This document shows positions 1 to 64,000 of a DNA stretch of 64,000 nucleotides, in pieces. Made by a program: the position numbers and the translations under genes. The stretch's first letter is position 1. Each line of letters begins with the position of its first letter. The notes under the pieces are model-generated. The model saw only the letters and a list, made by a program, of their open reading frames with translations, had not been told where the DNA came from and made no database searches. The stretch is from Synechococcus sp. (GTDB taxonomy: Bacteria; Cyanobacteriota; Cyanobacteriia; PCC-6307; Cyanobiaceae). The DNA lies in the NCBI GenBank assembly GCA_047285535.1, contig JBJBDC010000001.1:480136-544135 (forward strand). Reading direction: 5' to 3'.

Positions 1-166
1 ATTGCATACAAACTCAACAGAGCATTTTCAATATTGACTTTGGCTTCAATCAGTAACCGGCAATCGGTGCTTCCAGGCTCGTAACTCATGATTTTTCTTT
101 AGTTCTAACCATTCAGCCTTTCTGCTGCGAATAGGATTGTGGCCATTTTTACCAAATGACAAAAGC

Positions 167-721
167 TTATGGTTCTTGCTGTTGATTGCTGGATTCAATG
201 AGATCCCAAGGTCGCTCTATCCCACCTTCGATGGCCCATATGCCTGCTTTGAATTGCTTTGCTGTTGTTTCCAGGTTTTGGTAGTTCAGATCATCACAAC
301 GACCCAGATAACCATCGTAAGCAAACACGTGACCTTCGCTTACGAGTGGTGCCGTTACATCTTTTTTATCATTTATAAGTCGTGCAACAATTCTTCCATA
401 AACATCGCGAGCTCGTAGTTCCATCAGCACGATTGAGCCCTCAGGTAGTTGCTTTCTCAGCGCCGTTTTGGCTTCGTTTGCCCAAGGTTGTTGTTGAAAC
501 AGGGGGGCTTGTATGCAGGCAAGGCGAACGGCTCTCCCTTCTCCATTCAGTTCAACCAGCACTTCTTGACCATTGTTCACCCTAAGTACAGTGACAGCTT
601 GGGTGGGATGCGATTCATCTGCGTTTAATGCCTCAGGCGTTCCTCCTATGAGTAAAAGGAAAATTATTACTCCTTTTGCTATGGACATTCTGTTTTCTGA
701 CATGACCTTCATTTTGTTCAA
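167..721 (-). CDS. Thermonuclease (SNase-like) family protein with signal peptide
   Basis: Hydrophobic N-terminus, then SNase-like motifs VRLACIQAP, RDVYGRIVA, LVSEGHV and AKQFKAGIW. True start may be ATG at 712 or 703. Confidence 0.8.
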   Translation of the reverse strand: MNKMKVMSENRMSIAKGVIIFLLLIGGTPEALNADESHPTQAVTVLRVNNGQEVLVELNGEGRAVRLACIQAPLFQQQPWANEAKTALRKQLPEGSIVLMELRARDVYGRIVARLINDKKDVTAPLVSEGHVFAYDGYLGRCDDLNYQNLETTAKQFKAGIWAIEGGIERPWDLIESSNQQQEP

Positions 722-2812
722 CTAACGAACAGCATCTCTCGATATGACGCATGTGGCTAGGCATTGTCATCGACAAAGACTTCAAGATCATCAACAAGTT
801 TGCGCAGCTCAAGGAGGTGTGGCAGCAAAACAGCATCAGCTTGGCTCATTGAGGTTCTTGGCTCGCCTCGGTGCAGCTCATGGAATTCATCTTCAAGTGT
901 TGAGGTCTGAGCTGGCCTCCGTGTTTGTAGTTCAGTTACCCGTTGCAGTGAGTGATGATCGGGATTCAGTCCTACAGCTTTTAGCTCTGCATTTGTTCGG
1001 GCATGAGACCTCTGATGTTGTTGAACCGTGGTGCTTATTTGTCTGTCCTCGATGCTATTAACCTTTGGCTTTAACCCTACAGTCTGGGTGTATTGATCGT
1101 TCTAGACCTTGTAACGACTCTCCTGCTCAATCGTAGTCATCAGTCTGTGTCTTTGGATGTGATCTCTTATTTCATCACGTTGCAGGACTGGAAAGTCTTC
1201 GGCTGTGTTCTTGAGATGTTCCAACCCCTGTTGTTTCATTGCTTCTTGATGCCATACGTCAGAATATCCATCACTTTCTAAGACATCAGAAGCGTCTCGA
1301 TAGACTATCAAGTTTTTGGTCGCTGATCCATTCAATTTACGCAGCCATCACAGTATTTATCGCAATGAGCGGTCCAGATAAGGACTCACCTGATCCCATT
1401 GCTCTGATTTCAAATCTATTGACATTAAATGCAAAGGGCGTCATTCGATTCCCTTGCTTGCATCTCTTTTGAACTCGGGAAGGCTGGAGACTCCGAGATG
1501 CATGACATTTCCTGTTCTGCTGCCAGTCACTTAGCCATGTTGAAACTGCTGGAAAAACTTTTCTAATGATGGTCGAGATCCACTGAACTGATCGCCGGTG
1601 ATGCCTCTTTTGCACTATGTCGTTGATCGTCACCAGCGGCTGTGACCATAGCCCTAAGCCATGGACCATTTCCATGAACACCTTGGATTACTGCGGCTTC
1701 GCAAAGCAGGAACTGCAAATTGTTGTGTGCTGTATCTCTAGGATCAAAAAGATTGCCTTGCTTTGTTGTCCTCATATCAATTGACATGTTTTCCAGAATT
1801 TTTAAGTCTTGAAAATGGATTTTCATGTATAACGACTTGAACTCGTGAAGTTTGCCCGCGCAGCTCAGCAGTGTCATGATTATTGGCTGATGATCTGTCG
1901 CGACGTTGCCAGTCTCATGGATAGAGCCATTCTCGAACTGAGCTGGTGCAACTTCGTTAACTCCTCTTTTGCTGGTATTCCGATTTATACAGCTAATTCA
2001 CACATTCTTCATCTACACCTGCTTGTGTTTAGTTATGGCATCAAAATCATGACCGTCGAATTGCTGGCACTTAGGCCAGGGGCTTCCAACTATTGATCTG
2101 CCAGGGAGAGGAAGATCTGGACCGAATTTTGATAATTGATTAGCCATTAGGATCTATTGCTGCTCACCATCGCATGAACCATTATCTGCCTAGCAATTTG
2201 TAGTCCCGAGCGAGCATAGTACTCGCTTTCCTTGTCCATTCATCGCCAAATTCGAGTGTAGCATTGGAATTTGTCTCTAGTGCCACAGTTGTCCATCTCA
2301 CGAATTCACTGTAGATATAATGCCTTACTTCATTTGGCGTATGCATTATGTCTACAGTTCATGTGATGTACCTCGTAGTACAAACACGTGCTTTGGGGTT
2401 TGATCGAATTCCCCGATTTGGAACTGAGTTTGGATCAGGTTCTCTTTCTACGAGTTATTTGTAGGAAAATCATGGAGCGCTGGTGCTTCTTTCTGCTAAC
2501 TGATGATATTAAATCTTTTCTAGTGTTGAGTTTGTCAGGAGATCAAACACGTGGACGTAATAGTGATCTCCGTTGTTAACTACCTATTCTCTCATGGAAT
2601 GAGCCATAGATACTGGATCTTCTATATTCATCTTGCCCATATCGTAGATCTCTCGTCCCACAATTTAGAATACGTCTTTAGTCAGTACGATTTTGATTCT
2701 CTTCAAGTTGATTACATCCCTGTTTCTGACTTATTCAACCGCAATAACTTCCTTACATGTCTTTGGCCTAAATTGTTGAATTGATGGAATATGAGGAGAA
2801 GAGACGGATATG
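718..2812 (-). pseudogene. glnN: Glutamine synthetase type III, full-length pseudogene with many stops and frameshifts
   Basis: Minus-strand frames give GSIII motifs in the expected order: NNGDHYYVHVFDLLTNSTLEK, KCQQFDGHDFDAI, NEVAPAQFE, NVATDHQ, QGNLFDP..HNNLQFLL..AAVIQGVH, NRMTPFAFNVNRFEIRAMGSG, DGYSDVWHQEA and C-terminal VDDLEVFVDDNA*PHASYREMLFVS. Span ~2.1 kb fits GSIII. The 5' end is approximate. Confidence 0.92.
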
Positions 2813-3145
2813 GCCTCGCAAGTTTCCCACGCAGGTGTCTTAATCGTCTTCCCTAAGTGAGACTCTACGCTGAACGCCAACCCATCACATATTTCTAATT
2901 CATCGCATCTGTCAGGAGCATATACAATCTTTTGAATCTACATCATGTTTGACCTGTCTATCTTTATTTGATTGTACAAGTAATGTCTTCTTCGAGATTC
3001 GGTTTGATGATTTGTTTAGATATTAAAACGTGAGAAATATTTCTCAAAAAATACATCCCGAAACATTCTGGCAAGTATAGATTGGCTTATGTTATAGATC
3101 CCGTTTGAATTTAACTTTTTTATTTTGAATCTTTTTTTTTTAATA

Positions 3146-3778
3146 ATGGCTATTTCTTCTGAACATGATCGTCTTTATTTTCCAGCAGCTGAGCGGAACT
3201 GTGTTCCTATTGGGAACGCACTGTCTAAAATCCTGCCAGATACAGGTTCGATTTTAGAAATAGCGAGCGGTAGTGGAGAGCACGCTGTCGTTTTTCAGCG
3301 CCTTTTCCCCTGGATTCTCTGGCAAGCCAGTGATTCTAATCCAGTTCACTGTAAAAGTATTGCTGCTTGGATTCATCATGAAAATCTCTCTTCCGTGATG
3401 CCGCAACCATTGGAACTCGATGTTCTCGACAATTCATGGATGATACCTGAGATCGTATTGTCTCAACTGAAGATCATCATTTCTATCAATCTTATCCACA
3501 TCGCTCCTTGGAGATGTTGTGTATCTGTGATCCAACATTCATCGGAATACCTTCCCGTAGGCGGTCGCTTAGTTTTCTATGGGCCTTTTCGCCGAAATGG
3601 TGAACATATCAGTGTCAGTAATGAGATTTTTGATCACAGTTTACGACAACGTAATTCCTCTTGGGGTGTGCGTGACCTCGAGTCTGTGGTGGAACTCTGT
3701 ACTTACTATGGAATGGAACTAATGGATATTGAAGATTTACCTGCTAATAATATTTTTGTTATTTTCAAAAAGAAATAG
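3146..3778 (+). CDS. DUF938 family SAM-dependent methyltransferase
   Basis: FPAAERN, ILEIASGSGEH, WQASD, INLIHIAPW, YGPF, N..FD.SLRQRN..WGVRD, LPANN. Confidence 0.9.
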   Translation: MAISSEHDRLYFPAAERNCVPIGNALSKILPDTGSILEIASGSGEHAVVFQRLFPWILWQASDSNPVHCKSIAAWIHHENLSSVMPQPLELDVLDNSWMIPEIVLSQLKIIISINLIHIAPWRCCVSVIQHSSEYLPVGGRLVFYGPFRRNGEHISVSNEIFDHSLRQRNSSWGVRDLESVVELCTYYGMELMDIEDLPANNIFVIFKKK

Positions 3779-4497
3779 TGTTCGTTCTATCAAATTCTGC
3801 CTTCTTGTCAAATATTTACGCTGATACGATTGATACCCTGGTTATCTGTAGATAGCCTTTCGTTATTATGTTCATTTTTATTAACTTAACTTCGCTGTTT
3901 AAGGGTGATACATCGTCTATTTTATGTCTGTTCTTCGTAGTCATAGAGATTTTATTCCCTTCTCAATAAGGTTTTATACGCATTAAGTTACGTCCAATGC
4001 CATACTCAGGTGCTCATCCTTCCAGTCAAGATATAAGTTGATACTTTTCATGCTGTTGTATTATGAGTATTCTTTATTGTGTAATATTCTTAATAATTTA
4101 TATTTTTTGCATTTGGACTCTTCTATCAGATTGAGTCGGATTTCACATTTAGATTGATAAACCGCTAAAAGTCCATTTCCTTAATTAAACAATTTATAAC
4201 CATATAAATATTCACCCAAGTCAACCAAATGACTGATCACTTTTATTTAGCGACTAAAAATATAGTGATTAAGTACCTTTCATTCAATTCAATAACATTG
4301 CAATACTAAGCAATTTTCATTCACGCTGATGACAGCCTTTGCTTGTTGTATTTGTTTTATCTAATGTGAGATCTTTTAATGCAAATTGCAATTAACTAGG
4401 CAAGAATGAATCGTAATTATAGGTGGAAGATATTTATTTTCGTATAGACATCTCTGTATTGGATATGACCCCCCAAGTGGAGGGTTTTTGCAACCGG

Positions 4498-4710
4498 TGT
4501 GATCCCCATCACCCAGCCCATCAAATATTAGATCGAGTCTTTTCTGGAAGGATGCTTGTTCTCCACCAATTTATGCAGGCACTCCACAAATCGAGCAAGA
4601 CCTTGATCTCTTTCCCACAGCCTGGGGAAAATGCTGGGTAAATAGTGTTGTTTGGCTAATTTTGTGGAAAATAGCGGAATGTATGTCATGCTTGTGGTCC
4701 CCATCACCCA
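4498..4710. promoter_or_regulatory. Two CRP-like boxes (18-bp direct repeat) flanking DnaA-box-like motifs
   Basis: TGTGATCCCCATCACCCA at 4498-4515 and TGTGGTCCCCATCACCCA at 4693-4710. Between them: TTTCCCACA 4611-4619, TGGGGAAAA 4623-4631 and TGTGGAAAA 4663-4671. Confidence 0.45.
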
Positions 4711-4745
4711 CCCCGCTTAGCCTTCGCTTAGCGGGGATTTTTGTT
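4711..4745 (+). terminator. Rho-independent terminator
   Basis: CCCCGCT...AGCGGGG stem followed by ATTTTTGTT. Confidence 0.7.
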
Positions 4746-5633
4746 GCAGGATGTTAACTGCCAGTGGCTCTAATGGTATTGAGCAATTTCGGCCATACTT
4801 CCCTCAACGTTGCACTATCGAGTGTTGAGAATAGGAAAACAATAGACCAATTCATATTTATTATCATATATTGAATCTGCATATTTTTAGTTCTATAACT
4901 ATCCACTGATCTAGTTTTTAGTCTCTACGCAGCCATAAGCTTTACTGCTTCGGCAAATATTGATCTATTCTTTTCCGCGTGAACGATATTTGATTTATTA
5001 AATGTATATTAGACTGCCTATTCTCATGAATATATCTGTAAATCTCTAGTTTTTCCGGCACTATGCCTCTAATTAAATGGTAGTTTTTACTTATCACTTT
5101 GCCTTCGGTTGTCATATCACTATTATGATCATCATGGTTTGATTGACTGCAATTAATTTTTAGTTGTGGAATATTTGTTAGGATTGTTAACCTGGCATAT
5201 ACGTCCTTTGTTCTGTTATTTTGCTGTTTAGGTCCTAATTATCCTTGCAAACTTACTCTGTGATTGTTTCTAGTATTGAAATTGAATACATTACTTGCTT
5301 TTCATTTTATCAATATCACTTTATTAACATATTTTGCTAGTGATTTATGTTCTTCATAGGCCTCAATTCCAGCTTATTGTCGATTAAACCAGATTCAATA
5401 TGCAAGCGATTCATGCAACTTTTAATATAACCTTGCTTTAGATCTTTGTATTTGCAAGTATGCAGTCATTGAACTCGTATTTGTTTCTAGTAATGCTGAT
5501 ATCAATTTTTATTTTAGGACTCTAGGCCAAGATTCATGACTATAAGAGCGTAACTCTTGATTTATGTGAATCGTCTTTCACTCAAAAACTAATTGTAATT
5601 ATTTATCTCTAGTATTTAGTAGGTGTCTGCTTG

Positions 5634-5906
5634 CTAGATTTTCTCAGTTTTAGGGCTAATTGATACTGTTTGATTTAATTCAAAAGCTTTATCAGACGTC
5701 TCAGGTTCCGTCACATCCGAGTTGGCATTGATCCAGATAATACCAGAATCTCTGATTATGCATATTAACTCATCGCTTCTAATTAATCTATACGTAGAAG
5801 CATTTTTTGTACAGAGCTCCTTGGCCTCCATGAGCGCAGCATGAATATTGTCGATCTTGGTACAGGATTTCCATCCATCTGGCGTTAGCCTCTCGATATT
5901 GACCAT
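5634..5906 (-). CDS. Small hypothetical protein (90 aa)
   Basis: ATG-started open frame with protein-like composition within stop-rich AT-rich DNA. Confidence 0.6.
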   Translation of the reverse strand: MVNIERLTPDGWKSCTKIDNIHAALMEAKELCTKNASTYRLIRSDELICIIRDSGIIWINANSDVTEPETSDKAFELNQTVSISPKTEKI

Positions 5907-6236
5907 GAGTACTTTTACTTACTACATGCAGTTTCTCGCAAGGTTGTGGCAAGAAGCAAGAAAAGTGTTCACATCCATACTGAAAAATCTTGTCGCCTGC
6001 TCATTCTTTATATTTAAGGTCTATATTTACAGAATTTTCGATGTTTTACTGAGATAGCGAGAGCATCTTATCAATCTTCTTTCAGGGTTTCCATGTTCTG
6101 CTATGGGACTAACTTTTTCGATAGTTCTTTGTCAATTATCTAATTTTGCCTTATTTGTTATTGGAAACTGTGTGTCCGAAACTGAGATTTCTTTGATCGT
6201 TTAAATAGTAATATCTTTCTGGTTTAAGGCGTTGAT

Positions 6237-6434
6237 ATGTCTATGACTTTTCGGGTTATCAGGCATGACAATACCAATACTTTAGCGATTTCAAATGGAG
6301 TTGATGGTTGGATTCGTCTGGCTTCCTCTAACACTAATGGTAATTATATTTTTAGTGATGATCGACTTACACCATTGATGATTTATTGTTTCAGTTATCC
6401 TCTTCATGTCTTTATTTTTTGCTCGAAGGTATAA
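6237..6434 (+). CDS. Small hypothetical protein (65 aa)
   Basis: ATG start and plausible composition; no family recognised. Confidence 0.35.
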   Translation: MSMTFRVIRHDNTNTLAISNGVDGWIRLASSNTNGNYIFSDDRLTPLMIYCFSYPLHVFIFCSKV

Positions 6435-6483
6435 GTTATAAGTCGTTTTATATATTGCTTTCTATTTGTTGCCTATTGTTGAG

Positions 6484-6753
6484 ATGCCTTTTCCATCCTC
6501 CATGCTTTTAAAAGAAGTACAGCCCTTTGCTCTTTATCACTCAGCTAGGCGTCGCAGGCAAGCGACAGCTTTCTTGGATGAGGTTGCTAGAAACTTTGTT
6601 CTACGCGATAGGATCAGTGTTGCCAATAATGATGATGATGTAGTCAGAATTGCCAATGAATTTGGTTTTTCTGTATCAACAGCTGATATTTGGCTTTTTC
6701 AAGACAGAGACTTTAAACGAAAAGTGGGAATTCGTGGTTGGTATTCTAGTTGA
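6484..6753 (+). CDS. Nif11-like leader-domain small protein
   Basis: QATAFLDEVARNFVLRDRISVANNDDDVVRIANEFGFSVSTADI follows the Nif11 pattern (AFL..V....L...L......VV.IA.E.GF..S..D). No double-Gly motif. Confidence 0.7.
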   Translation: MPFPSSMLLKEVQPFALYHSARRRRQATAFLDEVARNFVLRDRISVANNDDDVVRIANEFGFSVSTADIWLFQDRDFKRKVGIRGWYSS

Positions 6754-7291
6754 ATTTAACAGATTGAGTTCCTAGGCTTTATGTACTTTTTGTCCCGTTA
6801 TAGTATCTTTTTGGCAAGCAAACTGTATATACCTAGGTCCTTTTCCTTTGCTTTTTCGTATTGATGTTTTCAATTGACTTTTTATTTCCGGATTTTAAAC
6901 GTTTGCTCGCTTAGTAAACTAGACCTAACCCTTTTTTGATATTGGTCCCTTTTTATATTTACCTTGATCTGTATTTAATTATTTTTAGAGAGCTCTCTTC
7001 CACACCTATATTTGCATTTGCCGTAGTCACTATCTTCTTCAATACTATGCGTCAGTTTCTATCCTGATTCTAGTACGCATTATTCGTTGCCTGCTTTTGC
7101 TTCTCTCTTCTGGTAATGGCCGACTGTTTCGGCTTAATTTGGTGTTCAGGTCAATCTGGGATCTCGAGACTCTTGACACCCCGTCGACTTTGATCATTAG
7201 AGTTGTTCTGCTCCAATGATGTGTTGACCTTGGGATCCGCATGTCATCTATTGTTCCTCATAGTGAAATAAGGTATGAGTAGTAATCCTCA

Positions 7292-7750
7292 ATGATTTCA
7301 GAAAAATGGCAATTTTATGGAAGAGGCAATCATTCTTAGGCGTGAGGCCGTTGTGAACTAAGCAATGGCGTTTCCATTTCCTCCTTGATTGCTAATGATG
7401 GAGTGATTCTGGTTATGGTCCATAACATGATGTTTATCAGCGTCCTTGATCCTAGCTATTCACTCTGAGTTGAATGTAATTTGCCCTGATTACTATTGAC
7501 TTTGAATCTTAGATAAGTCTGCCTATGTGATATTGACAAGTTTTTAATACTGTTCAATGTCTTATGCCACTGCCAATTTCTCCTTGATTCGAACCGTGTT
7601 TTATGCTCAATGCTCTGTTTGTTCTAGGCCTTATGCCCCGAAGCTGATGATATAGAACTGTATCGTGCACTTTTGGGCAATGATGAATTCCATGATCAGC
7701 AGTCCATCGCCCGTCATTTTTCTTTAGTCGAGCGAGTTCCTTGTCCTTTG
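7292..7750 (+). pseudogene. Nucleoside/guanine deaminase (cytidine-deaminase fold) pseudogene
   Basis: Broken frames read MEEAIILRREAVVN, LIANDG, LDPS, HSELNVI (HAE.NAI) and YCSMSYATA...IRTVFYA (C.MCYATA...IRTVFYA). Boundaries approximate. Confidence 0.7.
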
Positions 7751-8070
7751 GACGATTCCCGATAACTGAATTTGCTTTATGCAGACCTTTTTCAAACCCT
7801 TCCACGCCTCAAACTGTCGGGGATCAATTCAGTCTTTTGGCTGTGATTGTGGGTTAGCAGCAGTTCTGCAATGGTCGGATACTCTGGTTAAGGTTATTCC
7901 GATGACAGTCTATCTTAGCTTTGAATGAATGATGAAGGGGCAGATTCCTCTCGTATTCACCATAGAGATCAAGTTTTTCTTCTCTAGTCGTCCTTAATGA
8001 TCGCTTGAATCATTCTCGCCAATGCAAATCCCTCATGATCGCCTTAGCCAGCTATTTATCAGTGATAACC

Positions 8071-8259
8071 TCACGATTCTAAGAAGTGTTGTTGTCGTTC
8101 CCCTGTATTGGTTGCTGGCTCAAGATGCTTGGTAATGCACATTGTTACGCAGGCTCCATCGTTGAGTCCGCAACTTGTGACGCACTCCAAATAAGCATCG
8201 ACCGCATCCCATCTTTCTGTGATTGTTTTGCATGCGTGTTCATTCTTGAACGCTCTCAT
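8071..8259 (-). CDS. Small Cys-rich hypothetical protein (CxxxC-x6-CxxxC)
   Basis: WDAVDAYLECVTSCGLNDGACVTMC; resembles small conserved picocyanobacterial hypotheticals (from memory). Confidence 0.7.
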   Translation of the reverse strand: MRAFKNEHACKTITERWDAVDAYLECVTSCGLNDGACVTMCITKHLEPATNTGERQQHFLES

Positions 8260-9250
8260 TAGATTCTCTCGTCTTCCAATTGCATACGACGGTTTTTCTT
8301 TATTGACAAGTTAATTATTGCGATATAAATAGTTCCTAGGTTGATATGCTCAATTCGAATTGATTTTGGCCTTGTACTAAGCCTTCCTTGAAGCTTTGTT
8401 CTATTTTTTCATTGGCTGTTGACTCTTCACCGTTGTAAGGGAAATCAGACCCTTTTAGCGGATTTAGTCCCGATCGATGTTCAATGCTGGATTATGGATG
8501 ACAAGAAGAGGTGAAAAAATGCGTATATAACAATACCGATTGAGAGTGCTGGAACTGTAAACTTCATGGCTTGTGTTGTCAGTGCTTTCAATTTAATAGG
8601 CGATATTGAGGGGTTTGGCTTCAATAACTACATAATTCTTCTAACTGGTGATAATACCTATTGTAGTGAATGACGAGTTTTCGAGATTAATTCGAGTCGA
8701 TATGCGTTCTCAGGATTAAGTCTTCCTTGTTTTATTTAGAGATAGATTGACTTCAATGATTTCTTTCTGTTGATTTTATGTATACGGCACTAGTCATTAT
8801 GATTCTGTTGTTCAACAAATGTGAGTTGGGTTTGTTGTTCTGGTCTTGCCTTGCGTCAAGGCTTTTTCTCTTTTGTGATTTTACCTAGAACGGATCTTGA
8901 TACCTTTATTTTTATTGTCAGTTTAACCATACTCTTGTTATTCAATGGCTGCGAGGAGATTTAGATTGTGAATAATAAGGCGCTTTTGAATAATTATTTT
9001 GGTATTAATGCTCCTAGGTTACTACATTCTGGCTCGTCTATTCTGTCTCGTCATGTTTTGGGGATTCCTTTAATCTATGTGTTTGGGTTCAATCTCTGTT
9101 TGCATCCTTGTTGTCTTAGGATTTTTGCTCCTGAACCATATTCGCTGTTTTTTCTACTTGATGAGGATTCATGTTTTGGTTGTTTGTAATTATTTTGTAT
9201 GCGATGTCTTGTGACATACTATTGCTCTTTGCTAATTCTTGTTTGTTATG

Positions 9251-9466
9251 TCAGTGGCCATGGGCAGCAAGTATTGATCCACAATCCTTATTGTAGTTCC
9301 GATTTGAGATTCCAAGATTTCTCTTTTTTTGTATCATGCAGGCTGCTACTTGAGGGCTTGGTACAACAAGTGGACCAAACGATACAGTTGCACTCTGATT
9401 TGCAAGTGTTGGTGATGCATTGAACAAATTGATCACTAATCCCATCGATAAGATTGCGAATTTCAT
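9251..9466 (-). CDS. Small secreted 2-Cys protein, paralog A
   Basis: Signal-peptide-like N-terminus; shares TVxFGPxxVPxPxVAxCxxQxKR..NYNxxCxxI with 12548-12766. Confidence 0.75.
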   Translation of the reverse strand: MKFAILSMGLVINLFNASPTLANQSATVSFGPLVVPSPQVAACMIQKKRNLGISNRNYNKDCGSILAAHGH

Positions 9467-10651
9467 GTTCGTTTCCTTGGCTTGATGTACTAAGAATCAT
9501 TCATTTCGGTCCTGAATAAATGAGTGCTTGCTGAGGAGTTCACGTGATTGCTTTTAGATGTCGTTCATATGAGTAATCGGTGAGTGTTTAGTATGAGCTA
9601 CTTTAGATGTCTTCAATTGCTCTTTAATGTGTTACTAATAGGCAGGAAGCCGAAGTTAATTGTGTCTGAGATATTCCTTCTGGTTTGTTTTTAAGACCTC
9701 ATACGAGGACCAGAGGCTATTGCTTAGACAAGGCGGTTCTGCATGGTTGTTTCCACCACACCCTCAAATTCTTTGTTCTGCTGTATCGGGACGGACATTC
9801 GCGAGCGACCATCAACATGATTTTTTGCCCTTGAGAATCCAGGCTTAACCCCCAGGCAGGGCTTCGCTTGAGTGGTTGTTGACCCTGTTCGGTCCAGCGA
9901 CTCTTTCAACCTCACCATCACTGATTCATGCTGGACGCAACCCTTCTTCTTGTCCCAGCAGTGCTTTAGGCGAGTTCAGTCCTCGGTTGTTCCATCCACT
10001 TTGACGTCATCAGGATGATTCTTAATGGCCATGACTCCTTGTTTGGCTCATATCACCACCATCGGGAACAGATGAGATGTCCCTTCTCATGAAGCGTGAA
10101 CAGCAATGCATCCTTTAACGTCGCCTTCCGTTTTGGCACCTTGATGATGGCTATTTGATCCGGTTTCCCACTAGTGGATGGATGTTGGTTTGATGGCAAG
10201 GATCGATTCCACTTCAGTTTCAAGCGCAGCTGCACGATATGAATACTGTTCTATTAGGTGTCCAGTGCCTCTGTTGGTTCCAGCCATGCAACGGATGAAA
10301 AGGCATGATTTTCTTCAACTTCTTCAGATGCTGTTCGCACCATGCTTTAGTAATGTTGATTGATCAGAATTTTTTGCTTGACCAGATCCCTGTGTCCTTT
10401 GATTTGGGGATGCATGCAAAGTAGTCCTCACAGTATTTCGCATTGAAGTGGTTTGGGCGATGAATCTCTCTCCCCCTTTGGATGCTTCTTTCTTCGACTT
10501 TCAAATCTTCAATCCTTTCTCATTGGCTAGGTCGAGCGATCTACACCGAGATCCCTAGAACCTTGAAAATTGATGTGTTGCTCGTAGTGGGACGTAGGTA
10601 TGGCTGTTCTGGGTGCTTTCCTGCTCTCTTTTCAGCTGTTCGTCATCAGCT

Positions 10652-11374
10652 TCAGGATGGCATTGACTCCCAACGATGCAGTTCATCTTGAAAGGGTGAT
10701 TTTTCCAGTAGAGGTAGAAGACCTAGTTTTTCCCTCCAGTCGGCCAGGGGGCGTTCCCACCCTTCTTCCCATCGGCACCCTTCGATGAACGTACCAGCAA
10801 GGCCGACTTGAATGCCGAAGCTAATGCCAGCCCAGATCATGCGATGTTCGGTTGGTTCCATGAAGCTGCGTGTCATCCACGTCGCTAGTGGGGCTATTAC
10901 GCCTGCCTCCTGCATTGAGATAGCGTAATACGCGCTAGTTGCTGCTTCCCCAGCAATTGACACAGGGAAACCGAGCACTAAATGATGGATATCATGAGTA
11001 ATCCTTATTCGGCTATTAAAATACTCTTCATCATCACCACGTTTTATAATCTTTTCAACGGATTTGTTTTGCGCTGAAAGCTCATCGATGCCTAGGCCCT
11101 TCATCCTTTGTTGTACGCAGTAGCCAAGACTGTTGATCGGCATAGCGCCCATTTCTACAGGCGATGGCCAGGTCCCGACGTAGCGTTCTTCAATAAGAGG
11201 CTTGACTTGAGGGTGCTCTAGGAGTTTTTTGAACGTCTTTTTCTGTAGGTCCCACTTGAGGATCGTGCCAAGGTACTTGTTGTGTTGGAGAAGATGATCC
11301 GGATCTTTTGCGGACTGAAGGATGCTCAATCCCAACTTCATCGCGTCTTCTCGTAATTCCGTTCGAGTTGCCAT
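10652..11374 (-). CDS. Coq4-like family protein
   Basis: MPINSLGY, RITHDIHHLVLGF...GEA (HDxxH..E), RWEEGWERPLADWREKLGL. Start placed at MATRTE (11374). Confidence 0.85.
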   Translation of the reverse strand: MATRTELREDAMKLGLSILQSAKDPDHLLQHNKYLGTILKWDLQKKTFKKLLEHPQVKPLIEERYVGTWPSPVEMGAMPINSLGYCVQQRMKGLGIDELSAQNKSVEKIIKRGDDEEYFNSRIRITHDIHHLVLGFPVSIAGEAATSAYYAISMQEAGVIAPLATWMTRSFMEPTEHRMIWAGISFGIQVGLAGTFIEGCRWEEGWERPLADWREKLGLLPLLEKSPFQDELHRWESMPS

Positions 11375-12547
11375 CGGGTTTCCGTGCCTGAACTCTTGTC
11401 CTAGATCTGTTCTGCATAGGTGGCGATACCTAAATCCGAGCAAGGATTTACGGTTAACCGCCAGGATTGATGAACTAGCTTTCAGTTGTTTGTGTTCATA
11501 TAGATTTGAGCTGCTCCACTGCCTACGTTAGATCATACTGTTATGAGCTTTCAGCCTTTCCAACTACTTACGTTTTCACTCAGTAAGTCTTGACCACCTT
11601 TCATATTTGTTTTGACAGATAGTATTGATTTTAAAATTATAGTTTGCATAAATCTATCCCTATTCTTGTTGATTGTGATATTTCCTGAACTGGCTCAGTG
11701 CTTTTCTGCTGTCTTTCAATACTGCTACTCACCCTTCCTTATTAATCTCTTTTCATTATGGTGACTGGTATTCTAGCTGTCTAGAGATGTTATGAATTTG
11801 AATACTGTGATCTGCTAGGGGCTGTGATGTTGGTGGAATTGTGTTTTGTTTTCTTTTTTTGCAGTCTTTGTTCAATCCGATACTCCTCTTTTTTGTAATG
11901 ATTTATTTCCTTTTGAGGCAAAATTGATAAATTCTAACTGTTTGATTGTTCTGTGAATTGGATCAAAGTTGTTATCCCGTCATTGTTTTTGCTAAGCCCT
12001 TGATTGAATCTATCTTTCTTTTATTACGTCTCTTTTACGCAAAATTGCAGGCGTCATTTTTTAACTAATTTGTCTGATCTGCTTGGTGTCCACTGCTTAT
12101 ATACATTCATTATTGTCAGAACAATGTTTGATAGTCTTTTTACGCTAGGCCTGTGCATTAAGTCATGGTTGGCTACGTCTTCTCTTAAGGCTGTGGAACA
12201 GGTAGTTGCGCCTGCATTGTCAAACCTTGCAACGCTACTGAAGCGATAAAACCTATAGGAGATAACTTGCCTATGGCTTTTTCCCTTCTAACAGGTTTCT
12301 TTTATGTTGTTTTGAGAATCATTAAGCATGTAGCGTAGTTGCATTCACTTTATAGGTTTCAAGCCTTGCTTGCCTTTGGCTCTGATTTCGGCTCCGTTTA
12401 GTTGTAACTCAAATCTTTTATTTTATTCTGCATTGCCTGGATGCCTCTCTGTTTTTGATTTTATCTCTTTTGTTGTTCGTTTCGCTTTCATCAATTGCTT
12501 TATGTTGTGACTTTTTTGTTCTTTTGATTCGACTCAGTCTTAATAGG

Positions 12548-12766
12548 TTAATTCCCCGAGTATTTGTTGATGATTGTTTTGCATTGTGGATTATAGTTTG
12601 CACTAGAGTTTGGTACGCTTCTTTTCTCTTGAAGAAGGCATTTTGCAACGGCAGGATCTGGAACTTGTATTGGTCCAAATCCAACTGTTCCTTTGGCCGC
12701 TAGTGCTGTAGATGGGGTCGACATTAGCTGCAGAAGCAGAGATAGTGTCAATGCTATTGATTTCAT
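12548..12766 (-). CDS. Small secreted 2-Cys protein, paralog B
   Basis: Signal peptide ending in ALA; same motif as 9251-9466. Confidence 0.75.
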   Translation of the reverse strand: MKSIALTLSLLLQLMSTPSTALAAKGTVGFGPIQVPDPAVAKCLLQEKRSVPNSSANYNPQCKTIINKYSGN

Positions 12767-12893
12767 TTGTTAGACCATTTTTTGGAGGAGACTGTTTTCT
12801 CCGATGTTTTAACCATCGTTTGATTTGCTGTTTTTCTCATCCCCCAAAAGGGCTAATGTTCGTGGTAAAGAGTCCCCCAATGGTGTGAGTCAA

Positions 12894-12919
12894 TAAAAAA
12901 ACCCCGCAGGTGGCGGGGT
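12894..12919 (-). terminator. Rho-independent terminator
   Basis: Minus strand reads ACCCCGC-CACCT-GCGGGGT followed by a T run. Confidence 0.75.
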
Positions 12920-14395
12920 CAATAAGAGGTTTTTCGTTAGGCGCTGAATGCCTTCTACCTATCTACTTGTACTGATTTAATGATTTACTTCTTTCTCAAA
13001 TGTGGGCGTGGGATGCATGGATGTTTCATCTGAAATGAGTAGCTCTTCTAGAGCAGTTCTATCAGTTGTAGTCCTATTAACGCACTCCATCGTGCCATGT
13101 CTAAGGGAAGAGGCTTCAAACCGGAATGTGGTTATTTCGTGTTTTGGCTAAATTGTCTATGGCGCTGATGGATGACCGCTGTCGTCACCAGGTTCGTCTG
13201 GACAAGTCGGCGTTGATCCAACAGGCTCTTCGCAGACAGGTCCTGGTAGAGGATCCTTTGGATCAAGAGAACCTCCACTATGGGTTCGTAGATCGTTAGA
13301 TCTCGGTTAGCAGCAGGATGGAAAGGCCTCCCTGAGCATTTGAAAGATCTGTTTCGTAGCTTTAGTTCAGTCCAGTAGAACATCATTTGTTCCACTGGCT
13401 GCATCAATGGTCAGGTTGTAACGCATGGTTTGTCACGCAAAGGAAGCTTTCCATCCTGTGGTCTCATTATCGCCCCTTTCAAAGATGCGCGTATTATTAG
13501 AAATCAATGCCTTCAGTGATCCAGTTCACTGCTCCTTTCTGGCTGCGGAAGATTTAATATACAGTTATCCTTATGTTCCTCAACCTACCTTGCCTCCCCC
13601 CATCGACGTTATCCGCTCTGGGACATGCTGGCGCTATCTCGTAGACAGCTTACTTTAGGTGCTAGACCATTAAATAATATCGCCATCGCTTTGCAAATTT
13701 TCATTGCCTCCAGTTTCATAGCTGTTTTCATCAGTTCTTCATCCTATGGAGTTTGATCAAGAGGCTGCTGGTTCAATACGGTCTCTTTAATCCTCAGGAT
13801 CTTCCTATTGATTTCACTGCTCCAGTACGCTTACTTGATGACGACAGAAGGTAATCTCACTATCCAGAATCAACCTTAATTTAGTTGGATTCCTTATCAA
13901 CTGCTCCCTTGACTGGCCCCTAAGTGCAAGACGCAACAGGTTGTCTTTAAGTCGTAGGAGTATGAGAAATGTCATTGTCTATGCGCATTCCAACTGTTGA
14001 CTGTGAGATTGGTTGCCCACGGATTCATCACACTCTACTACCGAACAGTTTGGACATAAGTAGTGCTCACGAGCCTGTTCTGATGATTAAGTTGGTCACG
14101 ATGAGTACTTAAAAGGTTGTGGCCTCTGCTTAATCCTGATTATTCATCTTGGCATACAATGCCTTTTTTAATGACACGGGCCTTTTTTCTCATAAGGGCG
14201 GTATAACCTGTTCAAAAACTGCTTCCTCTGGTTACACAGCTGGCTAGTGACTGCAATCCGGATAAGCATGAGCCAATCTTGCGATGAAGAGTTAACTTCC
14301 ATAAGCAGCGACTTTTTTATGAATTTTTGCTGTCTAGGCGATACTGAAATAGCTCAATTCCCTACCAGAGGCTACTCGTAATCCTTTAATACATT

Positions 14396-14420
14396 AAAAA
14401 TCCCAGTCTGAGACTGGGAA
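14396..14420 (-). terminator. Terminator downstream of tRNA-Ser
   Basis: TCCCAGTC-TGA-GACTGGGA hairpin followed by TTTTT on the minus strand. Confidence 0.7.
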
Positions 14421-14438
14421 TATTTGGTTATTTAGGAG

Positions 14439-14523
14439 CGGAGAGGGTGGGATTCGAACCCACGGATGCTTTCACATCGCTGGTTTTCAAGACCAGAGCC
14501 ATCAACCACTCGACCACCTCTCC
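14439..14523 (-). tRNA. trnS: tRNA-Ser (anticodon UGA)
   Basis: Reverse complement GGAGAGGTGGTCGAGTGG...CTGGT-CTTGAAA-ACCAG...GGTTCGAATCCCACCCTCTCCG with a long variable arm; CCA not encoded. Confidence 0.97.
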
Positions 14524-14888
14524 AGTGCATCGATATTATCATCTTGCCAGGTGGCATGAGAGATCTGCTTACTAATTTTCAGAAGCTAATCTGTTGTAAT
14601 AATGAGGATCCCACTTGGTTTGCGTACTAATTTTTTATAGAGGAACAATGAAGATTGTTGATTGAGTCGTAATATGGGTTGCTATGTTGTTTTTTGGTGA
14701 GGCAATATATTTTTCTGTATTCAACGTTCAGACAAGAATTAACTGCTTGAGCCATGCTTTGGAATAAGGCGGTGTTCGTACTGTTCTCAAGGAGGAGTGT
14801 CAGTTTGGAATCTTTTTGTCGATTCCATTTGATCCGCCAATGTGACAAGACTCAAGCTTTTTCTAGAGCTTTTTATTTGTTCTATTTG

Positions 14889-17231
14889 CTAGCTGTTTGG
14901 CTTTGTTAATGGCAAGAGGCATTTATCCGAATCGCATCCCGCTGGACCTGCTTCCTCTAGTTCACCAATATCGTAACGTTGCAGGGCATCAAAGAAATCA
15001 TTATTTACTCTGCGTTCAATGACTTGTTTTTGGAGGGTTTGGTAAGTATCTGCATCGATCGGTTCAAATGGCAGCCTAGGGAAGGTGGCATTTGCGTCAA
15101 AGCGGGCAAGAAGAGCTGCAGATATATACCCACCACTGTGCTCAATTGTCCTGTGAAGAGCATCCGTTAAGGCTTCAATCTCATGCTCGCGAAATTCGAT
15201 TGTTGCGGATGTGTTGTGTGCGGTGTAGTGGGATTGGACCTGCATATAGAAATCAAATTGAGCCAGTGCAGAGAATACATTTATGTCAACTGCATCAGCT
15301 CCAGGAAGATTGGCCCAGCTCACTTCTGTTGGAATTTCTACCAGCCATTCAGTGCAACGTGCATCAAAAGGATCATTGAGCAGACGCCCTTGATCATCCT
15401 TATCTGATTGTGATGGAACAATTGTGTATCCATAATCCATGCAGGCCATAGCGACAGGATCGTTTTTGCGGAATGTGATCCTTCTGATGAAGCGTTGAGC
15501 TTTGGGGGGATGCCATCCAGGTGCAGCACCAGTGAGAAGACTTTTGGTACCTGCGGGTTGAACTGTTGTGCAACGATTTGGACGACGTAAGCCATGCCGA
15601 TCGCAATAATCCCAGACGGTTTCATTGACAATGTTTTTCCAACGCTTTAGGTACGATGCTTCCTGTTGCTTGAAGACAAGACCTTCTGTTGTTTCTGGTC
15701 GACCAGCCTCCCACCACTGCAGCCAGGGTGTTCCAAATGCATGAACGAAAAAGTCAAAGAGTCCTGTAAAACTCACACCTACAATCGGATCCCACTCCCG
15801 ACTCTGACGGTACCGTTCAACTTCGAACCGATGATTGAGCAAACAGGCCACAGAGAGTGCGCCAGCACGAAAGGCTTCCCGTTGTGATTCATCATCGTGT
15901 GGATCAATTTGGTTCAGATGAACTTCTGCAAGATTGCAGTGGAAATCGGCACCAAGAATTTCTCCGCAGGGATTGAGTCCATACCTGCTAAGACGATGTT
16001 CTAGCTCTTCTTTCGGAATTGGCCCATGGTTTTCTTCTAACCAACGACCTGCCTCATCACGTCCTTGATCGCAGTAGATCTCGATGAATTCTCGTCGCAA
16101 CTCCTGCGTTGTCAGTAAGTCTGCATTGGATCGAGCAATGGCTTCAGGGGCAAATTGAATGGCTCCTTCGCCACTGTGGAATTGCCGTGTCACCGCTTCT
16201 AGAAGGACCTCTTTACTGGGACGCGTGTGGTAGACACGCGTGTGATTCGCCATCCGAAGTGCATCACGTTCTGGATCAATTCTCCAATTCCCTTTTGAGT
16301 CTTGCTGCCATAGATTTTCCTTTGCACCGGCTGCTTCTGTGTCGTCAGAGGCGAATTGGCGCATGCCAGCACTTCTCCTGATGTTTCCGGCGACAATCGT
16401 CACTGCCGCTTCATCAATTAATAAACAGCATTCTATTGATGTAAGTTGTCGCCCTACGGCTTTTCCCAGTAATTTTGCTACGCGTCCATAGAGATCTTTT
16501 AATTTGACTGGATTAGCCATTCCTCCAAATCCCTTGAGGGTCTCACCTACTGGACGTACATCGGAAAGATCTATGTTGATTTTTACTGTTTTTCCATCAA
16601 AGCGAGGATCACTACTAAGCTCCAATATCAGCTGATAGCTATCGACCCATCCTCTCCGTGTATCGCCAACTTTGATTGATACTGTGTCCCCAGTTATTGT
16701 ATGAGATGTGGATTCTTGCCTGTTCTGAGCAGGAGTGATTCCGATATCTGAAACACTTAGAATTTGAATTGGGTTACTCACCACCGGAAGTTGATCGATG
16801 AAATGAGGTTCGATGATGGCGCCTGTACCGCAACCCATCATCGCCAGGTCCATCATCAGCCCAAACGCTTCCCAATCAACAAGATTTGTTGAGGTGCAGT
16901 TGTAGGCTCCAGAAAAATTTTCGGGTTGTTCTATCCATGGTGTTCCCCCAATCCATTGCCAACGTCCAGACGGAAGAGCTTTTTTTTCAGCCTGCATCCT
17001 TGCAATCAGCTTGATCTCCTCGGGATTGAGAGATCCCAGTTTTTGAAGACCTGAACGATTCCGTTCACTGACTTCATTCCAGCTTTCCCTCCCCTTGGGA
17101 AGTCGACGGCTGTAAGTCCGATAAAAAACGGGGTTGGCGGCAGGAGCACTTGCAGGGAAATCACCATGGGTTGCAGCGTGTCCTGCCGTTTGAGAAATGG
17201 TCTCTTCTGAACGGGTTGGTGTGAGTGTCAC
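14889..17231 (-). CDS. nrdJ: Class II adenosylcobalamin-dependent ribonucleotide reductase
   Basis: AYNC, GNIRRSA, LNPCGE, TTVQPAGT and C-terminal CDSDKC. Confidence 0.95.
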   Translation of the reverse strand: MTLTPTRSEETISQTAGHAATHGDFPASAPAANPVFYRTYSRRLPKGRESWNEVSERNRSGLQKLGSLNPEEIKLIARMQAEKKALPSGRWQWIGGTPWIEQPENFSGAYNCTSTNLVDWEAFGLMMDLAMMGCGTGAIIEPHFIDQLPVVSNPIQILSVSDIGITPAQNRQESTSHTITGDTVSIKVGDTRRGWVDSYQLILELSSDPRFDGKTVKINIDLSDVRPVGETLKGFGGMANPVKLKDLYGRVAKLLGKAVGRQLTSIECCLLIDEAAVTIVAGNIRRSAGMRQFASDDTEAAGAKENLWQQDSKGNWRIDPERDALRMANHTRVYHTRPSKEVLLEAVTRQFHSGEGAIQFAPEAIARSNADLLTTQELRREFIEIYCDQGRDEAGRWLEENHGPIPKEELEHRLSRYGLNPCGEILGADFHCNLAEVHLNQIDPHDDESQREAFRAGALSVACLLNHRFEVERYRQSREWDPIVGVSFTGLFDFFVHAFGTPWLQWWEAGRPETTEGLVFKQQEASYLKRWKNIVNETVWDYCDRHGLRRPNRCTTVQPAGTKSLLTGAAPGWHPPKAQRFIRRITFRKNDPVAMACMDYGYTIVPSQSDKDDQGRLLNDPFDARCTEWLVEIPTEVSWANLPGADAVDINVFSALAQFDFYMQVQSHYTAHNTSATIEFREHEIEALTDALHRTIEHSGGYISAALLARFDANATFPRLPFEPIDADTYQTLQKQVIERRVNNDFFDALQRYDIGELEEAGPAGCDSDKCLLPLTKPNS

Positions 17232-17618
17232 TAGAGCTTACCGCCGATCTTTCCGAGATACTAACTCCACCCATGGAGTCTTCAACCCTGTCAGAGCACT
17301 ATCAGCAGCGTTTCCATGGCTCGGCTCTGGATCGAATGTTCCATCTGCCTGCCTCTGGCCTGCCTTTCTGTTTTCTCATGGGTGTTGGTACGACCAGTTT
17401 CTTCACTTTGTATTCCCTAGGCCTTTGTTTTTAGGCTTTTGATCGGTTTATTTATGCGTAGATATTTTATTTTTAATCATCTCCTCTTTGTTGTACAAAG
17501 ATCTCTTGTGGATGCGTTTCTATTCCGTCCGCCAATGCTTGCTTGATGTTTTTTTCTGTGTTTTAATGCTGATGCTATTTGTTTTATCCTTTTCATTGCA
17601 AGTTTTACTTTTGTCTGC

Positions 17619-18314
17619 ATGCAACGCATTCCAGAGCCGGAATTGATGATCTCGGCTGATCAGGTTGCTGCCTATGCCGGCGCTAATTTTAGTGAATCCG
17701 ATCAGTCCTTCGTTGATCATTTGTCTGAGCATATTTTTCATCAGGACGATTTTCTTTTGCCAGGTAGCATTGTTCTTGATTTAGGCTGCGGCCCAGGAAA
17801 TATTGCCGAGCGTTTGGCTCCTCTCTGGCCGTTATCGGATGTGATTGGAATTGATGGTGCTTCTACCATGATTGACGTTGCTATCGAGCGCATGAAGTCG
17901 CTTCCTGTTCTTGCTCATAATTTAAGATATGTCCTTGCAGATCTTAAAAATATTGATTTTGACTGTGTCGGTATAAGTAAAGGTGCTTCTTTGATTGTAA
18001 GTAATAGCGTGTTACATCATCTTCATGATCCCCAGCACCTTTGGTTGGCAGTTAAGAAACTTGCCCAACCTGGTGCTTTCATGTTGCACCGTGATCTTCG
18101 CCGTCCTGCAAATGAGCAGGAGGTTGAGGCGCTGTGTCATCGCTACGTCAACAATGCCCCACCTGTTTTAAAGCGCGACTATCGCGCGTCTCTCAAGGCA
18201 GCCTTTCGTGCTGATGAAGTCCGTGAACAGCTCCATGCGACTGGTTTGAGAGATCTCAATGTTGTTGAACTTGGGGATCGTTATCTCGAGGTCTTCGGTT
18301 GGTGGTTTCCTTGA
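17619..18314 (+). CDS. Class I SAM-dependent methyltransferase
   Basis: VLDLGCGPG, GIDG, SNSVLHH. Confidence 0.9.
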   Translation: MQRIPEPELMISADQVAAYAGANFSESDQSFVDHLSEHIFHQDDFLLPGSIVLDLGCGPGNIAERLAPLWPLSDVIGIDGASTMIDVAIERMKSLPVLAHNLRYVLADLKNIDFDCVGISKGASLIVSNSVLHHLHDPQHLWLAVKKLAQPGAFMLHRDLRRPANEQEVEALCHRYVNNAPPVLKRDYRASLKAAFRADEVREQLHATGLRDLNVVELGDRYLEVFGWWFP

Positions 18315-18368
18315 TTGGCGTTGGAAGAGGCTGTTGCCTGTCAGGCTGGTTCTCTCAACATCGAGATC

Positions 18369-20033
18369 ATGGCTACCAGATTAGAGACTGAGAACAGCAA
18401 TGCCTTCGAATCACGCGGAGGTGAGAGTGATCTCGCAGGGGCAGTGGCTCGGCGTCGCAACTTTGCGATCATTTCCCACCCGGATGCTGGTAAAACCACC
18501 TTGACTGAGAAGTTATTGCTTTACGGAGGTGCGATTCAACAGGCAGGTGCGGTAAAGGCTCGAGGTGAGCAGCGAAAGGTGACCTCCGATTGGATGGAGC
18601 TGGAAAAACAGCGTGGCATCTCAATCACCTCCACTGTCTTGCAGTTCGACTACTCCGGCAGCACCATCAATTTGCTTGATACACCTGGGCACCAGGATTT
18701 CTCTGAAGACACTTATCGAACGCTCGCTGCAGCTGATAACGCAGTGATGCTTGAAGATGCAGCCAAGGGTCTAGAGCCTCAAACAAGAAAGCTTTTTGAG
18801 GTCTGCAAGATGCGCGAGATCCCGATCTTTACGTTCATCAACAAGATGGATCGTCCAGGAAGAGAGCCTTTGTCTCTATTGGATGAAATTGAGTCTGAAC
18901 TCGGTCTTACCCCTTGGGCTGTGAATTGGCCCATTGGCAGTGGTGACTTCTTTAGAGGTGTGATTGATCGTCGTACCCGCCAGGTTGTTCTGTTCAGCCG
19001 TGCTGAGCGAGGTCGACAGTCCCACGAGAAGCAACTTGATTTGGATGACCCTGATTTATTAAATTTAGTAGAGCCAGATCTTTTGGCACAAGCCGTAGAA
19101 GATCTTGAGTTACTCGACGCAGCTGGCGCAGAACTTGATCTCGAATTGGTTCATGCCGGTGAACTCACCCCGGTCTTCTTTGGATCCGCAATGACCAACT
19201 TTGGAGTGCGTCCATTTCTTGATGCCTTTATGGATATGGCCCAAAAGCCTGTTGCGCGTCTCGGTACTGATGGACCTGTTGATCCTTTGCGACAAGATTT
19301 CAGTGGGTTTGTTTTCAAGCTTCAAGCAAATATGGATCCGCGTCATCGTGATCGCGTTGCCTTTGTCCGGGTTTGTAGTGGCCGTTTTGAAAAAGATATG
19401 TCTGTTCGTCATGCCCGTACTGGCCGAACCATTCGGCTTTCGCGACCTCAAAAATTGTTTGGCCAAGATAGAGCCGTTGTTGAAGATGCTTATCCGGGTG
19501 ATGTGATCGGTTTGAATAATCCTGGGATGTTTTCGATTGGAGATACGCTCTATACCGGTTTAAAAGTTGAATACGAAGGGATTCCTTGCTTTAGTCCGGA
19601 AATATTTAGTTGGTTACGCAACCCAAATCCTTCAGCGTTCAAAAACTTCCGTAAAGGCATCAATGAGCTTCGCGAGGAGGGTGCTGTTCAAATCCTTTAC
19701 GACACAGACGAAAGCAAACGCGATCCCATTCTGGCGGCAGTAGGACAATTACAGCTGGAAGTGGTGCAGCACCGTCTTGAACATGAGTATGGGGTAGCAA
19801 CTCGGCTTGAACCACTTGGTTATCAAGTTGCACGTTGGGTTTCTGGTGGATGGTCGTCCCTAGAGGATGTAGGTCGAATTTTCAATTGCAAAACCGTACG
19901 CGACGCCTGGAATCGTCCTGTCCTGCTGTTTAAAAATGAATGGAATCTGAATCAACTCATCGAAGAGCATCCTGATCTTGCTCTGAGTTCTGTCGCACCG
20001 GTGGTCAGCGGTGTCGAACCAATCAGCCTTTAA
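18369..20033 (+). CDS. prfC: Peptide chain release factor 3
   Basis: [50 protein letters not shown] at 18369 preferred as start. Confidence 0.97.
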
Positions 20034-20105
20034 TAAGTCGGGAAAAAGCCGGAAAAATTTTCGATTCGGTCACAACATTGCTTCACAATTGCCAGACTGG
20101 TTGCT

Positions 20106-20342
20106 ATGAATCTGCTATTGCACCGTCACGTTTGGCTGCTACGTCCTTGTGCTGATGGAGGCACAGACTATGTCTGCTTTCGCCCCCAGCAGGATCGTGT
20201 TGAGGTCGTTGAGGGATACCACCTTCCTCCTCAAATGCCTCTGATCAAGCGTCGAACATGGCTTGATTCCATTGATGTGCCAGGTTGTTGTCATCAATTG
20301 CAGAACGTTCAAGGTTTTAAACACGGCCAGCCACTGTTTTGA
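20106..20342 (+). CDS. Conserved hypothetical protein (78 aa)
   Basis: ATG start, fills the gap between core genes, protein-like sequence. Confidence 0.6.
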   Translation: MNLLLHRHVWLLRPCADGGTDYVCFRPQQDRVEVVEGYHLPPQMPLIKRRTWLDSIDVPGCCHQLQNVQGFKHGQPLF

Positions 20343-20406
20343 TTCAACGCATCTCTCCCGATCCAGCACTTTGCTCGATACGCTCAATACAGAATGAATC
20401 GATCTA

Positions 20407-21096
20407 ATGGCATCGGGGGTTGATCTTGGCTCCAGCTCAGAGTCCCAAGACCCTTATGAAAGGCTTGGAATTTCAGCTGATGCGGGGTTTGAGGACGTTC
20501 AACGAGCTCGTGAAGCATCCTTGAAGGCTGCCGGTGAAGACCCACTGGCGAGAGCTCGAATTGAATCCGCTTACGACGCGGTGTTGATGGGGCGTTTGCG
20601 TCAGAGGCAGTCCGGAACGATTAGTTCTGCAGCGGTCAACGCATCTCGTATCGAAAGTCAAAAAAATGCTAGTCCTTCATCTGCTCAGGGAAATACACCT
20701 GCGCTATTAACGAGGATCCGAAGCTTATCCCTGCCAACCTCATCCTTTAATTCTTCTGGCTTTTTCCCCAGTCTGAGCCTGGTTCAAGGCCAGGGCTTGA
20801 TTGTGAGATTGCTCACAGGAGGCCTCGGCCTGCTGTTGCTGATCTTGGTCCCTACAGGTGTTGACCTTGTACTTGCTCTCGCCACGATTGGCCTCATTCT
20901 TTCTCAGGTCAAACGAGGGCGAAAACCACTGGGTTCTCTTGGTTGGAGTCTGGCCCTTGTGGCTTTGGGTCTGTTTTTAGGTGCGGCTCTGACCAGCTTG
21001 TTGGGTCCCGCTTCGGGGCTACCTCTTAGTCCATTTCAGTTACAAGCCTTACCAGCCTATGTACTTCTTCTTGCTGGTTCATTGTTGTTCCTCTAA
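20407..21096 (+). CDS. CPP1-like (J-like domain plus transmembrane helices) protein
   Basis: DPYERLGISADAGFEDVQRAR..IESAYDAVLM followed by hydrophobic helices. Confidence 0.85.
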   Translation: MASGVDLGSSSESQDPYERLGISADAGFEDVQRAREASLKAAGEDPLARARIESAYDAVLMGRLRQRQSGTISSAAVNASRIESQKNASPSSAQGNTPALLTRIRSLSLPTSSFNSSGFFPSLSLVQGQGLIVRLLTGGLGLLLLILVPTGVDLVLALATIGLILSQVKRGRKPLGSLGWSLALVALGLFLGAALTSLLGPASGLPLSPFQLQALPAYVLLLAGSLLFL

Positions 21097-21104
21097 ATCA
21101 GTCT

Positions 21105-22010
21105 TTACAGAGTATTGATTAGCGCCGCTAAAGCTGTTTCATCAAGCTTGTAGACCTCACTGCAAAAATGGCAGGTAAGTTCAGCTCCTCTGTCTTCAAG
21201 TAGCATATTGTTGAGTTCTTCTTTCCCCAGCATCGTCAGAGCGTTAAGACTTCGTTTTCTGCTGCAAGGACAGGAAAATTGTATGGCTTGCATCGATTCC
21301 CCAGCTGGAATCGGTTGTGGGTCTAGATCTGGGAAAACCTCTTCAAGCAGAGTTTCTAGGTGATTTTGGCAATCCCTCAAATGCTTGCTGAAGTTCTTGA
21401 TTTCACGGCAACGATCCTCTAGTAATGCAACAAGAGCAGGTTCCTCCGCGGCTTTGGGTAGTACCTGAACTAGTAGTCCTCCACTACATCCCAGCCCTTC
21501 ATGATTGATTGTTTCACCTACAAATACTGCTGAGGGCGTTTGTTCTGAATGAAGCAGATATGAAGCGACATCTTCTCCGATTCCACCGCGCACCAATTCA
21601 ACCGTGCTGCTGAAGGGTTCCCCTTTGCCTTCGTCTCTGACGACGTGAAGATAGCCCGTTCCTGCTGCAGCCTTGAAATCGAAACTGTAGTGACCAGTCT
21701 CATCCTCAATGGGATCTAATTCCAGTTCTGGATGACCCACATATCCACGCACGCGTCCGTCTCTACCAGCATCAACAAACAGTCCTCCGATCGGTCCATC
21801 GGAACGAATGCGCATATTCACGCGACCATGTTTCACCTTCATTGAACTGGCCAGCAACAGCCCAGCACTCATGGCCCGGCCTAACATCACCGTCGTGAGA
21901 TAAGACAAGCCGTGGCGACGTCTGGCCTCGCGTGTGGTTTCAGTGGTCGTTACAGCAACGAGTCGGATGCCACCGCCCGCGGCAGTGGCCCGTACAAGGC
22001 AGTCACCCAT
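21105..22010 (-). CDS. hslO: Hsp33 redox chaperone
   Basis: [11 protein letters not shown] and Zn ligands CPCS...CHFC. Confidence 0.95.
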
Positions 22011-22019
22011 GGCGTGTGA

Positions 22020-22664
22020 TTATCTCATCGGCAATGGTGACAGAGTGTGGAGACGGCCCTCTTTTAATCTCCAATGCTGGCCTCTCCAACCCTCAAAAAG
22101 ATCTGGTTCATGGGTGACCACAATGAGGGGGCGATCATGGGCAAGATCTTGAAGCAGTTCGAGCACTTCAGATCGGACAGACCAGTCAAGTCCAGCTGTT
22201 GGTTCATCGAGCAGTAGAACTTTGGGACGGCGAAGAAGCTGGACAGCTAGTGCTAATCGTCGCTGCTGGCCTCCGCTCAAGCGTTCTGGTGCCTGTCGCA
22301 CATCCACTTCATCCAGACCGACTCGCCTCAGAACATCACTGCGCTCTTGACTCGTCAGCCTCCGGTGGCCAAGTTTTAATTCCTGAGCAATGTTCAATCC
22401 CAGAAAATGACGTTCTGGAAACTGAAAAACCACACCACAGAGCCACCTCCTTTGCCGTCGCGTTAACGCTTCCTCCTTCCAATGGATGGAGCCTTGCTGT
22501 GCGCTCGCGAGGCCACTAATGACTTCAAGCAAACTTGTTTTGCCACTTCCGCTGTTCCCGGAAATCAGCACTGGCTCCCCTGCGTTCGCTGTCAGGTTGA
22601 TTTTGTGAAGCACCACTCGCTCGGAGGTCGCAGGCCGGAATTGGATGTCGTGAAGCTCCAGCAT
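22020..22664 (-). CDS. ABC transporter ATP-binding protein
   Basis: GNSGSGKT, VFQFPE, LSGGQQRR, LLLDEP. Confidence 0.92.
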   Translation of the reverse strand: MLELHDIQFRPATSERVVLHKINLTANAGEPVLISGNSGSGKTSLLEVISGLASAQQGSIHWKEEALTRRQRRWLCGVVFQFPERHFLGLNIAQELKLGHRRLTSQERSDVLRRVGLDEVDVRQAPERLSGGQQRRLALAVQLLRRPKVLLLDEPTAGLDWSVRSEVLELLQDLAHDRPLIVVTHEPDLFEGWRGQHWRLKEGRLHTLSPLPMR

Positions 22665-22771
22665 GCCCCTTAGGTGGTTCTCTTGATGGCAGGTCGATTA
22701 TCAGCATGATCGATCAAGGCCGTGGCCGATCTCTTTTTAGACAGCGATGATGCAACAGTCTCCAAGAGGTC

Positions 22772-23221
22772 ATGCACGTTCGTTTCCGAGAGGTCGATCC
22801 CTTCAATTGCTGGGTGTGGCTTCGCTTCAGTGAGATTCCCAGTCAAGGTGAGCGTAATTATGTCGATGGAATCTTTGACAGCTGGTATGTCATTGGTCGG
22901 CTCGGTGGGTTCAATGCTGAAAATCTTCAGGTGCATGAAGAGGCAGAAGATCTGAGTTGGATGAGTTATGACAATGACGAGGCTTCCTCTGTCATGCCGG
23001 CCTTGATGCACAACATGGGTCAGCTTGAGTACCAAGAGGAGTGGGCCCGTTGCTGGTTGGACTTGGGCACGAGTGATGGCATTGGTTTAGATGTTTTGAT
23101 CAACGCTTTACAGCAACTGAATGCTGATGTTGTGAAGATCGATCAATTGCTGATTGGTGGCGTCAATGAAGACTGGCCTGTGGAGGATCACCCTGACAGC
23201 GTGTTCCCCAACCTGAACTGA
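22772..23221 (+). CDS. DUF3531 family protein
   Basis: FREVDPFNCWVWL, GGFNAENLQ, WLDLGTSD. Confidence 0.8.
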   Translation: MHVRFREVDPFNCWVWLRFSEIPSQGERNYVDGIFDSWYVIGRLGGFNAENLQVHEEAEDLSWMSYDNDEASSVMPALMHNMGQLEYQEEWARCWLDLGTSDGIGLDVLINALQQLNADVVKIDQLLIGGVNEDWPVEDHPDSVFPNLN

Positions 23222-23254
23222 CTCTTTGTTAAATTAAGGAGTCCATTTTTATCC

Positions 23255-23346
23255 CGCACACCTGTCCGTTTCGGGTGCTGGATGTTGTGATCTGAGCCTT
23301 TGCTCTTCACACTCCATACCTGGCAGGTGGAGGCGAACCCGAAACC
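23255..23346 (+). promoter_or_regulatory. rpsB leader (t44/S2 autoregulatory RNA)
   Basis: CACCTGTC pairs with GGCAGGTG and GTTTCGGGT (23268-23276) pairs with ACCCGAAAC (23337-23345), giving a pseudoknot just upstream of rpsB. Confidence 0.75.
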
Positions 23347-23357
23347 CACAACAAAAC

Positions 23358-24068
23358 ATGGCTGTCGTCACTCTCGCCGAGATGATGGAAGCTGGTGCCC
23401 ACTTTGGACACCAGACCCGTCGTTGGAACCCCAAAATGTCGCGCTACATCTATTGCGCGCGTAACGGTGTACACATCATTGACCTTGTGCAGACTGCTGT
23501 CTGCATGAATAACGCATATAAATGGGTGCGCTCCGCTGCACGCAGTGGAAAACGTTTTCTTTTTGTGGGAACCAAGAAGCAAGCCTCTGAAGTTGTGGCT
23601 CATGAAGCCCTGCGCTGTGGATCCTCTTACGTCAATCAGCGATGGCTTGGTGGAATGCTGACCAACTGGACCACCATGAAGGCAAGGATCGATCGACTGA
23701 AAGATCTAGAGCGCATGGAATCCAGTGGAGCTATCGCGATGCGTCCCAAAAAGGAAGGGGCTGTTTTACGTCGTGAACTCGAGCGGCTTCAGAAATACTT
23801 GGGCGGTCTGAAAAATATGCGCCGTCTCCCAGATGTTGTTGTGCTTGTCGATCAACGCCGAGAGACCAACGCGGTTCTTGAGGCTCGAAAGCTCGACATA
23901 TCGTTGGTTTCCATGCTGGATACCAATTGCGATCCAGACCTCTGTGAGGTGCCGATCCCTTGCAATGACGATGCGGTTCGCTCGGTTCAGTTGGTCTTGA
24001 GCCGCTTGGCTGATGCGATTAATGAAGGTCGTCATGGCGGCCAGGATGGCCGGGGCGATGATGGTTAG
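23358..24068 (+). CDS. rpsB: 30S ribosomal protein S2
   Basis: [28 protein letters not shown]. Confidence 0.99.
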
Positions 24069-24162
24069 GGCTGATCTTCAGCCACTCAATAATGATTCCT
24101 AGCCGTTGCATGTCAATCGCCGCAGCGGCATCCTCATAGATCCCACCACTTAAATTCCCCTC

Positions 24163-24819
24163 ATGGCGGCCGTTTCAGCCAAGCTGGTTAAACAACTGCG
24201 CGACAAGACTGGCGCAGGAATGATGGATTGCAAGAAAGCCCTGGCAGAAACCAGTGGCGACACGACAAAAGCCATTGAATGGCTTCGTCAAAAAGGCATT
24301 TCCAGTGCAGAAAAGAAATCAAGTCGTGCAGCCGCAGAAGGTGCGATTGGCAGTTATATCCACACGGGAGCTCGTGTTGGTGTGTTGCTAGAGCTGAACT
24401 GTGAAACTGATTTCGTCGCTCGAGGTGACCTCTTCCAAGGGTTGCTCCGTGACGTGTCGATGCAGGTCGCTGCTTGTCCGAATGTGGAATATGTCAGCAC
24501 TGATGAAATCCCTCAAGACATTATTGATCGTGAAAAATCCATCGAGATGGGTCGCGACGATCTTGATGGCAAGCCAGAACAAATGAAGGTCAAGATTGTC
24601 GAAGGGCGCATCGGCAAACGTTTGAAGGAATTGTCCTTGTTGGATCAACCATTTATTCGAGACAGTTCGATGTCGGTGGCCGATTTAGTCAAGGAAGTTG
24701 CAGGCAAAATCGGGGAAAATGTGAAGGTACGACGTTTTACCCGCTACACCCTTGGAGAAGGTATTGAAATTGAACAAGTTGACTTTGCCACTGAAGTGGC
24801 TTCTATGACCAACGGCTGA
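24163..24819 (+). CDS. tsf: Elongation factor Ts
   Basis: [27 protein letters not shown]. Confidence 0.99.
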
Positions 24820-24821
24820 TT

Positions 24822-26000
24822 TTGACGGCTGATACGCATTCCACCAGCGATTACGACTCGAACGAACAGCTCCGTCGGCTTCAAATACTAAGCCGACGGA
24901 TTGTTCCCTTGATGTATCGCGAACAAGCTCTTTATTTACAGATTCTGCGGGAGCTGTTGGTTCCAGGTGTCCGTAATGCAATCGGTCATCTGCTTTGTGA
25001 ACGTGGAGAACGGTTGTCGAGGATGTCCTCGGAGCAACAAGCCGAACTTCAAAACAAATTGGACGGACTTGTTCAACGTTGCAATAGCCTTTTGACTGTT
25101 GAGCAGCTCATGGATCTTTCCCGGCGCCTTCAGAAAGAGGCCTTGGAACTTAGGCAGCAGCTCCAGCTTGATGTGAATCAATCTCTTCAGAATGTTTCAG
25201 AGACTGAAAAAAACGCAATCGTTCGAGGAGGTATTGAGCTAAGCCTCACACCTCCTATTGAGAATCCCGATCTCCTAGTTGGATTGCTACCTCGCAACAA
25301 GGATGGATCTGAGAGTGATAATTCTTCCATCCATGCGGCGGATGAACAGCAGCGATCTGTTCAGGATCCGATTGATCGCGACTCATCTGTCGATGGAACA
25401 ACGACTGATTTGGATCTTTTGCGTTCACTTTTCCTAATGGCTGGGGAAGCCATGCATCAGGGAGATCATGAAGTTCAGGCAAGGAATTTGGAATCGGACT
25501 CGGCTGGACTTGATTCATCGGTTGTTCAATCTGAGCAGGTGGCTGAGGAATTGCTTCCCTCAATGCCTTTGGATTTGCTGAACTGGTTTGAAGGCCAAGA
25601 GTTAGCACTGAGCCGCAGGATTCGAAATTTGTCCCATGCTCTAAATGTTGAGTTGCTGAGGGCTGGTTTGATCAGCAGCCTTCTTCCTTCCTCCCTTCTC
25701 GATGCTGCAATCTCAGGACAGCTACAGGCTCTTCCCTCACCTTCTAATCTTCTAAGGCTCAAGCTCCCGCTGCCCATTCCATCCCAAGAACAAAACTTGG
25801 AAATCCTTAGCGTGTTGGTCAAACCTGCGGATCTTGAGTTTGACAACGTTTCTCTGCGGCAAAGTCGTTACCGGTTAGGTCAATATCGCAGCACTTTGCT
25901 GACAATGGTGCGTCAACAGCGGCATTGGCAAAATCGTCTCAACAGTCAGGAGGTGCAGAGTCAGTGGTGGCCCAATCCTCCGACGACACATCAGGACTGA
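24822..26000 (+). CDS. Conserved hypothetical protein
   Basis: Long ORF between tsf and recG; no catalytic motif recognised. Confidence 0.7.
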   Translation: MTADTHSTSDYDSNEQLRRLQILSRRIVPLMYREQALYLQILRELLVPGVRNAIGHLLCERGERLSRMSSEQQAELQNKLDGLVQRCNSLLTVEQLMDLSRRLQKEALELRQQLQLDVNQSLQNVSETEKNAIVRGGIELSLTPPIENPDLLVGLLPRNKDGSESDNSSIHAADEQQRSVQDPIDRDSSVDGTTTDLDLLRSLFLMAGEAMHQGDHEVQARNLESDSAGLDSSVVQSEQVAEELLPSMPLDLLNWFEGQELALSRRIRNLSHALNVELLRAGLISSLLPSSLLDAAISGQLQALPSPSNLLRLKLPLPIPSQEQNLEILSVLVKPADLEFDNVSLRQSRYRLGQYRSTLLTMVRQQRHWQNRLNSQEVQSQWWPNPPTTHQD

Positions 26001-28498
26001 ATCCGAGGCTCGATCGTCAGCAGTTGGAGTGTTTGCAGGCCTGGATTCGCCCGCTACAGCAGTCCCTCGCCCTTGAGGCTGAACGAGGATTTCTGGACCT
26101 TCAAGGTCGCAATGAATGCTTTCATGCCTTTCTAAGCCGTCAACTGTCGAGCCCGCCCCCTGTGGCTCTGCCAAACGACAGCCTGGTCCGTCTGCGTTCA
26201 TTGGCCAGCGAATTTTCGTCCTATCCCGACCTTGCTGATGCGGGCCGTCGTCGCCTTGTCAGTGGTACGCGTCAGTGGCTCCATGGTTTGCGTGCTCGCA
26301 TGGAACCATCAACCCCGATGGCCCCTCCTCGTTTAAAAGTAGCAACCACTCAGCAAGGTGTTGTCCAACCCGGATCTGGATCAGACACTTTGGGGTTGGA
26401 CTCCCCCCTTGCTCGAGTCCATGGCATTGGTCCCAAATTGGCCGAACGTTTGGCGAGTCTTGGTCTTTTTCTGGTTCGAGATCTAATCCAGCACTATCCG
26501 AGGGACTATGTCGATTACTCGGCTATGCGCAGAATTAACGATTTGGAGGCTGGTGAGACCGCAACGATTGTTGCCACGGTTCGTCGCTCGCATGGCTTCA
26601 CCAGTCCACGCAATCCCAATCTATCGATCATTGAACTGCAGCTTCAAGACCCCACCGGTCGAATTAAAGTCACTCGCTTTTTGGCTGGAAGACGGTTTAG
26701 TAATCCTTCTTATTTGCATGGTCAGACCCGTCAGTACCCCATTGGTTCCACCGTGGCTGTGAGTGGATTGGTCAAAAGTGGGCCTTATGGGTTCAGTTTT
26801 CAAGATCCGTTGATTGAAGTGATGGAGAGCGCCTCTGCACCAGTTCGTTCTCGTCAGATTGGAAGGCTTTTGCCCGTCTATCCCCTTACTGAAGGACTCA
26901 CGGCTGATCGCTTTCGAAGCTTGGTGGACGCGGTTTTGCCAGCAGCTCGTCTTTGGCCTGATCCTTTGCCCGCGCAACGTCGCAAGGCTCGCGGCCTTTT
27001 AGCTCGTGATCAAGCTTTGGTTGCCATCCATCGACCGGAGACCAGCGAGCAACTACAGCAAGCACGTCATCGCCTTGTGTTTGATGAGTTTCTGCTGTTG
27101 CAACTCAGTTTGATGCAACGAAGAGCGGCCATCCGTCAACGTTCAGCCCCCGTGCTACCTGCAGGCTTGCATGGAGAAGGTTTGAGCGGTCGTTTTTTAT
27201 CCCTTCTTCCTTTTGACCTTACGGATGCTCAGAAGCGCGTTCTTTCTGAGATTGAAAACGATCTTGAGCGCCCTGAACCGATGGCTCGCCTTGTGCAAGG
27301 CGATGTGGGTAGCGGCAAGACTGTGGTGGCCATTGCTGCTTTACTCCGCGCGGTGGAAGCCGGCTGGCAAGGGGCAATGATGGCCCCAACAGAAGTGTTA
27401 GCGGCACAGCATTACCGCAGTCTTTGCAGTTGGTTGCCTCAATTGCACGTAACGGTGGAGCTGCTCACCGGCTCAACAACTCGCCGCAATCGACGTCAGA
27501 TTCTGAATGATCTATCTGCCGGTAACTTGCGCATTCTTGTAGGAACCCACGCTCTATTGGAGGATCCTGTCGCCTTCGATCGCTTGGGATTGGTCGTTGT
27601 GGATGAGCAACATCGGTTTGGGGTCCGTCAGCGCAATCGCCTGCTCGATAAGGGATTGCAACCACATTTGCTCACGATGACAGCCACTCCGATTCCACGA
27701 ACGCTGGCGTTATCACTTCATGGTGATCTTGATGTGAGTCAGATCGATGAATTGCCTCCAGGTCGAACCCCGATTCGCACATCGGTGGTGAAAAGCTCTG
27801 ATCGCGAAGAAGCCTACGAGCTCATTCGAGCTCAGGTGTTGCAAGGTCAGCGCGTGTATGTAGTGCTTCCCTTGGTGGAGGAATCAGAAAAAGTCGATCT
27901 TCGCTCTGCCGTCGATGTGCATCGTCAGCTGTCCGAACAGGTCTTTCCTGAGTTCAGTGTTGGGCTTCTGCATGGACGCTTAGCCAGTGCTGATAAGCAA
28001 TCGGTCATTGCTGATTTTGCTAGTGGTGCGACTCAGATTTTGGTGTCCACCACTGTTGTCGAAGTGGGTGTGGATGTTCCTGAAGCCAGTGTGATGGTGG
28101 TCGAACATGCCGATCGTTTTGGTCTGGCCCAGTTGCACCAACTGCGGGGACGGGTTGGACGTGGTGCAGCCGCCTCATATTGCTTGCTCGTCAATGACAG
28201 CCGCAACCCCCTAGCTCGGCAACGTCTTGAGGTCTTAGCCCGTTCGAATGATGGATTTGAGATTGCGGAGATGGACCTTCGGTTTAGAGGGCCAGGACAA
28301 GTTCTTGGGACTCGTCAGTCAGGTTTGCCAGATTTGGCGCTAGCCAGTTTGGCTGATGATGGTGCTGTTTTAGAAGAAGCCCGGGATGAAGCTGCGAGTC
28401 TTCTTCATGAAGACCCAGATTTGTCTGACCATGGTCAAATTCGCTTACTGTTAGAAGATCAACGAAAGCGTGCGGCAGCTGCTGCGCAGCTCAACTAG
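25925..28498 (+). CDS. recG: ATP-dependent DNA helicase RecG
   Basis: LVQGDVGSGKT, MAPTEVLA, DEQHRFGVRQR, MTATPIPRTL, QLHQLRGRVGRG. Exact start uncertain. Confidence 0.97.
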   Translation: MAKSSQQSGGAESVVAQSSDDTSGLNPRLDRQQLECLQAWIRPLQQSLALEAERGFLDLQGRNECFHAFLSRQLSSPPPVALPNDSLVRLRSLASEFSSYPDLADAGRRRLVSGTRQWLHGLRARMEPSTPMAPPRLKVATTQQGVVQPGSGSDTLGLDSPLARVHGIGPKLAERLASLGLFLVRDLIQHYPRDYVDYSAMRRINDLEAGETATIVATVRRSHGFTSPRNPNLSIIELQLQDPTGRIKVTRFLAGRRFSNPSYLHGQTRQYPIGSTVAVSGLVKSGPYGFSFQDPLIEVMESASAPVRSRQIGRLLPVYPLTEGLTADRFRSLVDAVLPAARLWPDPLPAQRRKARGLLARDQALVAIHRPETSEQLQQARHRLVFDEFLLLQLSLMQRRAAIRQRSAPVLPAGLHGEGLSGRFLSLLPFDLTDAQKRVLSEIENDLERPEPMARLVQGDVGSGKTVVAIAALLRAVEAGWQGAMMAPTEVLAAQHYRSLCSWLPQLHVTVELLTGSTTRRNRRQILNDLSAGNLRILVGTHALLEDPVAFDRLGLVVVDEQHRFGVRQRNRLLDKGLQPHLLTMTATPIPRTLALSLHGDLDVSQIDELPPGRTPIRTSVVKSSDREEAYELIRAQVLQGQRVYVVLPLVEESEKVDLRSAVDVHRQLSEQVFPEFSVGLLHGRLASADKQSVIADFASGATQILVSTTVVEVGVDVPEASVMVVEHADRFGLAQLHQLRGRVGRGAAASYCLLVNDSRNPLARQRLEVLARSNDGFEIAEMDLRFRGPGQVLGTRQSGLPDLALASLADDGAVLEEARDEAASLLHEDPDLSDHGQIRLLLEDQRKRAAAAAQLN

Positions 28499-29818
28499 TC
28501 ATGGCTAAGCCCAGTGTTGAACGGTACTTTTTTGTTGGGAATGGTCTCCACCACCTATTGCCTGCGGCCATCAAACAAGACAGATGGATTGAAGTCAGAG
28601 TTAGATTTGCGATCTACTCTTTCTGTGATTAATGTTGACAGTATTCCTGTAGATTTTCGAACTTTCTCGGGTTGATTTGCCTTATTTTCTTTGGATTGAC
28701 GGCTCCTCGGGTAACAGTTCAAAGGGTTTTATTTGTAATACATTTATTTTTTGGAGTGATTTTCGCTCCGGGATTTAAGTTTTTGCTATGTATTTTGTCC
28801 TTTGTTTTCGGCTTGGATCCTAGTCATTGTTTTGCGTTGTTGCGACGTTTTCCTCTTGTGGGATCGAAGTATTCGACTGCGTTTTGAGTCAATACGAATA
28901 AGGGTATGAACTGTTTCTGTCAAGCCTGCCAGTGTCTAGGTATAGTTGGAACTCAGTTGCCTATGACTTTTGTTGGCTCTCGTTTGTAGTATGAATGAGC
29001 TCATGATTTCTCTTGGGTCGATCTGTCGTCGATGAAATGAATCTGGCTATTATTTTTAATGCCTTGAGGGTGGCAGTAGTGATTCTCTGAAGGGGGCTAA
29101 TCGCTTTTTGAAGTGATTGTATGTATGAAGATTAAGTTGTCTCTTGGGAATATTGTTGATTGCTTCTGGGAAGTTGTGTTTCTCAGTTATGGTTCTTATA
29201 GGGAGGGTTTATGTAAATTGGTTTTGTGGGTTGAATGCTTAGCACGCCATTGCTTGTTGATGCTTTGTCGTCAAGAACTCCCATCACAGAAAAAAGTTCT
29301 TTTCTTTGAGTTTTGGTGATAGGCATTGATAGTGTTTGAGGATTAGCTTTTGAATCTATGGCTTTAGCGTTGAAGGTGATCGTGCTTGCTGGCGAATGCT
29401 TCATGTTTGGATTGTTGTGGATTCTATGTTTCTGGCGAACTTGGCTTGTTGTTTGCCGGTCAAGGAGGGGTAGATGGAATGAGGGAGTGAGATCTATTGG
29501 GCTTAGATTGTAAGCCTAATTTCAATTATTTGAAATTCATGGCGACTAAACTGTGGCTTGATTCTACCTTGTGAATGTTTCCATTTTGTGCAAGCTTTTG
29601 TTCGTGTCATTCATCTTATCTTGACTGTCTAAATAATTACTTCGCTAATCCATGTCAGGTTTTACCGGCCGCTTGGTCGGGCTTAATGAGTCCTCTCACC
29701 GCTAAGGTTTTTATCACAAAATCAGAACGGCTGGGTATTGCCTGCTGAGAATCATCTGCAGTTTTTCATTGTTCGACATTTTGTATTCAGACATGGCTTT
29801 CTTAGACATGCTGGCTAC

Positions 29819-30832
29819 ATGTCTTCTTTTAGCCTCCTTGAGCGTGCCAGTGCGGAATTGCTGAACTGGCTCCACGAAACAGCTCAAGTCCAATCGATTG
29901 AAAAAAACACTCCACTCCTAAGAGAGGCCGAGATCAATCAGAAGGTTGTTCTGCTGCTCAAAGGGCAGCTGATCCTCACTTCAACGATCTTGAAAAGAGA
30001 AGTCGATGTTCTGGGAGATCTGAGTATTGGTGACCTTGTTGGAGAGATGAGTTGGCTTGAACAGCAGCCTGCCTTTGCAACTACAACGGCAAAGACAGGT
30101 GCAATGGTTTTAGAGATACCGTTCAAAAGCTTGGATAGCCTTCAAAACAGCAACCCTGCAATCGCGGCCGAACTGAATCGGTTATTAGCTCAAAAACTTG
30201 CGCTTCAAATCCAAGAGCAAAATATCTGGGTGCATCGTCTCAAGGAAAACACACTCCCTGAAGCCCCCCTTCGGAATGTTCTCGTACTCTTTGCCAGCCT
30301 CAATGAACAAGACATTCAGTGTCTTGCTGAACTGGGACAAAGGCAGAAACTTCAACCAGGTGACTGCCTCCTTAAGCAAGGGAACGATGTGGATGCCTTG
30401 TATCTCGTTATGAGCGGGGATGCAGAGATTACCTTCACTCTCTCTGGTGACACTCAACTTGTTGGTAGTGCTTGTAGGGGAGAATTGCTGGGAGACATGG
30501 CCTTTCTCCTTGAGGACCAATCAGGTGCCTCAGCTGACGTTCGCTCGAGGGATGGAATGGATTTGCTGCGTCTTGATCGCAGAGGTTTACGTCAGGCACT
30601 CGACCAAGATCCATATCTTTCCTGTCGCTTCTACAGAGGTTTGGCGTGCATGTTGTCTCAACGCAGTCGACATCAACTTCTCAGCAGGCAGGTCAATACC
30701 GTCAGTCATGAATCTGAATTGTTCGACAATGATCGACTTGACACGATTCAATTGCGAGGAATTAGTCGAGCAGCGCGCCATTTTGATTGGCTTTGCCAGC
30801 ATTTCCAAACTGGGCATCAGGTGCGGTCATGA
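29819..30832 (+). CDS. Tandem cyclic-nucleotide-binding-domain protein (bacteriocin-type transport-associated)
   Basis: Two cNMP-type barrels (GDLVGEMSWL, GELLGDMAFL); first gene of the exporter operon; ATG at 29819. Confidence 0.85.
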   Translation: MSSFSLLERASAELLNWLHETAQVQSIEKNTPLLREAEINQKVVLLLKGQLILTSTILKREVDVLGDLSIGDLVGEMSWLEQQPAFATTTAKTGAMVLEIPFKSLDSLQNSNPAIAAELNRLLAQKLALQIQEQNIWVHRLKENTLPEAPLRNVLVLFASLNEQDIQCLAELGQRQKLQPGDCLLKQGNDVDALYLVMSGDAEITFTLSGDTQLVGSACRGELLGDMAFLLEDQSGASADVRSRDGMDLLRLDRRGLRQALDQDPYLSCRFYRGLACMLSQRSRHQLLSRQVNTVSHESELFDNDRLDTIQLRGISRAARHFDWLCQHFQTGHQVRS

Positions 30833-33558
30833 ACTGGAACGCAGGGACTGATGTTCTGTGGCCTTCGGTAGCCTTTCGGATCAAAAAAGGGGAAGTCTTA
30901 CTGGTCTCTAGAGGGAGTAGAGAGTTCGGACTTCTGCGACTGGAGCGAAACCTCGTTTACCCAGGTTTTCCCGATCAGGCTGGAGCACCTATCAGGCTTT
31001 ACCTTCGCGCCATCCAACCCAGTCGTCTGGCCTTGTTGAAGGTTGAAGATGACCTGCCTGGAAGACTCTGGCTCGATCGACATCTCAGTAGTGATCTTGC
31101 ATGCGATAGCTCAACCGAAGCCTTATCAGTCGAGCAGATCCTGCAGAAGCTTAATGCGTTGCATGCCCAAGCAGATGAACTCCACCAGATATTGCTGGAT
31201 GCTCACCGCCCTCTCAATGCTCGTCATGAAGCTCATCTCTTCTCAGAGATGGAGAGTGCTCCTGGTAGTAGTGAGATTCCATCCATACGGGCAAGATCCT
31301 CGTCCAACCAGTTGGCTCAAGACCCTCTCCTAAGCGGACTCACCCTGCTGTTTGGAAAAGACAAGCAACTGCTACCGCTTCCCCCGCATAAAACTGACCC
31401 TGATCCTAAAAAGCGTCTCAAGCAATTTCTCGATCGCACTGATCTCTTTGCCAGAGAAGTCGTTCTCGATCGGGCTGATCTCAACCAGGATTGTGGTGAC
31501 TTAATTGGTTTTGTCGATGATGACGAGAATGCAGTCGTCGTTCTGAAATCAACGTCTCAGGGCTATCTGGCCTGGCGACCTTGCCAAATGCCCCGACCTC
31601 TTCCGATTGAACAATGCTGGGGTTTGTTGGATGGTCTTTCCCCCAGGATGCTCTCCATCAGTCCAGCTTTCGGACCTGACGACCTCAGTACCTTCGGGCT
31701 ACTGCGCTTTGCCTACGGGAAACCCCAAAATACGTCGACGTTTGTGATCGGCGGGTTACTTGTTGGCATCATTTTTGGCTTTCTGCTTGCGATTGGACGA
31801 GAGGTGGGCGCTGCACGCTGGATCTTCGGCATGGGTTTTACCGGTCTGCTGACAGGAACCACTCTTGGGTTTCTCAGCGGTGGCTTTCGATTGGGCGTTG
31901 CCGTCATGCTTCTTTCAACACTTCTTGCGCTCTTAACTCCCACGTTCAACACCGTCATTACCAATCATGCACTCCCAGATCAAGACCTAGGGCTCCTGCT
32001 ACAAATCAGTTTGATTCTGGTCGTTGCGGGAGTCACCCGGGTCTGTTTTGAATGGATCCAAAGTCGGGCTGTTCAACTCAGTCAGCAGCGAGGTGCGGCC
32101 CGCTCTCAACTTGCTGGCATGCATCGATTGCTGCGCTTGCCAAGTGAGTTTTTTCGCCTACGCAATATCGGCGATCTCCAACTGCGTTTCGGAGCCCTCG
32201 ATCAATTACGTGGCGAAATTCAACAGCTGCTTGAGGGTGGTCTTCTAAGGCTGGTCCTCACCAGCATCTACATCCTTTTCATGCTGCGTATCAGCGTGAA
32301 GTTGACGGCATTAGCTCTCGTTGTTTCAGCTCTGATCCTGATACCTACAGCTCTCATCGGCTTGCAATCAAGGCCCCTGCAACGCCATCAAGAGGAGGCA
32401 GAAGCTCAAGCGCAGAGCCGAAATCTAGAACTGATCGGTTCCGTCTCCAAACTGCGTCTGGCCGGTTCCGAGAGTGCAGCTGCTCGTTGGTGGGGCGCAG
32501 AATTCCAAAAAATTGTCTCATTGGAAAATGCCCTTGATGCCAAAGAAGCCAGTGCTTCCCTCCTGAATGCTGTGATGCCCAATCTCGGCACCTTGTTGGT
32601 GTACGTGGTGGTGACTCGTCTGATTGCAGAAGCTGCTAGCACGTCAAGCCTGGACGCCCCCAATGTGGGTCAGTTGCTTGGATTCTTTTCTGCTTTCGGA
32701 ACCTTTATCGGTGCATCAGCAGGGTTTGCGGGTCTGCTCATCGGCGCTTTTGACATGCCGGTGATCTACGAGCGCGCCAGACCGATTCTCGAAACCAATC
32801 CTGAAACTACGGAATTTCGAGATGAAGCAGGCCTTTTGGAGGGTCGAATTCAGCTCGATCGTGTTCGCTATCGCTACTCCCAAGAACTGCCATTTGCGTT
32901 GGATGGGGTGAGCTTTGAAACTCATCCAGGAGAAATGCTCGCCATCGTCGGGCCATCTGGCTCCGGAAAATCGACAATTGTGCGCTTAATACTCGGTTTT
33001 GCTAATCCCGAAGATGGTGAGATCCGTTTCGATGGCCAACCCCTTAACGGCCTGCGACTGGACAGCGTGCGCCGCCAGATTGGGACAGTTCTCCAAACCA
33101 ACTCCCTGTTTGGCGGCACCCTGAAAGAAGCGATTGCTGGAGGTAGCCTGATCGAAGAGCAGGAGGCCTGGCACGCAGCAGAGCTTGCTGGTCTAGCAGA
33201 TGAAATTAGAGCCATGCCAATGGGACTCCAAACCGTAGTGAGTGACGGTGGAGGAACCCTTTCTGGTGGTCAACGACAACGCGTCGCCATCGCGAGAGCG
33301 CTGGTACGTCAGCCACGAATTCTGATCTTCGATGAAGCCACCAGCGCCCTGGACAATCGTACTCAGGCCATTGTTACTAAGAGCCTCGAATCATTGGCGA
33401 TCACTCGTCTCGTGATAGCTCATCGCCTCAGCACAGTCCGTCGTGCGGATCGAATTGTGGTGCTAAACGAAGGGCAGGTCCTTGAACAGGGCACCTGCGA
33501 CATGTTGATGCAACGCAAGGGCTTGTTCTTTCGAATGATGCAGCGCCAGATCACATGA
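30829..33558 (+). CDS. NHLM/Nif11-type peptide-export ABC transporter, permease/ATP-binding subunit without peptidase
   Basis: Transmembrane domain, GPSGSGKST, LSGGQRQR, IFDEATSALD, IAHRLST. ATG overlaps the upstream TGA. Confidence 0.9.
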   Translation: MNWNAGTDVLWPSVAFRIKKGEVLLVSRGSREFGLLRLERNLVYPGFPDQAGAPIRLYLRAIQPSRLALLKVEDDLPGRLWLDRHLSSDLACDSSTEALSVEQILQKLNALHAQADELHQILLDAHRPLNARHEAHLFSEMESAPGSSEIPSIRARSSSNQLAQDPLLSGLTLLFGKDKQLLPLPPHKTDPDPKKRLKQFLDRTDLFAREVVLDRADLNQDCGDLIGFVDDDENAVVVLKSTSQGYLAWRPCQMPRPLPIEQCWGLLDGLSPRMLSISPAFGPDDLSTFGLLRFAYGKPQNTSTFVIGGLLVGIIFGFLLAIGREVGAARWIFGMGFTGLLTGTTLGFLSGGFRLGVAVMLLSTLLALLTPTFNTVITNHALPDQDLGLLLQISLILVVAGVTRVCFEWIQSRAVQLSQQRGAARSQLAGMHRLLRLPSEFFRLRNIGDLQLRFGALDQLRGEIQQLLEGGLLRLVLTSIYILFMLRISVKLTALALVVSALILIPTALIGLQSRPLQRHQEEAEAQAQSRNLELIGSVSKLRLAGSESAAARWWGAEFQKIVSLENALDAKEASASLLNAVMPNLGTLLVYVVVTRLIAEAASTSSLDAPNVGQLLGFFSAFGTFIGASAGFAGLLIGAFDMPVIYERARPILETNPETTEFRDEAGLLEGRIQLDRVRYRYSQELPFALDGVSFETHPGEMLAIVGPSGSGKSTIVRLILGFANPEDGEIRFDGQPLNGLRLDSVRRQIGTVLQTNSLFGGTLKEAIAGGSLIEEQEAWHAAELAGLADEIRAMPMGLQTVVSDGGGTLSGGQRQRVAIARALVRQPRILIFDEATSALDNRTQAIVTKSLESLAITRLVIAHRLSTVRRADRIVVLNEGQVLEQGTCDMLMQRKGLFFRMMQRQIT

Positions 33559-34676
33559 GCCTCTTCCGTAAGAACGCGTTAGATCATCTCTCTAGTCCGG
33601 AGAAACTCGATCAACCTCTTCGCCTCCTTCGTCCCGGGCAATGGTTGCTATTGCTCTCCCTGGGTGGTTTCTGCATCACGATCACCATCTGGGCGGTGTT
33701 TGGACGTCTCCCGGTCCGTATCAGCGGCAAAGGATTATTGATCCGCTCCAATAGCCTGACGGTGGTGCAGAGCGAGGCCGCAGGACGGATCCTTGAGCTG
33801 AACTTCACCATCGGTGATTGCGTGAAGCGTGGGCAGCTGATGGCTCGTATCGATCCTGTTTCCCAGGAAATCAGCAAAAAGGAAGCGGAAATGCAGCTGG
33901 ATCATTTGATCAGCCAGGACCAGCAGGAAGATCACCTTGGAGCGATCCGTATTCGACAGCTACGAGCAGAAATTTCCCGGATCGCGAAGTTGACCCAATC
34001 CGGCGCGATCTCTATCGATCAATTGAGTCAGCGCCAGAAAGAATTAAGCGGTTTGGAGGACTCTCTTGAAGCTCGTGATGGTCAGCGTGAACAGCAGATC
34101 AAACAGCAGGAGGCACGCATCAATGCCCGCAACGAGGAGATCGAGCGTATCGCTCAGATCAGGGCGCCGATCGATGGCTGTGTCATCGATCGAAATGTGC
34201 ACCGGGGTGAGGTTGTCCAGCCTGGTAATACGTTGTTCACCTTAGAGACAGGTTCTGGACAGACCCCGCTAGAAAGCTTGGCTTTCTTTCAAGCTGGGGA
34301 CGGCAAACGGATCAGCATCGGGCAGAGGGTGCGCATCAGTCCCACCAGCACCAATCAGCAACGCCATGGCGGCATACAGGGCCAAGTGCTCAGCGTGAGG
34401 CGCTTGCCGGTGAGCGATAAGGCGCTGATAAAACGCCTTGGTCTGGAGTCTCTCTTAGATGCTGTGCGCAGTGAACAAAAGGGACCACTGATCGAGGTGA
34501 AGACCTCTCTAGAACGTGATCCAACGACCGTGAGCGGCTACGACTGGGGTGGAAGTGTAGGGCCTGACTTGACGCTCACTACCGGAACACCAACCAATGT
34601 GAGGGTATTAGTTGAGGAACGGCGACCGATCAGTTACGTCATCCCAATTATGAGAGACCTAACGGGCATCTACTGA
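33555..34676 (+). CDS. NHLM-type HlyD family secretion (membrane fusion) protein
   Basis: MSLFRKNALDHLSSPEKLDQ, one TM helix, coiled coil, IRAPIDG, RRPISYVIP. Confidence 0.9.
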   Translation: MSLFRKNALDHLSSPEKLDQPLRLLRPGQWLLLLSLGGFCITITIWAVFGRLPVRISGKGLLIRSNSLTVVQSEAAGRILELNFTIGDCVKRGQLMARIDPVSQEISKKEAEMQLDHLISQDQQEDHLGAIRIRQLRAEISRIAKLTQSGAISIDQLSQRQKELSGLEDSLEARDGQREQQIKQQEARINARNEEIERIAQIRAPIDGCVIDRNVHRGEVVQPGNTLFTLETGSGQTPLESLAFFQAGDGKRISIGQRVRISPTSTNQQRHGGIQGQVLSVRRLPVSDKALIKRLGLESLLDAVRSEQKGPLIEVKTSLERDPTTVSGYDWGGSVGPDLTLTTGTPTNVRVLVEERRPISYVIPIMRDLTGIY

Positions 34677-36823
34677 TGGAGCGAACTCCCACCGTTCTGC
34701 AAATGGAGGCCACCGAATGTGGAGCGGCCTCGCTCAGTATCATTCTTCAGCACTATGGTCGCTATGTCCCGCTTACTCAATTAAGGGAGCTTTGTGGTGT
34801 GTCGCGCGACGGCACGGATGCGGCCAATCTGATTCTGGCCGCACGCACATTTGGACTCGAGGCTAAGGGCTTCCAAAAAGGTCTATCGACCTTGGAAAAG
34901 ATGAAGGCCCCCGCCATCCTGTTTTGGGAGTTCAATCACTTTTTAGTCTTTGAAGGATTCAAAGATGACCGTGTCGCTCTTAATGATCCCGCACTAGGTC
35001 CGCGGACCGTGTCTCGAGAAGACTTCGATCGGAGCTATACAGGCATTGTTCTGACCATGGAACCTGGGCCCGAATTTGTTCGGGGTGGTCAGGCTCCATC
35101 CTTTTGGCCCATCGTGCGCCGACGGCTCACGAGTGAGCCGTCAGGTGTTCTTTTCTCCCTGATCGCTGGACTGCTGTTGATCCTTCCCCAACTGGTAATG
35201 CCCATTTATGCCCAGATCTATTTAGATGAGGTGATCGGTAACAGCATGAACCAATGGCTCAAGCCAATGCTTTGGGCTATGGCCTTAACCATCGGTTTAC
35301 AGGTTGTGCTGAAACATCTGCAACTGATCGGCACCAGGAGACTGGAAAAACGACTCACACGCCGTTTTTCGATTGGCTTTGAACACCAAATCCTGGCTTT
35401 GCCAGAAAGGTTTTACAGCCAGCGTCATGTTTCTGATATTGCAGGGCGGATGCAAATCAACGCCAACATCGCTGAATTCATAGGAGGGCGATTGATTCCA
35501 GTTGTCACTGGATTGGTTTTGCTGATCTTTTATTTGATATTGACTTTCCTCTACAGCCCATGGCTTGGATCCCTGATTCTTGGCAGTACAGCCATTAATG
35601 CGATAGCAGTACGGCTCAATCTGCGAGCGCAGAAGGATGCCAGCCTCACGATTCAAAAAGATGCAGCAAAAAGTAGTTCAGTGGTGGTCAATGCCATGCG
35701 GGACATCGAAACCATCAAGGCTGCCGCAATCGAGCAGGACGTTTTTCGTCGGTTTGCTGGCTATCAAAGCCGATTGCTGAACACGCTTCAAGATCTTCAG
35801 CTTCGTAATGCGAAGTTGCGGCTCATTCCGAATGCCCTCACCACTTTCAACGAAGTGACGGTTCTGCTGCTTGGCTTTTTGCTCGTGATTCGCGGTCAGC
35901 TGACTTTAGGCATGCTTCTTGCCGCCCAAACGATTGCCTTCAGCCTGAAAGGCCAACTTGAAAGTGTGATTGGTTTTGTCCAGCAGCTACCCGAATTTGA
36001 AGCAGGTGTTCTGCGATTAGAAGATGTTCTCGAGCAACCTCGTGACCCACTGTTGGAGAGTGATCCTGAGTTGATTCTCAACTCCAAACGTTCTCGGTTG
36101 AGCGGGGCTATTGAAATTCGTGACCTCAGCTTTGGCTTCGTAGCGATTCAACCACCGTTGATCAAAGACATTTCTCTATCCATTCAACCAGGCATGCGAA
36201 TCGCTCTTGTTGGTGGGAGTGGAAGCGGTAAAAGCACCCTGGCGAAATTGATTGCTGGCCTACACCAGCCCAGTGGGGGAGAGATTCTTTTCGATGATCA
36301 AACTCTTCTCACAATCCCAAGAGCCGTTGCGGTGAGTTCCCTTGCCATGGTTCAGCAAGAGATTCAACTCTTCGGATGCAGTGTTCGTGACAACCTTACC
36401 CTTTGGAACCAAGCAATTCAAGAAAGAGATTTGCTGGAAGCTTGCCGAGATGCGGAGATTCTTGATGTGGTTCGAGGACTTCCCGATGGACTCGACACTA
36501 TTCTTTCTGAAGGTGGACGGAACCTTTCAGGGGGGCAACGCCAAAGACTTGAGCTTGCTCGTGCGCTTGTAACCAATCCAAGCATTTTGATCATGGATGA
36601 GGCCACCGCTGCTTTAGATGCTGATACAGAGCAGCGCGTCATCAGCAATCTACGTATGAGGGGGTGCACTCAAATCATTGTTGCGCACCGGCTCAGTACG
36701 ATCAGAGATGCAGATCAGATCCTTGTGATGAAGCAAGGACAAATCATTCAACAAGGAACACACGAAGAATTATTTAATGATCAATCTGGTCCTTACGTTC
36801 AACTTTTAGAGGAGGTTGTCTGA
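34676..36823 (+). CDS. Peptidase C39-containing ABC transporter (PCAT), NHLM type
   Basis: TPTVLQMEATECGAASL (Cys), FNHFLV (His), LNDPA (Asp), GGSGSGKST, LSGGQRQR. Confidence 0.93.
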   Translation: MERTPTVLQMEATECGAASLSIILQHYGRYVPLTQLRELCGVSRDGTDAANLILAARTFGLEAKGFQKGLSTLEKMKAPAILFWEFNHFLVFEGFKDDRVALNDPALGPRTVSREDFDRSYTGIVLTMEPGPEFVRGGQAPSFWPIVRRRLTSEPSGVLFSLIAGLLLILPQLVMPIYAQIYLDEVIGNSMNQWLKPMLWAMALTIGLQVVLKHLQLIGTRRLEKRLTRRFSIGFEHQILALPERFYSQRHVSDIAGRMQINANIAEFIGGRLIPVVTGLVLLIFYLILTFLYSPWLGSLILGSTAINAIAVRLNLRAQKDASLTIQKDAAKSSSVVVNAMRDIETIKAAAIEQDVFRRFAGYQSRLLNTLQDLQLRNAKLRLIPNALTTFNEVTVLLLGFLLVIRGQLTLGMLLAAQTIAFSLKGQLESVIGFVQQLPEFEAGVLRLEDVLEQPRDPLLESDPELILNSKRSRLSGAIEIRDLSFGFVAIQPPLIKDISLSIQPGMRIALVGGSGSGKSTLAKLIAGLHQPSGGEILFDDQTLLTIPRAVAVSSLAMVQQEIQLFGCSVRDNLTLWNQAIQERDLLEACRDAEILDVVRGLPDGLDTILSEGGRNLSGGQRQRLELARALVTNPSILIMDEATAALDADTEQRVISNLRMRGCTQIIVAHRLSTIRDADQILVMKQGQIIQQGTHEELFNDQSGPYVQLLEEVV

Positions 36824-38350
36824 TGGTTTTCATTCAGCCTGTTCCTGCTGCATCGAATCTGGGAAAAACTATCCCCCAGAGCCCTGCCTAAGGATCCAGG
36901 CGAATCTGCTCAGCATCTTGACGATTGTCTCTTTGTTACTGCCAAGTGTCTGATTGACTCATCAACTTCCGCCTCCACCGTTGAGTCTTTCCTTGATCGT
37001 CTCGCTGATGATTCTCATCCTCACTTTGAGGGTGATGTAGTTGAAGAACATACCTGTGCTTGCTGACCCAATCTCTACGTACATCGATCAATCGTCTTGG
37101 GCTGTTCAGTGTCGTAGGACTCTTCAGCTGGTCATTGTTGTTTCTTCCTTCTGAACTGGGTTGTGGAAAACCATCACAAAAATTGTCCAAGACTTCTTCA
37201 GTTTGGTGGTTGCAACGGCAATCACCCTGATTGTGATTGACCGAGATTTCAAGGTTGATTTAGCTGGACTTGCTGCGACCTCAACATTCATCACCGAGGT
37301 TGTCGCTCTTTCTGTCCAAAAAACACTCAAACCTCTCTCTGCCGCTGTTTCTCTTCCGGTTGACTCCTCTTTTGATCAGGGCGGCTGAATCGACTTAGCC
37401 TTCACCCGTGGCATAGGCATTCCTCTGCGTCGGATGTCGAGCGCTGACGCACCAGCGAGGTCTACATCACCGTCTTGCCAATGAGATATATCTCCTTCGA
37501 AGGCCTCCGCCGAACTAAGTCATCAGAGCCTTGCGTCTGATCTTCGAGATCGGATGGACTGCAGCCTGCTCAGTTCCAAGCCATCGAGCTCCTCAAACGC
37601 GCTGATGAACAACAGAAAGGTGTACATGGTTCCGGCTTCAATGCTTTGGCTCAGAAACTTTGAAGACATCACTCTTGTCTAAAAAATCCGCACCTGGTAG
37701 GCCTGGCCATGGAGCAGCACCAACGGTGCACTGATCTGATCGAGCCAATCTAATACTGCCTTCAACGTATCAACTCAGTGAATACCTTTGCCCATCCCCG
37801 ACTTTCAAGTAAAGGCCTCAACAGCAAAGTTTCTATCGAAAACGTTAAATCGGCAGTGCCTTCAATCCTTTTTAGTTCAAGTCAAACTTTTTAGTCAGTT
37901 CACACCGATCAGCTCCTTCAACACGCTAAGCCAGCTTGCCGCAAAAGTTACGATCCTGGTCAGCGTGTTATAAGCCAAGCTGAATAAGGCAACAGTCTTT
38001 TGATCGTCATGGGCGCAAGCCTCGATGTCATGCGCAATACACCCCAAGGAGGACTTGTTCTGGTGAACACTCTGACGTGGGCTGCTGTCTTGGGTGAAAT
38101 GGTTTTATGCAAGGGTGCACCGGGATCAGCCAATGCAATTTGGAACGTGAAGTGTGTTCTGCTCGACATTCAACGACTACATCTGATCCAACAGATAGAG
38201 GAGAACCCTCAGAATCTTGAGACGATGGGCACTCTTATGGCTCATCGTCGGCAAACTTTGCAATCGATTAGCGAAGAGAGGGCTGAAACTCGAATCCAGA
38301 CACTCATCGGCTGCATTCAGTCTCTCCAGACAAGCATGGGGCAATCATGA
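36823..38350 (+). pseudogene. MscS mechanosensitive channel fused to a cNMP-binding domain (bCNG-like), pseudogene
   Basis: Fragment VDLAGLAATSTFITEVVALSVQKTLKPLSAAVSLPVDSSFDQGG*IDL (MscS TM2-TM3, PF..GDWI region) and C-terminal LGEMVLCKGAPGSANA (cNMP). ATG at 36823 overlaps the PCAT stop; the final TGA overlaps the cyclase ATG. Confidence 0.85.
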
Positions 38351-40233
38351 AGCTCTGGCTCCAGCGCTTAGCGCCGTATGCCTTCGCAAGCGCGCTGCTG
38401 CTCGGACTTCAATACTCACCTGCTGTAGAGCCATTCAACTTGCTTGTCTACGATCTTGTGAGCACCTTGCGTGGCAGGTACTCGCCTCAACTTCCGAATG
38501 ACATCGCAATCGTTGCGATCGATGAGGCCGAAATTGATCGCTACAACTGGCCGATAGCTGATTCCTATCTCTGTGATGCAATCCGCCAATTGGATTTACT
38601 TGATGTCAAAGCGATCGGTTTGGATCTCTACCGAAACCAGAGCATCCCAACCTCTGACCGCTGCCTAAGTCAACTCGTAGCCGATAACCCCCGACTGATC
38701 TCTATTCACAACATTGCAGAATCAATTCCAGCCATTCCTAATACTCCAGCTCAACAACAGGCATTCAACGACATCGTTGTGGATGCGGATCGGGTGGTAC
38801 GTCGCGATTTGGTTCACGTTGGCGGACAGGACAAACGCACACGTTCCTTACCTTTACGTCTTTTAGAGACAGCACGCCATGATCACAATCTGGCTGAACG
38901 ACTTGAAAGCATGGAGTCGTCCATCTGGTTAGAGCCAGGATCTGGCGGTTATCAGCGTCTGGATTCTGCTGGTTACCAAACAATGTTGGCTGTCTACCCA
39001 TCAAGCCGATATCCCATCATTGGTTTACATGATTTCCTCAATGGGCGGTATGACCCTGACCAACTTCAGGACCGAATTGTTCTAATTGGAAGCACTGCTG
39101 CCTCCCTCAAAGATCAATTTGAGATTCCCAACAGTCGTTGGCATCAGGGTGATCGATTTCTTGAGCTGCCTGGGGTCGAGATCCATGCTCAGAGATTGGA
39201 ATCATTGCAAAACCTCTTACTTCATAACCAGGCCCAGATCCGTGTGGCCTCACCTCTACATCGTCTACTTTTGTTGGCAGCCATGGTTCTTTTAGGCATT
39301 GCCTTGGCAGAACGTCCGTCAGGAATTCGACGAAGTGCTCTTCTGCTTGTTCTGTGTGGATGCACCCTCATTGGTGCCGTGGTCATGGTCCTTATTCAAG
39401 GCATCTGGATTGGTGTTGCGATGCCCCTGGCTGGTCTGATTGTGTTTGGCAGCAGCGGCATTCTGAGGCGAGGGGCTATCAGTCAGAACCATCAAAAAGA
39501 GATGCGCCAACTTCTCGGTCAAGCGACTTCACCAGCTGTCGCACAGCAGCTATGGAACCAGCGTACAGAGCTCATTCAGGACGGACGCTTCACTGGTAGA
39601 GAGCAATTAGTGACAATTTTATTCAGTGATATTTGCAACTTCACTCAGGTGTCAGAGCAACTCAGCCCAGCAGAGTTGATCAATTGGTTAAATCAAGGGA
39701 TAGCGATTGGTGTTGATGCGGTCACCAGCCATGGGGGCATGGTGAATAAATTTACCGGGGATGGAATGCTCGCCGTTTTTGGTGCACCTGTCTCCGCTGG
39801 TAGTGAAGTTGAAGCTCAGCAAGCACTCGCCGCTGCAAAGGCTATTCAGGTTGCAATTTTTAATCTGAATCAAACCCTAATGTCCCGAGGTGAATCAACG
39901 TTGCGTCTGCGAATTGGCATTCATTCTGGAAAGGTTATCACTGGATCAATCGGTAGTCGTGAGCGGCTGGAGTACGCCGTTATTGGAGATACGGTGAACT
40001 GTGCATCTCGTTTAGAGAGTTTCTGCAAGGAAAACAACCAAGGATTTGTCCGCGTTCTGGTCTCTTCTACTACTCTTCTTTTAGCTGGAGAAAGTCTTCA
40101 TCAAACTAACTTGAAGGAATGGGGGCTAATTAATGTTAAAGGGCGCCAAGAACCCCTGATAGCCTTTGAACTGATGACTCAAGATTGTTTTAGAAACACA
40201 TCACAGGCACCTCCTGAGGCCACTGAGAATTGA
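38347..40233 (+). CDS. CHASE2-domain class III adenylate cyclase
   Basis: CHASE2 motifs (IAIVAIDE, AIGLDLYR, IVLIG, PGVEIHAQ), three TM helices, cyclase motifs TILFSDI, KFTGDG, RIGIHSG, IGDTVNCASRLE. Lys in KFTGD suggests ATP specificity. Confidence 0.93.
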   Translation: MKLWLQRLAPYAFASALLLGLQYSPAVEPFNLLVYDLVSTLRGRYSPQLPNDIAIVAIDEAEIDRYNWPIADSYLCDAIRQLDLLDVKAIGLDLYRNQSIPTSDRCLSQLVADNPRLISIHNIAESIPAIPNTPAQQQAFNDIVVDADRVVRRDLVHVGGQDKRTRSLPLRLLETARHDHNLAERLESMESSIWLEPGSGGYQRLDSAGYQTMLAVYPSSRYPIIGLHDFLNGRYDPDQLQDRIVLIGSTAASLKDQFEIPNSRWHQGDRFLELPGVEIHAQRLESLQNLLLHNQAQIRVASPLHRLLLLAAMVLLGIALAERPSGIRRSALLLVLCGCTLIGAVVMVLIQGIWIGVAMPLAGLIVFGSSGILRRGAISQNHQKEMRQLLGQATSPAVAQQLWNQRTELIQDGRFTGREQLVTILFSDICNFTQVSEQLSPAELINWLNQGIAIGVDAVTSHGGMVNKFTGDGMLAVFGAPVSAGSEVEAQQALAAAKAIQVAIFNLNQTLMSRGESTLRLRIGIHSGKVITGSIGSRERLEYAVIGDTVNCASRLESFCKENNQGFVRVLVSSTTLLLAGESLHQTNLKEWGLINVKGRQEPLIAFELMTQDCFRNTSQAPPEATEN

Positions 40234-40804
40234 TTACATCTTCAAGTCCAAAGAGGAGTTTGATTTTGGAAAGTGGGACTTTCGAATCGCAGGTTAGTAG
40301 CAATTCCTTAAGTTGATCTTGAACTGCAGAATCAATGAGACGCGACTCATCGACAAGCAGACTCTTGGCTGGTGGACTCTCCACACCGATAAAACCAAAT
40401 TCGTCACCAGCTTGTGATTCAGCACACCTATAGGCTGATTCCCAGACTATTGGAAATAGTTGAGTCTGGAGAAGTCGCAACAGCACAAGTCGGGGACCTG
40501 AAGAGACAATGGACCGCATGAAAACAGGTTTGTTCCGCTTGAGAAGCGAAATTTCAATTGGTTTGGGATCTCTAGACGGCCCTTCGAGCCAACCAATCAC
40601 GCCTTCTTTCCCTGGCGCAAACACACTCGACTCTGGAACCAGGTGAACGATTAGACGCGAAACGCATTCTCCTCGCGTTCCTCCGCCAACCCTTCTGCCA
40701 GGAAAGCTATTACGAGACTGGGACCAGCTCTGCTCAGGGTGAATGCCTGTTCCCAGAACCATTAAGGCTGCAGACGTCACAATGGAGCGAATGGGCGAGA
40801 TCAC
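40190..40804 (-). CDS. DUF928-like exported protein
   Basis: Signal-peptide-like N-terminus then FPGRRVGGGTRGEC, typical of DUF928; lies between CHAT and CHASE2 genes. Confidence 0.7.
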   Translation of the reverse strand: MISPIRSIVTSAALMVLGTGIHPEQSWSQSRNSFPGRRVGGGTRGECVSRLIVHLVPESSVFAPGKEGVIGWLEGPSRDPKPIEISLLKRNKPVFMRSIVSSGPRLVLLRLLQTQLFPIVWESAYRCAESQAGDEFGFIGVESPPAKSLLVDESRLIDSAVQDQLKELLLTCDSKVPLSKIKLLFGLEDVINSQWPQEVPVMCF

Positions 40805-40878
40805 GGCAGGATTTCGACTCTATGGCTGCAGAATGCCCCGATCTTTAGCAATTGGCCTTGATTTCGGTCATTTTCAAA

Positions 40879-40894
40879 TGTGATTCAGATCACA
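40879..40894. promoter_or_regulatory. CRP binding site
   Basis: aaaTGTGAttcagaTCACAa, a perfect TGTGA-N6-TCACA, intergenic, ~75 bp upstream of the DUF928-like gene. Confidence 0.8.
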
Positions 40895-40910
40895 AGCGGC
40901 ATAAAGACAA

Positions 40911-43900
40911 TCACCAGGGAGAACCAAGTAATTCAATTCCAGCCCAGAAAAAGGGATTCTTCACACCTCTTTTGATGCGCTGACGTTGAGACTGATCAAG
41001 ATCTTGAAGTAAAGGCTCTCCACCATGTCCAATGACCTCATCACCTTGGAGATAAACAGATCCCAGAGCAAAGATCTGACGCGTGCGTAGTAAAGCTTCT
41101 GCCTTGGAAGCCCCTTCGGCAAGAAAGCGATAAAACTGAACAAAGAAAGCCGATGTCACGACATCATCGACGTACCAAAGTGTGCCAATTGCACTTTGGG
41201 AGCCTGCCTGTAGAGCTAAACCTGCGAATCCCAACTCACTCTCTTGATCTCCAAGCATGGTGCGACAGGCACTGAGGACCACGAGATCAAGGGGATGATT
41301 ACGACGTTGTCGACGTAGTTCCGCAAAATCGGCCATCGACATCGGTCCCTGCCCTGTGTGTAAAACAGATTTTGTTCGACCACCTGGTCGAAAATCGGCA
41401 TGGGTGGCGATGTGGACGCGGGAATAACGCGGATCACTGGCACGATCGAGCAAGGTTTGCGGTGTGAACGCGTCGTCTAGATATCGATCGGTGCTGGAGG
41501 TGTCCTGAATCTTGTTGAGCTCCTGCGGAACCAGGGGAAGAGGGGCCATTGTCTCAAATTCAGAAGCACCCATGGCAAGAAGTCCTTGGGAGCCATTCGA
41601 AGCACTGAGGTCGGTTAGCGCCAAAGAAGGAGAGAGGGCGAAACCATAACGTTCTCCGAAATATTGAGCGCCATCATTTAAAGCTGAGAATGGTACGGCT
41701 TGGAGACCCTGATCGGCTGCAATCAAAAGGGTTGTGATGTCATGTGTGTCCAAACTTGATTGAACCGGAGCAATCAGAAGATCATGCAATTGCCGAGACG
41801 GCGACATAGGGTCGTTGACCTCCAGTGATTCTTGACGGGACAACTGTCGATAGAGATCTTTCAGAAGTTCAGCAAAGCGTGCTCTTGAGATCTCAACACG
41901 CTTGGCCTGAACGACACCTTCAGGAGGAACGAAGGTGAGATCCAGAAATCCCGTTTGAGCATCGGTAAAACGCACCTGCAACACAGCTGGGACCAGGGCT
42001 TTTCTTCCTGGCTGTTGCTGTTGCACTTCACGTAGCGATTGCTGAATCTGCGACACTGATGGAGTTTCCGGAGCAATGCCATTGAGGCTTTCCTCCAGGT
42101 CAAGGGCTGCCACCGTGCGAAGGGTTGCCTGACCATCTGATTCCTGTAGTTGCAGCGCTGCCTGATCTTCTGGGAGTTTCAGCGGAACAGAAGCCCTAGA
42201 CCCCGTTGGGTTCTGAGTTTGGGGGGACACAGCAAGCATCCCACTCGTTTCACCAAAATTGACCACGACGGGAATGGAGTTGTTGGAGGATTCAACACCG
42301 ACAACCTGACCATTGGGCAGGGTAGAACTCTGATCAATAAGAGGGGCTTGGCTTTGGTTCTGCTGGATAGTTTGGAGAAGGGCTACCTCTGCCGATGGAT
42401 CGAATCCAATCAATCGCTGCGAACGATCGTCATCTTGACGGGTCACATCTGAATCCATTTCAGGGGGCGATTCTTTTGTGGGTATTGGTTCAGGTGTGGG
42501 TGTTGGTGTTGAACTACAAAGATTGGATGATCCACCTCCCGAACAAGTTGCAGAAGTAGGCGATGACGACAGCACATCGAGAGAACCCTTTTTTACAAAC
42601 GTCTCACCGGTGTAGGTAATGGTTGCAGATGGGGAGAATTGGAGGGTTCCATCACCTTCTTTGATGAAGTCGCCATTCCCAGAGATGGCAGCATCCCAGG
42701 TGAGAGTTGAGGCTGATCCCCTTACATCGATTGCTCCCCCACCAGAATTCAGCAGGAGTTCAATGTTGTTGACTGCTTCAGTGGCATCACGACGCAATGT
42801 TGCTCCATTAAGAATGATTTGTGGATTGGAGGCACCGCCTATAACTTCAGCTCCACTTGCTTGGTCGAACCAAATGATGCTATCCCCGGTCGCGATGAGA
42901 CGTTGAACGAAGAGCGTCTCTTGAAATCTTGCTGTACCTGGGCCGTTATGAAGTAAATCTCCGAACATGATGGTGCTTTGTCCATCACGAAGATTGATCG
43001 GTCGAGTGAAAAATACATCACCGGAACCTTCCAATGACAAGTCCGAATTAAACGCTGTAGAGGCTGCTAAGACCGATACAGAATTACCAGTCGTCGGATT
43101 GAGATTGAGCTCACCTTGTGTCATGTCAACAGTTGAACTGCCGTTCAGCGTCAACGTTTGCTTCAGTGAATTGTTCCCGGACCAGTTGCGTAGAACGCCA
43201 CCCTCCAACACCACAGGCTCGTCCAAAGTGATGTCGCCACTCAGCTCCAAAGTGGCTCCAGCTTTAACTGTTGTGGGAATGTTGCTTGCTCCTAAAGCGT
43301 TGGAATTGGTCACACGTAGTGCTCCTGATTCGACCGTGACCTCACCAGACCAGCCGGCATTATTCCCCGACATAATCAAACGTCCATGTCCTGATTTGGT
43401 GAGATCACCACTTCCTGATAGCGTCGATGCCAACGCCTGAGAGCCATAAGTAGGTGTTCCGATCTTGGAGTCACCAGTGGAAACATGGAGTGGGCCGTTC
43501 AGGATTAATTGGCTACCGGACGCTCCCTCTACAAAGCCGGCTCCAGCATTAAGATTCAGCCCTCCGCTACCCGTAGTGATATCAGAGCTGAGTTGGATAT
43601 ACCCTGATGCATCAAGCGTAAGCACGGTTGTTGCTGTGGAGTAATTGAGATCGGCACCCGATGCCCAAGTGATGTTGCCGCCTTGTGTGGGATCTCCATT
43701 TCCCGTAAGAACGCGAACATTATTTCCATCATCCACAAGTGATTGTTTCAACGCTTGCTCATCAACCGTTGATGCGCTGACTGTCGAAGTAAACAGCACA
43801 TTGCTATTGCTACTGCCACTTGGATCAGCAGTGATTGTTCCCGTGACGTTGCTGATCGTGATATTAAATGGATCCAATAACCACTCACCTGCCAGCCCAC

Positions 43901-44924
43901 CTACCGAGCTGACATCCACCCGCTCAGGATTGGCAATGAGCATTGCTCCAGAGGTTTCAACCCGCCCACCATCACCCCCTAGCGGCCCACCCATCGCAAG
44001 GAATGTGCCTTCTGCGACTGTGCCGCCAGACGCGTGATCCAGATCACTCCAGATCACAATTGTGCCGCCATTCCCTTGTCCGGTCGAGGAGGCATTCACC
44101 AAGGAACCAGGCTGCATCCACGTTTGCAAGGCCTGACGCACCGTTTGGTCACTGTTTTGCCAGCTTCCGCCAATGAGGACCTCCCCACCATTCTCCCGAC
44201 CCGTGGCCAACAGCCGGGTCTCGGCACCTACCTTGATCAGATCCGCAGACAGTGCAATCGAACCTCCATCACCGAAGTCATTGCTTGCGGATAACTGACT
44301 GGCTTTGATGTCGATGCGCCCTTCCGGTGCATCGATCAGTAAACTCTCCTCCACATCAAGATCAATACCCTCCATACGAATCCAGGGTCGATCGTCTCCA
44401 TTTCGAGAGCCATGGAGTCCAAGACTTCCAGAGAGTGGATCACTATCCAAGGAAGAAAGGCCAGCCTGATGTGTCTTGAATACATCGAAAACCCCACCGG
44501 GGAAATGAAGTTCACTAGCCGTGCTTAAGGTCAGTTGAGGAATTTGCAGAAACCTGGCACCGGGCATCATCTGAATGCCACCCGGTGAAAGCACAAATAA
44601 ATGGGACGGTGCAGTGAGTGAAATTGCTTTGTCAATGAAACTGCCCTCAGCAGCGGTGACACCCAACACAAGATTCTGAATGCCATCGCTCTGAATCTCT
44701 ACACCACGAATAGCTCCGCGGGTGTCGAAGTGACTCAGCCGGTGAAAGCGATTACGTCCTGAATCAATTCCGCCATCAAGATGGCATACCCCGGTCTTGC
44801 AACTCCCCCCCATGACCCCATTAACTCGGGTCTGAAGCCCTGGCCCTGCCTTCACCTCAGCACGAACATTGCCGGCCTGGATCGACGCCAACAACAAAAG
44901 CAATGGCAGTCGTAGCCTTTTCAT
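40911..44924 (-). CDS. TpsA-like filamentous haemagglutinin protein with C-terminal CHAT (caspase-like) protease
   Basis: Signal peptide, TPS-like domain (NRFHRLSHF, LFVLSPGGI), Gly-rich beta-helix repeats, GEWLLDP, passenger-type repeats (LTKSGHGRL, FIKEGDGTL), TPTPTPEP linker, CHAT motifs HIATHA, VVLSAC, GTLWYVDD, NPFFWAG. Confidence 0.9.
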   Translation of the reverse strand: MKRLRLPLLLLLASIQAGNVRAEVKAGPGLQTRVNGVMGGSCKTGVCHLDGGIDSGRNRFHRLSHFDTRGAIRGVEIQSDGIQNLVLGVTAAEGSFIDKAISLTAPSHLFVLSPGGIQMMPGARFLQIPQLTLSTASELHFPGGVFDVFKTHQAGLSSLDSDPLSGSLGLHGSRNGDDRPWIRMEGIDLDVEESLLIDAPEGRIDIKASQLSASNDFGDGGSIALSADLIKVGAETRLLATGRENGGEVLIGGSWQNSDQTVRQALQTWMQPGSLVNASSTGQGNGGTIVIWSDLDHASGGTVAEGTFLAMGGPLGGDGGRVETSGAMLIANPERVDVSSVGGLAGEWLLDPFNITISNVTGTITADPSGSSNSNVLFTSTVSASTVDEQALKQSLVDDGNNVRVLTGNGDPTQGGNITWASGADLNYSTATTVLTLDASGYIQLSSDITTGSGGLNLNAGAGFVEGASGSQLILNGPLHVSTGDSKIGTPTYGSQALASTLSGSGDLTKSGHGRLIMSGNNAGWSGEVTVESGALRVTNSNALGASNIPTTVKAGATLELSGDITLDEPVVLEGGVLRNWSGNNSLKQTLTLNGSSTVDMTQGELNLNPTTGNSVSVLAASTAFNSDLSLEGSGDVFFTRPINLRDGQSTIMFGDLLHNGPGTARFQETLFVQRLIATGDSIIWFDQASGAEVIGGASNPQIILNGATLRRDATEAVNNIELLLNSGGGAIDVRGSASTLTWDAAISGNGDFIKEGDGTLQFSPSATITYTGETFVKKGSLDVLSSSPTSATCSGGGSSNLCSSTPTPTPEPIPTKESPPEMDSDVTRQDDDRSQRLIGFDPSAEVALLQTIQQNQSQAPLIDQSSTLPNGQVVGVESSNNSIPVVVNFGETSGMLAVSPQTQNPTGSRASVPLKLPEDQAALQLQESDGQATLRTVAALDLEESLNGIAPETPSVSQIQQSLREVQQQQPGRKALVPAVLQVRFTDAQTGFLDLTFVPPEGVVQAKRVEISRARFAELLKDLYRQLSRQESLEVNDPMSPSRQLHDLLIAPVQSSLDTHDITTLLIAADQGLQAVPFSALNDGAQYFGERYGFALSPSLALTDLSASNGSQGLLAMGASEFETMAPLPLVPQELNKIQDTSSTDRYLDDAFTPQTLLDRASDPRYSRVHIATHADFRPGGRTKSVLHTGQGPMSMADFAELRRQRRNHPLDLVVLSACRTMLGDQESELGFAGLALQAGSQSAIGTLWYVDDVVTSAFFVQFYRFLAEGASKAEALLRTRQIFALGSVYLQGDEVIGHGGEPLLQDLDQSQRQRIKRGVKNPFFWAGIELLGSPW

Positions 44925-45035
44925 TAAGGCACCAAATCAAACATAGGAGATGCATTTCAAATAAACAGCACTTAACCCTAGGCATGCTTCTCCAGACTTA
45001 CTAATCTTCGCGTGCATTAATCGTTCCACGCCTTC

Positions 45036-46712
45036 ATGCTGCTGCTTTTGGCGCAGTTGGTTGCTCCGCCACTGCAGCCCGGTCCCGTTCGTATCCCGGA
45101 ACCAGTTCCAAAAGAGCAGTTTCCGTCTCCTCCTGTTGACCAGGTTCCTCTTGATCCAGAATCACTTCAGTTGCCTCTCAAAGCCCAGCCTTCAAAACAA
45201 AAGGGGGGACCGACAGCTCCTTGGCGACCAACGATCGAAGGATCCGCTCCCTACAGCTCCGATGAACTTTCAGATATTCTCAGCATCTGTTCTAAGAGCA
45301 GTTCAGCCCTCCGTCTGCAGAGCTGCGCTGAAGCGATCACAGCACGTTTACAACTTGACGGCTACGTCAACTCACGGGTTTTTGTGGAGGAGGAACCGTC
45401 CCCTGGTCGTCTTGTGGTGGTGACGGGTCGATTGGTTGAACTCCAGGTCGAGGCGAGCACTCCTTCTCTAGAACAACGTGTTCGAGCAGCTCTGTCCAAC
45501 CTTATTCAGGAGCCATTACAACTTCCAGTACTGCAATCACGACTTCGCCAACTCAAACAGCAGAATGTGGTAGGCAGCATTTCCGGAACTCTGGGGAAGT
45601 TGGGAAGCGATCCCACTCAAGGTGTGCTTCGTATCACTGTCACCGCACCGATGCATCCATGGCGGGGCGATCTCAGTTTGCGTAATGATGGCAATGCTGG
45701 GAGTGGTGAATGGCGAGCCATAACGATTTTGCAAAAACAGAATATTTTTACCGATGGTGATCTGTTGCAACTTTATGGAGAAGGGAATGTGGATAGTGAC
45801 CCTGAATTTGGTGCAGCTATTGGCTCGCTCAGCTATACCTTTCCTCTTGCCAGCAATGTCAACTTCACTGGTTCGTTTGGAGCCAGTCGCCGCAATTTTG
45901 TAGAAGTCAGTGGACTGGCCCATGGCTTGAGCTTTCGTCAATACCAAGGGCTAGGCCAACTTCAATGGACCTTTGCAGAAAATGTTCACCACTCTTGCTA
46001 CGCCTTTGCGGGACTCAGCTCGAATCACAAAAATAGCTATCTCAATGATCAATCCTTTCCTCTGATCATTGGTGGCGGTCTTGATGGTGATCTCACAACC
46101 GGCTATCTACGCTTCGGGCTCGGTAATGCAGGACGATATGGCTCTTGGTCGTGGTCTGGACAGGTTTATGGTCTCCAGGGCCTTGCCGGTTTCAGCACAT
46201 CCGATGAGTTAAGCAATTTGGCCTTTTTTGGTGTGAATCCAGGCGAGTCAAGGGCTCTCGGCGGAATCATGACAAATGGATGGTCCCTAAGCAGAACCCT
46301 TCAACTCTCCTTGAGGGTTGCTGGACAGATTTCCTTCAATGAACTCACTAATGATATGGGTTTTTCCCTGGGCAGTGATACAGGACTCCGTGGTTTACCG
46401 GGGTCGTTGATCAGCGGAGACGATGGCTGGCTCGCAAATACTGAATTCAGCTGGACCTTTTGGCAAAAGGATCAGAACGCCTTGCAATTAGTGCCTTTTT
46501 TGGGCATCGGAGGCATCTCTACTCGAAGGGACGACATCACCATTTCGGACACGATCGGTTCAGGAGGAATGTTGCTCCGATGGCTCAATGGACAACATTG
46601 GAATGTTGAGCTCGGCTGGATAGACCAGTTCAATGCAGAAAACAACATTGGCGTATGGAACGACTGGATTCTCGGCAGCGGGCTTTATGGGAAGGTGAGT
46701 TTTCGTTTCTAA
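45036..46712 (+). CDS. ShlB/FhaC/HecB (TpsB) outer-membrane transporter
   Basis: POTRA-like GYVNSRVFV, barrel motif GLRGLP...SGDDG, terminal Phe (VSFRF); divergent from the TpsA gene. Confidence 0.88.
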   Translation: MLLLLAQLVAPPLQPGPVRIPEPVPKEQFPSPPVDQVPLDPESLQLPLKAQPSKQKGGPTAPWRPTIEGSAPYSSDELSDILSICSKSSSALRLQSCAEAITARLQLDGYVNSRVFVEEEPSPGRLVVVTGRLVELQVEASTPSLEQRVRAALSNLIQEPLQLPVLQSRLRQLKQQNVVGSISGTLGKLGSDPTQGVLRITVTAPMHPWRGDLSLRNDGNAGSGEWRAITILQKQNIFTDGDLLQLYGEGNVDSDPEFGAAIGSLSYTFPLASNVNFTGSFGASRRNFVEVSGLAHGLSFRQYQGLGQLQWTFAENVHHSCYAFAGLSSNHKNSYLNDQSFPLIIGGGLDGDLTTGYLRFGLGNAGRYGSWSWSGQVYGLQGLAGFSTSDELSNLAFFGVNPGESRALGGIMTNGWSLSRTLQLSLRVAGQISFNELTNDMGFSLGSDTGLRGLPGSLISGDDGWLANTEFSWTFWQKDQNALQLVPFLGIGGISTRRDDITISDTIGSGGMLLRWLNGQHWNVELGWIDQFNAENNIGVWNDWILGSGLYGKVSFRF

Positions 46713-46735
46713 CCTCTGTTTCGCAAGAAGATTGT

Positions 46736-47428
46736 TTAGTCGAGCAGTCCACGCTTCTGGAGCGGCTGTAGATCCACAATGCGCAAACCACCATTTTCTT
46801 CGACAATGACCTTTCTCTGGCGAAGCTTGCTAAGGGTGCGGGACGCCGTTTCCCGTGCAAGACCAGCCAGTAATGCGAGCTCTCTCTGAGCAAGGGAGGG
46901 AATCAAAGCCTGAGGGTCACTTGCTGGACCGGAACTTTTCTTGGCGAGATAGGCCAAAGCATCCAGAAGACGGGATGTGGCATCACCACTCTGAAGAGCG
47001 AATCTTCGATTGAGATCACGTAAACGCTCAGCCTCTAAGCGAGCAAGCCTTAGTGCAAATCCAGCTTGTTTATTTAGAAGCGCAGCAAAGGGTGCCACCC
47101 GAAGCTTGACCAATTTCAATGATGTCAGCGCGACCACATCAGCTGAACGTGCCGAGCCATCGAGGGCTGCCATCTCTCCAAAAAGATCCCCCTCTCCGAG
47201 CAACGACATCACGATCTCTTCACCATCAGCGGTGTAGGTACGCACCTTAGCCAGGCCGGACCGCAATAAAAACAAAGATTCGCCCCAGTCCTGTTCCATC
47301 ACAATCACCTGATCGGGATGATGACCAGTTTCACGATGCCGATCAAGAATCTGATCCAGCTGATCATTCGTAAGGTCCTCGAATAAGGTCATGGACTGAA
47401 GTTCATCGCGCATTGCAGGAGATGTCAT
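46736..47428 (-). CDS. crp: Crp/Fnr family regulator, cAMP receptor protein type
   Basis: Intact phosphate-binding cassette FGEMAALDGSARSADV; HTH QRELALLAGLARETASRTL with the RExxxR recognition helix. Confidence 0.85.
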   Translation of the reverse strand: MTSPAMRDELQSMTLFEDLTNDQLDQILDRHRETGHHPDQVIVMEQDWGESLFLLRSGLAKVRTYTADGEEIVMSLLGEGDLFGEMAALDGSARSADVVALTSLKLVKLRVAPFAALLNKQAGFALRLARLEAERLRDLNRRFALQSGDATSRLLDALAYLAKKSSGPASDPQALIPSLAQRELALLAGLARETASRTLSKLRQRKVIVEENGGLRIVDLQPLQKRGLLD

Positions 47429-48288
47429 AAATTAAACAAAACAAGATGCCCCATTCAGATCAACTTGTTGAGGGGTTGCAACATTTAATCCAAAAGGAGA
47501 GAAGAACGCAAACACCCTTCACCCTTTGATCGTTCTTGCACAATCGATTCCCTTACCCCAGTCAAGCTAACAGACATGATCAAAGCCCCTTCTAATCCAT
47601 GATTGGATGAATCATCGTTCAAATAACATCACCACTCCAAATAGCCTTTCTTTTAACGCATCCTTCATTTCGCCCTTGCATTCGTTCAGGACAGAAAAGG
47701 TTCTGACGCCAGAGCCATTGAAAATTGAACCAGACAGCGTTATCTTGAAAATTGGATAATACGAGTTATTGTAAGTTGTGAGATGCGAACACGAATTAGA
47801 ATCTTATCTGTACGACCTATAATGCTAATCATGATGGTATTTGTGAAAACTTTATCTGGATCTTCTGCATGGAAAAAAATAAGTTCAAAATTAGATCTGA
47901 AAAGATAGCCTCAACACCGTGATCCGCTCACTATGAATCCTCATTGTCGATCCTTTAGGGATCTGTAAGTAGCGACGAGGGGATCGCCTCCCCCGATCTA
48001 TGCTTCTTTCGTTTGCAATCTCTGTTATCGCTGAAGAGCTATGTGATTTATTGCCAGTCCATTTAATTATTCCTAGTTCTTATTTATTGGTCTTTGCTGT
48101 TTTGAGGCGAAAGTATCAAGTACTAGTTCTAAAGTTTCATAGTTGTACGAAATCTTTCTGCTCAACCGCGCAGAGGTGCAAATTTCAATTCTCTTAAAGC
48201 TGGGAATCAAGATGATTGGTTCCTGGGAGATGCGTATCAACCGAAGAAATGGCAATCTGCTGAAACTGTTCCTTATCGCGATCAGACC

Positions 48289-49032
48289 ATGCAGCGTCCA
48301 TGGCATTCTGTGTTGATTGATGATTGCGGTGAGTCCTTGCGCCCTCTGCAATCGTTTGTGACTTGCATGGAGCCACATCCCTATCTGTATTTGGGAGCGC
48401 CCTACGGGGAGGGCGCTAATCCATTTTGTCTTCGCCAAGGCGTGAGAAGCCGCTTGCTTGCTGCTCAGCTTCATCTCAATGCTTTAACGACCAGGCACGG
48501 ATGTCAGCCACTTCGTTTGGCTATTTTTGATGCTTGGCGTCCATTGCCAGTTCAGGCCTTCATGGTGGATTACGCCATTGAGCAGGAGTGTTTACGTCAG
48601 GGCATTAACCCTGATGCTTCTGATCAAAGGGATTGTCTTGAGAGAGTTCGTGCCGAGGTGTCCTGTTTTTGGGCTCCACCTTGTTCTGACTTGGACACCC
48701 CGCCGCCACATAGCACGGGTGCAGCTGTTGACCTCACGCTCATGGATGCGAAAGGGTGTCGATTGGAGATGGGTGGTGAGATCGATGCCATTGGACCTGA
48801 ATCTCTTCCAAATCATCATGCTGATGCAGGATCAGAGAATCCTGGTGGGAAGGCCGCTTTATTTCACAGCAGGCGTTGCTTGCTGCATCGTGTGATGAGG
48901 CAAGCTGGATTTATTCGTCATCCCAATGAATGGTGGCACTTTAGCTTCGGTGACCAGCTTTGGGCGTGGACTGTTAATGCAGACCATGCCATTTATGGGC
49001 GTGACCAACGTTTATTTAGCTTGAAACCTTAA
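48289..49032 (+). CDS. ddpX: D-Ala-D-Ala dipeptidase (M15D, VanX/DdpX family)
   Basis: IFDAWRP, PPHSTGAAVDLTL, EWWHFS. Confidence 0.88.
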   Translation: MQRPWHSVLIDDCGESLRPLQSFVTCMEPHPYLYLGAPYGEGANPFCLRQGVRSRLLAAQLHLNALTTRHGCQPLRLAIFDAWRPLPVQAFMVDYAIEQECLRQGINPDASDQRDCLERVRAEVSCFWAPPCSDLDTPPPHSTGAAVDLTLMDAKGCRLEMGGEIDAIGPESLPNHHADAGSENPGGKAALFHSRRCLLHRVMRQAGFIRHPNEWWHFSFGDQLWAWTVNADHAIYGRDQRLFSLKP

Positions 49033-50890
49033 GCATCCCTTGAACTGTTTCATCACCAAGTCGGGTGATGTGCTCACCGAAGCCGCGACGGCCGCCAGCC
49101 TCTTTCCAGCTGCGGAGCAATGGCTCGATCGTGGTTTCAAGATCTTCGAGGGGCATCTTTTGTAGGAATGGTCTGGCCAGTCGCTGAAGATTCGCACTGC
49201 CGCCCAACCAAAGCTGATATTGGTTTACTCCACTACCAACGAGCGCTAGTTCTGCCATGTACGGGCGAGCACAACCATTTGGACATCCGGTCATACGGAT
49301 CAGGATTGGTTTGTTGATCTCTAAGTTATGCAGCTGCAAATCCAGTCGTTCCAGAATATTGGGCAGAACTCGTTCTGACTCGGTAATGGCAAGTCCGCAG
49401 GTTGGTAAAGCTGGACAGGCAATGGCATGGCGTGCAAGGGGTGCTACTTCGGCAGGAAGTTTAAATCCCAATTCCGCAAGATCGTTTTTTATAGAAGTCT
49501 TTTGGTTGGTTCCAATGTTACACAAAAGCAAATCTTGGTTGGGTGTAAGGCGAACTTCTAATTGATATCTTTCAATGATTTCTCGCAGGCCTTTTTTTGT
49601 GTTTCCTTCTAATCGACCACACACAAATGGTAGTCCAACAAACCACATTCCCGCCTTTTGTCGGTGCCATCCCAAGTAATCCATTAATTTTGCTGGTGCT
49701 TCATTGCGCAAACTTTGAAGTTTCCCTTTGAAATAGTCCTTGGACAAAGTCTGGCGGAACCAGGAGATTCCACGTTTATGAAGTAAGTATTTCATGCGAG
49801 CATGCTTCCTGATTTCGCGGTCTCCATGGTCTCTTTGCAAGGCCATGATTGACTGCAGGAGGTCTAGAATGTCATCACCTTGGATGTAACCTAAGGGGTC
49901 TGCTAAGCGCGCAAAAGTATCATCTTGATTGTGTGTTCTCCCCATTCCTCCTCCAACATAAACGTTGCAGCCACGAATGGAACCATTTTTATTGGTAAAC
50001 AATACTAGGCCGATATCTTGAGTGAGAAGATCGACCGAATTGTCTCCAGGTACGGTTACTGCAACTTTAAATTTTCTGGGAAGGTACGTGTCACCGTAAA
50101 TAGGTTCATCATGGCTTCCTGAGAAAACACCATCATCAAGCTGTCGACTACGGGCTAGCTTGACTGGTTTTGAGGGCTTGAATCGATAACTAAGGTCACC
50201 ATTGACCCACATGTCTAAGTAGGAACCTTCTGCTGCTTTTGGACTGAGTAAATCCGCTATGTCATCAGCGAGTTTTCTGGCAGCGGGATATCCATGATTT
50301 TCGAATGGTGCTGCCGGAGCCATAACATTTCTATTGATATCACCGCAAGCCGCTAAAGTTGATCCCAGATTTTCGATGATGGAGCTAATTACGGTTTTTA
50401 GGTCAGCCTTCGGAATGCCATGCATCTGAAATGCTTGCCGAGTTGTTATGCGTAATGTTCCGTTCCCATATTGATCAGAGAGATCATCAAGAGCTGAAAA
50501 TAGTTGTGCTGGTACTCGACCTCCTGGATTCCTAAGGCGTAGCATCATTTGCCAGCATTTTACTTTGTCGATTTTTCTTAATTCCCGATGATTTTGTTGA
50601 TAGCTCCCATGAAACTTCAGTAATTGAACCGCGTCCTCACTGAATCGGATCTCTTCATTGCCTAGTTCAGTCTGTAATGGTTCTCGTAGATGTCCGCTAT
50701 AAAGCTTTCTCTTCTCAGCCTTAGATAACGCGGTATCAATCGATTCAGTAGGTGTTGTAGGCCCATCCAGCCCCTGAACGTGGCCTGCCTCTTTCGTTCC
50801 TGAGGTGGTCGTCAAACCTTTGTTCACGGATTCAAAGGATAGGTCTTTTGAAACTAGCGAAGCGGCTTCCAATACAGTCAATACAGTCAA
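49016..50890 (-). CDS. sir: Ferredoxin-sulfite reductase
   Basis: LKFHGSYQQ, TLAACGDINRNV, YLPRKFK, ACPALPTCG, MTGCPNGCARP. Exact start uncertain. Confidence 0.93.
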   Translation of the reverse strand: MTVLTVLEAASLVSKDLSFESVNKGLTTTSGTKEAGHVQGLDGPTTPTESIDTALSKAEKRKLYSGHLREPLQTELGNEEIRFSEDAVQLLKFHGSYQQNHRELRKIDKVKCWQMMLRLRNPGGRVPAQLFSALDDLSDQYGNGTLRITTRQAFQMHGIPKADLKTVISSIIENLGSTLAACGDINRNVMAPAAPFENHGYPAARKLADDIADLLSPKAAEGSYLDMWVNGDLSYRFKPSKPVKLARSRQLDDGVFSGSHDEPIYGDTYLPRKFKVAVTVPGDNSVDLLTQDIGLVLFTNKNGSIRGCNVYVGGGMGRTHNQDDTFARLADPLGYIQGDDILDLLQSIMALQRDHGDREIRKHARMKYLLHKRGISWFRQTLSKDYFKGKLQSLRNEAPAKLMDYLGWHRQKAGMWFVGLPFVCGRLEGNTKKGLREIIERYQLEVRLTPNQDLLLCNIGTNQKTSIKNDLAELGFKLPAEVAPLARHAIACPALPTCGLAITESERVLPNILERLDLQLHNLEINKPILIRMTGCPNGCARPYMAELALVGSGVNQYQLWLGGSANLQRLARPFLQKMPLEDLETTIEPLLRSWKEAGGRRGFGEHITRLGDETVQGMLKVSS

Positions 50891-50910
50891 GACCTACATA
50901 GTTAATCGGC

Positions 50911-53070
50911 GTGCCCTCAACATTCCTTCTTGAAATCGGCACTGAGGAACTGCCTGCAGAGTTTGTTGGCTCGGCCCTGGATCAGCTGAAGAAAACTGTG
51001 GTGTCTGATTTGGCTGAGCTTCGCTTGGTCCATGGCGAGGTTACGGTCACGGGTACTCCCAGACGGTTGGTCGTAAGGGTCGAGTCTTTGATCGATCGTC
51101 AGTCTGATCTGGAGGAAGAACGCAAAGGACCCCCCGTTAAGCAAGCGATGGTGGATGGTCAACCCGGTCCAGCTGCGATTGGTTTTGCCAAGCGGTGTGG
51201 AGTGGATCCTCTAGAGCTCAAATCTCGTGATACCCCAAAAGGGCGATGTCTTTTTGCTCTGGTGAGGACGCTTGGAGAAGACACCACTACATTGCTGACG
51301 AATCGGATTCCGGCCTGGATTGATGACCTTCAAGGCAAAAGGTTTATGCGCTGGGGCGATGGAGATCAGAGGTTTAGCCGCCCTATTCGATGGTTGGTGT
51401 CCCTTTATGGGTCAGAGGTTGTCTCCGTCACGCTTTCTGCCGCGCAACCACCGGTTAACGGCGGTCGATTAAGTCGAGCACACCGTCTTCTTCAATCCAC
51501 ATTGGAGATTGATCACGCAGACAGCTATTTCAAGTCTGTGGAGAGGGCTGGGGTCATGGTGGATCGACTTCAGAGGGAGCGGCTAATTCGCTCGTCTTTG
51601 AACGATCAGGCAGCTGCAAGCTCGGCCACAGTGGATTGTCCGGAAGCACTATTCCAAGAGCTAGTGGATCTTGTTGAAGCTCCAAGAGTGTTAAGCGGCG
51701 AAATTTCTGACTGTTATCTCGATCTGCCGCCAGAAGTGATTGTCACTGTGATGCAGGCCCACCAGCGCTATGTCCCGTTAAGGCGAAGTCATACACGCGC
51801 CGATCCGTTGGCCCTGCAGGCCCGAGATGTGTTGTTGTCCAAGTTTTTGCTCGTGAGCAATGGCTTGGCAAGTGCCGATGTAAAGGTTGTGCGTGGTAAT
51901 GAACGGGTGCTAAGTGCCCGTTTGGCTGACGCAGAATTTTTCCTGACCGTTGACCGTAAATGCCCTAGCGATCAACGTCGTGAAGCCCTCAATCGAGTCA
52001 CCTTCGCTAAAGATCTCGGAAGCCTGCGAGATCGATCTGATCGCATTTCTTGGCTGATTGACTACCTGATTCAATCCCTTCCCATTCCTTCAGATACGGC
52101 TGCTCATGCCCAACGAGCAGCTTATTTCTGCAAGCATGATTTAGTCAGTCAAATGGTTGGCGAGTTTCCTGAGTTGCAGGGTGTGATGGGCGCAAAATAT
52201 TTGTTGGAGGAGGGTGAAGACAGACAAGTTGCTCTCGCAGTGGCTGAGCACTATCAGCCTCGTGGTTCTGGTGATTCTCTGCCATCCAGCGCAGCAGGTG
52301 CTCTACTTGCTTTGGCCGACCGGCTGGAATTGCTTTTAAGCATCTATGCGAAGGGTGACCGGCCTAGCGGTTCATCCGATCCCTATGCCCTGCGTCGTGC
52401 TGGGAACGGCATCGTTCAGATCCTCTGGGATCGTGGCTGGCGCCTTCCTCTGCAGACCCTGCTCTGTGATGCAGCGCGTCATTGGTCGGAACTTTTTCTT
52501 GTCTTTGACGTGGATGTTGACCAGTTGGTCGCAGATCTCTCGCTGTTGTTGCGCCAGCGAATGGTTTCTCAGTTTGAAGAAGATGGTTTTCCCGCTGATT
52601 TGGTTCAATCTGTTGCTGGGGAATCCATAGGCGATGTTCGGATTCTCGGAGATCCAGTCGATGGACGTGAACGTCTTGAGTTGCTTAATCAACTTCGTCG
52701 TGACCGTCGCTTGGAGGGAGTAAAGGCTGTGGTGCAACGTGCTGCAAAACTGGCAGAGAAGGGTGATCTAAAAATGGATCAACTCACTCCTGTAGGAGTC
52801 GTTCAGAGTGAATTGTTCCAATCCGTGAGTGAAGTATCTCTTTTAAAAGAACTCGAATTGCTTGCTCCTCTTTCACAATCTTGCAATTACGTTGAGTTAG
52901 CCGATGGTCTTCAGAGTGCCGCTAAGGCACTGGAGGTCTTTTTTGATGGACCACAAAGCGTCATGGTCATGGCAGACGATCTCGATGTCCGCCGTAATCG
53001 TCTCAACTTGTTGGGGGTCTTAAGAAATCAGGCATCAGTTCTTGCTTGTTTTGACTGCATCCAATCCTGA
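50911..53070 (+). CDS. glyS: Glycine-tRNA ligase beta subunit
   Basis: FLLEIGTEELP, TPRRL, MRWG, ARLADAEFF, EFPELQG, GSSDPYALRR. Confidence 0.96.
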   Translation: MPSTFLLEIGTEELPAEFVGSALDQLKKTVVSDLAELRLVHGEVTVTGTPRRLVVRVESLIDRQSDLEEERKGPPVKQAMVDGQPGPAAIGFAKRCGVDPLELKSRDTPKGRCLFALVRTLGEDTTTLLTNRIPAWIDDLQGKRFMRWGDGDQRFSRPIRWLVSLYGSEVVSVTLSAAQPPVNGGRLSRAHRLLQSTLEIDHADSYFKSVERAGVMVDRLQRERLIRSSLNDQAAASSATVDCPEALFQELVDLVEAPRVLSGEISDCYLDLPPEVIVTVMQAHQRYVPLRRSHTRADPLALQARDVLLSKFLLVSNGLASADVKVVRGNERVLSARLADAEFFLTVDRKCPSDQRREALNRVTFAKDLGSLRDRSDRISWLIDYLIQSLPIPSDTAAHAQRAAYFCKHDLVSQMVGEFPELQGVMGAKYLLEEGEDRQVALAVAEHYQPRGSGDSLPSSAAGALLALADRLELLLSIYAKGDRPSGSSDPYALRRAGNGIVQILWDRGWRLPLQTLLCDAARHWSELFLVFDVDVDQLVADLSLLLRQRMVSQFEEDGFPADLVQSVAGESIGDVRILGDPVDGRERLELLNQLRRDRRLEGVKAVVQRAAKLAEKGDLKMDQLTPVGVVQSELFQSVSEVSLLKELELLAPLSQSCNYVELADGLQSAAKALEVFFDGPQSVMVMADDLDVRRNRLNLLGVLRNQASVLACFDCIQS

Positions 53071-53088
53071 TCGCTAGGCGATCAGGAT
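53064..53088. terminator. Perfect hairpin between convergent glyS and chlP
   Basis: ATCCTGATCGC-TAG-GCGATCAGGAT; no clear U tract. Confidence 0.45.
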
Positions 53089-54476
53089 CAACTCGACGTG
53101 ACCTTGGAGCGCTCTTCTTCAATGCCTGCTTCCTTTGTCTTAGCAGCATGTCCCGAGGTCTGAGCTTTAATGGCTTGTGCCGCTTCATCAGCAAGGAAAT
53201 CACCATCGGAGCGACCTACGGCTGAAGGAACGGAGTCATAGGTGGAGGGCGCTAAAGCTTGGCCACGAAGAAGACTGCTAAGGGTTCGCAGCGTGAGTTT
53301 CACCTGCTGCCAAGGATTCATCATCACCACCCTCTTGTACAGATAACTGTCAAAAGTGAGTTTTTGGACATCCCTGTCGTCACACATTTCGACGAAGGCT
53401 TCTCTGGCAGCATCGCTGCGATAGAAAATTCTCTGAAGAATATCGAGTACGACATACGTCGCTCCGTATTTCCGATCCCAACGCTTGAGGTAGGTGTTTT
53501 TAATTTGCTTTTCCGTTGGTAATTCCTTCCCATTCTTTGAGATTTCAACGATTGCTTCGCCACACATTCGACCACTTTTCGCAGCGAAGTAGATGCCTTC
53601 ACCAGAACTTTTGGTGACATAGCCAGCGGCATCTCCAACCAAAGCCATGCGGCCCACAACTCTTCGAGGACGAGGATGTTCTGGGATTGGGTGTGCCTCA
53701 ACTTTGATGACTTCACCCTTGAATAAACGTTTACGGGCGCGTTCGCGAATGCCTTTCTGAAGTCCTTTGATGAGGGATTGATTTTGTTGCATTGTGCCGG
53801 TCCCTACGGCCACATGGTCGTACTTTGGGAACACCCAGGCATAGAAATCAGGAGAAACGTCAGTACCTACGTACATCTCAGCGAGATCTTCGTAGTAAGC
53901 CATTTCCTCTGCTGGCAATTTGATGCGTTCTTGGAAGGCGATTGCCACGTTGTAGCTTCCAGCGTCCATGGCTTTTGCTACACGGGAGTTGGCTCCATCG
54001 GCCCCAATGATCAGATCTACTTCGAGGGTTTTGATTTCGCCGGTGGCGCCGCCTGCGCTGTAGTCCGCGTAATGAATGGTGTAAGGACCTTGATGGTTGT
54101 CTCCAGTGTCGATTTTTTGCACCAATCCATTAATGAGAGTGGCTCCTAAATCGGCTGCTCGGTCTCGCAGAAATGAATCGAATACTTCACGGCGACACAT
54201 ACCGATATAGGCATTGGCGTCGTACCCCAGGGGATCTAACTTGATATCCACCTCCCGATTGGATGGTGAGATCATCTTCATATTCCGTACTTTGCGGTCG
54301 ATGATCGAGTCAGGAAGATTGAATTCTTCGACCATGCACAGGGGAATTGCCCCACCACAAGGCTTGGCATTGTCGAGCTTTCGCTCGAACAACCATGTCT
54401 TGATGCCGGCCTGTGCAAGGACTTCTGCAGCGCAGGATCCGCTTGGTCCCCCTCCGACCACGGCCACTCTCAGCAT
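53088..54476 (-). CDS. chlP: Geranylgeranyl reductase
   Basis: VAVVGGGPSG, AKPCGGAIP, VSPDFYAWVFPKYDH, LVGDAAG. Confidence 0.97.
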   Translation of the reverse strand: MLRVAVVGGGPSGSCAAEVLAQAGIKTWLFERKLDNAKPCGGAIPLCMVEEFNLPDSIIDRKVRNMKMISPSNREVDIKLDPLGYDANAYIGMCRREVFDSFLRDRAADLGATLINGLVQKIDTGDNHQGPYTIHYADYSAGGATGEIKTLEVDLIIGADGANSRVAKAMDAGSYNVAIAFQERIKLPAEEMAYYEDLAEMYVGTDVSPDFYAWVFPKYDHVAVGTGTMQQNQSLIKGLQKGIRERARKRLFKGEVIKVEAHPIPEHPRPRRVVGRMALVGDAAGYVTKSSGEGIYFAAKSGRMCGEAIVEISKNGKELPTEKQIKNTYLKRWDRKYGATYVVLDILQRIFYRSDAAREAFVEMCDDRDVQKLTFDSYLYKRVVMMNPWQQVKLTLRTLSSLLRGQALAPSTYDSVPSAVGRSDGDFLADEAAQAIKAQTSGHAAKTKEAGIEEERSKVTSS

Positions 54477-54561
54477 CTCCGCAAACTCCGCCGGATCATT
54501 GATTTCAAACTAATCACTCAACCCCAGAAGTGGCACTGGGGTCTAGCGGACCCCCTTACGA

Positions 54562-55332
54562 TTGAAACAACACTGCATGAATTTTCTGGGAAGGGTCGTC
54601 GCCACGCGTCGTAGCACCCGGGATGACATTCCTGTCGCCCGTCGGTCTAAACCTGTTCCTCGAAAGCGGGGTAACGGGTTGGGGATCGTTTTCGCTTGCC
54701 TGCTGGTGGGAGTGGGAAGTTTGGCTGCTGTTTGGTTGGGGCCAGAATTAATGGCCCTGCGCTCCACTGAACCTCTTGAAGCTGTTGAAGGAATCAAGAC
54801 TCGTCCGGATCGAGACGGTCGACTACTCGGACACTTTCCCTATGACGAAGCAATTTCTACGCAACTTGTTCCAGTAGAAGCTGGCATCGAGTTGCATCAG
54901 GACGCGGCACTTGCCCTGGATTCGATGCGAAGAGCTGCTGCTGCTGATGGAATTGATCTGAGGCTATTGAGTGGTTACCGCTCTCATGACTTGCAGAAGA
55001 CAATTTTCTTTGATGTGAAATCAGAAAGGAATCAGACAGCTGCAGAGCGAGCCAAGGTGTCAGCACCACCGGGTTATTCCGAGCACAGCACTGGCTATGC
55101 GATTGATCTCGGCGATGGTAGTCGCCCTGATACCAATCTTTCAGTTTCCTTCGAGACGACCCCAGCATTTCGCTGGCTTCAGGATCACGCCGCTAGTTAT
55201 CACTTCACACTTTCATTCCCTGAAGTGAATTCACAGGGTGTGAGTTACGAACCATGGCATTGGCGTTTTGAAGGTTCAGCAGAGGCTCTTCGCCAGTTCG
55301 AACCTGCTCGTCAGCTAGCTCTAGGACGTTGA
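54562..55332 (+). CDS. D-Ala-D-Ala carboxypeptidase (M15B, VanY-like)
   Basis: SGYRS, SAPPGYSEHSTGYAID, YEPWHWRF; N-terminal TM anchor. Confidence 0.9.
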   Translation: MKQHCMNFLGRVVATRRSTRDDIPVARRSKPVPRKRGNGLGIVFACLLVGVGSLAAVWLGPELMALRSTEPLEAVEGIKTRPDRDGRLLGHFPYDEAISTQLVPVEAGIELHQDAALALDSMRRAAAADGIDLRLLSGYRSHDLQKTIFFDVKSERNQTAAERAKVSAPPGYSEHSTGYAIDLGDGSRPDTNLSVSFETTPAFRWLQDHAASYHFTLSFPEVNSQGVSYEPWHWRFEGSAEALRQFEPARQLALGR

Positions 55333-55673
55333 GTTAACAAAGCTTGCCTGAGTTGTTGCACTGAGAAGAGGAGTTGACCGTGTTGATGGCCACTTGATGC
55401 AATGGTTTTGATTCAGCCGTCTGAATGAACATGACAAGAATTCTCGTCCCAGAACGTTCAGCGGCTCAGCGAAGCACCTTTGAGACAAATACTTGAAGAT
55501 GATGGTTGGCAATGGGAGTCATTGGAACACCGATTGGGTGTAATGCGTGGCAGATTGGATATTGGTTGTCATCCATACGCGATCAGTCATGTTGATCAAT
55601 CTCACTTTGAGATAGCATGTCGCAGCTGCGCCTGCGGGCCTTCAAAGTCTCCCCTTAGAACGATACGGACCTC

Positions 55674-57476
55674 ATGAGCGCCCCGAACAAGGCGATCCGC
55701 AACATAGCGATCATCGCCCACGTGGATCACGGTAAGACCACTCTTGTGGATGCTTTGCTCAGTCAGTCAGGAATCTTTCGGGATAATGAGGCTGTTCCAA
55801 CATGCGTTATGGACTCCAATGATTTGGAGAGAGAGAGGGGAATTACTATCCTTTCAAAAAATACAGCTGTCACCTACAACGATACGCGAATCAATATTGT
55901 TGATACTCCTGGACATGCTGATTTTGGGGGGGAGGTTGAACGAGTGCTTGGCATGGTGGATGGTTGCTTGTTAATCGTCGACGCTAATGAGGGCCCTATG
56001 CCTCAGACCCGTTTCGTCCTCAAAAAAGCTCTGGAGCAGGGTTTAAGGCCAATCGTATTTGTGAACAAAATAGATCGTGCTCGTGTAGATCCAGAGACAG
56101 CAGTTGATAAGGTTCTTGATTTATTTCTAGATCTCGGCGCTGATGATGATCAGTGCGATTTTCCCTATCTATTTGGTAGTGGTTTAGGTGGCTTTGCTAA
56201 GCCAGATATGAAAACGGAGAGTGACAATATGCGCCCTCTGTTTGACGCTATTTTGCGTCATGTACCTCCACCGGTTGGAGATGCTGAGAAGCCTTTACAG
56301 CTTCAGATTACTACTCTTGATTATTCAGACTTTCTGGGTCGTATTATTATTGGTAGGGTCCACAATGGCATCATCAGACAAGGTCAGAATGCTGCTCTGA
56401 TTAAAGACGATGGCAACGTCAAGAAGGGTCGAATTAGCAAATTACTTGGCTTTGAAGGATTGCAGAGGGTTGATATTTCAGAGGCTTCTGCTGGTGATTT
56501 AGTTGCTGTGGCGGGATTTGATGACGTCAACATTGGTGAAACAATTGCTTGTCCCGATGAACCAAAAGCATTACCTCTGATCAAGGTGGATGAACCTACT
56601 TTGCAAATGACATTCGTTGTGAATGATTCTCCCTTTGCTGGTAAAGAGGGGAAATTTGTGACGAGTCGTCAGCTTAGAGACCGTTTGCAGCGTGAACTTC
56701 TAACCAATGTCGCATTACGTGTTGAAGATACTGACTCGCCTGATCGGTTTTCGGTTAGTGGTCGAGGGGAACTTCATTTAGGCATTTTGATTGAAACGAT
56801 GCGCCGAGAGGGCTATGAATTTCAAGTCTCTCAGCCGCAGGTGATTTTCCGCACCATCGACGGTACCCCTTGTGAACCAGTGGAAACCCTCGTAATGGAT
56901 GTACCTGAGGCAGCAGTTGGCAGTTGTATTGAAAAGCTTGGGACCCGCAAAGGCGAGATGCAGAACATGGAAACTGGGGCTGATAATCGCACCCAGCTGG
57001 AATTTGTTGTGCCTTCCCGTGGACTCATAGGCTTTCGTGGAGAATTTATTCGCTCCACACGAGGCGAGGGAATTATGAGTCATTCCTTTTTTGAATATCG
57101 CCCAATGGTCGGTGACTTTGATACCCGTAGGAATGGCGTTTTAATTGCCTTTGAGGAAGGCACTGCCACTTTCTACGCCCTAAAGGGTGCAGAAGACAGA
57201 GGTCAGTTCTTTATTACTCCCGGTACAAAAGTTTACAAGGGCATGATCATTGGTGAGAATACTCGGCAACAGGATATGGAAATTAATATCTGTAAAGCAA
57301 AGCAAGTGACCAATATTCGCTCTGCTGGTGCAGATGTTTTAGATTCACTTCAATCTCCTATTCAGATGACTCTGGAACGCGCCTTGGAGTACATAGGACC
57401 TGATGAAATGCTAGAGGTTACGCCTGAATCTATTCGGTTGCGTAAGTTGCCAGCAAAAAAAATGGCTAAGCGTTGA
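55674..57476 (+). CDS. typA: Translational GTPase TypA/BipA
   Basis: [43 protein letters not shown]. Confidence 0.98.
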
Positions 57477-57832
57477 GCGTTCAGATTGATCCCCGTTTTC
57501 CTCCGGCCATCGATCTTTTTAATCGTGGTGCCTGGTACGAAGCTCATGATGCATTTGAAGAGCTTTGGCATGAAACGACCAGTCCAGAGCGGCGATTGCT
57601 GCAGGGAATCATCCAAATTGCAGTGGCTCATGTTCATCTTGAACGGGGCAACCGCCGAGGAGCCATCATGCTCCTTGGTGAGGCAGTTGGTCGACTCTCT
57701 GCAGCATCATCAGGAGATCTTGGTTTAAATCTCCCATTGCTTTGCAATCAAGCACGCTTAAGGCTTGAAGCCCTTCAACAGGATATGGATCCTGATCAAC
57801 TTCCCGTTCCGAAATTGCGTGACCACACTTGA
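57473..57832 (+). CDS. DUF309 family protein
   Basis: FNRGAWYEAHDAFEELW, QGIIQIAVAHVH. Confidence 0.88.
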   Translation: MSVQIDPRFPPAIDLFNRGAWYEAHDAFEELWHETTSPERRLLQGIIQIAVAHVHLERGNRRGAIMLLGEAVGRLSAASSGDLGLNLPLLCNQARLRLEALQQDMDPDQLPVPKLRDHT

Positions 57833-57871
57833 ATCTCTGGGTACATTGGCTCTACTGACGAGAGCGATCCA

Positions 57872-58324
57872 TTGTTTTTACGCTCCATCGCGCTCACAAT
57901 GAAAAGTTCTCTATCGAAGATTCTTTCCTTAACAACGCTACTGCTCGTCTCTTCAAATGCTCTTCCTGCCAAAGCTCAGATCGAGACAGACGACGATCGA
58001 TTGATCACGATTGAATCAGATACGCAAAGCGCTGACAACATTACTGGTGTGGTCACTGCCTTAGGGAACGTTCGTATTGTTTATCCTGCCAAGGGAATGG
58101 TGGCGACTTCTCGTCAGGCTCAGTATTTCAGCAAGGAAGCATTGCTCGTTCTCAGTGGCGATGTTGATGTGGTCCAAGAAGATGGCAACAGCATTCGTGC
58201 TGAAAGAGTTACTTACAACCTTGATGACGAACGTGCCTTAGCGGACCCCTCCCCAGGCCAGCAAGTTCACTCCACGCTTCTTTTGCAGCGGAGTCCGTCA
58301 TCGCAAACTCCTTTATCGCCATGA
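57872..58324 (+). CDS. lptA: LptA/OstA family protein
   Basis: Signal peptide, ITIESDTQ, ALGNVRI, LSGDVDVVQ; upstream of lptB. Confidence 0.8.
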   Translation: MFLRSIALTMKSSLSKILSLTTLLLVSSNALPAKAQIETDDDRLITIESDTQSADNITGVVTALGNVRIVYPAKGMVATSRQAQYFSKEALLVLSGDVDVVQEDGNSIRAERVTYNLDDERALADPSPGQQVHSTLLLQRSPSSQTPLSP

Positions 58325-59049
58325 GTTTGAGTCTTGAACAGGTGTCTCTTACCCTTGGAGGACGAATGTTGGTTCGTTCTCTTTCACTCAACTTGAAGCC
58401 TGGTGAAGTGATTGGCTTACTTGGCCCCAATGGTGCAGGCAAGACAACTAGTTTTAACTTAGTCATTGGGTTGCTACGTCCTGATTCTGGTCAGGTTCTT
58501 CTTGATGGTCACCCTGTAGCTGACCTTTCGATGCCGCAGAGAGCACGTCTCGGAATTGGTTACCTACCGCAGGAGCCAAGTGTGTTTCGACAGTTGACAG
58601 TTCGGCAAAATCTTGAATTGGTGCTGGCTCAAAGTGGATTATCTAAAGTTGATAGTCGCGATCGCTTGCATCAATTAATAGATGATTTCCACTTAGAGCC
58701 TTTTATTCATCGCTTTGGTTATCAGCTATCAGGTGGTGAACGACGACGATGCGAGGTAGCTCGCGCCCTCGCAGTTGGTCTTGAAGGTCCACGTTATTTG
58801 CTGCTCGATGAACCTTTTGCAGGTGTTGATCCACTGGCCGTGGCTGACCTTCAACAACTGATCCATGGTTTACGTCAACGAGGTATGGGCATCCTCATCA
58901 CTGACCATAATGTTCGGGAAACACTTGCCATTACAGATCGAGCCTACATTTTGACGGATGGAAGCATTCTTTCTGCAGGCCGTTCGGACCAAGTGGCTCA
59001 CGATCCACTGGTCCGACGTCACTACCTCGGTGAGGATTTTCAGCTGTGA
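58321..59049 (+). CDS. lptB: LPS export ABC transporter ATP-binding protein
   Basis: GLLGPNGAGKTT, GYLPQEPSVFR, LSGGERRR, LDEPFAGVDP, ITDHNVRETL. Confidence 0.95.
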   Translation: MSLSLEQVSLTLGGRMLVRSLSLNLKPGEVIGLLGPNGAGKTTSFNLVIGLLRPDSGQVLLDGHPVADLSMPQRARLGIGYLPQEPSVFRQLTVRQNLELVLAQSGLSKVDSRDRLHQLIDDFHLEPFIHRFGYQLSGGERRRCEVARALAVGLEGPRYLLLDEPFAGVDPLAVADLQQLIHGLRQRGMGILITDHNVRETLAITDRAYILTDGSILSAGRSDQVAHDPLVRRHYLGEDFQL

Positions 59050-60224
59050 ATAGTGACATCTTTATTTCCTCTCAACGTCAAATACGTTTAATTCTGCAAC
59101 GGATTCCATTGATTGACCGTTGGCTGTTTGGGGAACTCATCGGTCCACTGTTGTTTGCCCTGACAGCATTCACCGTTGTGTCCTTATCGGTCGGCGTGAT
59201 GTTTGATTTGGTACGCAAAATAGTTGAATCCAATCTGCCATGGACTATTGCAATTCAAGTGCTGCTGCTGAGATTGCCAAGTTTTCTAGTGATTTCATTT
59301 CCGATGGCCACCTTGATGGCATCGCTTCTTGCCTACAGTCGCCTCTCAGCTAACAGTGAACTCACTGCATTACGCAGCGTAGGTGTCACCGCCAGTCGCA
59401 TGATTGCACCCGCAATTGCAGTAGCTCTTGTGATGACAGGTCTTTCTTTTTTGTTTAACGATGTTATTGTGCCAAGAACAAATCGTTCCGCTGAATATAC
59501 TTTGCAGCGAGCTCTTGGGAAGGCCATAGCTACTGAAAAAGGAGATAATATTGTCTATTCAAGATTTGGTCGTGTATCGGGACCTGATGGTGATGCGGGT
59601 AAGGGATTAACGCAATTATTTTATGCGCGCGAGTTTAAGGATGGGACGATGATTGGAGTCACTGTTCTAGATTTTTCAAGACTTGGTTTTACTCAAATGC
59701 TTGTTGCCGATAAAGCTAATTGGAATGAATCCCAAGCAAAATGGGAATTTATGGAAGGGAAAATCCTTACACTGACTCCATCAGGTAGTACTACTTCAGC
59801 TGATTTTGATCGTTACTTGTACCCACTGAGTCCAGCGCCTTTGCGAATAGCCAAATTGCCTAAAGATGCCAATAATATGACCGTAGCTGAAGCTATTGAG
59901 GCGGAGAGCCTTCTCTCTGATGCTGGTGATCGAAAAGAGTCTCGTAGGCTAAGGGTTCGTATACAAGAGAAATTCACGGTTCCGATGGCCTGCCTAGTGT
60001 TTGGTTTAATCGGATCGAGCCTTGGAGCTAAACCCAATAGTCGTACAAGTCGAAGTCAGGGATTTGGAATCAGCGTGGTTCTTATTTTTGTTTACTACGT
60101 ATTGAGTTTCAGTTTCAGTTCGTTGGGGGTTAAGGGAACTTTGCCTCCTTTGATTGCTGCTTGGTCCCCTGTTTTAATCTCATTAGCAGGAGGTGGATTT
60201 TTGCTACGTCAGGCCAGCCGGTAG
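59046..60224 (+). CDS. LptF/LptG family permease
   Basis: IDRWL, YSRLSANSELTALRSVG, six-TM layout. Confidence 0.9.
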   Translation: MNSDIFISSQRQIRLILQRIPLIDRWLFGELIGPLLFALTAFTVVSLSVGVMFDLVRKIVESNLPWTIAIQVLLLRLPSFLVISFPMATLMASLLAYSRLSANSELTALRSVGVTASRMIAPAIAVALVMTGLSFLFNDVIVPRTNRSAEYTLQRALGKAIATEKGDNIVYSRFGRVSGPDGDAGKGLTQLFYAREFKDGTMIGVTVLDFSRLGFTQMLVADKANWNESQAKWEFMEGKILTLTPSGSTTSADFDRYLYPLSPAPLRIAKLPKDANNMTVAEAIEAESLLSDAGDRKESRRLRVRIQEKFTVPMACLVFGLIGSSLGAKPNSRTSRSQGFGISVVLIFVYYVLSFSFSSLGVKGTLPPLIAAWSPVLISLAGGGFLLRQASR

Positions 60225-60251
60225 CGAAAGAGGGCAGAATCAATCTGTTAG

Positions 60252-61196
60252 ATGTCGTCGATCATGGAGATGGCCGGTATGGATCCTGTACTCGGACTTG
60301 GTTTACTCGCTTTTGCTTTCCTTTTGTTCGCCTTGCCCTTGGCTTTCTGGACAGTGAGCTCAGAGCAAACTTCTGGTGTGGTGACTCTTTTAGTTGCAGC
60401 AGCCAATCTTGCCTTCACGGCACAGCTTGTTTTTCGTTGGTGGCAGTCAGGCCATTTCCCGATCAGCAACCTCTACGAATCGCTTTGTTTCTTGGCTTGG
60501 GCATGCACCATGACTCAATTGTTAGTTGAGCGAGCCTGGTCTACGCCCATCGTTGCAGCTGCTGCGACTCCTATGGGCTTGGGATGCATTGCTTTTGCGA
60601 GCTTTGCGCTTCCTGATCAGTTGCAAGAGGCGTCACCTCTTGTCCCAGCACTTCGATCAACCTGGCTTGTGATGCATGTCAGCGTGATTATGGTGAGTTA
60701 CGCGGCTCTGTTGATTGGTTCTCTGTTGTCTGTTGCTGTTTTAGTAACAGACAGGGGACAATCTTTGGAGTTACGCAGCAGCTCAATTGGAAGTGGTGGT
60801 TATCGACGTGCGGCGATGGCTTCTCACCTTGGCAGTCTCACGAACTCAGAGCTGAATTTGTCTTCTGTGCAATTCACTCGGAATGAGCTGTTGGACAGTC
60901 TTAGCTATCGCACCATTACGGTTGGGTTTTTATTGCTCACAGTTGGAATTATTAGTGGCGCCGTGTGGGCCAATGAAGCTTGGGGTAGTTACTGGAGCTG
61001 GGATCCCAAAGAAACTTGGGCACTGATTTGTTGGTTGGTCTATGCAGCCTATCTGCATTCGCGGTTGAGCAGAGGATGGCAGGGGCGACGTCCTGCCCTT
61101 GTCGCGAGTGCAGGATTGATAGTGATTGGTGTCTGTTATATCGGAGTGAATCTTCTTGGTATTGGCCTCCATAGCTATGGATGGTTCTTTGGTTAG
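60252..61196 (+). CDS. ccsA: Cytochrome c biogenesis protein CcsA (system II, WWD domain)
   Basis: [42 protein letters not shown]. Confidence 0.95.
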
Positions 61197-61399
61197 CAGA
61201 TTTCTTCATACTTTTTGTGTTTGCCCTTTCTTTATGCTTGTTAAACCTTTCGTTGTTTCCCATGAAGAGATTTTAAATCTTTTCATTCCATGAATAATCA
61301 ATGTTATACATACTCCAGAAAGTTCGTCGAGCTTTTAGATCGGCTGATGCTTATACTTTTTGGATAAGCCATAATGGATTTGGCAAAACCCACTCTCCG

Positions 61400-61825
61400 A
61401 TGAACGGTATTAAACTAATTGGAACAATTCTGTTTCTAATAGGTGTTGCCAGTTGCGAATCCAAGCAAACCTCAATGGCACAGGCTCAGATGGCTTGTGC
61501 TAAATGGGAAAAATTAGGAACAAAGGCTACTGGAACTATAACTATTCAACCTGAGCAAACAGAGAAGATGGAACGAGCATGGGATATTGATACAGACTAT
61601 GGTTCTGGTTTTGCTGAAAATTGGATGTATGTTGAGGAAAAAAGAAGAGAATGGATGTCTCAACCACAAACCCATACTTATACGTCCTTACATTCTAGAG
61701 AATGTGTCAATGATAAAGATAATAATCAGGTTTTAGGTAAGGAGAATAAGGAGATTGCTAGCGGTAACTATCGTTGGATGGAGAAGGAAGGAGAGTGGGA
61801 AATCGTAAAAAGATACCGCTATTAG
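61400..61825 (+). CDS. Hypothetical lipoprotein
   Basis: MNGIKLIGTILFLIGVASC with lipobox VASC; A-rich codon usage. Confidence 0.65.
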   Translation: MNGIKLIGTILFLIGVASCESKQTSMAQAQMACAKWEKLGTKATGTITIQPEQTEKMERAWDIDTDYGSGFAENWMYVEEKRREWMSQPQTHTYTSLHSRECVNDKDNNQVLGKENKEIASGNYRWMEKEGEWEIVKRYRY

Positions 61826-62321
61826 ATCTTTTATGATTTCAAACATTGTTTTTGGTTTTGAGCCTATAGTGACGGTATCTGCAACCTGATTAGCGCTCAG
61901 CAAGACTAGTTTGAGTAATCCTTATTGCTTATCTCTATTGTTGATTATAAAGTCCTTGATTTCTCGTTAACGAGAAGTTTTTGAGCCAAATTCATCCTTT
62001 ATCCTTGAGTCAGTTTCTCCAATAAATATCTCTGCTTTTTCGTGCTGAGTTGCTTAGGTAGTTGTTTCTTTGTACTGATTCATGCAGTCGAAGATTGCAT
62101 TTTTTGAGTTTTTAATTATATGTATTCTGTAGGCCTAGAACTTTTCAGAAACTGATAATATCTATAGGCCTGTGGTGGATCCTCGGTCATAATGAAGAGA
62201 TTAAAATCTCCTGAATCGCCGTCTCGAGAATTTATTGCGATCAACGGAGGGAATGTTGTTCTTGCATTGTCTGGCTATGAATTTGGAATAATTTCCGTCA
62301 TTATGGCTAGAGAAATGAAGC

Positions 62322-62621
62322 TCAACTTTCGTTGACTAATCCATCTAATCCGTAAAGTATATGTGAGACCTCCTCCACATCTATCCAGCGAATTTTATCA
62401 TCATCAACATCAACCACTTGAATGATTGACTTTCCACTTGCATCTTTTGCTGTGCTGTTGCAGGAGACTACCTGGCCCATCCACCAACTTCGATCCTTCT
62501 TGAGATCAACTTGATTCTCACCTTTGACGAGAATATAGTCGCCTGCTTTGACTCTTAGGGAGGACTGGCTAGCCACCTGACCATATGGAAAAGGTGTGCG
62601 TTCCTTGGCTTCGTAATTCAT
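62322..62621 (-). CDS. DUF3104-like small protein
   Basis: VKAGDYILV, WWMGQVV, QVVDVDD..IRWI. Confidence 0.75.
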   Translation of the reverse strand: MNYEAKERTPFPYGQVASQSSLRVKAGDYILVKGENQVDLKKDRSWWMGQVVSCNSTAKDASGKSIIQVVDVDDDKIRWIDVEEVSHILYGLDGLVNES

Positions 62622-63008
62622 ACATTCTTCCGACTCTGACTTCTCTTTAGCTCAATTTTGTAATAAAAGCCACAATACTTGCGGAATATGAAGCAAATCT
62701 AAAGGCGCTGCTTGGGTTTGGCTTCGTTTCTCGTCGGTTATGCATCTTGCGATGCACTTTTTGGTATGTATTGCTTTCTTATCTCCATTATCTTTTGTGG
62801 GTCTTGCTTGGACACCCATTCGTCTATTTTATCTGGTCTGTAACTGGAAGTAGTCAGTACGTGATTTGTGAACCAATATCATTCCAAAGTTCGCTAGGAC
62901 CAAGCTTTCTTTGTACATTAAGTCAACTCATTCAGGGGTGGTTGTGTGCTGGCTTGGAGATCAATATATAGTCGTGTGGTTTTGTTCCGGCTTCTCTTTG
63001 AGTTTTGA

Positions 63009-63764
63009 TTAGGATCTGTTGTGAATAAGCTGTTCTTCAAGTAGTAAATTGAATGTGACTAATTGTTCATCGCTTAATTGCTGTCTTGTTGTTGCTCCCG
63101 TTTTTGTTTGAAGGAATTTTTTTGCATTTTCTTGTGTCCACCCCAGTTCTGTGAGCATTGCATCTCCTTGCACGATCAAGTCACTTCGTCTTATGGGTAA
63201 AGGAGCCGTGTTTTCATTTGCTCCTTTTTCCAGTTTTGACAGCTGTGTGAGATAAGCCAGGATATCGCTATACCGCGTAAGTTTGTGCCTGCTTCCATGT
63301 CCATAGGCACGTTCTAAAAAAACATGCTCCTTTTCTCGATTCCAGCCAATGCGCTTTAGCTGCATATCAATCGATGTAAGTTCTTCGCTCCAATCCTCTG
63401 GATCGGTTGGTGCTTCACTAGGTTCCATGCCTGCAACGGGTTTATCGATTCCTTTGATCGATGAAACTATTGGTTTGTCCGGATGGTCACTCAATGGTTT
63501 TTCAGAAATCTTGTTAATGGCGTTGGATTCGTCTTTGCTTGTTGCAGCCACTTTGATGACTGTAGGTTTGGCTTCTTTTGATTTCTGACCTTCCTTGACA
63601 GTCGTGAACCGATCTATCAATCGCTGTCGAGCGCGGTCTTCCGCTAGTTCTGCATTATCTGCTTCTCCCAAGCTGCTACCCAACAAGAGTTCGCCATCGA
63701 AGCCGATGACCTTGACCACACATCGGTTGGCATCGATGTGGCAAACCTCGACCTTTGTCTTCAT
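63009..63764 (-). CDS. Conserved hypothetical protein
   Basis: GSSLGEA..AELAEDRA, EAPTDPEDWSEELTSID..L.RIGW. Confidence 0.8.
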   Translation of the reverse strand: MKTKVEVCHIDANRCVVKVIGFDGELLLGSSLGEADNAELAEDRARQRLIDRFTTVKEGQKSKEAKPTVIKVAATSKDESNAINKISEKPLSDHPDKPIVSSIKGIDKPVAGMEPSEAPTDPEDWSEELTSIDMQLKRIGWNREKEHVFLERAYGHGSRHKLTRYSDILAYLTQLSKLEKGANENTAPLPIRRSDLIVQGDAMLTELGWTQENAKKFLQTKTGATTRQQLSDEQLVTFNLLLEEQLIHNRS

Positions 63765-63801
63765 GCCTCTGAATAGTGGAAATCATTTCTAAGCTGAAGC
63801 A

Positions 63802-64000
63802 ATGGATACAGCTGCCCTTCACTCTCTACTCCCCCTTTTCGATGGAGTCGATCGATGGTCTGAGCTTTTGCCACTTCTTCCAGTGCTTGTTGCTTTGGAA
63901 ATTTTGCTTTCTGCAGATAATGCTATTGCCTTGGCCGCTGTTGTCCGGAAGCAGAGGGACCCTGTTAAGGAAAGAAAAGCACTCAATTTTGGGATTAGTA
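63802..64000 (+). CDS. TerC family membrane protein (5' part, runs off the window)
   Basis: MDTAALHSLL...LVALEILLSADNAIALAA; LS.DNA is the TerC motif. Confidence 0.85.
   Translation, partial: MDTAALHSLLPLFDGVDRWSELLPLLPVLVALEILLSADNAIALAAVVRKQRDPVKERKALNFGIS

Follow-up and report, generated by a model that had tools for sequence, protein, structure and literature searches.

A conserved CHASE2 cyclase, X928 and CHAT signalling unit separable from its neighbouring NHLM exporter in Synechococcus: a candidate envelope-to-cAMP circuit

The genes at 29819-47428 of a 64,000-nucleotide stretch of marine Synechococcus sp. DNA (the window) hold up, but as two separable units rather than as the single six-gene operon that an earlier note on this DNA had described. 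The signalling unit (38347-47428), which contains a CHASE2 adenylate cyclase, the protein X928, TpsA-CHAT, TpsB and Crp, is conserved and unstudied; the exporter half (29819-36823) is an ordinary, known NHLM/Nif11 exporter. We propose, with a probability of about 0.58, that the functional core is an envelope-to-cAMP circuit beside an optional exporter, wherein X928 would serve as a tethered ligand or plug of CHASE2 and may be cut by CHAT. The features are as follows.

29819..30832, plus strand: tandem cNMP-fold protein of NHLM exporters (TIGR03896, 270 bits; cut-off 161)
30829..33558, plus strand: NHLM-type ABC permease/ATPase without peptidase, TIGR03797-like (best family TIGR03797, 592.8 bits, under the cut-off of 709.4)
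33555..34676, plus strand: NHLM HlyD-type membrane fusion protein (TIGR03794, 238.6 bits; cut-off 156.2)
34676..36823, plus strand: C39 peptidase-ABC exporter (TIGR03796, 1010.9 bits; cut-off 853.3), with Cys, His and Asp motifs present
about 36826..36895 (limits approximate), plus strand: decayed 3' tail of speA, the deletion scar joining exporter to signalling unit (alignment with three relatives)
36900..38350, plus strand: MscS-cNMP channel pseudogene (no start codon left, two or more frame changes, stops in frame)
38347..40233, plus strand: CHASE2 / transmembrane / class III cyclase, 628 aa (domain search, residue alignment)
40190..40804, minus strand: X928, predicted exported remote DUF928 homologue, 204 aa (alignment, hhalign, structure model)
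40879..40894, no strand: CRP box TGTGA-N6-TCACA, between the tpsA stop (17 bases away) and the X928 start, which it precedes by 75 bases
40911..44924, minus strand: TpsA-like passenger, 1337 aa (divergent TPS-like N-terminus, PATR repeat, C-terminal CHAT protease)
45036..46712, plus strand: TpsB, POTRA and ShlB/FhaC barrel (PF03865 over cut-off; POTRA_2 weak, E 0.0086)
46736..47428, minus strand: Crp-family regulator (GE/RSA nucleotide-binding and RETxSR DNA-reading motifs)

Neighbourhood comparison bore out the linkage that the earlier note had supposed within the signalling unit: cyclase, X928, CHAT, TpsB and Crp travel together. Among 221 genomes of the family, the cyclase occurs in 67 and X928 in 68 (the same 67 and G103), and 65 of these 67 genomes carry the two genes on the same contig, no more than 7 kb apart. 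A CHAT domain is present in 65/67 cyclase genomes versus 25/154 others. These counts show that the cyclase never occurs without X928 and seldom without a CHAT gene. Moreover, a genome of another family (G058) clusters the same four parts, with a true Pfam DUF928 protein.

The catalytic motifs of the cyclase are intact, as had been claimed: the metal-binding D428 and D472, the transition-state residues N551/R555 and the adenine-site K468 each show at least 90% conservation, up to full invariance, across 83 rows. Lys468 fills the purine-selecting site, as in the adenylate type, and the second purine-selecting site is Ala544, not Asp, Thr or Ser, in 21/21 orthologues. The nearest solved cyclase domain is that of Synechocystis Cya2 (Sll0646; PDB 2W01; E 2.6e-32), which has the same CHASE2-TM-cyclase layout. 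In the sections of the Cya2 report available to us (PMC5995499), Cya2 carries Glu488 and makes cGMP, Lys at that position gives adenylate specificity, and the E488K variant, which has Gly at the second purine-selecting site, is active as an adenylate cyclase. The cyclase family of this locus has Lys, as does the engineered variant, and by this residue the enzyme is predicted to be an adenylate cyclase.

X928 carries an invariant RNxFPGRRxGGGTRGEC behind a signal-like N-terminus, followed by an FN3/Ig-like sandwich body with four invariant Cys. The label "DUF928-like" survived as remote homology and not as a Pfam match. None of 20 orthologues matched Pfam DUF928 (PF06051) at E<=1, and hhalign against four true DUF928 proteins gave a probability of 93.7 (E 1.9e-7, 151 columns); all four keep PGRRxxAGxR, and the motif PGRRxxxGxR is common to X928. 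By these alignments we class X928 as a remote DUF928 homologue only. To our knowledge, DUF928 has no function on record.

A contact between CHASE2 and X928, for which the earlier note had suggested structure prediction, is indeed predicted. The models place the invariant N-terminal RNxFPGR of X928 (residues 30-37) among conserved CHASE2 residues with an ipSAE of 0.62 (runs 0.43, 0.62 and 0.63), and the best of three controls reached 0.00. The ipSAE mark we applied is reached by 116/157 solved pairs versus 2/215 mismatched ones, and it is only roughly valid with own alignments. At least 50% of the contacts are common to the runs and partner pLDDT is at least 74; the confident interface comprises only eight partner residues. 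On the X928 side, R31, F34 and P35 are invariant in 68 rows; on the CHASE2 side, D142 and Q211 are invariant in 83 rows, and L155, V158, Q161, W194, D206 and G209 are at least 90% conserved. Because sequence search found no solved relative of either chain, recall of a similar complex by the predictor is less likely. We consider it probable, on these models, that X928 is CHASE2's own tethered ligand, with its N-terminal peptide in a periplasmic pocket.

The perfect CRP box of the earlier note is real. Its core was seen twice in the window against 0.23 expected from shuffling (5/100 shuffles reach two), and 22 times genome-wide. The box is kept in position upstream of X928 in 17/18 same-order loci, perfectly in 12, and in G101, of another genus and another gene order, a perfect consensus lies 77 bases before a DUF3307-X928 pair. 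With up to one mismatch allowed, the box is absent before X928 in G025, in 4/4 copies of the second gene order within the genus and in 20/20 loci of other genera, so the predicted cAMP feedback on X928 is lineage-specific. In this lineage, cAMP-Crp very probably transcribes X928, and we read the box as closing a feedback loop in which cAMP acts on the gene for the sensor's partner.

The proposed pairing of TpsA-CHAT with TpsB stands for TpsB and for the CHAT domain (PF12770, E 5e-51; His/Cys dyad in 21/21). The N-terminus of TpsA has no Pfam TPS match (PF05860), and it aligns weakly with a true TPS domain (pairwise E 2e-5). In G170, CHAT is a split protein with a signal-like N-terminus and 54% identity to the fused domain.

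Based on these features, we hypothesize that X928 is exported and that its RNxFPGR then sits in the conserved periplasmic pocket of CHASE2. TpsB would export the TpsA filament, and the C-terminal CHAT would remain in the periplasm, to which the CHAT of split forms is directed by a signal peptide of its own. A filament cue would turn CHAT on, CHAT would cut the flexible Arg/Gly linker GRRxGGGTRG between the peptide and the X928 body, and the cut would alter cyclase output; this chain from cue to cyclase is put forward tentatively. cAMP-Crp would then transcribe X928. Of two roles for X928, we lean slightly towards that of an inhibitory plug, whose destruction and resynthesis would make a negative feedback that resets itself, rather than that of a ligand that activates the cyclase. 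A wider reading, which we regard as rather doubtful when taken whole, is that the unit is a bacterial counterpart of protease-activated receptors: a periplasmic caspase-fold protease on a surface filament would cut a dedicated pro-ligand of the DUF928 family, the cut would free or remove the tethered peptide in the CHASE2 pocket and so switch cAMP synthesis, Crp would resupply the pro-ligand, and lineages with the exporter nearby would time the signal to Nif11-leader secretion.

The coupling of the two units in this genome is a deletion scar. All five stop/start overlaps of the supposed six-gene operon are present as letters, but the stretch 36823-38350 is full of stops in all three frames, and the ATG at 36823 opens 22 codons only. 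As a linking gene this stretch was rejected; it consists of the speA tail and a start-less, frameshifted mscS-cNMP, whose true start codon was lost in a 9-base gap near 36900 (alignment with three relatives) and which is whole in relatives (about 490 aa). In G028, G015 and G027, genes including ndk and speA intervene between exporter and cyclase, which argues against the cyclase as a member of the exporter operon. recG and ddpX are adjacent in 5/5 relatives, and the native site of the block retains ndk, speA and a decayed crp fragment. The block here appears to have moved from the gatB-ndk-speA-alaS region into the recG-ddpX gap, and loss of redundant genes would have fused the exporter to the speA tail and wrecked mscS-cNMP. 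One might read the ruined mscS-cNMP and the decayed native crp as signs that the block is a relocated island falling into decay, its circuit no longer at work. We think this very improbable, given that the nine other reading frames are intact and retain their catalytic residues, that the locus crp is the only match to the Crp of G006 at E<=1e-6, and that 40879-40894 is the sole exact genome match to an extended CRP pattern (one of five matched places; the pattern was chosen after seeing the site).

The exporter itself would be an optional neighbour, and the Nif11-leader peptides that it exports would have their genes elsewhere. The genome has 11 Nif11 (PF07862) matches, none within 20 kb of the exporter, and no precursor or maturase stands beside it; another exporter, at 1.82 Mb, could handle Nif11 precursors as well.

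Could CHAT/CHASE2 cAMP nevertheless turn on Nif11-leader export, via Crp, read-through or the exporter's cNMP-fold protein, as one integrated system? The two halves do co-occur. Where a genome has both, exporter and cyclase orthologue are no more than 10 kb apart in 8/14 cases, which span five gene orders and four genera and include the 1.9 Mb genome G101; this suggests that the exporter sits nearer the cyclase than a pure passenger would. Additionally, the cyclase orthologue is found in 14/19 exporter genomes versus 53/202 others (related genomes are not independent), a class III cyclase of some kind is no more than 15 kb from the exporter in 13/22 exporter genomes (G000 included), and Nif11 leaders occur in 21/21 exporter genomes, a count from exporter genomes alone. 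However, 53/67 cyclase genomes have no exporter, 5/19 exporter genomes have no cyclase orthologue, 6/21 have no CHAT match, and exporter and cyclase are far apart in G032, G159 and G229. Many linked cases have the gatB-thiO-ndk-speA region in common and may be one inheritance. The earlier idea that cAMP-Crp drives the exporter also fares poorly at the DNA: the conserved box stands before X928, and a CRP-like site lies directly upstream in just 1/16 exporter loci (G085, one mismatch, 54 bases before the exporter). Moreover, the phosphate-binding Arg is absent from both domains of the exporter's tandem cNMP protein in 9/9 orthologues (from an alignment of domain 2 with PKA and inspection of domain 1 by eye). 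With the joint in this genome a scar, integration seems improbable to us. A different alternative keeps the signalling unit and dispenses with the cut in X928, which would be a CHASE2 adaptor reporting filament or translocon state while CHAT acts on TpsA, in maturation or adhesin release, and cAMP-Crp tunes adhesion. The stable X928 sandwich domain, with its four invariant Cys, is not part of the predicted interface and might contact a further partner; in TpsA, CHAT follows a long linker of low complexity; and protease-released two-partner adhesins such as CdrA/LapG are known. In contrast, passengers vary from 636 to 2215 aa while CHAT stays conserved, and the invariant stretch of X928 runs past the docking peptide into a segment rich in Arg and Gly (residues 36-47), where model confidence is low and which would suit a cleavage site better than a spacer. 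We judge the uncut adaptor unlikely and prefer the tethered ligand or plug.

CHASE2 is a widespread sensor domain, and the literature searched describes no direct ligand for it. If true, the receptor-like reading would give both a CHASE2 ligand and a function for DUF928, add a periplasmic CHAT protease to envelope signalling, and give Crp and cAMP a role in abundant marine picocyanobacteria. The obligate pair, the predicted peptide-in-pocket contact and the CRP footprint make the two questions of CHASE2 ligand and DUF928 function experimentally tractable. The link to the exporter is less strong, and its main value is as a clue to the timing of Nif11-leader peptide secretion.

Parts of this arrangement have counterparts elsewhere. 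The locus has counterparts of all three genes of the NHLM/N11P exporter (TIGR03794/03796/03797; PMC2887384), the TIGR03797-like one under its cut-off, and the TIGR03896 cNMP-fold partner; the portion of that paper available to us mentions no link to cyclases or CHAT. In magnetotactic bacteria, the MtxA operon (PMC4439547) likewise sets an exported FN3/Ig-like protein beside a CHASE2 adenylate cyclase, but MtxA has a TPR domain, and the available text mentions no binding, CHAT or Crp loop; MtxA was absent among the 50 matches listed in each of two wide fold searches. The DdvA-DdvS system of Myxococcus xanthus (PMC11506125) also has a CHAT protease in the periplasm, which is proposed to initiate signalling across the envelope through proteolysis. 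There, a TPR-CHAT protein acts on an anti-sigma factor with an ECF sigma factor as output, and the accessible sections describe no cyclase, filament or separate ligand protein. In Sinorhizobium meliloti, the NsrA pathway (PMC13001267) uses the CHASE2 cyclases CyaD1, CyaD2 and CyaK, the Crp-family reader Clr, an upstream outer-membrane beta-barrel and a protein signal. That signal is a plant protein, and the available part of the report names no direct CHASE2 ligand and mentions no protease, two-partner filament or DUF928 protein. As in the NsrA/Cya/Clr type, the locus here combines a CHASE2 cyclase, a Crp-family regulator and a CRP-box target, and its outer-membrane barrel scores as ShlB/TpsB.

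The genes recG and ddpX-sir flank the block in a closed genome of 3.03 Mb (G000, in which the window is C1:480136-544135), for which named homologues indicate a marine picocyanobacterium of the Synechococcus type. The two flanking loci adjoin each other in all five relatives checked, and therefore the block represents an insertion in G000. Pfam and NCBIfam models identified the exporter genes as a TIGR03896 tandem cNMP-fold protein, a TIGR03797-like ABC protein (below cut-off), a TIGR03794 HlyD protein and a TIGR03796 C39-ABC protein, and the signaling genes as a CHASE2 class III cyclase, a passenger of 1337 aa with a terminal CHAT domain (TpsA-CHAT), TpsB and Crp. The latter, together with the exported protein X928, form the core module. 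The main features are as follows.

28500-29800: A+T-richer flank, about 1.3 kb, with nearly no ORFs of at least 80 aa
29819-36823: NHLM/Nif11 exporter
36900..38350 (+): mscS-cNMP pseudogene
38347..40233 (+): CHASE2 cyclase
40190..40804 (-): X928, 204 aa, remote DUF928 homologue
40879-40894: CRP box, 75 bases ahead of the X928 start
38347-47428: core module, from the cyclase through X928, TpsA-CHAT and TpsB to Crp
47430-48280: A+T-richer flank, about 0.85 kb, likewise nearly free of such ORFs

At the genus level, 9 of 39 genomes have the exporter and 18 have the cyclase. Across the 221 genomes of the family, where overlaps were hand-counted from tables, 67 have a cyclase orthologue, 68 have X928 (those 67 and G103) and 19 have the exporter. 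Cyclase and X928 are encoded on one contig within 7 kb in 65 of the 67 pairs and on separate contigs in the other two, and a CHAT domain is present in 65/67 cyclase genomes versus 25/154 others. The exporter is absent from 53 of the 67 cyclase genomes. Outside the family, six of 20 regions were annotated: G058 encodes cyclase, DUF928, TPS-CHAT, TpsB and a second DUF928 consecutively, G043 has cyclase and TPS-CHAT, G046 has cyclase, two DUF928 genes and TpsB, and no core part was found among the ORFs scanned in G060, G051 and G053. The complete pairing of cyclase with X928, the CHAT counts, the 53 genomes without exporter and the G058 set thus argue for a core module that is tight and old and for an exporter that is a frequent but optional neighbor.

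In 14 of the 19 exporter genomes the cyclase is also present: the two lie within 10 kb of each other in 8, far apart in 2 and on separate contigs in 4. Where they are linked, five gene orders occur, distributed over four genera (G000/G028/G015/G027; G005/G066; G085; G101; G170). This linkage can be partly due to kinship and a shared hot spot. A CHAT match is absent in 6/21 exporter genomes; Nif11 leaders were present in 21/21, a figure for exporter genomes alone. The gatB-ndk-speA-alaS region of relatives (L031-L070) is a hot spot of cNMP-domain genes, containing cNMP-methyltransferase, cNMP-MGS, a small cNMP protein, two MscS-cNMP types and pfk, as well as further CHASE2 cyclases with FecR-like neighbors.

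The earlier note had described the genes of both units, which our annotation confirmed, and had joined six genes (29819-40233) in one operon, which fails at a single joint. At 36823-38350, stops close all frames, and the DNA aligns with intact MscS-cNMP genes of relatives across three successive frames. The coupled six-gene operon was rejected, its fifth "gene" being a scar. DNA alignment with G006, G025 and G028 revealed a decayed speA tail after the exporter stop and deletion of the mscS start codon. Transcription may still run through from the exporter into the cyclase. A promoter/terminator scan of the sequence gave 13 and 17 sites, no more than the 16.8 and 19.5 expected.

The usual order in most relatives of the genus is gatB, thiO, ndk, speA, mscS-cNMP, cyclase, X928, tpsA, tpsB, crp and alaS, with the exporter between thiO and ndk in G028, G015 and G027. 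In G000, ndk and speA remain at 2.04 Mb with no module beside them, and a crp remnant marks where the module once lay.

L098:11499-11836 (G000:C1 about 2.0445-2.0448 Mb) (-): decayed crp fragment, flanked by speA and a DUF3307 gene

Since the native site keeps ndk, speA and the decayed crp, and the window joint carries a scar, the window block is a second-site copy, with redundant genes since lost. It may have moved within the genome or been re-acquired from a close relative. The 5' end of the native crp remnant is nearer to the crp of G006 than the window copy is, and the cyclases closest to that of the window are those of G006 and G012 (76%).

The window Crp retains the GE/RSA and RETxSR motifs, which are read here as in E. 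coli CRP. A CRP box lies 17 to 35 bases beyond the tpsA stop in 17 of 18 same-order loci (perfect in 12, one mismatch in 5; G025 lacks it), and in G101 a perfect consensus stands 77 bases ahead of a DUF3307-X928 gene pair. The X928 box is absent in 4/4 second-order copies of the genus and in 20/20 loci of other genera. The proposal that cAMP-Crp drives the exporter was not borne out. CRP control of the exporter was rejected, as a CRP-like site (up to one mismatch) lies directly upstream in only one of 16 loci (G085); the site in G014 is 670 bases up from the exporter and closer to a divergent gene, and that in G114 is within the gene. Moreover, in all nine orthologues of the exporter's tandem cNMP protein, neither domain has the phosphate-binding Arg. 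Therefore, the evidence points to Crp being directed at the sensor's partner, X928, rather than at export.

A second recurring CRP box was observed upstream of a 550-1100 aa gene adjoining thiO (cluster c28), which is likely a further Crp target.

L098:6949-6964 (G000); L050:3931; L055:8435; L048:10261; L051:9462; L069:9416: CRP boxes of the c28 gene

A second perfect TGTGA-N6-TCACA core at window 20802-20817, inside a long ORF (20398-21096), is probably there by chance. In G101, a perfect core (L101:3197-3212) precedes a calpain-family (Peptidase_C2) and PPC protein (L101:3302-5209) beside the TpsA-CHAT gene.

G000 also harbors a second NHLM-type exporter, below cut-offs (L096:6594-19144 and L097:1141-4972, G000:C1 about 1.818-1.835 Mb). 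Its neighbors encode a YcaO cyclodehydratase, a SagB dehydrogenase and a PoyD-type radical SAM epimerase, each above its cut-off, as well as a LanM-like protein of 801 aa that scores below cut-off and matches model positions 2-620 of 932. Together, these matches mark a peptide cluster of proteusin/TOMM-like type, here in a marine picocyanobacterium. A Nif11-like match at window 6559-6687 (+) (E 1.5e-6) lies 23 kb from the first exporter; its frame ends shortly past the leader-like part, and a Gly-Gly core was not seen in the translation.

A Pfam scan of X928 returned nothing, Pfam DUF928 matched 0/20 orthologues, and no Pfam label occurs on the best 120 of 995 database matches. Profile alignment with four true DUF928 proteins gave a probability of 93.7% (E 1.9e-7), and the PGRRxxxGxR motif is common to both. 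In the X928 model (pLDDT 78.5), the N-terminus is disordered and is followed by an FN3/Ig-like sandwich and then by a helical tail. Foldseek gave no match at E<=0.001, and wide searches revealed no specific fold relative, the best matches (Z 4.7 and 7.1, the latter generic with rmsd 3.2 over 99 aligned residues) being generic FN3/Ig or macroglobulin sandwiches, with MtxA absent among the matches listed.

Complex prediction of CHASE2 (25-303) with X928 (28-204) supports binding: ipSAE was 0.62 (runs 0.43, 0.62 and 0.63), and the best of three controls gave 0.00. The mark for this score was reached by 116/157 solved and 2/215 mismatched pairs, and these counts are only roughly valid with author-made alignments. 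The runs share at least 50% of contacts, with a partner pLDDT of at least 74; a solved relative of either chain was not found by sequence. The confident interface places the X928 peptide 30-37 in a predicted CHASE2 pocket (123-124, 142, 144, 155, 158-161, 187, 194 and 206-211). X928 R31, F34 and P35 do not vary across 68 rows, CHASE2 D142 and Q211 are invariant in 83 cyclase rows, and L155, V158, Q161, W194, D206 and G209 are at least 90% conserved in the latter. Judged by eye, the docking peptide starts about two residues past the likely signal-peptide cut. This contact, with Crp feedback and a neighboring protease, is the surprising and testable part.

The CHAT His/Cys dyad and the cyclase Lys/Ala pair are each kept in 21/21 homologues. 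The nearest solved cyclase, Cya2, has Glu at the Lys site and turns into an adenylate cyclase on E488K substitution (excerpt of PMC5995499); therefore, cAMP is the likely product. Sequence comparison establishes the obligate cyclase-X928 pair, the CRP footprint and the intact catalytic sites. In many relatives, CHAT is a separate gene of 430-500 aa, unfused to the passenger (L103:10773-12053; L099/L100); this applies to about 20 of the listed family matches, one of which was translated and has a signal-like N-terminus. We infer that CHAT acts in the periplasm, because the split G170 CHAT starts with a signal-like N-terminus of its own and shares 54% identity with the fused domain, and because C-terminal parts of some two-partner passengers remain periplasmic.

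We favor a reading in which X928 would be a plug in CHASE2, removed by the protease and replenished through cAMP-Crp. Behind the docking peptide lies an invariant Arg/Gly segment where the cut could plausibly fall; separases cleave after Arg, and craspase sites vary (excerpt of PMC11506125). Alternatively, the docking peptide may be an agonist, or X928 may be an uncut adaptor with CHAT acting on the filament. Of the scheme in the earlier note, the gathering of the core signaling genes holds, and the arm leading from cAMP to peptide export is doubtful.

In the open literature (supplements and subscription papers outside the search), we found neither a description of the core module nor a CHASE2 peptide ligand, no publication on CHAT, CHASE2 and DUF928 together or on slr1753 with CHAT, and no single one with both CHASE2 and two-partner secretion. 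The module is not described in titles and abstract starts of related papers, nor in the available parts of PMC5995499 and PMC8195603. A CHASE2-DUF928-WD40 cluster has been published for one Nostoc. As far as the excerpts go, the exporter is the cassette that Haft et al. described (PMC2887384), and MtxA beside a CHASE2 cyclase (PMC4439547) and periplasmic CHAT signaling by DdvA (PMC11506125) each have one feature in common with the core module. The NsrA/CHASE2 cyclase/Clr pathway of S. meliloti, in the portion of PMC13001267 available, works alike as a cyclase circuit; in the core module, the place of NsrA is taken by a two-partner filament together with a protease and a dedicated ligand protein.
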